Shown in pieces: positions 1 to 40,063 of a stretch of DNA of 40,063 bases. Position 1 is the stretch's first letter. Each line of letters starts with the position of its first letter. A program made the translations under genes and the position numbers. Under the pieces are notes generated by a model, which did not search any database, was not told the DNA's origin, and was given only the letters and a program-made list of their open reading frames with translations. This DNA comes from Octopus bimaculoides (taxonomy: Eukaryota). The DNA lies in NCBI RefSeq assembly GCF_001194135.2, contig NC_068984.1, forward strand, positions 22,930,902 through 22,970,964, in the 5' to 3' direction.

Positions 1-48
<48 letters not shown>

Positions 49-60
49 TGTGTGTGTGTG
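1..60. repeat. (TG)n microsatellite
   Basis: Nearly pure TG dinucleotide run seen directly. Confidence 0.98.
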
Positions 61-164
61 TTCTTGGCGCTATTCGTTCGTTCATTGTTGCTGAAATTGT
101 TCTTGTTGCTGTGCTTGTTTATAGCAGTTATTGCTGTTTAAATTGTTCAACATGATGGTGGTTT

Positions 165-340
165 CAACGACGATGATGATGATGATCATGACGATGATGC
201 TGATGATGATGATGATGATGATGAGGGGGAGGAGAGGAGGAGGAGGAGGAGGAGGAGGGTCATCATCATCATGATCGAGACGATGATGACTACAAAAGTG
301 ACGACAACACCACCACCACCATCACGATGATGATGATAAC
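165..340. repeat. Compound trinucleotide repeats (GAT)n/(GAG)n/(CAT)n/(CAC)n
   Basis: Seen directly; explains the poly-L/poly-S ORF at 186-476. Confidence 0.9.
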
Positions 341-805
341 AGAGAGAAGGTGGAGGATCAACATTATTATTATCATTAACCGCCCTACCATCCACTGAAT
401 CATCATCAATACTTCCCCTACTCCGATTATGCTCAATGCCATCTGCGAGCCAACGAAGAAAACTCAATGTACTCAATCGTCTCTTTTAGAAATAACAGCC
501 AAATCTTTAAACCACATTCTATTTTTCCAAAAAAAAACACAAAAACCACGTTGGAAAAGAGCGGCATGATTATGGCTGGAATACATTTGACCATAGGTCT
601 TACTTGAAGAGGACTGATTTGGGTTCGAACAGCCACAACATTTTTGTTGTTATCGCCATCGTCAGTGCTATTACAGTCAGCATTATTATTACCGGTATCG
701 TCGGCGTAGTTTGGTTGATCGCTGATTCTAGAGTTGCTGTTGTTGTTTGTCAGTTTCGGAATTTAAACTGATATAACGTAGATGTGCTAGACGACCGTGC
801 GGAAT

Positions 806-1253
806 TAGAAAATTACTATTTTTAAATCTCACAGATCGTATCGTATAGCCAGCTGGAGACGATGTCTCTTGGGGCTAAATTACAGCAACATTCGTCCTAG
901 ACCGGGACTGCCATGTTATGTTGGCAAACAATCTTTACTCCAAAGTACTGTTGCTGAATATCTCACGTTGTGAGATTTAAAAATCGTAATTTTTTAATTT
1001 ATAAAACTATAAACTATATAAAACTATAAGACTATAATTTGAAAACTATATATTTCGAACGGGAATTTGGCAGCGCCACCTCTAGCCGAACAATTATTCT
1101 GTGCTGATGAAGGGAAATAACCCGGAAATCGCGATACACAGCTATTGTTTTGAGCTGAGTGGGGGTGCTAGATTCCCTTGTTCGAAAATGTAAGGACACA
1201 GATCGTGTCGTATAGCCATCTGGAGACGATGTTGACAAACAATCTTTATTACA
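806..1253 (+). mobile_element. Hammerhead-containing non-autonomous retroelement (retrozyme-like), about 1.1 units, with 12-bp target site duplication
   Basis: ACCGTGCGGAAT flanks both sides (794-805, 1254-1265). A 36-nt internal direct repeat (830-865 vs 1197-1232, 2 mismatches) gives a 367-nt period. 805-832 is an inverted copy of 970-997 (26/28). Homologous to 17982-18330 and 32123-32492. Confidence 0.75.
1099..1141 (+). ncRNA. Type I hammerhead ribozyme motif (copy 1)
   Basis: CTGTG-CTGATGA-AGGG-AAATAA-CCCG-GAA-ATCGCGAT-A-CACAG: stem I CTGTG/CACAG, intact CUGAUGA and GAAA core, palindromic stem III ATCGCGAT, predicted cut after A1136. The stem II closing pair is an A/G mismatch. Confidence 0.8.
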
Positions 1254-1899
1254 ACCGTGCGGAATGACAACCAAATTGCTGGCCTCCAAAGATTTTACAA
1301 TGATTTCTGATTTAGGCACAAGGCCAACAATTTTGAAGGGAAAAGTTTAGTCGATACGACTAACCGCAATGCTTTACCGTTACGCGCGCGCGCGTGCGTT
1401 CACACACGCGCACACACACGCACACACAAGGAAACAGACTAGCTAACCTGTATTAGAATATATTTTGTGGTGAAATGTTTATTTTCCATATAGATGACAC
1501 TAAGGTGCAAAGAGCTAAAGAACGAAGAGTGGTACCATCTGATTAAGTAGGCCCCTGGTGTATAGAAGGAAGAGGGCAGTGGATAGGACCGAACTCCGGG
1601 ATATAGAAGTTTTGACAGAATGTGGGTCGAGGAGGGCATCAGCAGCACTTGCCGTGAGGGAGCGATCTGATGGGAACCCGTCAGTTAAAGAGACGAGAGA
1701 GGGATACAACCCACAGGCGGTTATTTTTAATAAGAGATTAGGATTAGGGTTATCCCCGTCACCATCATCATCATCATCATCATCATCATCGTGTATCCGA
1801 CACGGTCGAAAGCTTTGCTGATCTTGAACGCAATGACATAACTTTCACCAAATTTCTCTAAGGTGTAGCTCAGTGGTAAGTGACATAAGAGATTCGATC

Positions 1900-2560
1900 T
1901 TCAACAGATCGTTACGTAAGTCATGCTAGTTGTCTTTATGGATGAAGAGAAAGTGATGTTGCTTTTAATATCTGTTGTCTTTACTTCTGTGATATTGGAA
2001 ATGAGTACGAAAGGGAGATAGTTGTAAGAGTCAAAGAGGCTTACATTTCTTGGTGATAACACACACTGTAGAGTATTTTCTAATACTGGTAAATATCTTT
2101 GTAAAGAAAGAAAGAATTGAAGAGTGTAACGAGTATAAGGTCGAACTCTGCGGTGCATGGGTTGAGGGAGACGATAAGGACATCATCAGAGACTATGGTC
2201 TTGTTTGTTTGAAACGAGTATTCTGATTTGGGTGATAATCTTGTAGGAGTTGTGGTACTAGGTAAGAGCCATACAGTTATTAGGGGTAAATAGTTTTCAT
2301 TGTTGGTTCTTTTTGATTTTGCTTTTGTTTTTTAGTTTGTTTGGTATTGCTTGAATAACTGTAATGCAGTTATGTGTAGGTAACATGGGGGTTTGGGACA
2401 ACGAGTTTGTGTTATGCGCTAAATATGGAAGGATGTACTCACCCACATAGCTGTTTTTGAGGGAATGAAGCACATGTGCTGCAAGCGGTAGTTAGCATAG
2501 AATCGATGGAACTGCAATCAGTCAGTTGGATTACGGTAGGAGGGAGCAGGTAGCAGAAGA
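1900..2560 (-). mobile_element. Degenerate Penelope-like element ORF remnant (RT thumb to start of GIY-YIG region)
   Basis: Frameshifted minus-strand pieces YRNPTD*LQF (cf. YRKPTD), NYLPLIT, PQPMHRRVR (cf. PPxxAYRRxxNL) and PFVLISNITEVKTTDIKSNITFSSS...YVTIC resemble the PLE consensus; many stops. Confidence 0.5.
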
Positions 2561-3142
2561 GTATTGTGAATGCATACATTCTTAACGCCGTAGGTGGCTC
2601 GTTTTTCAACATTTTTGTAACAATGAGAAGATTGGATCAAACATTTCAGGCTCTTATTGCAATTGTCGTCTTTTCGGTTACTTTTTATGGCGATGATACC
2701 AGAATTTTTCAAACATAGACTAAAAAATAAACAATTGATTTAGAAGATGAAATATTAGTTGATTACATCAACCACAGTATTTTACTATTATTATTTTATG
2801 GAGACCCAAGTATTTAAATTCAGAACGGTAAGTTTCTGCTACTGATTGTCCTAAAAGCAGAAATTAGTATGGCCATAACTATTGTTTATAATTTGTGATT
2901 AACTGAGGTGTCACAAATAAAATTACGAAGGGGTGCTTGTCAATTAAATGATTTGATCTGAGCTCGGGTATTGAAACTAAAATGATTGCAGCGTAAAAGA
3001 CATATTAACCATTCAGAAACCCACAAAGACTGTTAACCTCCTTTAATCATTCATTTGTTATATGGTGTCGAAATTTTCATCACTCGAACTTTGACCTGGT
3101 CAGTGACAACGTTACAATGTAAATTAAGTTAATATGTTATGT

Positions 3143-3372
3143 GTGAGTCAGGACAGCGAACTGACAGAATCGTTGCCAAGGCCAAGCAAAGTGCTTAGCG
3201 ACATTTCGTCCGTCTTTACGTTCTGGGTTCAAATTCCGCCGAGTTTGTCTTTGCTTTTATTCCTTTCGAAGTCGATAAAATAAGTACCACTTGAGCATTA
3301 GGGTTGATGGAAGGGACTTATCCACTCTACCCATTCCATATTACAGGCCTTGTGCAAAAATTTGAAACCAAT
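3143..3372 (+). mobile_element. tRNA-headed SINE (family with ...GGCCTTGTGC...TTTGAAACCAAT tail)
   Basis: Box A-like CTGACAGAATCGTTG and box B-like GGGTTCAAATTCC. Related copies at about 29505-29740 (+), 30195-30390 (+), 32950-33168 (-) and a partial at 1266-1385 (-). Confidence 0.75.
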
Positions 3373-3918
3373 ATGTTGTTGTACTTTTCGTTGCTCAAAA
3401 CTGTGACCTGGTTAACAGTGAAGTTAACAGTCTTAATGTTCAAGTGAAATTAACTGTCTTTCTGTGTCTTTGAATGGCTAACATGTCTTCCACAAGTAAT
3501 TTTATTCTGTTGAAGTTATCTGTTTTCACACATGTCAAACTGGTTATGACATAATTTCAGTTTTGTGATTATGAAGGAAGTTTCTGTTTGCTTTCTCATT
3601 ATATATTAGATTATGGCACACTTCTGATTCCTGAAGATTGCTTTACCATTTTCCCATTTCAAAATCGGGAAAATGGTAAACTGATTGTATGTTTTGTTCG
3701 TTTGCATTCAACAAAATAAGATAAATTGTAAAGACTACACGTAACAGAAGAGACAAATTATTCCATCACTAACATTAAGTTACATCCTTGATAAAGACTT
3801 ATATAATTCCACAAACTATGCATAAAAAAAAATAAGATACGCGAAACTTCACAACCATGTATACGCGTCCAAAATATATACAGATGTGCATTTTGATATA
3901 TATATATATATATATATA

Positions 3919-4556
3919 NNNNNNNNNNNNNNNNNNNNNNNNNNNNNNNNNNNNNNNNNNNNNNNNNNNNNNNNNNNNNNNNNNNNNNNNNNNNNNNNNN
4001 NNNNNNNNNNNNNNNNNNNNNNNNNNNNNNNNNNNNNNNNNNNNNNNNNNNNNNNNNNNNNNNNNNNNNNNNNNNNNNNNNNNNNNNNNNNNNNNNNNNN
4101 NNNNNNNNNNNNNNNNNNNNNNNNNNNNNNNNNNNNNNNNNNNNNNNNNNNNNNNNNNNNNNNNNNNNNNNNNNNNNNNNNNNNNNNNNNNNNNNNNNNN
4201 NNNNNNNNNNNNNNNNNNNNNNNNNNNNNNNNNNNNNNNNNNNNNNNNNNNNNNNNNNNNNNNNNNNNNNNNNNNNNNNNNNNNNNNNNNNNNNNNNNNN
4301 NNNNNNNNNNNNNNNNNNNNNNNNNNNNNNNNNNNNNNNNNNNNNNNNNNNNNNNNNNNNNNNNNNNNNNNNNNNNNNNNNNNNNNNNNNNNNNNNNNNN
4401 NNNNNNNNNNNNNNNNNNNNNNNNNNNNNNNNNNNNNNNNNNNNNNNNNNNNNNNNNNNNNNNNNNNNNNNNNNNNNNNNNNNNNNNNNNNNNNNNNNNN
4501 NNNNNNNNNNNNNNNNNNNNNNNNNNNNNNNNNNNNNNNNNNNNNNNNNNNNNNNN
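3919..4556. other. Assembly gap (others: 6735-7233, 7884-7930, 13539-14020, 15457-16367, 17239-17981, 31361-32122)
   Basis: Runs of N, mostly bordered by (TA)n or (CT)n microsatellites. Confidence 0.99.
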
Positions 4557-4806
4557 AATAAACAAAAGATTCAACATACCAAAACGAGCACCCCATGTAT
4601 CCGGCCTAGCATATAGAAGATTGTTTATCTATATATATTTATGTAAAAGGCGGGCTCTTTTTGAATTGCACTTCGGTACACGTGTTTATACCGGAATAAG
4701 TACTAGGCTTACAAAGAATAAGTCCTGGGGTCGATGTGTTCGACTAAACGTGATGCTCCAGCATGGCCGCAGCCAAATAACTGAAACAAGTAAAAGAATA
4801 TACAAA

Positions 4807-5858
4807 TTGAGTTGGCAAGAAAGTCATTTCGGCTTTTTAGTGTAAAATAAAAGTCATTTTATTTTCATACAAAGAATGAACTTTAATCAATTATATATTT
4901 TCCATTTTGTTCCGTGACCTTTTGCCATCTTTCTGGCAAGTGTGATTTCAGATCATTATCATTATTGAAATTTTTTACCATTTAAATTATTTTGCAGACT
5001 TCGAAATAAATGGTAATTTGATGGCGCAAGGTCAGGGTTGACAGTAAACATCTGATTTGATCTAGTTCCTTGGAAGCAGCTCAAAATACATAACACCTTT
5101 GTAATCCTACCAAATTGACAGCATGACCTTTGTTGATGCAACTCAGCTTTCGATGTGGTTTATGCTGGTTCATTACGCTTGGACCATGACCGTTTTCGAT
5201 TGACGTTATTGTAGACAATCCATTTTTCATCACCAGTGATGATTCGTTTGAAAAATAGGTCGATTTCATTGCGTTTGAGATGCTTATCGCAAATATTGAT
5301 TCATTGTATTAAATGAATCTCCTTCAATTTATGTTGAACCCAAATATCGAGCTTCTTAACGAGTCCAAGATATTTTAAGGGATTTTCAATTGTTGTGCGT
5401 GATACATTTTACCTCTCTGCAATCTGTCGCACAGTTATTTGACAATCAGATTCAATTACGGCTTTGATTCGGTCATCATCAGCTTCAATAGGTCGACCAG
5501 AACGTTGGTCATCTTTGAGTGAAAAATCTCTAGAACGAAATTTTTAAAACCATTTCTGACATGTGCGTTCTGTTAAGCAATCAACACCATAAACTTCAGA
5601 TATCTCTTTGTGAGACTCAACTGCTTTCTTGCCTTTACGGAAATAAAAAGACAAAATATGGTGAAAATGTTCATTTTTGCATTCCATGTTAAAATTGACA
5701 CAGCTGTCAACAAAATTACGCGCAATTTGCTTCTAAAGTAAGCTAAAAGTAACGGCTATCAAAAGTCGAAAGGAAAAATATCACAACATTGACAAAAGTC
5801 ATTCAAAAATGTCGTAACACTATTTGCGAAAAACGAAATTACTTTCTTGCCAACCCAA
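4807..5858 (-). mobile_element. Mariner (Tc1/mariner) DNA transposon, internally deleted, both TIRs present
   Basis: TIRs ATTGAGTTGGCAAGAAAGTCATTTCG (4806-4831) and 5834-5859 match 24/26; TA at 5859-5860. Transposase pseudogene 5687-4883 reads MECKNEHFHHILSFYFRKGKKA...RSGRPIEADDDRIKA...IITGDEKWIVYNN, then jumps to PDLAPSNYHLFRSLQNNLNGKNF...EQNGKYIID*. Confidence 0.92.
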
Positions 5859-6683
5859 TATATATGGAGTGTCGGACCCGAAGATATAGTAAAACACACT
5901 TGCCCAAAGTGCTGCACAGTTGGACTGAACCCGAAACCACTTGGTTGCAAAGCGAGTTTATTAACCACACAGCCATGCCTGTGCATGCTAATGAGATGAT
6001 ATAGTTAACAAGTTAATATATAAAATTACCCATTGATGGATACTCTCAATAAACAAATACCAAACTGTTTATTCTATCTATCACGTTTCACTTCTGTTAG
6101 ACAAATGATGTATCGATTGGTTGACACACAAGACTAAATAACAATGTTGTCGCTGAGTGACAGACAGAAAACAATTGGCTTCAGAGATTCAACGATACAA
6201 CACCTCTATAATACCGGTCTTATGCCTACGCAAAAAGAAGTCATTATCTTTTATTTCGTATCATAAAACCGAAAGAAAAAAATATTGACAGCTACATTCA
6301 CACAGAATCTATAATAAATTGAACAGTGAATTTATGAAACAAACTTTGAAAAATAAGCACCAGTTTTATGAGACCCCATAGTTCGAAGAAACAATCGTGA
6401 TTTTTATCATTTCAGGCACACATATGTATACATACATACAGCGAACTTATACACATAAACTTATATGCACACAAACTTACATATACGTATACACATATCT
6501 ATGCATACATATGCACATAATCAAACATATATATTCTTAAACAAATAAAAATGTTATATATATACGCATACATACAATTACATACATACACACACACACA
6601 TACATATGTACATATATATGCACACACACACACAAACATAACATACACATAACATTTATACAAATATATACATACATATATGT

Positions 6684-6734
<51 letters not shown>

Positions 6735-7821
6735 NNNNNNNNNNNNNNNNNNNNNNNNNNNNNNNNNNNNNNNNNNNNNNNNNNNNNNNNNNNNNNNNNN
6801 NNNNNNNNNNNNNNNNNNNNNNNNNNNNNNNNNNNNNNNNNNNNNNNNNNNNNNNNNNNNNNNNNNNNNNNNNNNNNNNNNNNNNNNNNNNNNNNNNNNN
6901 NNNNNNNNNNNNNNNNNNNNNNNNNNNNNNNNNNNNNNNNNNNNNNNNNNNNNNNNNNNNNNNNNNNNNNNNNNNNNNNNNNNNNNNNNNNNNNNNNNNN
7001 NNNNNNNNNNNNNNNNNNNNNNNNNNNNNNNNNNNNNNNNNNNNNNNNNNNNNNNNNNNNNNNNNNNNNNNNNNNNNNNNNNNNNNNNNNNNNNNNNNNN
7101 NNNNNNNNNNNNNNNNNNNNNNNNNNNNNNNNNNNNNNNNNNNNNNNNNNNNNNNNNNNNNNNNNNNNNNNNNNNNNNNNNNNNNNNNNNNNNNNNNNNN
7201 NNNNNNNNNNNNNNNNNNNNNNNNNNNNNNNNNTATATATTAAAGTTGCTATAGAAAAATTATGAGATAGAGGTTATGCAACCGTCTAAGGGATAAATGT
7301 ATCCGTGAGCAATACTGGTGTATTACCTCACTATGTATAGGCCTTGCTATAAGGTTAACAGTAGTTGGTAATTTAAATAGTAAAACCGTGGTTTGATATA
7401 TTGAGATAAGAAGAGAAATTGAGCAACAATTAAGAATTAGAAGTTGATCATTGGTATTAAAAGGTCATAGCTTAATTGTAGTTCAAGAACATTTACAGCT
7501 GTTTCAGTTTGTTATTTCGAAGGAAATTTACATTTAACTCGTTCCATTTAACAAATATCGTCAGAATGATTTAGAGTTTATCGTAGGAATATAGATAGGA
7601 GGAAAAAGGAAATGAAAAGAAAAAGGAAAAAAAGAAAATGTTGCAATAAGTGGGGAAAATGACTAGTTGACCGGCGGTGTTAGTCGAAGGAGTTACACTT
7701 GGTAGTAATATCCGGTGTTGTCAATTGTAATATTAACGCTGTTTGTGACCGCTAGATAATTCCACATGCTTATGTATATATGTAAACATACATATATATG
7801 CATATGCATGTGTGTATGCGT

Positions 7822-7883
<62 letters not shown>

Positions 7884-7930
7884 NNNNNNNNNNNNNNNNN
7901 NNNNNNNNNNNNNNNNNNNNNNNNNNNNNN

Positions 7931-7982
<52 letters not shown>

Positions 7983-8239
7983 GGGTTTTTTTTGCCAAAT
8001 AAGCACATCGCACAAATATTTGTTCTTCCCTTCTTCTTTATTGTTGTGTTTATTTGAGTTTGCTTTTTCTGAAATCTTTTCTCACACATCCTGTGGCCTC
8101 TTCAGTAAAAGATTTCAGACAAAAGACACTAAAATAAGAACAATAATAAAGCGGAAGTGAAGAACGACTATATAATGCGTGTGTTTATTTGGTAAAAAAA
8201 AATGACCATCCCGAAATATAACTATATATATATATATAT

Positions 8240-8530
8240 GGTGGTTGTCTACTCCTAAAACAGAGTTTGACCACCTCCTGCACCTACACCTTAGCCCTTT
8301 CATGGCGTCTGATGTGGCTTTTTAAACCAGACAGTGTTTTGAAAAAACACCCACACAGATTGCACCTCTGATTTGCACTACCAATACCTGCAAGTAAGTT
8401 CTGCTCATTGTGGATCCTAACATGTCTTTTAAGACCCCCATTGGATTTGCAAACCCTCTGGCACACACCACATTCAAACGTGTGCACAGACATATAATCA
8501 GAATAGCTGGATGAGGTTTGTTTTCCATAT
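8240..8530 (-). mobile_element. LINE (RTE-like) 3' end encoding two C2H2 zinc fingers, embedded in (TA)n
   Basis: ORF 8284-8493: FECGVCQRVCKSNGGLKRHVRIH and RCNLCGCFFKTLSGLKSHIRRH (C-x2-C-x12-H-x3-H) with no TGEKP linker, (TA)n on both sides. The LINE assignment is inferred from the similar terminal fingers of RTE elements. Confidence 0.6.
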
Positions 8531-9062
8531 CTATATATATATATATATATGCGCGCATACTTTTCACATATCCATATTTAGTTTAATATTATCTGAGCAA
8601 TAGCATTATAGCATGCTTTACAAAGCTCCTCCACCAGTATCGACTACCATATGTTATCATACAGTAAGAATTCTCCTTTCACTGGATATACATGTATCCG
8701 CATGATTCATACGAAAAACTAATAATGCAATAAGATGGAATGAAGGGGCAATAATCCTGATCACTACAATAGTTTTGTGCATTAGTATCGGCTGGTAATT
8801 GCTGAGTGTTTCACATATTTTACACGTTATTGCATTAACATGATCCAGCAATAACTGTGTACCAGCACGTCTTCGAGGGGGCTGGTTGAGAGGTGTGTGT
8901 GTGCACTGCACACACACACACACACACACACCCCCCTATATATAATTGCACTTCATATATATATAAAAGATACGAAATAATTTTATTCTCAAACGAAGGA
9001 TAATGCTAATGATATAGCAAGAACAGGATAAACTATCCGTATTTTGGAGAAAAATCTGTCGG

Positions 9063-9135
9063 TGGCCAGCCATGAGACTCGAACTCACATCCCTGTGATT
9101 ACGCGTCAAATACTTTGCCATTAAGCTAAACTATC
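9063..9135 (-). pseudogene. Degenerate tRNA-like sequence (Thr-CGT-like) or SINE head
   Basis: TAGCTTAATGGCAAAG D-arm, CGCGTAA anticodon loop, GTGAG-TTCGAGT-CTCAT T-arm. The acceptor stem is broken and U33 is absent. Confidence 0.45.
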
Positions 9136-10498
9136 CTAACGAGACAAATACTTCTACAAATTTAGGATATATGAATCTAGCTTTATTTATTGACTTTTAA
9201 TATATTTCTCTTATAGCGTCTTATAAGGCTAGATTACAGTCTATTACAGTTTATCTCTGACACTAGGCAGGGTCAATGTGAATGGGACACAGTTTACATC
9301 CGGCATCTCAATCTGACCCTCTCTTAATCCACTCCTGTCTTTTTCTGTTGCTGAGAAATTCTAAAAAAAAATCCTGAAAATCCATATATATTCATGAATA
9401 CAAACGCGCATGCATATACATATACATACATATACATACATATACATACATATACATACATATACATGCCTGCGGACATAAATAAATATAGATATAAGTA
9501 CATACTTAACTGTATAGATGAGCGGCAGGATATGTACAAATATACGTGGGTCAAATTAATGGCTAATTGAACTTAGTTCATAGTAAAAGATTGCAATTGT
9601 ATAATTCATTACTCTACAAATGATCGTGATTAATTATTCATGCAGTTTGGGTACAAGTATCATCAAAAACACTTGCTCAATGTACCACAGTAGAACTACG
9701 TGACTGTGAATCAAATTTCCGAACAACCTAATCGTGCCTTCGTCCATATGCAGACGTCCATACATCACCGATATACACGCAGAAGATAGAATTACAGAGT
9801 AAAATACATAAACAGGAAAATCCCATAGTTTTATCGGTATAAATATTTATGCTACTGTCAATGAATTTTTGTGATGCTCTGTAGAGCCTGGATTCTTCAA
9901 TAAATCTTACAGAAATAATTTGCTTTGTTGAAATTGAAAAGAGAATCCGCAAATAAAATGAAAAGCAAGCAAAAGAAGCATACAAAGAGGAAGTAAAAAG
10001 TTCGAAATGATGCATTATTCAAGAAAATTGATGTAAATTTAATTAAACTTCTAAATTATTTATGATATTTGCTATACAGACTACTTTGTTGTTGCTTATT
10101 CTCGTATTTGTTCTTTGTTTTGTTTTGTTTTGTTTTCTTTCTTTTTCTTTCCGTTCAGAAATTTTGAATGGTAAAGAAAATCAAAGACTATCACTCGATA
10201 CATTATATAATGTACATCGCTTGTCTTTGTATTTTATAGTTATCTGTTTATTTATTTTATTAATTCATTTGTTCCAATATTTATTTATTTATTTATTCTT
10301 GATTTGACTTTGCTCTGTTGGAAGACATTTTGATATTTCCTTCCTTTGTCCTCTGTAGATAGACATTCTGATATTTGTTTGCCTTCTTGGTAAATTATCT
10401 CATCGGCAACTTCATTTGAAGATACTATTGGAGACAACTGGCATTTTAGTTCGCTAGAAAGTGTCTGCTTAAAAAAACAAATTGGTAAACAAATATAC

Positions 10499-10539
<41 letters not shown>

Positions 10540-10686
10540 GGCGCATGGCCTAGAGATTAGAGTGTTTGCTTGCCCACCTAGCCAGCTGGGTTGCAACATT
10601 CAAAAACTACAATAATGCGAAGAAGCGCATTGTGTACCGCGATGTATAACAACAGCCGATAGTCTGGTCGATAGAATTATACAATG

Positions 10687-10721
<35 letters not shown>

Positions 10722-10728
10722 TATATGC

Positions 10729-11066
10729 TGAGACCCCCTTCGGTCATGACTGACCATGAGATTGCACCTAGAAAGTTATCCTCTCAGGCACAAGTCCGGG
10801 CAAGGTTGTTTATGGAAAACCAGCAGTCGCCCATGCATACCAGCCCCACTCTCTCCAAGCCACTGATGTTATCCAAGGGAAAGGCGAAGGCCGATACAGC
10901 TTGGCACCAGTGACGTAGCAACTCATTTCTACAGCTGAGTGGACTGGAGCAACGTGAAATAAAGTGTCTTGCTCAAGAACACAATACGAAGCCCGGTCCA
11001 CATTTCGAACTCACAACCTCACGATCGTAAGCTCGACGCTCTTACCACTGAGCCATGCGCCTTCAC
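10729..11066 (-). mobile_element. tRNA-headed SINE with central TTGAGCAAGACAC core
   Basis: Minus strand begins GTGAAGGCGCATGGCTCAGTGGTAAGAGCGTCGAGC...GAGTTCGAA. Similar head at 10535-10560; similar core at 26060-26320 (-). Confidence 0.8.
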
Positions 11067-11379
11067 TCATACATATATATATATCTATATATATATACAC
11101 ATACATATATATAAATATACATACATACATATATGTATATATATTTATACACATACATACATACATACATACATACATGCATACATACACACATATACAC
11201 ACACACACACATAGATTCTTATAGTCTGTTAGATGTATACTGCCAATAAAATCACGCGCACTGGTTGTTTTTCACTTCAGTTTTATTAACAATCAATTAT
11301 ATGATCAACTGACCAATTGTTTTATCGATTAGTCTGACAAAATTTTTCGCCACGGGTTTTATTAGCAGTATAACCCTTC

Positions 11380-11690
11380 CAAAGTACATCAGTTCTGATA
11401 TTGATGCCGTTTTTCTGCTTAAACTGTTACATCTTGCAGGAAAGATGTAGTCAGGAATATTCCAGGAGGTTGATGTTCTAAGGAGAAAGAACTGCATGTA
11501 ATGGCTAGTGAGGAGACATAGGAGAGATGAATGCAACAGTGATGACAGTACTGGAGATAGGCGAATGGTTCGGGAGTGTATGAGTGCAAAAAGTCCATAA
11601 CTATTCCTCCGAAGAATAGACAGGCTCCGTAGTGTTTTTGTATGTCAAATTCATTCACAAAGCATTGTCCACTTGGGGTTGATACAGAAA
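11380..11690 (-). mobile_element. Jockey/L2/CR1-like LINE 3' ORF remnant
   Basis: HYMQFFLLRTSTSWNIPDYIFPARCN resembles the terminal SFxxRTxxLWNxLPxxxFP motif of these LINEs. Confidence 0.5.
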
Positions 11691-11829
11691 AGGCTTGTCT
11701 AAGGTGAGGCGCAGTGGAAATGAACCTGAAACCACGTGGTTGCACATACAGCCATGGTTAGCTTGTGTGTATATGTGTGTGTATGTTTGTGTGAGTGTGC
11801 GTGTACGTGTGTGCATGTATGTATGTATG

Positions 11830-11882
11830 TAGGTAGGTTGGTAGGTAGGTAGGTAGGTAGGTAGGTAGGTAGGTAGGTAGGT
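11830..11882. repeat. (GTAG)n tetranucleotide repeat
   Basis: Seen directly. Confidence 0.95.
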
Positions 11883-11885
11883 ATA

Positions 11886-12306
11886 CAGGGTGCGAGGTAT
11901 ATTAGAGGACGCTTAATTATCAGTATATTACTTTCTTCAAACCATTTAAAAGATTTTATTGATTTTTTTTTTTCAAATCGCTCATGACAGATAAAATGCT
12001 AACACAAGAAATGAAAGGATATACGGTCACTGTTGTCATATGTGCGGAACACAGCAATGTAGAAATTGCCAACTTTATAATTGCCGCAAGATCATTTGTA
12101 CACAAAGTCTGAATGAGAATGTCTCAATTCTATCCAAGAGAAAAATAATATCTAATTGTTTATGTCCAGCAATTAGCCCAACGGGTTCAAAACACTAACG
12201 ATGATGATCCTGGAAAAATCAATGAAGATCATCGCCAAAGAACTTCAGATGTCGAAGTGGACAATCAGAACTGTGGTGCACAAGGACATTCGATAGAAGT
12301 CGTATG
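11886..12306 (+). mobile_element. maT/Tc1-like transposon 5' end with N-terminal transposase remnant
   Basis: Starts TA|CAGGGTGCG. Frameshifted translation MTDKMLTQEMKGYTVTVVICAEHSNVEIANFIIAARSFVHKV...DDDPGKSMKIIAKELQMSKWTIRTVVHKDIR*KSY is typical of the maT helix-turn-helix region. Confidence 0.65.
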
Positions 12307-12329
12307 TACAGAACAGAGCCCGATTCATG

Positions 12330-12333
<4 letters not shown>

Positions 12334-12422
<89 letters not shown>
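12334..12422. repeat. (CT)n microsatellite
   Basis: Seen directly. Confidence 0.98.
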
Positions 12423-12426
<4 letters not shown>

Positions 12427-13444
12427 GTCCAGCAATGTACTCCCCCTTCTCTACATTGTGTATACCCCCTTAACAATGTTTTATCAACAAATTCTTCCAA
12501 CAATCATCTTTTTTACACGAGTTGAGAAATGCAATAGAAAAATTATAATTAATTTGTTTACAAGAAATCTATAATATTGCCAACATTATCACTGATTGCA
12601 TCTACTATGCGGGAAAGTTTTAAATGTTGCACCTCAGATCATTTGGCAAATCTTACGACTATCTGTCTTCACCGTCCTACTCCAACACTGTCCTCCATAT
12701 TCTTCTGTTTTGTGAATTGCATTTCCCGCTCTATTATTGAGATTTCAATTTTTAGCCGAATGAAGCATTTTTGCTTAATTTGTTCAGATTATGTGCGGCG
12801 TTCTCAGGTTTAAGCTCTCTAGACGATCTCCTGGCTAGTATAATATGTCCACCCGGCCGCGGTTAAACTGCACATACTACAAATACTATACCTCAATACT
12901 ACGAATAATCGTTCATAAATACCATATTTGTAGACTTCATTGTTTAGATCCAGAAACTGTTTGAGCTTTAAACTTCTACAAAATTCAAGGTGACCTTTCT
13001 TCTGAGTACGCATATTCTACACGGTACCCAGAGCTATTCGAATATTCTGAAACAAATACGGAGCACAGAAACATTCTAAATATATCGCTAATTTCACACA
13101 CTATTCACCTTGTTCATTAGTAATTCTAAACCACAACCGACAAGACACATAATAAGCAACGGGAATCACTACAAATCATAGGTTTCTTGGAACTAAAAAT
13201 AACTCCATTTTAACTGCTAATGGAAGCGGAAGTCATAATTTCAGAAATTTCTTTCACTACGAGAACACTATCCTTATTGATCGACTTTAGCGACATCTAC
13301 TTTTGCTTAGCTCTATCATCTTGGAGAGGCTGGAAATCACTCAACCTGCTGAACACAACTGGGACTTTGAACAAACCTTACGATATATATGTATATATAG
13401 ATACGTTGTGTATATACGCGCGTGTGTGCAAACATGTATGCATC

Positions 13445-13480
<36 letters not shown>

Positions 13481-14104
13481 ATAACTGCAAACATTGCAAA
13501 TTGTTGTTTATATTAATTATATATATATATATATATATNNNNNNNNNNNNNNNNNNNNNNNNNNNNNNNNNNNNNNNNNNNNNNNNNNNNNNNNNNNNNN
13601 NNNNNNNNNNNNNNNNNNNNNNNNNNNNNNNNNNNNNNNNNNNNNNNNNNNNNNNNNNNNNNNNNNNNNNNNNNNNNNNNNNNNNNNNNNNNNNNNNNNN
13701 NNNNNNNNNNNNNNNNNNNNNNNNNNNNNNNNNNNNNNNNNNNNNNNNNNNNNNNNNNNNNNNNNNNNNNNNNNNNNNNNNNNNNNNNNNNNNNNNNNNN
13801 NNNNNNNNNNNNNNNNNNNNNNNNNNNNNNNNNNNNNNNNNNNNNNNNNNNNNNNNNNNNNNNNNNNNNNNNNNNNNNNNNNNNNNNNNNNNNNNNNNNN
13901 NNNNNNNNNNNNNNNNNNNNNNNNNNNNNNNNNNNNNNNNNNNNNNNNNNNNNNNNNNNNNNNNNNNNNNNNNNNNNNNNNNNNNNNNNNNNNNNNNNNN
14001 NNNNNNNNNNNNNNNNNNNNATATATATATATATATATATATACAGCTGCATATGCGTGGCTGTGTGATAAGAAGTTTTCTTCCCAACCACATGGTTCCG
14101 CGTT

Positions 14105-14480
14105 CAGAAAAAGCACAGAAAGAGTGTTCGGGAGAGACAGGTTTAACGATTAAAAAGAAGGAAAAAATTCATGACGTTTCGGATGCTACCCCTTCATCAG
14201 AAAAGGGTAGAAGAATGAGAAAAGATGGTGGGGAAACAAAAACCCAATTAAGATCCATGTGGGAATGTGGTTCTGTTGGGGGTGCTAAGGTGAGAGGAGC
14301 AGGTGGGTGGAGTGTAAAGATGGGTATAGTGTGTGCGTGTGTGTATCTGCATGTGTGTGTGTAGTGGTATGAGGTGCGTGCGGTTTCCTGGAGAGCGTGT
14401 AGGTGTTGGCAAGTGTAGGAGTGTAGTGTCGTGGGATAGTGTGGGAAAATGGTGTGTAGGTGCAATTGTAGCGTGCATGT
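14105..14480 (-). mobile_element. Penelope-like element 3' terminal remnant (CA-rich UTR followed by a minimal hammerhead)
   Basis: On the minus strand a long C/A-rich tract leads into CTGATGAAGGGGTAGCATCCGAAACGTC, the arrangement known for PLE pseudo-LTRs. Confidence 0.55.
14173..14200 (-). ncRNA. Minimal PLE-type hammerhead ribozyme motif
   Basis: CTGATGA-A-GGG-GTAGCA-TCC-GAA-ACGT-C: intact core, extra A after A9, 3-bp stem II, 4-nt palindromic stem III; stem I is degenerate. Confidence 0.7.
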
Positions 14481-14639
14481 ATGTGTATATGCATGTATAT
14501 GTATGTTGTATATTCCTCCCAAAAGGAAGTTTATTCTGAATATAATACTCGCTCTTTGTGGGTACTTATGGAGAGTGATAAAAAAATGTATTTAGTTCTT
14601 ATCGAACAGTTATATGTCTTCCCATATCAAAGCAGAATT

Positions 14640-14646
14640 ATGTATG

Positions 14647-14743
<97 letters not shown>

Positions 14744-14810
14744 TGTGTTTGTGTGTGTGCACGTGTGTGTGCGCGTGTGTGTGACAGTGAGAAAGAGAGA
14801 GAGAGAGAGA

Positions 14811-14865
<55 letters not shown>
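14640..14865. repeat. Compound (TA)n(GA)n(TG)n(GA)n microsatellite block
   Basis: Seen directly. Confidence 0.95.
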
Positions 14866-14867
<2 letters not shown>

Positions 14868-15126
14868 GGAAGAGAAAGATACACATACAGTGACCATTTT
14901 TGCACTTTCCAGCCATCAAAATTCACATTCTCTATCCCCAACTTCCGGTCAGTTATTTTTCGGCCATGTAATGATGCATGCGTTTTTCACTGGACTTTCT
15001 CCTCCTTTCTCCTCTTCCCCCTTTCTAGACATTTTCCTATTTCTTTCATAGAACCCTGCTTGAAACATCATTTCCACTCCTATTTTTCCACCTTAAACTT
15101 ACTGAGCGTCAGTCTAATGCATTTTG

Positions 15127-15285
15127 TTAACAATTTTGCCAAGTAGTTCAGTATGAAAAAAACCTTTATCGGTAAAACTATTTATCATTATAAATATACA
15201 GGGATTAGCAATTGAGTTGCTTCTCCAACATACTGAAAATTTAGAAATAGCAGTCAAAGACTGAACTACTTGGCAAAATTGTTAA
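15127..15285. repeat. Perfect 26-bp inverted repeat with 107-bp spacer (MITE-like)
   Basis: TTAACAATTTTGCCAAGTAGTTCAGT (15127-15152) is the exact reverse complement of 15260-15285. Confidence 0.85.
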
Positions 15286-16407
15286 TTATTAATTCTATTA
15301 TTAATTGACGATTCTCTGCCCTTATTCTTGTATATTTTATATTTGATATCTCTAAGTTAGATGGCTAAACCGTAATCCCTTCCACACGGGACTTTTTTTC
15401 ATACGGGACTATTTGTGACGCACATGGAATAGATTTCTTTGAGGTGAGGTGCCTGANNNNNNNNNNNNNNNNNNNNNNNNNNNNNNNNNNNNNNNNNNNN
15501 NNNNNNNNNNNNNNNNNNNNNNNNNNNNNNNNNNNNNNNNNNNNNNNNNNNNNNNNNNNNNNNNNNNNNNNNNNNNNNNNNNNNNNNNNNNNNNNNNNNN
15601 NNNNNNNNNNNNNNNNNNNNNNNNNNNNNNNNNNNNNNNNNNNNNNNNNNNNNNNNNNNNNNNNNNNNNNNNNNNNNNNNNNNNNNNNNNNNNNNNNNNN
15701 NNNNNNNNNNNNNNNNNNNNNNNNNNNNNNNNNNNNNNNNNNNNNNNNNNNNNNNNNNNNNNNNNNNNNNNNNNNNNNNNNNNNNNNNNNNNNNNNNNNN
15801 NNNNNNNNNNNNNNNNNNNNNNNNNNNNNNNNNNNNNNNNNNNNNNNNNNNNNNNNNNNNNNNNNNNNNNNNNNNNNNNNNNNNNNNNNNNNNNNNNNNN
15901 NNNNNNNNNNNNNNNNNNNNNNNNNNNNNNNNNNNNNNNNNNNNNNNNNNNNNNNNNNNNNNNNNNNNNNNNNNNNNNNNNNNNNNNNNNNNNNNNNNNN
16001 NNNNNNNNNNNNNNNNNNNNNNNNNNNNNNNNNNNNNNNNNNNNNNNNNNNNNNNNNNNNNNNNNNNNNNNNNNNNNNNNNNNNNNNNNNNNNNNNNNNN
16101 NNNNNNNNNNNNNNNNNNNNNNNNNNNNNNNNNNNNNNNNNNNNNNNNNNNNNNNNNNNNNNNNNNNNNNNNNNNNNNNNNNNNNNNNNNNNNNNNNNNN
16201 NNNNNNNNNNNNNNNNNNNNNNNNNNNNNNNNNNNNNNNNNNNNNNNNNNNNNNNNNNNNNNNNNNNNNNNNNNNNNNNNNNNNNNNNNNNNNNNNNNNN
16301 NNNNNNNNNNNNNNNNNNNNNNNNNNNNNNNNNNNNNNNNNNNNNNNNNNNNNNNNNNNNNNNNNNNATGTATGTATGTGTGTGTGTATGTATACATAGA
16401 CGTGTAT

Positions 16408-16794
16408 GTGAAATTGCGAGGCCTAGTGGTTAGATTATTGAACTCGTGATTGCAAGATCATAATTTCGATTCCCAGACCGGGCGCTGTGAATGTTTATTG
16501 AGCGAAAACACCTAAAGCTCCACGGGGCTCCGGCAGGGGATGGTGACGAACCCTGCTATACTTTTTCACCACAACTTTCTCTCACTCTTACTTCCTGTTT
16601 CTGTTGTGCCTGTAATTCAAAGGGTCAGCCTTGTCACACTGTGTCACGCCGAATACCCCCGAGAACTACGTTAAGGGTACACGTGTCTGTGGAGTGCTCA
16701 GCCACTTGCACGTTAATTTCATGAGCAGGCTGTTCTGTTGATCGGAATCAGCTGGAACCCTCGACGTCGTAAGCGACGGAGTGCCAACAACAAC
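16408..16794 (+). mobile_element. Full-length tRNA-headed SINE with (AAC)n tail
   Basis: Head GAGGCCTAGTGGTTAG...TTTCGATTCCCAGACCGG; the body recurs partially at about 21690-21790; tail CCAACAACAAC. Confidence 0.8.
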
Positions 16795-17039
16795 ATGTAT
16801 GTATGTGTGTGTGTATGTATACATAGACGTGTATGTGAAATTGCGAGGCCTAGTGGTTAGATTATTGAACTCGTGATTGCAAGATCATAATTTCGATTCC
16901 CAGACCGGCGGTGCATTATGCTCTTGAGCAAAGTACTTCATTTTTATCCATTTTCTTCGTCCCTATAATGTGAAGGGATGCAGGGACAGAATCTTCAGGC
17001 ACCATCTACATAAGGTCCTAGCAGAAGTAAATGAATGAC

Positions 17040-17238
17040 AGTCTCTCTCTTTCTCTTTCTCTTTACGTCTCTTTCTCACTACATCTCTCTCTCAACTTCT
17101 CTCTCTCTTTCTTCTCTCTTTCTTCTCTCTTTCTTCTCTCTCTCTTTCTTCTCTCTCTCTCTTTCTTCTCTCTTTCTTCTCTCTCTCTTTCTTCTCTCTC
17201 TCTCTTTCTTCTCTCTTTCTTCTCTCTCTCTCTCTTTC
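17040..17238. repeat. CT-rich degenerate satellite (CTCTCTTTCTT-like)
   Basis: Seen directly; runs into a gap. Confidence 0.9.
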
Positions 17239-17981
17239 NNNNNNNNNNNNNNNNNNNNNNNNNNNNNNNNNNNNNNNNNNNNNNNNNNNNNNNNNNNNNN
17301 NNNNNNNNNNNNNNNNNNNNNNNNNNNNNNNNNNNNNNNNNNNNNNNNNNNNNNNNNNNNNNNNNNNNNNNNNNNNNNNNNNNNNNNNNNNNNNNNNNNN
17401 NNNNNNNNNNNNNNNNNNNNNNNNNNNNNNNNNNNNNNNNNNNNNNNNNNNNNNNNNNNNNNNNNNNNNNNNNNNNNNNNNNNNNNNNNNNNNNNNNNNN
17501 NNNNNNNNNNNNNNNNNNNNNNNNNNNNNNNNNNNNNNNNNNNNNNNNNNNNNNNNNNNNNNNNNNNNNNNNNNNNNNNNNNNNNNNNNNNNNNNNNNNN
17601 NNNNNNNNNNNNNNNNNNNNNNNNNNNNNNNNNNNNNNNNNNNNNNNNNNNNNNNNNNNNNNNNNNNNNNNNNNNNNNNNNNNNNNNNNNNNNNNNNNNN
17701 NNNNNNNNNNNNNNNNNNNNNNNNNNNNNNNNNNNNNNNNNNNNNNNNNNNNNNNNNNNNNNNNNNNNNNNNNNNNNNNNNNNNNNNNNNNNNNNNNNNN
17801 NNNNNNNNNNNNNNNNNNNNNNNNNNNNNNNNNNNNNNNNNNNNNNNNNNNNNNNNNNNNNNNNNNNNNNNNNNNNNNNNNNNNNNNNNNNNNNNNNNNN
17901 NNNNNNNNNNNNNNNNNNNNNNNNNNNNNNNNNNNNNNNNNNNNNNNNNNNNNNNNNNNNNNNNNNNNNNNNNNNNNNNNN

Positions 17982-18358
17982 ATACATTTCTAAATCTCTC
18001 AGAGAGATTTATGCAGTACTGATGCGATAAAGTAGTTGTATGCTGTCAACTTAATGTGACAGTCCCATGAAGGGAATAATACTACTGCTATTTAGCCCTA
18101 GGAAGCAGCACCGCTTCCTGTCGGCCTTGACACATTTCCTGTGTCCTTATGTTTACAAGTGGGAGACAAGCACCTCCAATTAGCTAAGCCTGCATCCAGA
18201 GACATGTTTCTGAGTCTTTGCTCGTCATCAGTCTGGAGTAGCAATGGCCTGCTAGTTGGAGATGCCTGTCAAGCTCTCGTAAACCTATAATAATTCTAGT
18301 GAAACACATTCACTGATTTCAGAAATATCAGTGAATGTGTTTCACTAGAATTATTATA
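17982..18358 (-). mobile_element. Hammerhead-containing retrozyme-like element (copy 2) with 5' fold-back
   Basis: Shares AAGGACACAG..GTGTC, GGGCTAA, GGGACTGYCA and the terminal ATCTC..GAGATTTAGAAAT blocks with the 0.8 kb and 32.3 kb copies. A perfect 32-bp inverted repeat (18286-18317 / 18327-18358) sits at its 5' end. Confidence 0.75.
18195..18237 (-). ncRNA. Type I hammerhead ribozyme motif (copy 2)
   Basis: TCCAGA-CTGATGA-CGAG-CAAAGA-CTCA-GAA-ACATGT-C-TCTGGA: perfect 6-bp stem I, intact core, palindromic stem III, GUC cleavage triplet 18203-18201. The stem II closing pair is a C/A mismatch. Confidence 0.88.
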
Positions 18359-18670
18359 TGTTGGGCCATTTCTTACCCACCACAAGGGAAGCAGAGAAGG
18401 GATATAGTCGATTATACAGACCAACAATGATTGCTTTGTATTCCACTGGACTTCAAGAAGAATGAAATGAAAGCAGGGTAAAGTAAATCCCTTAATGGTA
18501 TCTAATCTGTCGCTAAATATTCTACCATTGCTTCATTTCAAATGTTTTGTTGTTTTTAATACAGCGTAATGTTGTAAGTAGAGCTGCAACGGAATTTCAT
18601 TGCATCGTTTAAAAAAAAACTTGAAATGAGAGATAAGTGGGTGGTGTTACAATAAAAAGGAGAAAAAATT

Positions 18671-19608
18671 CTATTTCGAAAGCTGCTTCTTAGAGTTTTG
18701 AGCTGCGGACTTCGATTTAGTAGCTTTAGTGTTTTTTTTTATTATTCTTTTTTCACTTTCGGTGATTTTGGTTCGACTTGTGGGAGTGGTTTCTTCTGAA
18801 TATTTTTGGGGTTTTTAACCGATTTCTCTGGAACTTTGTCATGACTCTTAGCTTTCGAGTTCTTTGAACTAGATTTCTTTGTAGAATCTTTTGAAACAGA
18901 TTTTAGTGTATACAAAAGACTGGCTCGTTTCAGGTTTTTTGGTAAGAGAGATTTTCTTTTAGATGAAATAACTCTTTTGGTTTTCGTTTGATGTGGAGTA
19001 TTTGCTTTACCAATTTCTCTTGATTTCGTTTTAGCAGTAGATTTGCTGGTTCCTAGGGATTTAGTAAATGTCAAGTTCATATCATCTAAAGTAGACTGCC
19101 CACTTTTGGTAAGTACTTGTTTCATGTGGGTCTTTTTATTAGCCTTCACATTGCTGTTACCGTTACTTTTAGATTTGGATTTCTGTGAAGACTTCAGTTT
19201 AAAGTAACCTGTTCCTATCGTGCCAGTCACTAAAATAGCCACACAGTCCTCAACCATATTCGCCAACGCTTTTATCACTTGCGTGTTGACGAACTTCGAA
19301 TTTGAACTCACTTCAAAAGTCGAATGGATATAATTTAATATCGCTCACAATGAAACACCATTCCGCGAAATTCTACTATTGGTTACCGTCATAACCATTG
19401 AACGTTATTTCGGGTGTTTGGCACCAGGTTTCGGTTCTTTACAGGTCGGACTTTTCGTTGGCGTTGTGTTTCTAGATACAGAAGCTGGTGGATGGCGCCG
19501 TGAGCGTTTTTCTCCAGCTGGTTTTATCAAATTGTTAGTGTTAACAGCTTGAACTGAAGCTTTTGCAGAAGTTCCTTCGCCGGTGTAGCATTCATTTCCA
19601 GTATCCAT
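18671..19608 (-). pseudogene. Linker histone H1-like gene with two in-frame stops and a probable 1-nt frameshift
   Basis: One frame from ATG 19608: N-tail, then HPK*RSMVMTVTNSRISRNGVSL*AILNYIHSTFEVSSNSKFVNTQVIKALANMVEDCVAILVTGTIGTGYFKLK, matching the H1/H5 globular domain (HPKY..M...R.G.S..AI..YI...IK.AL..V...G.G..G.FKL), then a K/S-rich tail. Stops at 19407-19405 and 19347-19345; the tail continues in a shifted frame to TAG 18673-18671. Confidence 0.8.
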
Positions 19609-19624
19609 GATTAGTTTACAACTC

Positions 19625-19665
19625 CTAAATAGAAGAAAGCTTGACCAAGAGAGAAAAAAACACGG
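19625..19665 (-). promoter_or_regulatory. Candidate 3' splice acceptor 16 nt upstream of the H1-like ATG
   Basis: Minus strand TTTTTTTCTCTCTTGGTCAAGCTTTCTTCTATTTAG|GAGTTGTAAACTAATCATG. Confidence 0.5.
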
Positions 19666-19849
19666 CAACAAAGTTAGTCTTTAAAATATCGTGCACATCA
19701 GGCTTCCACTTACAAAAGATCCAAAATTTGAGTCTGTTTGATAAATGCCTCAAGTTGTACTTCATGGATGACGAATAAATTGTTCGAAGAAAAGAAAGAA
19801 ACCGACACTGGAAATTCAGAAACAGCAAGGTATAAACGGCGTCAACACT

Positions 19850-20390
19850 AGCTGAACGTGGATCCCTTGACCAAGTTTGCATACATGTGGCTGATAACAT
19901 CATAAGACTTGAAAGGCAGCTCCTTGATCAGCATTCCTTATCTGATAACCTAAAATACATGCTCTAAGAAGTCGCACGACTCTACCACAACATATCATCA
20001 GATGAAAGGGTAAGCTTATATGAGCAGAAGACCATGCATGGATACGTTAATAAAAAGTTCCGAGATGATAGTTCCATTGATCATGAAAGCGGTCTATCAT
20101 GGACCAACAACCGGATTACAACTTCCCACTTTGAAGGATATGCTATTGCAATCCAAGAACAGGAAATATCAACCAAATACCTGATGCACAAAAGAGACAT
20201 AGATGCAGTAAAATTAGACAACCTATGCAGAATTTGTGGAGTTAACACCGAAGATATCACCCGCATCATAAACAGTTGTCCGAAATTGTTATCACGGTAT
20301 TATCTACCGATGAAACATGATGCTGTGGCTTGGACATTGTATATTGAGATCCGTCGAAAGGATAACCCCGAGCGCGCACACACGCACACA
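19850..20390 (+). mobile_element. R4/Dong-type (RLE) non-LTR retrotransposon C-terminal remnant
   Basis: NIIRLERQLL...EQKTMHGYVNKKF...FEGYAIAIQEQEISTKYL...CRICGVNTEDITRIINSC (CCHC knuckle with H to R) ...RYYLPMKHDAVA, motifs typical of R4/Dong-like elements upstream of the endonuclease. Confidence 0.78.
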
Positions 20391-20399
20391 CTCACAAAT

Positions 20400-20700
20400 T
20401 TATCTGTAATATCTCTTTTCGATTGCTATGAGGTCAAAACTACATATTTACCGAACCAAATAACAAGAGTAAAGGAACATATAAAAGAAAGCAACATGGC
20501 GTGCTACACGAATGTTAAACAATCAGAAATCTGATAAGAACAAGGAGAGAATATGAAAATAATTGCAACTCAAGTTTTATTACAAGTAAGACAAAAGAAA
20601 TACTTGAGAATGAATAGAATTAACCCTTAGGAGACGATAGGGCCGATCCATCGGCCGAAAAGTCTAATAACGAAGAAGATTGTATTAGTTCATTCAATTT
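20400..20700 (+). mobile_element. Possible PLE GIY-YIG 3' remnant
   Basis: TRVKEHIKESNMAC resembles the GIY-YIG RxxEH motif and is followed by a decayed hammerhead-like hairpin at 20622-20665. Confidence 0.3.
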
Positions 20701-23115
20701 CCTACAAGAATATATATAAGTTTTATATATGTAATGTAATTACTTTATCCTTTATAATTGTTTTTGAAAAATAAATGCATGCCCTCTGTCGAGCTTGTGA
20801 AAAGGGTTCCGTCTTCTTGGCACTGAAACTCCGAATGAGGCTCCGTCTCCAAAGGATTAAAAGAAAGACCTGATAATTTTGCCTTATTTTCTGGAGTTGT
20901 CAGACAATGATATATCGGTAAAGGTGGCAAAATATTTCTAATATACGAAACAGAATGAGATGTATGTCGATGAGACCTAAAAATAATCTATTCAAATATT
21001 CACAAAAACCTAGATGAAAACTCAGAAAAGGAATGAGTAAGACAAAAGAAATGGTGTACTACACAAATAACGAAACAAGAAATTAACAGATAAACTATTT
21101 ATTTCATATCATCAAAACATTTTGAAGTTGAAACCGTAATTGGATTCCGAAGCCTCTGATATGACCGAAAAGCATAGCAGTGGAGTGGATGCATTCGGTC
21201 TTTTAATAATAATTTCAAATGAAAGCAATCAAATTTTTAATCACAGCTTTATAATATTGATATTGGTTTTAGAAATTAAAATCAATAACATGTACGGAAT
21301 TGAATATTCCTGCGGATTTCAATTAATATTCTTATTTAGAAAATAAAAGCATGACAAATATAAATAAAACGAAAACTAAATATTTCTGATTAGATAGTAA
21401 AATCTAGTAAGGTAAGCTGGAATGGTAAATTGTACAAGTCTTAACACTTTTATGTTGTTCAATCCCTGAGATTCTGAGTAAACACAGCTAGTCGTTGTAC
21501 TATTAAGTTAGATATGGCCTCGTCAAATATAGGCCGCAGATCATTTAAGTATATTTGTGTGTGTATGTATGTGTGTGTATGTATGTGTGTTATGTATGTG
21601 TGTGTGTGTGAAAGTGTGTGCGCGCCTACACATACATATCCGTGTACATAGATGCACACGCACACGCACGCACATACTCGCTCGCACATTGAACCTCCCT
21701 GAGAACTACGTTATGGGTACACGTGTCAGTGGAGTGCTCAGCCACTTGCACGTTAATTTCACGCGTAGGCTGTTCCGTTGATCGGATCGGATCTAGTCTT
21801 TTTCATTCGCAAAATGAGCCCCCTTTGATTCTGCTTAGATTGCTTTCAATTTTGGTGTATCGACGCGACTCTGAATTTTTGATTGCGATCAACCAATTAC
21901 TTTATCTCGTAAATTAAAGAATCTGATGTTATTTGGAATTAAAGTTGGGAAATCTGGCTAATTTTAGCATTAACAGCTTGTGTGTTTGTGTGCACGCGCG
22001 CGTGTGTGTTTGTGTGCACGCGCGCGCGTGTGTGTGTGTGTGTGTGTGCACGCGCGCGTGTGTGTGTGCGTGTATAATTTAACGCAAAATTGGAGAAAGC
22101 AGGTGTCGACTTGTATGTTAAAATCTTGGTAAGCAAGAGAGAACGTATAGTAAGTAAACTTATATTAACATCTTAAAAGTTCGTATTGTCGGGAAAATCG
22201 ACCGTTAATGAATTCTCTGAAGTATATTTTTCTAATTCACCAAACTCAGATATACGCCACATTATCGCTTTTACGAAAGGCATATAAAAGAAGTGTAATT
22301 AGAGGAACCTTAAACTGATCAATAAGCGTCCAAAACAGTTTGTAAATCAAAGGCATAGCTCCTGACAAAACCTGGAAATAGTCCAGTTAAGTTTTGAATC
22401 CAGCGACTGCTTTTAATGATTCAACGAGAAACGCAAGTTCACACGCTTAAATGTTATGACAATGGAATCACTTCGCACTTGTCGCTTATCACACGGAAAA
22501 AGCTTTACGTTTTGCAACATTGTTTTCCATGTATATATATATGTGTATATATATATATATAAGAACATGTACATGTAACATTGTTCTTCGTATGAGAATG
22601 AATAAATCACACACGTTTTCAATTTATTTCATTTATTCATTTTCTCTTTCAATTACCAAAACTCATTTTATTGCTTTTCTATACTTCCAGTCAGTTTCAT
22701 AAGATATTGTCAACAGCTAGCAATAATAATTTTTCTCCTGCTTCGCTAGTAATTTCATTTACAATATTCATTACTTTTGAAGCAACTTATAAACACGTTA
22801 GCAAATTTAAAATTTTCGTAGTAATGCATTTTTAAGATTTAGGAATAAGACTAAAGTTTCAAGAATTGTCCTTTAGAATTGGAGTTAGGAAGTATAGTCA
22901 GACTAAAGATTTCGTGTTTACAGATGGACCTGTAGCCAAAAGATACATTTAAAAGTTAAATAAATATAAAGTTTAATACTAGTGATTCACGTTAGAGTTA
23001 GAGAGAAAGCGAAGATTATGTCTAAGCCTAACATTCAGCATTTGAATTAAGTTGAGGGTTTAAGTCAACTTTTTAAAGGCTGTTTTTAGAGTTATATTTT
23101 CGTGTTAAGCCGTTA

Positions 23116-24035
23116 TACGATGGTTGTCCATCAAGTAATGCGAAAGTAGGCATAACTGTTTAAGTAACTGACATAGGTCATTAGACTTGCACTTGCTGAG
23201 AGAGTAACTCTTCCTCCATAGTAACACTTCTTTCTGTTTTCTTCATTGCAAGCAAATAATGGGCTCCAATCAGACGCAACGAGGAGCACAGATTGTCCGA
23301 CATCCAAGAAAACTTTAGGGTGTTTACTAAAGCGACAACATTGACAAGGAGAATGTTCACAAATGGATAAAGAAGTTTAAAGAAGTTTAAGATAGTATTG
23401 AAGACTAACTATGCAGTGGATGCCCAACAACTTCAACCACTGAAATGAATCACCGGCGAGTGGACGAATTGATTCGCGTAGGCAGATGAGTGACGACCTG
23501 TGAGCTTGGTGAGTGGTCACAATGCAATACAGAAGATGATAGAAAACTTTGGGTATCAGAAAGTGTATACCGATTTGAAAGAGTGAAGGCTGAAAGTATA
23601 CTGGGATCTTTTGGGAATGTTTGAAGCCAATGAAGATTTATTTATTTATTTATTTCGATTTCGATTTCGAGATAAGGGATGAAACGTGAGTAGATTATGA
23701 TCCGAAAACTAACGCTCAGTTCATAGAACAACTTCACATGTCTTCTTCAAGGCCTGAATTGTTGAAGAGCTTGCGATTGATACAGATAGTGACTGCTTTT
23801 TGTAAATAATAAGGGCATCATACTCTTTGACTTTCAGTACCGTGTACAATGAGGGGTACATTGAGACACTCAAAAACCCCTTTACAATGAAGAGACCGAA
23901 CAAGAATCTCAAAACGAGCCACGTTAACCATGACTGGCAACAAATCGAGCGGTCAGAAAATTGGGCTGATCAGTGGCACAGCCTGGATCTGGTGCGCTCC
24001 AACTTCCACCTATTCTGTCTAATAAAACATCACTG
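23116..24035 (+). mobile_element. Degenerate mariner transposon
   Basis: TIR-like TA|CGATGGTTGTCC start. Pieces include KWIKKFKE..SIED...SGCPTTSTT...RVDELIR, KGIILFDF, TVYNEGYIETLK and HSLDLVRSNFHLF (cf. YSPDLAPSDFHLF). Confidence 0.72.
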
Positions 24036-24647
24036 AAAAACAAAAGAACAAAACAGAACAGAAGTGGATAAAGCGGAAGCGTGATGAATAATGTTTTAGA
24101 ACCGAATGAGAGGGAAGGGAGATAAGCAAGATGAGTGTAAGTGGGTTTAAGAATCGATTTAAATAGTATTGAGATGCTGTTATGTGCGTGTTTATTTAGG
24201 AATGCATATGTGTACATGCGTGCGTTTGTACGTATTGTTATGAAAAGTAAAGATGGATGTTACATATTACTAAGTGGCTAGTGTGAACAAGATATAATAC
24301 AGTGTGTGTGAGGGGGTGTGTAGAGACGGAGTTGAAGTGCACAAGTATATCTTTATCGGTGTGTGTAGATTTGAAGAGGCAATGCTGTGTTATTAAAGGA
24401 AAGCAATGAGCTTACTTATTCTAGATGGATGGGCAGTATTAAACTGGAAAATTTATTGTTGTTCACGATGCAGACGAGATAGAAAACAGTGGCGCAGACA
24501 GCGAGTAGGCATGGTCACGAAACTAAAAGTGACAAGCTGTATATAGAGTGTCCAATAGAATTCTCTAAAGCGATCGACCATTCGCCGACCAGCTTCTTTT
24601 ATATATTGTGTTGAGTCAAACGTTTTGCGATATTTTGGTATCATATT

Positions 24648-24856
24648 TGCTTTGTTTGTCAAGTTACGATAAAAGTAGCCATGCATTCAAAGTAAGAGCC
24701 ATCGTGTTGCACCGTCTGAATCCACCCTTTTGCCAGTTCTTTGATCCCACTCTGATATTCAAGGCGAAGAATTCATTCACTGAAGCTTCTACCTCCTCTT
24801 ATTTGACGAAACATCGCGAGCACAGGAAGTGAGCCATGGATCGGAGCAAGTAATAA
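24648..24856 (-). mobile_element. Mariner 3' end fragment, inverted relative to 25223-25455
   Basis: The reverse complement TTATTACTTGCTCCGATCCATGGCTCACTTCCTG... aligns to TTATTACCTGTTCCGATCCATGGCTCACTTCCTG... at 25223. Confidence 0.8.
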
Positions 24857-24879
24857 TTCGAGTGAGATATTTTTCCGCA

Positions 24880-25455
24880 TTCATAACGTGTATAAGCAGT
24901 GGTTAAGCAAGGATCACCTTCCAGAGCCTTTCGCCAAAGATGGACGTGTCAAACACAAAGTGATGCTCTACATTTGGTGAAATTGTGAGGGGATAATTCA
25001 CTAGGAGTTTGTTCCGGGTGGTCGAACCATCGATGCCAACCTGTACTCCAAACAGCTGGAGCGGCAAAAATACCCGGCATCGGTTAATAGAAAGCGAACT
25101 CTTCTGCAGCAAGACAACGCATGACTTCATACCGATCGAACGACCCATAATAAATTCCAGGAACTTGAAGAAATCGAACTGATGCCACAGCCAGCATATA
25201 GTCTGGACCCAGTTCCCTAGGATTATTACCTGTTCCGATCCATGGCTCACTTCCTGCGCTCGCGACACTTCATCAACCAAGAGGAGGTGAAAGCTTAAGT
25301 GAAGGAGTTCTTTGCCTCGATTAACAAGAACTGGTATCATTGTGGGGATCAAAGAACTTGTAGAAATGTGGCTTCAGACAGTGCAGCACAATGACCTACA
25401 CTTTCAATGCTGGGCTGCTTTTGTTGTAACTATTACAAAACACAATCAGCATATT
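24880..25455 (+). mobile_element. Mariner transposase C-terminal half (pseudogene)
   Basis: KVMLYIW*NCEGIIH*EFVPGGRTIDANLYSKQL...LLQQDNA*LH...PAYSLDPVP*DYYLFRSMAHFL...IKELVEMWLQTVQH. Confidence 0.88.
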
Positions 25456-25469
25456 CACACGTATTCACA

Positions 25470-25810
25470 GATATTGCACGCAATGGAAGGTTACTTGCGT
25501 TTCAACAAGACTCAGCAACTTCTAATATACCCCCTATAACCCAAGAATGGATACCAGACAATCGTCACCATCATATAACAAGACTCTTGTGGCCTCCAAA
25601 CTCACCAGGTTTATATCCTATGGACTATAACGTTTGGAGCGTTGTTAAAAGGGAGACTAATCGACATCTTCACAATACTATAACTTCATTGAAGACCAAA
25701 ATAGTTCAGGTAATCTCCGAAATGAATAAGAACGATTTCGTGCGAGATTGTCGACGATTTAGGCCCTGCATTGAAGTAGTCACCGACTTTCAAGGCGAAT
25801 TCCTAGAATA
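25470..25810 (+). mobile_element. maT (DD37D) transposase C-terminal fragment
   Basis: FQQD (D at 25509-25511) ...WPPNSPGLYPMD (D at 25623-25625) with exactly 37 residues between the two aspartates, then YNVWSVVKRETN. Confidence 0.82.
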
Positions 25811-25915
25811 CTCTTATAGAAAAGCTTATCGAGAGCGTGTACACAATTTTCTCTTAAAATACGTTTGGTATTTGCTAGTTAAGGGTTGCTTTATTAAATT
25901 ACCAAATGTTTCCTC

Positions 25916-26060
25916 AAATAAATAAATAAATAAATAAACGGATGGATGGATGGATGGATTGATGGATGGATGGATGGATGGATGGATGGATGGATGGATA
26001 AATGGATGGATGGATGGATGGATTGATGAATGGATGGATGGATGGATGGATGGATGGATG
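25916..26060. repeat. (TAAA)n plus (GGAT)n tetranucleotide repeats
   Basis: Seen directly. Confidence 0.95.
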
Positions 26061-26320
26061 GGTATCGAAAGCGATCAAAAGCCGTTCCCGACCCATAGGC
26101 TTGTAATGGCGATCTCCTGGATTCTGTGACGAATATAATGCCCCCTAGATGGGACGCCGGTCCGTCACAGGATTACTCATATTTACCAGCTGAGTGGACG
26201 GAAACAATGTGAAATGAAATGTTTTGCTCAAGAACACAATGCATCGGCCGGTCTGGGAATCGAAACCATAACCTTACGATCATAAGTGCAGCATCCAAAC
26301 CATTAAGTCACACACCACCA
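26060..26320 (-). mobile_element. tRNA-headed SINE
   Basis: Minus strand head ...TTAATGGTTTGGATGC...GGTTTCGATTCCCAGACCGG and core TTCTTGAGCAAAACA..TCCACTCAGCTGG. Confidence 0.72.
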
Positions 26321-28944
26321 CATAGATACATACATATGTGTCGTGAGTCTGATTGTGGGTCCTGGTTCGGGAGTTCCAGAGTTTTGAGAAATGTGGGACC
26401 ACTTTTTAGTCACTATTGTTTGCATATCTATTCGGACCTGGATAGCAGCATCTGCCAGGGTCCTAGTCATTGAGTTAATTAGCATATCATGGAATTGCCT
26501 CTGGCAAAAGGTCATTTACAGACGCCTCAACGGATTCAGGACAGATGACGCCCTTCAGCATTTTAGCAACTCATCAACGATAAGTTAAGTCTATGAAAAT
26601 CTTGTATCCTGATGATTACTGTGCAGGTGATACTTGTCGGACCAGAGCAATCCAAGTTTGAAAAGTGACGGAATGAGACTAGCTCTGCACAAAGCATACC
26701 CACAATGATAATATTCAAATTTCAGGTTCCTTAACAAACCAAGACACCAGCACCAACACCATCACACTTTCTTCATAAGTCCAGTGGCGATAGGGAAAGA
26801 GGCGATATGGATAAGTAATGGATGCAACTGAAAATCTTCAACTTTGACTCTGTAGTCAGGCAGCCGCAAGGCGATGGCGGCAGTCTAATGATTGAAACGA
26901 GACAAAATTAAAAGCTACATACATACATACATACATACGTACGTACGTGCGTGCGTACGTGCGTGCGTGCGTGCGTGCGTGGAGTATATCCAGCAACGTC
27001 GATATCACGATCTTATGGCTTCTGTACCTGTAAGCATTTCATAGAAGCTATTGATCCACAGTTATTTATTTTAGAGCCAAATTACATGTGTGTTCTTTTA
27101 TAGAATTCCTTGTTTCACTATAATATATTGCGTAAAACATATTCCTCTCAACGTTTATTGTAATTACTTAAGTAAGCTGTTTACTATTACTCTATATAAA
27201 AAGTAATTAACTATATTATTGCCGAGCTGTAGAAAGGGCTACGAAAGTTATAGAGTTAAGATTACTTCACAAGAAAGTTTCGGTCCCGCTACATGAGACT
27301 TTGGCAGGTGTCTTTTGATGTAGCCTTCGATTGACCTCTTTTTCTTCTTTCTGTTTTTTTTTAATTACATTTCATACACGGAAAACGTGCAGAGAATCGT
27401 AGGAACTATTCACAGATGGTAGTATTCATACCTCCCCTGGTTTAACATACCTGCTCGACCCATGGGTTCCTTTAGCAGAACCAGTTCTGTTGCAAATATT
27501 AAGTTAAGGACTAAGACTTGAGGATAACTTTTTCCCTTTGTTCAAGCTATTTCACAGAGAGGGTCATTTCAACAGCATTATAGCCTCACTCCACCGCCCG
27601 AAGCAAAACAATGCATCAGAGCCTATAGTATTTATTTATCTAAATCAAACCATAGCATACTTAGATTGTCATTGGGTCTCTATATCCATGGTGTCGCCAA
27701 ACATCTTCCCATTTTGCTCGTTCCTTAAGACAGCAGTGCTCTGAAGCCGTGAAGACGTGTGTTTGTGTGTACCAGTGTAAATGAGTATATCACTATTTGA
27801 TGGAGATCGATAGTTATACATAGCTATTTGATGGAGATCGATAAAACATGTATGGAACAGGAATAATTACCGAGTTTAACTTTGACGTTGTTGCCCCAAC
27901 ATGGCCACAGTCCAATAAGTGAAACGAGTAAAAGAACAAAAAATGTGTAAATTATTGAATCGCTTTAATTGTATATTAACAAGGAAGGTAACTCAGTGAG
28001 CACGTTAGATGTCAAGGGATATAACTATAAAACCAAGGGGAACAACTACAGATCAACTATAATACTGCCAGTAATTTATTAGTAATATGGTCAGTAGATT
28101 AGAGACATAATCCAAAATATATTTCTCCATTGATTTCGAAATTCTTTTGAGTTGTCCTGTAACATGTGTATTTTTTTTAGATATGACTTCTTTTATTGCC
28201 TTCAGTTTCGATACCTTATGATTTCAAATTTACTAATAAATCATATATATATATTATTATTCATCTATTATTCCTTTTACTAATATTTTTTTTTGATAAC
28301 ACATCCTAACTTAACTACCAACAGACATGGACTTTTCCTTCTGTGTTAATGGTTGCTTCATGATTATCACAACGGGCATATTTACAACAAATCTTAAAAT
28401 ACCATATATATTATATTTGACTTACATCACAAGCCATGAGCAAATTTGTACAGGGCATTCAAGTGATTTGCATGAGATGTTGAAGAGCAAGAAGCCCTCA
28501 ATGCCTTTTGCAGAACCTGTGATTTATAAAGAACAACAAGATCATACTATAAACTGCTACTTTTTTAATATTTTTAATTTATGATTTTTCTTTAAAACAA
28601 AAACACAGGTTTGAAATCATATACATCAGCTTAGATTCTGTGCCTAGACCTGTATCACATAATTAAATAATGTCAGAGATAACCCTTTTCAGCCGAGCTC
28701 AACTCTATTAAAGATGAAATAGATATTGATGAAGTTAAACTCACTGGGAGAATTGGACTTTCGTCAGGTTCCAAATACAAACCAAAAGAGAGTATGGATC
28801 CAATTCTTTTTACAAGTTAAAATTTAAGAGACCATCTGCGAGATTTAGAATTGAGAAAGAAATCAGTCGAGGTTTCCCACGCTTATTTGAAGAAAATACA
28901 ACAGTACATTACTATAGATCAAGGAATTTCAACTTAGTTGTTCA

Positions 28945-29122
28945 TTTCAAAGTGGATTCTTCTATGACATTAATGAACTTCTTGCAAGTTTATCTAAATG
29001 TATGGTATGAAAATGGAAAATATTTATAGATTCATCACTATAAATATTTTCCATTTTCATACCATACATTTAGATAAACTTGCAAGGAGTTCATTAATAT
29101 CATAGAAGAATCCACTTTGAAA
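28945..29122. repeat. 85-bp near-perfect inverted repeat with 8-nt loop
   Basis: Arms 28945-29029 and 29038-29122 are complementary at 83 of 85 positions; loop ATTCATCA. Confidence 0.97.
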
Positions 29123-30670
29123 GGTTCTAAAAATTTTGAAATTTTTTTTTGCTTATGACCTTAACAAATATCTTCCTTTAGTGAAGTTTAATGTAAAGAA
29201 GTAATAAAACTACTGGAATTGATAAGGGAATTGATTAAGTATTAATTCTTTCAGAAATTAATGATGACCATTCTTTTCTATTGTAATCCTAAAGCTTAGA
29301 GAGCTGCAGTTCTTAATGAATCTTGCTCACATATTCATTAACATAGCAATTACTTTAAGATTTTTTCATATATTCCACTGGCAATCGCGGTATTAAATTG
29401 CACTGAAAAGGTCTCCATGTTAAAATAAGATTCTTTTAAGTGCACTGAATAATCAACGGGGATAGTTACATATTACCATTATGGAATAAGATACCTTTTA
29501 AACTTAAAGAAAGGCTGCAAGCTGGCAGAATTGTTAACACATCAGATAAAATATTTAGCAGTTTTTCTTCTGGCTCTTTATGTTCTGAATTCAAATCCTG
29601 ACGATTTGAACTCAGAACGTAAAAACTTTGTTTTTCATTCCTTTGAAATCGATAAAACAAAGTAACAGTCAGGTATTGGGGGGTCTTTCGATTTGACTTG
29701 CTCCCTCCTTTCAAAATTGCTGGCTTTGAACCCGGCTTCACATTCAGGGGAAATGTTGTGATCTCAGTTTAATACACCATAGAAACAGAGTACCTGGCAA
29801 TATGAGAGCTAGGGCTCAAGAAAATATTTTTAGAAAGATGTAGGAAGACCGAGAAATAGTTGGTTGAGCAACATAAAGGAATATACATAGACGAAGATGC
29901 TGGAAATCGTAAGATTAACAGATAATCAAGAAATATAGAGGGAGGAAACTGAAATTTATAGTGTATCTTTACAGTCTCTCTAGACTATAGATTTAGATTA
30001 ATTAGATAATTAATTTTTTTTTTAAAAAACGGATAAAATAATTTGCTAATCGTTCCAGTTTTTTAACATTCTGAGTTCTGACCCCCAAAACCCGTCAAGT
30101 GCTGAAGTCAATGGTATCACCTAAACCCTTCCCCTCAAAATTACTGGCCATGTATCCAAGTCAGAAACTATTGTTATGATCATCGTCTAAGAATAAGCTG
30201 GTAAGTTGATAGCACATCAGACAAAATGCTTCGGCAGAATTTTTTCCAACTCTTTACATTCTGAGTTCAAATCACACCAAAGTCAACTTTACCTTTCATC
30301 CTTTCCAGGTTGTTACAATAAGTACCAGTTGAGTTCTGGGGGTGATAAATTTCAGGCCTTGTGCCTATACTAGAAAGGATTATTATAATCTAAGAATGCT
30401 GAAGGTGTAGTAATTTAAACTAAATACACTAACATAGCTTATTAAACACCATAAACATTTATTTACCCCTTTCTATTATATTTTAAACTAACTAAAAAGC
30501 CACATTCAGTGCAGACTTTTAAGCTAGCTCCAGCAGAGGGGTAATTGGACCTACAGCCCAAAACTAAAGAAGAAAGTAATAATAAAGCATTTATTGGTAT
30601 CCTAGCATCTCAGATTTATATCACAGAGTATCACATTTGGAGAATTTTGTATCAGTGTGACATTTGGAAA

Positions 30671-31138
30671 TCACTGTAAAGCAGCAGGATAAACAATATT
30701 TTTGGTTTTACCATTTGGCATGAGTAGGAAGAGATTGTTGCCATTTCCAAATCTGGAACAACCAACATAGAGCTAACCATGGGAAAAGCAGTTCTGCATG
30801 AGGTGAAGTTCAACAATTTTGAATGGTTGTCCTTGACTCTTGTTAATTGACATTGCAAAACAAACTCTTTCTGGAAATTGAAGTCTCTTGAATTCAAAGG
30901 GCATGTCTGCTAGAATCAGTGGAATTCTTGAAATAAACACATTTTCTCCCTATCTTTGTCCAGTGAGGATTGTTGCTTCCAAAAGATGTGGATGCATTTG
31001 CCTGACAATCAGTCTTGTTCCATTGCACAGCTTTGGGGGATCCAGATTTTTTAAAAGCATGATTGGAACTCCTTTCTTCAATGTCAGTTTGTGAGAAGGC
31101 ATTCCAGGAAGATCCAAAGAGTTGAGAAACTCAATAGT
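30671..31138 (-). mobile_element. Helitron Rep/Hel Pif1-helicase C-terminal remnant
   Basis: [41 protein letters not shown]...FAMSINKSQGQ...CFSHG*LYVGCSR...TKNIVYPAALQ*; two in-frame TAG stops (30952-30950, 30775-30773). Confidence 0.93.
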
Positions 31139-31154
31139 TAGTATTATAATAGAT

Positions 31155-31156
31155 AA

Positions 31157-31222
<66 letters not shown>
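31155..31222. repeat. (GATA)n repeat
   Basis: Seen directly; truncates the Helitron fragment. Confidence 0.95.
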
Positions 31223-32122
31223 TCAGGCGAATATGGTACTTAAATTTAGGCACCAGAATTTAGTATGGTATTATCCATACAGTTTCAAAATAGGGTGATT
31301 AAAATCAAAATAAGCAACAAGGATATCCAGAGGGTATCTTTGTTGCTTATTTTGATATATNNNNNNNNNNNNNNNNNNNNNNNNNNNNNNNNNNNNNNNN
31401 NNNNNNNNNNNNNNNNNNNNNNNNNNNNNNNNNNNNNNNNNNNNNNNNNNNNNNNNNNNNNNNNNNNNNNNNNNNNNNNNNNNNNNNNNNNNNNNNNNNN
31501 NNNNNNNNNNNNNNNNNNNNNNNNNNNNNNNNNNNNNNNNNNNNNNNNNNNNNNNNNNNNNNNNNNNNNNNNNNNNNNNNNNNNNNNNNNNNNNNNNNNN
31601 NNNNNNNNNNNNNNNNNNNNNNNNNNNNNNNNNNNNNNNNNNNNNNNNNNNNNNNNNNNNNNNNNNNNNNNNNNNNNNNNNNNNNNNNNNNNNNNNNNNN
31701 NNNNNNNNNNNNNNNNNNNNNNNNNNNNNNNNNNNNNNNNNNNNNNNNNNNNNNNNNNNNNNNNNNNNNNNNNNNNNNNNNNNNNNNNNNNNNNNNNNNN
31801 NNNNNNNNNNNNNNNNNNNNNNNNNNNNNNNNNNNNNNNNNNNNNNNNNNNNNNNNNNNNNNNNNNNNNNNNNNNNNNNNNNNNNNNNNNNNNNNNNNNN
31901 NNNNNNNNNNNNNNNNNNNNNNNNNNNNNNNNNNNNNNNNNNNNNNNNNNNNNNNNNNNNNNNNNNNNNNNNNNNNNNNNNNNNNNNNNNNNNNNNNNNN
32001 NNNNNNNNNNNNNNNNNNNNNNNNNNNNNNNNNNNNNNNNNNNNNNNNNNNNNNNNNNNNNNNNNNNNNNNNNNNNNNNNNNNNNNNNNNNNNNNNNNNN
32101 NNNNNNNNNNNNNNNNNNNNNN

Positions 32123-32492
32123 TAACTCTATTTCTGAAAACCAGTGGATAGATTCCACTGAAATTAGATAAATAACCTTCGAGCAGATAGTCAGCAGCGC
32201 CGCCTGGCTAGGGCTTGGCTGCTCTGCATTGACAAGGGGCAACACCCTGAAACTAGTCTGCAGATGCCAAACCAGCAGGGGGACACTGCTGACCTCCCCT
32301 GTTCGAAGGTTATAAAGGACACAGGTTTCGTGTGTCACATAGCTAGCTAGAGGCGATGGCTTCTTGGAGCTAATTCACGGCAGCTTTCGTCCTAATTTTG
32401 GGACTGCCATGTTGGCTTGGCGATAACTATTAATTTCCAGTACCGCTGCCGTAGTCTCCTTTAGAGAGACTTAGAAATATTAATAACTCTAT
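32123..32492 (+). mobile_element. Hammerhead-containing retrozyme-like element (copy 3), one full unit
   Basis: TAACTCTAT at both ends (32123-32131, 32484-32492; 361-nt period). Rod-like pairing AACCTTCGAGCAG/CTGTTCGAAGGTT and GTCAGCAG/CTGCTGAC surrounds the hammerhead; downstream blocks are shared with the other two copies. Confidence 0.75.
32223..32264 (+). ncRNA. Decayed type I hammerhead motif (copy 3)
   Basis: TCTGCA-TTGACAA-GGGG-CAACA-CCCT-GAA-ACTAGT-C-TGCAGA: perfect stem I, palindromic stem III and GUC triplet at 32256-32258, but the core reads TTGACAA instead of CTGANGA. Confidence 0.7.
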
Positions 32493-33214
32493 ATATATAT
32501 ATATATTGTGGTTTTGCGTCTGTACTTGTCCCCCCATCACCGCTTGTACCAGGCATAAAAAAAGACGGAACTGGTGTCAATTTGTTCGATTAAAATTTTT
32601 CAAGGTGGTGCCCCAGCGTGGTCGCAGTCTGATTACTGGAAAAGATGAAAGAACTACTGAATTCCTTCGTAAAACTTTAAGATGAGGGAGGTAACTCTTG
32701 TTCACCTATCTCAGTAACGCTATGACTCTGAAACCTCTCGCGGTCGCTTTACCTGCTAGAAATAGCAACCCAAATGCTTTTAAATCAGATCCTAATGCTG
32801 GATGTTCAAGAAACAAATACAGGGCAGGTTTTCAATCCCGGGATTATCTTGATTCCAAAAAGGTGTAATATGTCTATGTAAAGGAAATGTAGACTGAGAT
32901 ACAGAGGTTCCAGACGGACAGACACAATTTCGCTTTTATTAATACAGAAGAGAAAAATTCTTTCTAGTATAATATAAATTTGACGTGATGGGAGAGGGAC
33001 TAGTTGATTACATCAACTCCAGTTCTCAACAGATACTAAATTTATCGACCCAGAAAGGATAAAAGGCAAAGACGACTTCACCGGAATTTGAACTCAGAAC
33101 GAAAAACCGAAAGAACTATCGTTAAGAATTCTTCCGGCGTGCAAATGATTCTTACAGCTCGCCGACTTTTTTTAAGAGAGAAAAATTTCTTAAGAATATT
33201 GTTCTCATAATTAC

Positions 33215-33275
33215 CTCCCCTGGCTGCTTTGAAGCATCAATCGCTTCTGCTTCTGCTTCTGCTTGTGGTTCCATT
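33215..33275 (-). CDS. Candidate first coding exon of an unidentified gene (MEPQAEAEAEAIDASKQPGE)
   Basis: Strong acceptor TTCTTATTGTTTTTGTTTTTAG|A-ATG-G, open for 20 codons, donor GAG|GTAATT. No recognisable homology. Confidence 0.45.
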
Positions 33276-33549
33276 CTAAAAACAAAAACAATAAGAACTG
33301 AATTTTAACGTATGTCATATGCTTCAGGGGTAAGTATATTTATGTTTATTTATTTATTATATAATTCGTTACAAAGAAAAATTGCTTGAATTATTATGAT
33401 TGTCTTAGATGGAGTACGTAATAATTGTCATAGAGTTCTTGCATGTTTCGTACAAGTATCGAGCCATTTCACTCCGATTACATCGCTAACACCCTGAGAA
33501 AGCCCAAAATCGTAACAGTTACCTACAATCTTTCGGGCAATATACTTAC

Positions 33550-33680
33550 GAATATATAACCGTGGGCTTACAACGAACTCGAGTTTTCGATTCGGTTGAC
33601 ATTGCTTCGTTTTGTCTTCTCACTAATAACATTGTGAAGGCATGGGTGCCTCAACCACACGCTACGCCTTTTTTTATAAA
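33550..33680 (-). promoter_or_regulatory. Candidate TATA box and non-coding first exon
   Basis: TATAAAAA at 33678-33671, locally CpG-richer sequence, and donor TTC|GTAAGTAT at 33549 about 270 bp upstream of the ATG exon. Confidence 0.4.
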
Positions 33681-33769
33681 TCAGAATCATCATAACACAT
33701 ATACACACAACACCTGGCAAACATCATGTAAAACATTAAAGTCGTGACATGTGCGCGCACGCATGTTTA

Positions 33770-33894
33770 GGCGCAGGCGTGACTGTGTGGTAAGAAGTTA
33801 GCTTCACAACCACATGGTTCTGGGTTCAGTCCCACTGCGTGGCACCTTGGGCTAATGCCTTCTACTATAGCTTCAGGCCGACCAAAGCCTTGTG
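33770..33894 (+). mobile_element. 5' part of the GGCGCAGG-family SINE
   Basis: Matches the head of 36594-36980. Other fragments lie near 4690-4800, 5865-5985 (-), 11680-11750 (-), 14046-14100 and 32500-32650. Confidence 0.8.
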
Positions 33895-34323
33895 TATACA
33901 TGTATATATTTGTGTGTGTGGTATTATATATAGGCGTTCCTATACAATGGAGGCTGAAATTATCTAGTAAACTAAAAATTGTGATTTCTTCGGGTGTGTA
34001 TGTTTAAGCATAGTAAATAATGATTCTGAAAAAAAAATGGAAGGAAGAGAGGATATTATTTAGTCACCTACAACCCATTCACCTTTCACAAAGGTCATCA
34101 GTTTTAACTTCCTTTTTTTTTTTTAAGAAGTACGTTTTAAAAAGTTCAGTATAATTTTGAAAAATGGTGAAGTCAGATGTTTAAAACATAAATCTGAACA
34201 AAAATATCAAAAGAAAATGAACACTGAAAAATTACAAAAGAAGTGGGGTGGGTGTAAAATTTCCATTTTTTTAAAAATCTTTTCTTGTAATGATTGTTGT
34301 CTGTGATGCTTAAAGTATGGAAC

Positions 34324-34680
34324 ATCATCATCATTCTCATCATTTAGCATCTAGTTTCTATGCTGGCATGAGTTGGACGGTTTGATTGTAACTGGTAAGC
34401 TGGAGAGCTGCACCTGGTTCTAATCTGATTTGGCATGGTTTCTGCAGCTGGATGCCCTTCCTAACACTAACCACTCCAAGAGTGTAATTGGTGCCTTTTA
34501 CATGCCACTGGCATGGCTGCCAGTTATGTGACACCAGCATTGGCCACAACTACGCTTTCACTTGGTTTGACGCGTCTTCTCAAGTACAACATATCACCAA
34601 AGATCTTAGCCACTTACCATTGCCTACATAAAGCCCCACATTCGAAGGGTGCTTTTTACATGCCACTGGCAAGAAATTAC
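34324..34680 (-). mobile_element. SINE/LINE-tail repeat of the GTTAGGAAGGGCATCCAGC family
   Basis: Reverse complement of the family at 35574-35727 and 37491-37636, with a (GAT)n tail. Confidence 0.72.
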
Positions 34681-35573
34681 AGTTTTTTGCATTCTAGTTA
34701 ATGTTCCAACTCTTTTCTGTAGGAACACAATATATATGTATTAATGTTTGTTTTATGTCAAGTTATAAATAAAAACACTTTAACTTTAAATTGAAGGGTT
34801 ATTCAATACTTTTTAGTATAGAGGTTCATTGAACTTTTACAAAGAAATGGTTCACAAGTTGACAGTAACTTCGAAGTTTCAGCTTGCTCACTTTTGTCAG
34901 AATGTCTGTCAAAGGTGAACAAGTGGTGACCATGGAGGAGATGGGAATGGTAATGGTGATGGTGGTCTTAACTCTTGATGGAATCAGCAACAGTATCATG
35001 ACATGATGTATGTCTTTGGCATCTTTTTTTTTTACCTAATGTAGCTCATTTCTCTCCAGGTCAGTTTCTTCCAGTGAGAACATATGTGTGTGGGGGGTGC
35101 ATATGTACATGCATATGTGTGTGTGCATGTATGTGTTTGTGAGGGGGTAGAGAGGGAGAGAAGAAGAAGAAGGAGGAGAAGGAGAAGAAGAATAAACCCC
35201 CAAGTCCTAGTACTTCACTGTACTTTATTCGTGGATCCAAAAGCATTGACCTAAGAAATACAAGAGAAATATTAATGAATGCTAAGTTCTATAAAAGTTA
35301 GAGTTGCACGATGGTACAACATGCAATATTCTACAAAAACATGTCTGGCCATGAGGAAATATCTTTCTTGAAAACAGGTAAGGGTGTGCAACAGGAAAGG
35401 CTTCCAGCTGCAAAAAGTCTCTCTCAATAAACATTGTCTAGCCCATGCAAGCATGGATAAGTAAACATTAAAATGGATGATAATAATGATGATGATGATG
35501 ATGATGACGGTGACAGTAACAATGATGACAACAACGAGGGGGATACAGTATTATCTAAAATCACATCTTTAAA

Positions 35574-35727
35574 GTTGGCGTTAGGAAGGGCATCCAGCTG
35601 TAGAAACTCTGCCAAATCAGACTGGAGCCTGGTGTTGCCATCCGGTTTCACCAGTCCTCAGTCAAATCGTCCAACCCATGCTAGCATGGAAAGCGGACGT
35701 TAAACGATGATGATGATGATGATGATC
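35574..35727 (+). mobile_element. GTTAGGAAGGGCATCCAGC-family repeat with (GAT)n tail (RTE-type 3' end)
   Basis: Highly similar copy at 37491-37636. Confidence 0.8.
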
Positions 35728-36593
35728 TTCTTTTTAAGAGTAATAAGGATTGATTTGAGGGAGACTTGACTGCTATTTCCAGCATGCCAAGTTAACACAT
35801 AGAGACGCCCTTGTTGGTTCAATTACTTTTTCATTTATTTATTTATTTATTTATTTGTTTTTCTTGATTTTTTTATAAAAGGTTAATTACAATTTTATGT
35901 ATTGAGGAGAATGGTGTTTTTGGTTTTCTTCAGTTTACCAAAATCAACCAGTTTGTTTTATCTTCATTAGCTTTCAGAAACACATTATCCTATTTAAATA
36001 AAACTAGGTCCCTGTTTTTATGTGCTGGCTACCCCTGTATAGAGACCATCCAGAGGATTATGGCTATAATTAATGAGTGCATCATTAGCCTACAGCACTG
36101 CCTTATTTGCATCTACCGAGGGCAACAGGAAACTGTTCCATGAAATAGTGGCCCAGTTATTTTCAGAGACTTCTGCTTTAGCTTTGACTTATTTTGTATG
36201 TGATAGGTGGAGTGCAACAGATATTACCACATTAAGACTTGAGCCAACGATGAAGCTTCTATGTGGTCACCAGAGAAGCTAAAAATAGCAGCCAAATCTG
36301 TCTGAGATTACACCACACTATCGTTTAAAAAATGGATATACAGGATAATATAGTTTAAGTTATACACTATGTCATTGAAAAAGGAAGGGGTGGTCATGAC
36401 TGGAAATACCTTTGATTATAGGGCTTGACCAGTGGTTCTTAGCTTTTTTTATGTTGCAACCCCTGCTTTCAAGTGACTGTTTTGCCTAACGCCCACCAAA
36501 GTGGTGAATGAGGTATTACAACTAAACCAACTTAACATGGTTGATAATTTATAAATTTTACCCCAGATGATAAAAAAAATTAATAAACATATA

Positions 36594-36980
36594 GGCGCAG
36601 GAGTGGCTGTGTGGTAAGTAGCTTGCCTACCACCCACATGGTTCCGGGTTCAGTCCCACTGCGTGGCACCTTGGGCAAGTGTCTTCTACTATAGCCTCGG
36701 GTTGACCAAAGCCTTGTGAGTGGATTTGGTAGATGGAAACTGAAAGAAGCCCGTCGTATATATGTATATGTATATGTGTGTGTGTGTGTGTGTGTTTGTC
36801 CCCCCCCACCATCGCTTGACAACCGATGCTGGTGTATTTACGTAACTTAGTGGTTTGGCAATAAGAGACCAATAGAATAAGTACTAGGCTTACAAAGAAT
36901 AAGTCCTGGGGTCGATTTTCTCAACTAAAGGTGGTGCTCCAGCATGGCTGCAGTCAAATGACTGAAACAAGTAAAAGAGT
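36594..36980 (+). mobile_element. Full-length tRNA-headed SINE (GGCGCAGGAGTGGCTGTGTGGTAAG family) with internal (TG)n
   Basis: Box A/B-like head, internal microsatellite, tail ...GAAACAAGTAAAAGAGT. Confidence 0.88.
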
Positions 36981-37087
36981 AAACACAAATTTTATAAATT
37001 TACTTTATACATTGCAAGTTAACGACTTTCCGGTGCCTGATGAGATCTCATTTTATTTCAATAATTATTACTAGCTTTGTCTCTTTT

Positions 37088-37289
37088 ACTCTTTTACTTG
37101 ATTCAGGCATTTTGCTGCAGCCATGCTGGAGCATTGCCTTTAGTCAAACAAATCGACCCCAGGACTCATTCTTTGTAAGCCTAGTACTTATTCTATCAGT
37201 CTGTTTTGCCAAACCTCTAAGTTACAAGTACATAAACACACCAGCATTGGTTGTCAAGCAATGATGGGGGGACAAACATAGACACACAA

Positions 37290-37328
<39 letters not shown>

Positions 37329-37479
37329 ATGGGCTTCTTTCAGTTTCCGTTTTCCAAATCTACTCACAAAGCTTTGGTCGGTCCAAGGCTATAGTAGAAG
37401 ACCCTTGCCCAAGGCACCACACAGTGGGACTGAACCCGGAACCATGTGGTTGGTGAGCAAGCTACTTACCACGCAGCCA
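37088..37479 (-). mobile_element. Second full-length copy of the same SINE, inverted
   Basis: Colinear reverse complement of 36594-36980. Confidence 0.88.
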
Positions 37480-38469
37480 ATATAATTACTGCTGGTGTTA
37501 GGAAGGGCATCCACCTGTAGAAACTCCGTCAGATCAGATTGGAGCCTGGTGCAGCCATCTGGTTCGCCAGTCCTCAGTCAAATCGTCCAACCCATGCTAG
37601 CATGGAAAGTGGACGTTAAACGATGATGATGATGACTACTATAGGCAAATTTAGTCTATTAATTACGTTACCTCACCATTCACCTCACTGCCCACTAAAG
37701 CCTAATGCCCCCTTCAGTATGTCCAATGCCCTTTTGGGGGCAGTACTGTCCATGTTGAGAACCTCTGATCTAGACCAATCATGAGCAATCTGAAGTCTGA
37801 AGGCTGCATGCAGCCCATGACATTCTGAATGGCCCACTTAAAAAGATTACTTGAATGCAGCTTGCTTCTCAAGAAGGGTTGCCCATGCCTGGTTGGGACA
37901 AACAGGACTGGTATAGGTTTGAACAATAACAACAACAACAGCAACAACATTAGACTCAGCAGGTGCATAATGTACTGGACTACAAAACACTACAGCATGA
38001 TAGATACATTTAGATAAATAATTTAGGTCAACTTTGATTGATTAGACATTCTAGTAATGACCATCCCAGACACAGGGCACAGTGTGTCGCTTTGTGCTTT
38101 GTAAGACAAGGTAATTATGTGTCAGCAGTATATATAGCCATATACTACAATATCACTGTTTTAACATCTGGTGTGTGTGTGTGTGTATGTGTGTGTCTGT
38201 ATCATCATCATTGTCATTTAACATCTGTTTTCTAGCCTGACATAGGTCGGATAGTTTGACAGAAATTGACGAACTACAGAACTTCAGTGTCTGCTTTGAG
38301 GTACCCATATCATTGTCGTCATCATCATTATCATCATCATCATTGTTTGTTAACATCCATATTCCATATTACCATGGAATTTTCATTACCGTTTCACATC
38401 CACTTTTCCATGCTTGCATGGATGAGACAGAATATGTTAAGACAAGTGATTCTACTGCATCTCTTGCAT

Positions 38470-38700
38470 GTCCGTAGCATACATTATGTACTGCTTTTGG
38501 AGTTTATACCTGGTCCTTTTCTAGATACTGAGCCAGACCATTTCCCTGAAGGAGCCAGGGTTCAGTCATCTTTCCTACTTACTAAAACTTTAGTCGTACA
38601 GGATAACCTTAAAGTCACTCAATTCCAAGTTTTGTTCCCATGCCTGGAATTTCTTTAATTCCTTTACAGATTCCGCTAAGAGGACAAGGTCATCAACAGG
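38470..38700 (-). mobile_element. Non-LTR (RTE-like) reverse transcriptase fragment
   Basis: DDLVLLAESVKELKKFQAWEQNLE (cf. YADDLVL.AES..EL..W...LE), followed by frameshifted LAPSGKW..SV.RKG.G.NS. Confidence 0.72.
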
Positions 38701-38967
38701 CTACGTGTGTGTGTGTTAGCATTTTTAACATCTGCTATTTCCATGCTGGCATGGATGGGGTGAAATTTCTCAAGATCATATTCTACAGCCAGGAGCCCTT
38801 CGTGATTCCAACCCACACTTGGTTTGGAGTAGAATATCTTATTCACCATCTTCACATGCCGAATGATTGCCAAATGTTTTGTTTATGAAATATATAAACA
38901 ACATCACTGTTGCTGATGTTGTGCCAATGCAAGGACACATGAAGAAAAAACAACACACACACACACA

Positions 38968-38998
<31 letters not shown>

Positions 38999-39169
38999 GT
39001 ACAAACACATAAGTACATGCAAGACGGTGGTGGTGTTGATGGAGAGCATTTGTGTGTGTGTGCATGTGTACACACAATAATTAAAATGTAATAACCTTAC
39101 ATCATGTTGCTGAATTTTACACACACACACACACATCTATATGTATATCCATCCAGCGACCTATATATT

Positions 39170-39600
39170 AGCCCTCTGCATTTTACTCTGTGAAACAGAA
39201 AGGTGCCCCCTCTCAAAGACTTTTTCAGAGAGGATTGAGGGCTTCAATAGCAGAGCCCTGAGAACTATCGAGACTACCAGACAGTACCATCATGTTTCCA
39301 ACCAAGGACTGCATGCACACACATCAGGCCATAGCCTCCCACCTCATAGGTATCTGTCACACGCTCTTGTACAGATATGCCTTTTGTCTCCCACTAAATC
39401 ATCCTACCAGGGCTTTACTCCCATTTGATGTAACAGGTACAGGCTGGAAGAGGTTTCACAGCAGGCCCTGCACCAGATGGCTGAACATGATTAAGGAAGA
39501 TCTCCAGAGGCTCAATGTCATCTTGAAGGGTGCAGAGGGGGTGGCATGGGACTGCCAGTGATGGAGGGCACTGGCAGACCTGGTCAGCTCCATGCATGAT
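39170..39600 (+). mobile_element. RTE-clade LINE C-terminal remnant
   Basis: LCILLCETERCPLSKTFSERIEGFNSRALRTI...HVSNQGL...HPTRALL...GWKRFHSRPCTRWLNMIKEDL...WRAL (cf. LLYGCETW...GRPRTRW..DL). Confidence 0.8.
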
Positions 39601-39698
39601 GGTATCTCTGGGACCACTAACCTGGGACGACCCCAGTACGTGCCATCAAGCAAGAGTACGAAGCAAAAGCAAAAGAAGCAAGCAAGCAGTATATATAT

Positions 39699-40063
39699 GG
39701 GTGCCACAAAGAATACATAGGGCAAACGAGCCTTACTCTCAGAGAAAGGATGACAGTCCACCGCCAACAATTGAGGGATCCCACCACAAGACAGATACCA
39801 CTCAGTGGGCATTTAGATCTGTGTGCACAAAACAAGTCTCCCAAATTCCTAGTTTTCCCATTATACCAATGCTCAGACAACACCACTGACCAAACACGAA
39901 TAAATAAGGAAAATAATCTTATTCAAAAATACAGACCACAGCTCAACATACTCTAACATAAGCCTCCTCCCCAGGTGCACGCCCAAAACAAAGACACACA
40001 GATACGCAAAATCACACACATCAATACAATGCAAACCTCCGACACGAACACACTTACACACAT
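39699..40063 (+). mobile_element. Penelope-like element 3' end: GIY-YIG endonuclease C-terminus plus CA-rich UTR
   Basis: Open frame 39699-39956: GCHKEYIGQTSLTLRERMTVHRQQLRDP...INKENNLIQKYRPQLNIL* (YIG motif, R..H motif, terminal E and LN), followed by a CA-rich tract to the window end. Confidence 0.85.

Follow-up and report, generated by a model that had tools for sequence, protein, structure and literature searches.

Three divergent copies of a retrozyme-like, hammerhead-bearing repeat family in a stretch of octopus DNA

Copies in the window and their context

The window, a stretch of 40,063 nucleotides of Octopus bimaculoides DNA, contains three homologous copies of a small repeat, c1 (806-1253, forward strand), c2 (17982-18358, reverse strand) and c3 (32123-32491, forward strand), with pairwise identities of 55-61% (Table 1). 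A full-unit alignment of the three was obtained with MAFFT, and an nhmmer profile of the three copies, run against the whole window, matched only c1-c3 and their own inverted end fragments. All copies were located where the initial annotation had placed them; the interval 806-32492 given there comprises three separate loci and is not a single feature. For c2 (annotated as 17982-18330) the locus stood but not its end: a 32-nt inverted duplication on the 5' side of the copy extends it to 18358. The unit lengths proposed before were recovered as well, 367 nt for c1 from the self-match of 830-865 with 1197-1232, and 361 nt for c3 with an 8-nt repeat at 32123-32130 and 32484-32491 as sole basis. 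No Ns occur inside c1, c2 or c3. Assembly gaps adjoin c2 on its 3' side (17239-17981) and c3 on its 5' side (31361-32122); no part of the finding relies on continuity across the gaps. No further copies were found in ~14 kb of O. bimaculoides DNA and the other loci searched, nor in a metagenome scan.

A peptide search with the longest reading frames across the units gave no homologues, and neither Pfam search nor six-frame reading revealed RT/EN coding sequence beside any copy. Most probably, c1-c3 are three independent, old insertions of one small, non-coding, non-autonomous family of ~340-367 nt.

Table 1 Features of the three loci and of the Penelope-like element remnant
Feature	Position	Strand	Details
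c1 left target-site duplication, ACCGTGCGGAAT	794-805	.	12/12 match with 1254-1265; both insert ends abutted
Short inverted copy of the canonical 3' end of the element (terminal hairpin arm, TTAAAAAT, tail)	806-829	-	5' edge of c1
c1 complete 367-nt unit	830-1196	+	Period from self-match; MFE -111.8 kcal/mol, z = -6.2; GC 39%
c1 type I hammerhead	1099-1141	+	Stem I CTGTG/CACAG; core CTGATGA...GAAA; helix III palindrome ATCGCGAT
c1 partial second unit, head to tail	1197-1253	+	63-nt internal deletion between two ATGT microhomologies
c1 right target-site duplication	1254-1265	.	Perfect repeat of 794-805
c2, ~one unit	17982-18328	-	3' end ..TTAGAAATGTAT runs into gap 17239-17981; alignment, profile; folded stretch 17982-18321, MFE -121 kcal/mol, z = -5.9; GC (17982-18330) 42%
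c2 type I hammerhead	18195-18237	-	Stem I TCCAGA/TCTGGA; core CTGATGA...GAAA; helix III palindrome ACATGT
Inverted duplicate of the 32 nt of c2 that follow its opening TATTTCTGAA	18327-18358	+	Palindrome with 32-bp arms, with 18286-18317
c3, 361-nt unit and 8-nt terminal redundancy TAACTCTA	32123-32491	+	MFE -147.6 kcal/mol, z = -8.9; GC 47%
c3 hammerhead relic	32223-32264	+	Stem I TCTGCA/TGCAGA; helix III palindrome ACTAGT; core mutated to TTGACAA
(TA)7 microsatellite	32492-32505	.	Directly 3' of c3; likely target site
Degenerate GIY-YIG fragment, C-terminal endonuclease of a canonical Penelope-like element	39621-39953	+	Pfam PF01541, 25 bits (cut-off 22.6)

The window also holds, as context and not as a member of the repeat family, a degenerate endonuclease fragment of a Penelope-like element (PLE). 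Its long relatives are proteins of ~620-770 aa in which the match lies at the C terminus; RVT_1 and GIY-YIG occur together in four of six scanned relatives (724-753 aa) and singly in the other two. The 110 nt after the fragment are unrelated to the units and provide no link to a PLE terminal repeat (pLTR). PLE remnants in the window had been put forward as candidate helpers: a remnant is indeed present, but the helper role does not hold for what is one broken GIY-YIG piece at a distance of 7 kb from c3. The remnant shows that PLEs are or were in the host genome and cannot itself be the helper. Penelope families with recent insertions have been described in Octopus genomes (PMC13282606). The original suggestion of a cephalopod-like genome is supported, the best match of a reverse-transcriptase fragment being O. 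bimaculoides.

Shared fold and hammerhead motifs

The consensus fold common to c1-c3 comprises 91 pairs with 87.9% of cells paired, and the folding z-scores are -6.2, -5.9 and -8.9, respectively. Compensatory changes occur in 35 of the 91 pairs, compared with 14.9±2.7 in shuffles (0/500 reach 35) and 2-8 in slid controls, figures that refer to three sequences only and to a structure derived from the same three. The predicted RNA of a unit is a branched rod: hammerhead stem I runs on into a rod of ~45 bp, at whose far end five to six hairpins form a domain; one of them is the invariant AAGGACACAG hairpin, and the terminal one precedes TTAGAAAT. All helices named in the initial annotation were found (stem I, the rod, GACAC/GTGTC, (G/T)TCC/GGGA, TGCCA changing to TGTCA, and ATCTC/GAGAT before TTA(G/A)AAAT), and the compensatory changes quoted there for stem I and the TGCCA hairpin are real in the three-copy alignment. 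Both sides have changed in four of the six pairs of stem I, and C-G is replaced by U-A in the TGCCA hairpin (columns 152/165). The alignment indicates that c1-c3 stem from long-diverged sublineages whose predicted fold is kept via compensatory changes.

These changes also bear on the idea of a satellite DNA amplified at the DNA level by unequal crossing-over or segmental duplication, in which a hammerhead-like motif would have no present role. Such an origin is very improbable, even though two copies adjoin assembly gaps, frequent hiding places of tandem arrays, and the cores are decayed in part: c1 stands alone, an insert of 448 nt flanked by a perfect target-site duplication, and pairing is still kept through compensatory changes at 40-45% divergence between copies, which indicates selection at the RNA level and not homogenisation at the DNA level.

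A type I hammerhead had been claimed for each copy. Intact cores are present in c1 and c2, whereas in c3 TTGACAA replaces CTGATGA; a descriptor search matched c1 and c2, with no match in c3 and none in 200 dinucleotide shuffles. The two matching motifs have the core CUGAUGA...GAAA...UH and covarying stems I and II, and cleavage is predicted after A1136 in c1 (an AUA site) and between 18201 and 18200 in c2 (after GTC, before T). In every copy helix III forms a perfect palindrome, each time of different sequence. The closing pair of stem II beside the core (10.1-11.1), normally G-C, is non-canonical throughout (A.G, C.A and G.U). Comparison with the Rfam hammerhead models, a check proposed in the initial annotation, failed to recognise the motifs, with no match in 86-nt stretches even at E<=10. 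The reading of the family as a non-coding, highly structured element of ~340-367 nt, in which the helices covary and a type I hammerhead is present, is borne out by fold, covariation and descriptor search.

Judged by their sequences, the ribozymes are of the weak, dimer-dependent kind with palindromic helix III, and partly decayed. A palindromic helix III is a described signature of the dimer-dependent type I hammerheads of PLEs, newts and axolotl (PMC4209133, PMC7229834); a cofold of two c1 cores through an 8-bp palindrome reaches -25.5 kcal/mol versus -18.8 for two separate monomers. All three loci are decayed, c3 with a dead core and c1 and c2 with mismatches at the base of stem II. Since the closing pair of stem II is non-canonical and the c3 core is mutated, self-cleavage by these particular copies is doubtful. 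As assembled, each locus holds one ribozyme and none of the three holds two, so that none can release unit-length RNA alone. No real tandem array was found at any of the three loci; arrays, if any, would be hidden within the gaps adjoining c2 and c3.

Insertion scars and the origin of the copies

The bounds proposed for c1 are corroborated by a perfect 12-nt target-site duplication flanking the insert; the background of such 12-mer direct repeats, 200-800 nt apart and not of low complexity, amounts to about five independent cases in the whole window. On the opposite strand, 803-833 at the 5' edge of c1 matches 969-999 in 29/31 positions, and this inverted fragment meets the direct unit via a CACA microhomology. 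The copy spans 1.2 units head to tail, without an ORF in between. In c3 the likely target site is the adjoining (TA)7; a preference of PLEs for (TA)n targets has been described (PMC8557442). Three independent ends coincide to within ~2 nt at a single position of the unit (column ~238 of alignment A3): c3 ends there on its 3' side, the inverted fragment of c1 terminates there, and c2 starts there with its 5' end. At the 3' end of the unit, a hairpin is followed by TTAGAAAT and then by 13 nt of tail. The PLE architecture on record (PMC8557442, PMC11167929) comprises partial tandems, a neighbouring copy that is inverted and truncated at its 5' end, a tail, targets of the (TA)n type and initiation of RT at an internal site. 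The scars of c1-c3 match it, with the proviso that a 12-nt target-site duplication and 5' inversions are produced by LINE-mediated insertion too. It is mainly for these scars, which point to Penelope-type copying, that the copies matter.

We consider it likely that the family is in effect an ORF-less PLE derivative, i.e. a non-LTR retrozyme, present as dispersed, decayed copies. The retrozyme-like interpretation offered at the outset is supported by the fold, the type I hammerhead, the target-site duplication of c1 and the PLE remnant. The class is known already in many invertebrates, including a mollusc, and c1-c3 add a family to it.

Because a retrozyme is an ORF-less PLE, this reading overlaps with another, in which the units are no more than the pseudo-LTRs of an autonomous PLE, solo or truncated, and no independent ORF-less element with its own life cycle exists. 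The PLE-type hammerhead with a palindromic minimal helix III (PMC4209133), the PLE-like insertion architecture (PMC8557442), the position of Xenopus retrozyme consensus sequences as sister to PLE pLTRs (bioRxiv 10.64898/2026.07.22.740005) and the endonuclease fragment within the window would all suit it. We nevertheless hold it to be unlikely: the head-to-tail period of c1 is 367 nt and no ORF separates its units, c2 and c3 each cover a full unit with start and end at an identical unit position, and RT/EN coding sequence lies beside no copy.

Rather less probable still is a SINE-like element with a hammerhead, whose linear transcript would be mobilised by a LINE (e.g. RTE or CR1) without PLE or circle. 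In its favour are the dispersal of the copies and their length of about one unit; the target-site duplication and the 5' inversion (by twin priming) are LINE hallmarks as well, and SINEs and LINEs are abundant in octopus genomes (PMC13282606); the window contains a probable LINE remnant at 19968-20531 (zf-RVT match, weak and below cut-off) and probable LINE motifs at 1730-1900 (reverse strand) and 39262-39558, read by eye and without Pfam match. However, the 3' tail is neither poly(A) nor a simple repeat but the hairpin, TTAGAAAT and 13-nt tail, a tRNA-like or 5S-like head was looked for in the units and none was found, and the head-to-tail structure of c1, longer than a unit, and the (TA)n target fit PLEs.

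Proposed life cycle and comparison with known systems

As an ORF-less PLE derivative, the element would carry a ribozyme that is active only in paired copies, within a multimeric transcript (tandem array or rolling-circle product), and silent in the monomer. The released monomer would have 5'-OH and 2',3'-cyclic phosphate ends and would be circularised by the host tRNA ligase (RtcB); we infer dimer activity and circularisation from published work on such ribozymes. A PLE RT-endonuclease would begin reverse transcription at a fixed internal site, ~13 nt beyond TTAGAAAT, copy the circular or multimeric template for one round or slightly more, and integrate the product via target-primed reverse transcription. 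These latter steps are modelled on the insertion scars; as traces of the integration we take the target-site duplication, the partial or more-than-unit tandem, the short inverted copy at the 5' end and the bias towards AT or (TA)n targets.

Published metazoan retrozyme units measure 150-450 bp, and the repeats of the mussel Mytilus galloprovincialis 350-390 bp (PMC7229834); the octopus units (GC 39-47%) lie inside the former range. They share with metazoan non-LTR retrozymes (Cervera & de la Pena 2020, PMC7229834) the type I hammerhead, a non-coding unit of low GC, a highly self-paired predicted RNA, the absence of LTR, PBS and PPT, a target-site duplication of >4 bp, co-occurrence with PLEs and a mollusc host (M. 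galloprovincialis), but are present only as single-unit or 1.2-unit copies, without arrays. Assayed invertebrate retrozyme hammerheads self-cleaved as single motifs, whereas the predicted helix III of the octopus motifs is a mere palindrome.

Sm-alpha of Schistosoma is likewise a SINE-like, dispersed, non-coding repeat, ~330 nt long and with a hammerhead of type I; the stem I bulge (UAC) and loop 2 (CAAAGA) of c2 may resemble it. Its tRNA-like pol III head was not found in the octopus units. The canonical hammerheads of Sm-alpha are cited in PMC4209133.

Newt satellite 2 and the axolotl retrozymes (HHR_Amex1), likened here by description, have units of ~330-350 nt and a type I hammerhead that works as a dimer, its very weak helix III having a palindromic loop as cap (PMC7229834); unlike the octopus family they have vertebrate hosts, huge tandem arrays and conserved loop 1 - loop 2 contacts. 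PLE pseudo-LTRs with minimal hammerheads (PMC4209133, PMC8557442, PMC11167929) are alike in a palindromic or absent helix III, in extreme sequence variability with compensatory changes, and in their partial tandems, the inverted copy at the 5' end, the tail, the (TA)n targets and the internal start of RT. The octopus copies, however, have no RT-EN ORF between repeats, their stem II has 3-4 bp versus 6-8 bp in the PLE minimal hammerheads, and they do not keep the G10.1-C11.1 pair that is highly conserved there. Plant LTR retrozymes (PMC4918200) are also non-autonomous retroelements with hammerheads and proposed circular RNA intermediates, but their hammerheads are of type III and lie within LTRs, and they differ further by PBS and PPT, 4-bp target-site duplications, a length of 600-1000 nt, high GC and Gypsy helpers.

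Three copies of a structured non-coding element

The window holds three copies, c1, c2 and c3, of a non-coding element carrying a hammerhead motif. The copies recognised in the initial annotation were borne out, being alignable by MAFFT end to end at 55-61% pairwise identity, but the span of 806-32492 assigned to them covers three separate loci. Unit lengths are ~347, 361 and 367 nt. The 367-nt period proposed for c1 was recovered by self-match (830-865 matches 1197-1232), and the 361 nt proposed for c3 derive from a single 8-nt repeat, TAACTCTA, at 32123-32130 and 32484-32491, which constitutes its terminal redundancy. All three copies are without N; c2 borders at its 3' end on the gap 17239-17981, and c3 at its 5' end on the gap 31361-32122. 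c1 comprises 1.2 units with one ribozyme, and no array of at least two full units is visible at the three loci as assembled, with c2 and c3 cut by the gaps, in which more units may be hidden. None of our claims needs continuity across any gap.

Coordinates of the element copies, their parts and further features of the window
Feature	Position	Strand	Remark
c1	806-1253	+	MAFFT alignment over whole unit
c2	17982-18358	-	MAFFT alignment over whole unit
c3	32123-32491	+	MAFFT alignment over whole unit
c1 type I hammerhead	1099-1141	+	CUGAUGA, GAAA; predicted site after AUA
c2 type I hammerhead	18237-18195	-	CUGAUGA, GAAA; predicted site after GUC
c1 part 1, inverted copy of own 3' end	803-833		reverse complement of 969-999, 29/31
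c1 part 2, one full unit	830-1196
c1 part 3, partial second unit	1197-1253		63-nt deletion between ATGT microhomologies
GIY-YIG domain, degenerate	39621-39953	+	above Pfam cut-off
Helitron-type Pif1 helicase fragment	30776-31222	-	Pif1_2B, 72 bits, strong Pfam match at 30953-31222
C2H2 zinc-finger ORF	8287-8577	-
Probable DNA-transposase remnant	25395-25922	+	weak DDE_1/DDE_3, below Pfam cut-offs
Probable mariner-like transposase remnant	4965-5732	-	translated motifs by eye only
Non-LTR remnant	1730-1900	-	'KAFDRV' RT motif by eye
Non-LTR remnant	19968-20531	+	weak zf-RVT
Non-LTR remnant	39262-39558	+	RTE/CR1-like C-terminal tail by eye; directly precedes GIY-YIG fragment

For the comparison of folds each unit was permuted to begin at the hammerhead cleavage site and then aligned. 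The RNAalifold consensus of this alignment comprises 91 pairs in 14 helices, with 87.9% of the cells paired. Both-side changes occur in 35 pairs, compared with 14.9±2.7 in column shuffles (0/500 reach 35) and 2-8 in slid controls, the sample being three sequences and the structure being derived from the same three. All helices listed initially are present with the changes quoted for them, namely stem I, the rod (the long paired stem that continues stem I), the GACAC/GTGTC and (G/T)TCC/GGGA hairpins, the hairpin that changes from TGCCA to TGTCA and the terminal hairpin preceding TTA(G/A)AAAT. An extra hairpin is common to c2 and c3 (AGTGAA/TTCACT versus AGTGGA/TCCACT). Single units fold with minimum free energies of -112 to -148 kcal/mol, at z scores of -6.2 (c1), -5.9 (c2) and -8.9 (c3). 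The compensatory changes indicate that the three copies stem from sublineages that diverged with the RNA under selection. A more daring interpretation, in which RNA-to-RNA replication underlies the fold, is conceivable but finds no support here.

Between the 3' tail and the rod of c1, the segment 976-1050 is AT-rich and contains a 17-nt tandem repeat, TATAAAACTATAAGACTA, in 2.1 copies; because c2 and c3 have the AGTGRA/TYCACT hairpin at the same place, it represents a subfamily-specific replacement. An antisense open reading frame of 62-73 codons runs across the rod in all three copies (1035-1253(-), 32123-32338(-) and 18102-18287(+)). The encoded peptides are only ~29% identical and no homologues of them were found; the frames are probably open because the rod is GC-rich and stop-poor.

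Further copies were sought in several ways. A three-copy nhmmer profile run on the window with filters off returned nothing beyond the copies and their own inverted end fragments. The nhmmer profile also picked up no copy when run on a 20-kb locus of O. bimaculoides, on a 21-kb locus from ENA and on four short contigs of Penelope-like elements (PLEs). Three invariant blocks, used as exact search patterns, had no match in JGI metagenome contigs, and a search with the peptides of the open antisense frames yielded no further copies.

The hammerhead and its palindromic helix III

In each copy the rod encloses a type I hammerhead, the open end of which lies at stem I, where the helix runs on into the rod. 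The core C3U4G5A6N7G8A9 ... G12A13A14 ... U16.1-H17 is present in c1 (from 1104) and c2 (from 18231); c3 has the same helices, with its core mutated to UUGACAA and so departing from this pattern. The hammerheads of c1 and c2 feature a stem II of 3 bp with a 6-nt loop and a stem I of 5-6 bp. Four of the six stem I pairs are changed on both sides, and stem II shows one change from G-C to A-U. At 10.1-11.1, where stem II closes beside the core, c1 has A.G, c2 C.A and c3 G.U instead of G-C, and the G-C pairs of this stem first appear one step further from the core.

Helix III is a perfect palindrome that differs in each copy: ATCGCGAT in c1, ACATGT in c2 and ACTAGT in c3. All three copies have the form of minimal hammerheads, with a helix III of 1-3 bp in which positions 15.x-16.x and loop 3 are palindromic. 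In published work such a palindrome marks type I hammerheads that show no activity singly and cleave when they dimerise within tandem transcripts; PLE repeats, axolotl retrozymes and newt satellite 2 have ribozymes of this kind (PMC4209133, PMC7229834). The core of c1 is predicted to cofold as a dimer via the palindrome of helix III. In the dimers predicted for c2 and c3 the palindrome is not involved, so that cofolding is informative for c1 only.

A hammerhead descriptor, written after c1 and c2 had been seen, matches only the hammerheads of these two copies and none of 200 dinucleotide shuffles. The Rfam hammerhead models matched nothing, whether applied at the gathering threshold, run on the window at E<=10 or run on 86-nt stretches around c1 and c2, probably because helix III is nearly absent and consists of just the palindrome. 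The microRNA matches in the E<=10 Rfam scan of the window were dismissed as microsatellite or inverted-repeat artefacts. A hammerhead-like core at 14200-14177(-), CTGATGA..GAAACGTC, was rejected as a further copy; pairing in its stem I is poor, the nhmmer match has E=3.1, and what follows it is part of a different repeat. Its helix III lacks a loop, in the 'minimal' style of PLEs, and its surroundings are rich in AC, with a (TA)n run and a gap ~130 nt away. This core may be due to chance, or be a decayed PLE or an unrelated relic.

Insertion scars, class and mobilisation

The base-level insertion anatomy of the three copies is new in this analysis. The c1 insert, 448 nt long, is flanked by perfect 12-nt direct repeats, ACCGTGCGGAAT (794-805 and 1254-1265); direct repeats of this kind are rare in the window. 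A CACA microhomology marks the junction of its inverted 3'-end fragment. c2 begins with a duplicate, in inverted orientation, of the first 32 nt that follow its opening TATTTCTGAA, and at the 3' end of c3 TTAGAAAT is followed by a 13-nt tail and then by (TA)7. A common end, within ~2 nt around column ~238 of the unit alignment, is shared by c3 (its 3' end), c1 (the outer end of its inverted fragment) and c2 (its 5' start). This is as expected if the reverse transcriptase (RT) starts at one fixed internal site and travels once, or slightly more, around a circular or multimeric template. According to published descriptions, PLE insertion is recognised by partial tandems, a tail, targets of the (TA)n type, an internal start of RT and a neighbouring copy that is inverted and 5'-truncated (PMC8557442, PMC11167929). 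These hallmarks are found here spread across three loci, not at one: a partial tandem and an inverted 3'-end fragment at c1, an inverted 5' duplicate at c2 and a tail beside (TA)7 at c3. The copies display at base level the scars that Penelope-type integration would leave, comprising a target-site duplication, a copy longer than one unit, an inverted 5' fragment, a tailed common end and a (TA)n target.

Metazoan non-LTR retrozymes are recognised by a non-coding, self-paired unit of 150-450 bp with a GC content below 50% and no LTR, PBS or PPT, together with a type I hammerhead and a target-site duplication of more than 4 bp. The octopus family shows all of these features in its sequence; the GC content of the units is 39-47%, they have no LTR, PBS or PPT, and a peptide search with their reading frames found no protein homologues. 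The class is further defined by head-to-tail arrays with a hammerhead in each unit and by expression as linear and circular RNA of unit length. An autonomous PLE has an open reading frame with RT and GIY-YIG domains between its terminal repeats; none is present at c1, c2 or c3, and no RT or endonuclease coding sequence was found in or beside them. By its sequence features the family would be assigned to the metazoan non-LTR retrozymes. Mussel retrozyme repeats (350-390 bp) are closest to it in size, and the ribozymes of amphibians and PLEs are of the dimeric kind, as that of the octopus family appears to be. A 2026 preprint derives animal retrozymes from the pseudo-LTRs of PLEs (10.64898/2026.07.22.740005), and the octopus scars support its proposal that they are ORF-less Penelope derivatives.

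Among octopus repeats, published surveys record recent insertions of Penelope families and a large number of unclassified SINEs; ribozymes are not mentioned in them (PMC13282606, PMC8967140). No publication on cephalopod hammerheads or retrozymes came up in our literature search. The present family would add a cephalopod member to the known retrozymes, and part of the octopus repeats now classed as unclassified SINE or unknown may be such retrozyme-like elements.

Animal retrozymes give rise to abundant circular RNA, and to our knowledge their mobiliser is still inferred, not shown. In the octopus copies the fold is conserved, a ribozyme motif is present, and the scars of retro-insertion are PLE-like. 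Mobilisation would presumably begin with the transcription of arrays or rolling-circle products, followed by self-cleavage dependent on the hammerhead dimer. The monomer would then be circularised by the host tRNA ligase, and a PLE RT-endonuclease would recognise the conserved 3' hairpin region, reverse transcribe the unit and integrate it. The invariant hairpin domain outside the ribozyme consists of the AAGGACACAG hairpin and the terminal hairpin with TTAGAAAT. It is conceivable, though in our judgement rather doubtful, that the family is a currently active octopus retrozyme making circRNA, in which this domain serves as platform for a PLE RT-endonuclease with a fixed RT start and a circular template. 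If true, this would provide a defined animal system for testing the dependence of retrozymes on PLEs. The copies themselves point to the conserved hairpins as targets of mutation in a mobilisation assay. The mismatches, the dead core of c3 and the presence of one ribozyme per locus as assembled argue that c1, c2 and c3 themselves are inert relics.

The PLE remnant and other repeats of the window

The initial annotation had proposed PLE remnants as candidate helpers. A remnant is present, but the helper role could not be upheld for it: the degenerate GIY-YIG domain, the sole fragment of its kind in the window, is broken, and 7 kb separate it from c3. Among its relatives, the long proteins measure ~620-770 aa and match it at their C-terminal part; four of the six relatives scanned have both RVT_1 and GIY-YIG domains and thus represent canonical endonuclease-bearing PLEs. 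The fragment shows that PLEs are or were in the Octopus bimaculoides genome. Comparison of the units with the short PLE contigs L003-L006 revealed no similarity, and comparison of the units and the 14-kb region with the 110 nt located 3' of the GIY-YIG fragment gave only low-complexity AC matches.

The window is rich in microsatellites and full of transposon debris. The non-LTR remnant with the weak zf-RVT match has its best named match in Octopus bimaculoides (67% identity), in line with the 'cephalopod-like' genome deduced initially. The Pif1 fragment ends at the gap starting at 31361, ~0.9 kb ahead of c3. On both strands, the highest of the sub-threshold microRNA scores from Rfam came from a near-perfect hairpin of ~119 nt at 28974-29092; this hairpin was rejected as a microRNA and has the appearance of a MITE or inverted repeat. 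Beside the gap 15457-16367, a near-identical direct duplication of ~100 nt (16383-16481 and 16810-16908, period 427) carries tRNA-like GGTTAGA...TTCGATTCCC motifs; ARAGORN detected no tRNA, and the duplication represents two tRNA-derived SINEs or else an artefactual doubling in the assembly. A short dispersed SINE-like repeat of 77-87% identity occurs at 14035-14107, 33777-33829, 36583-36653 and 37430-37479, and its translated form, '...AVGLNPEPCG...', recurs in several ORF fragments.
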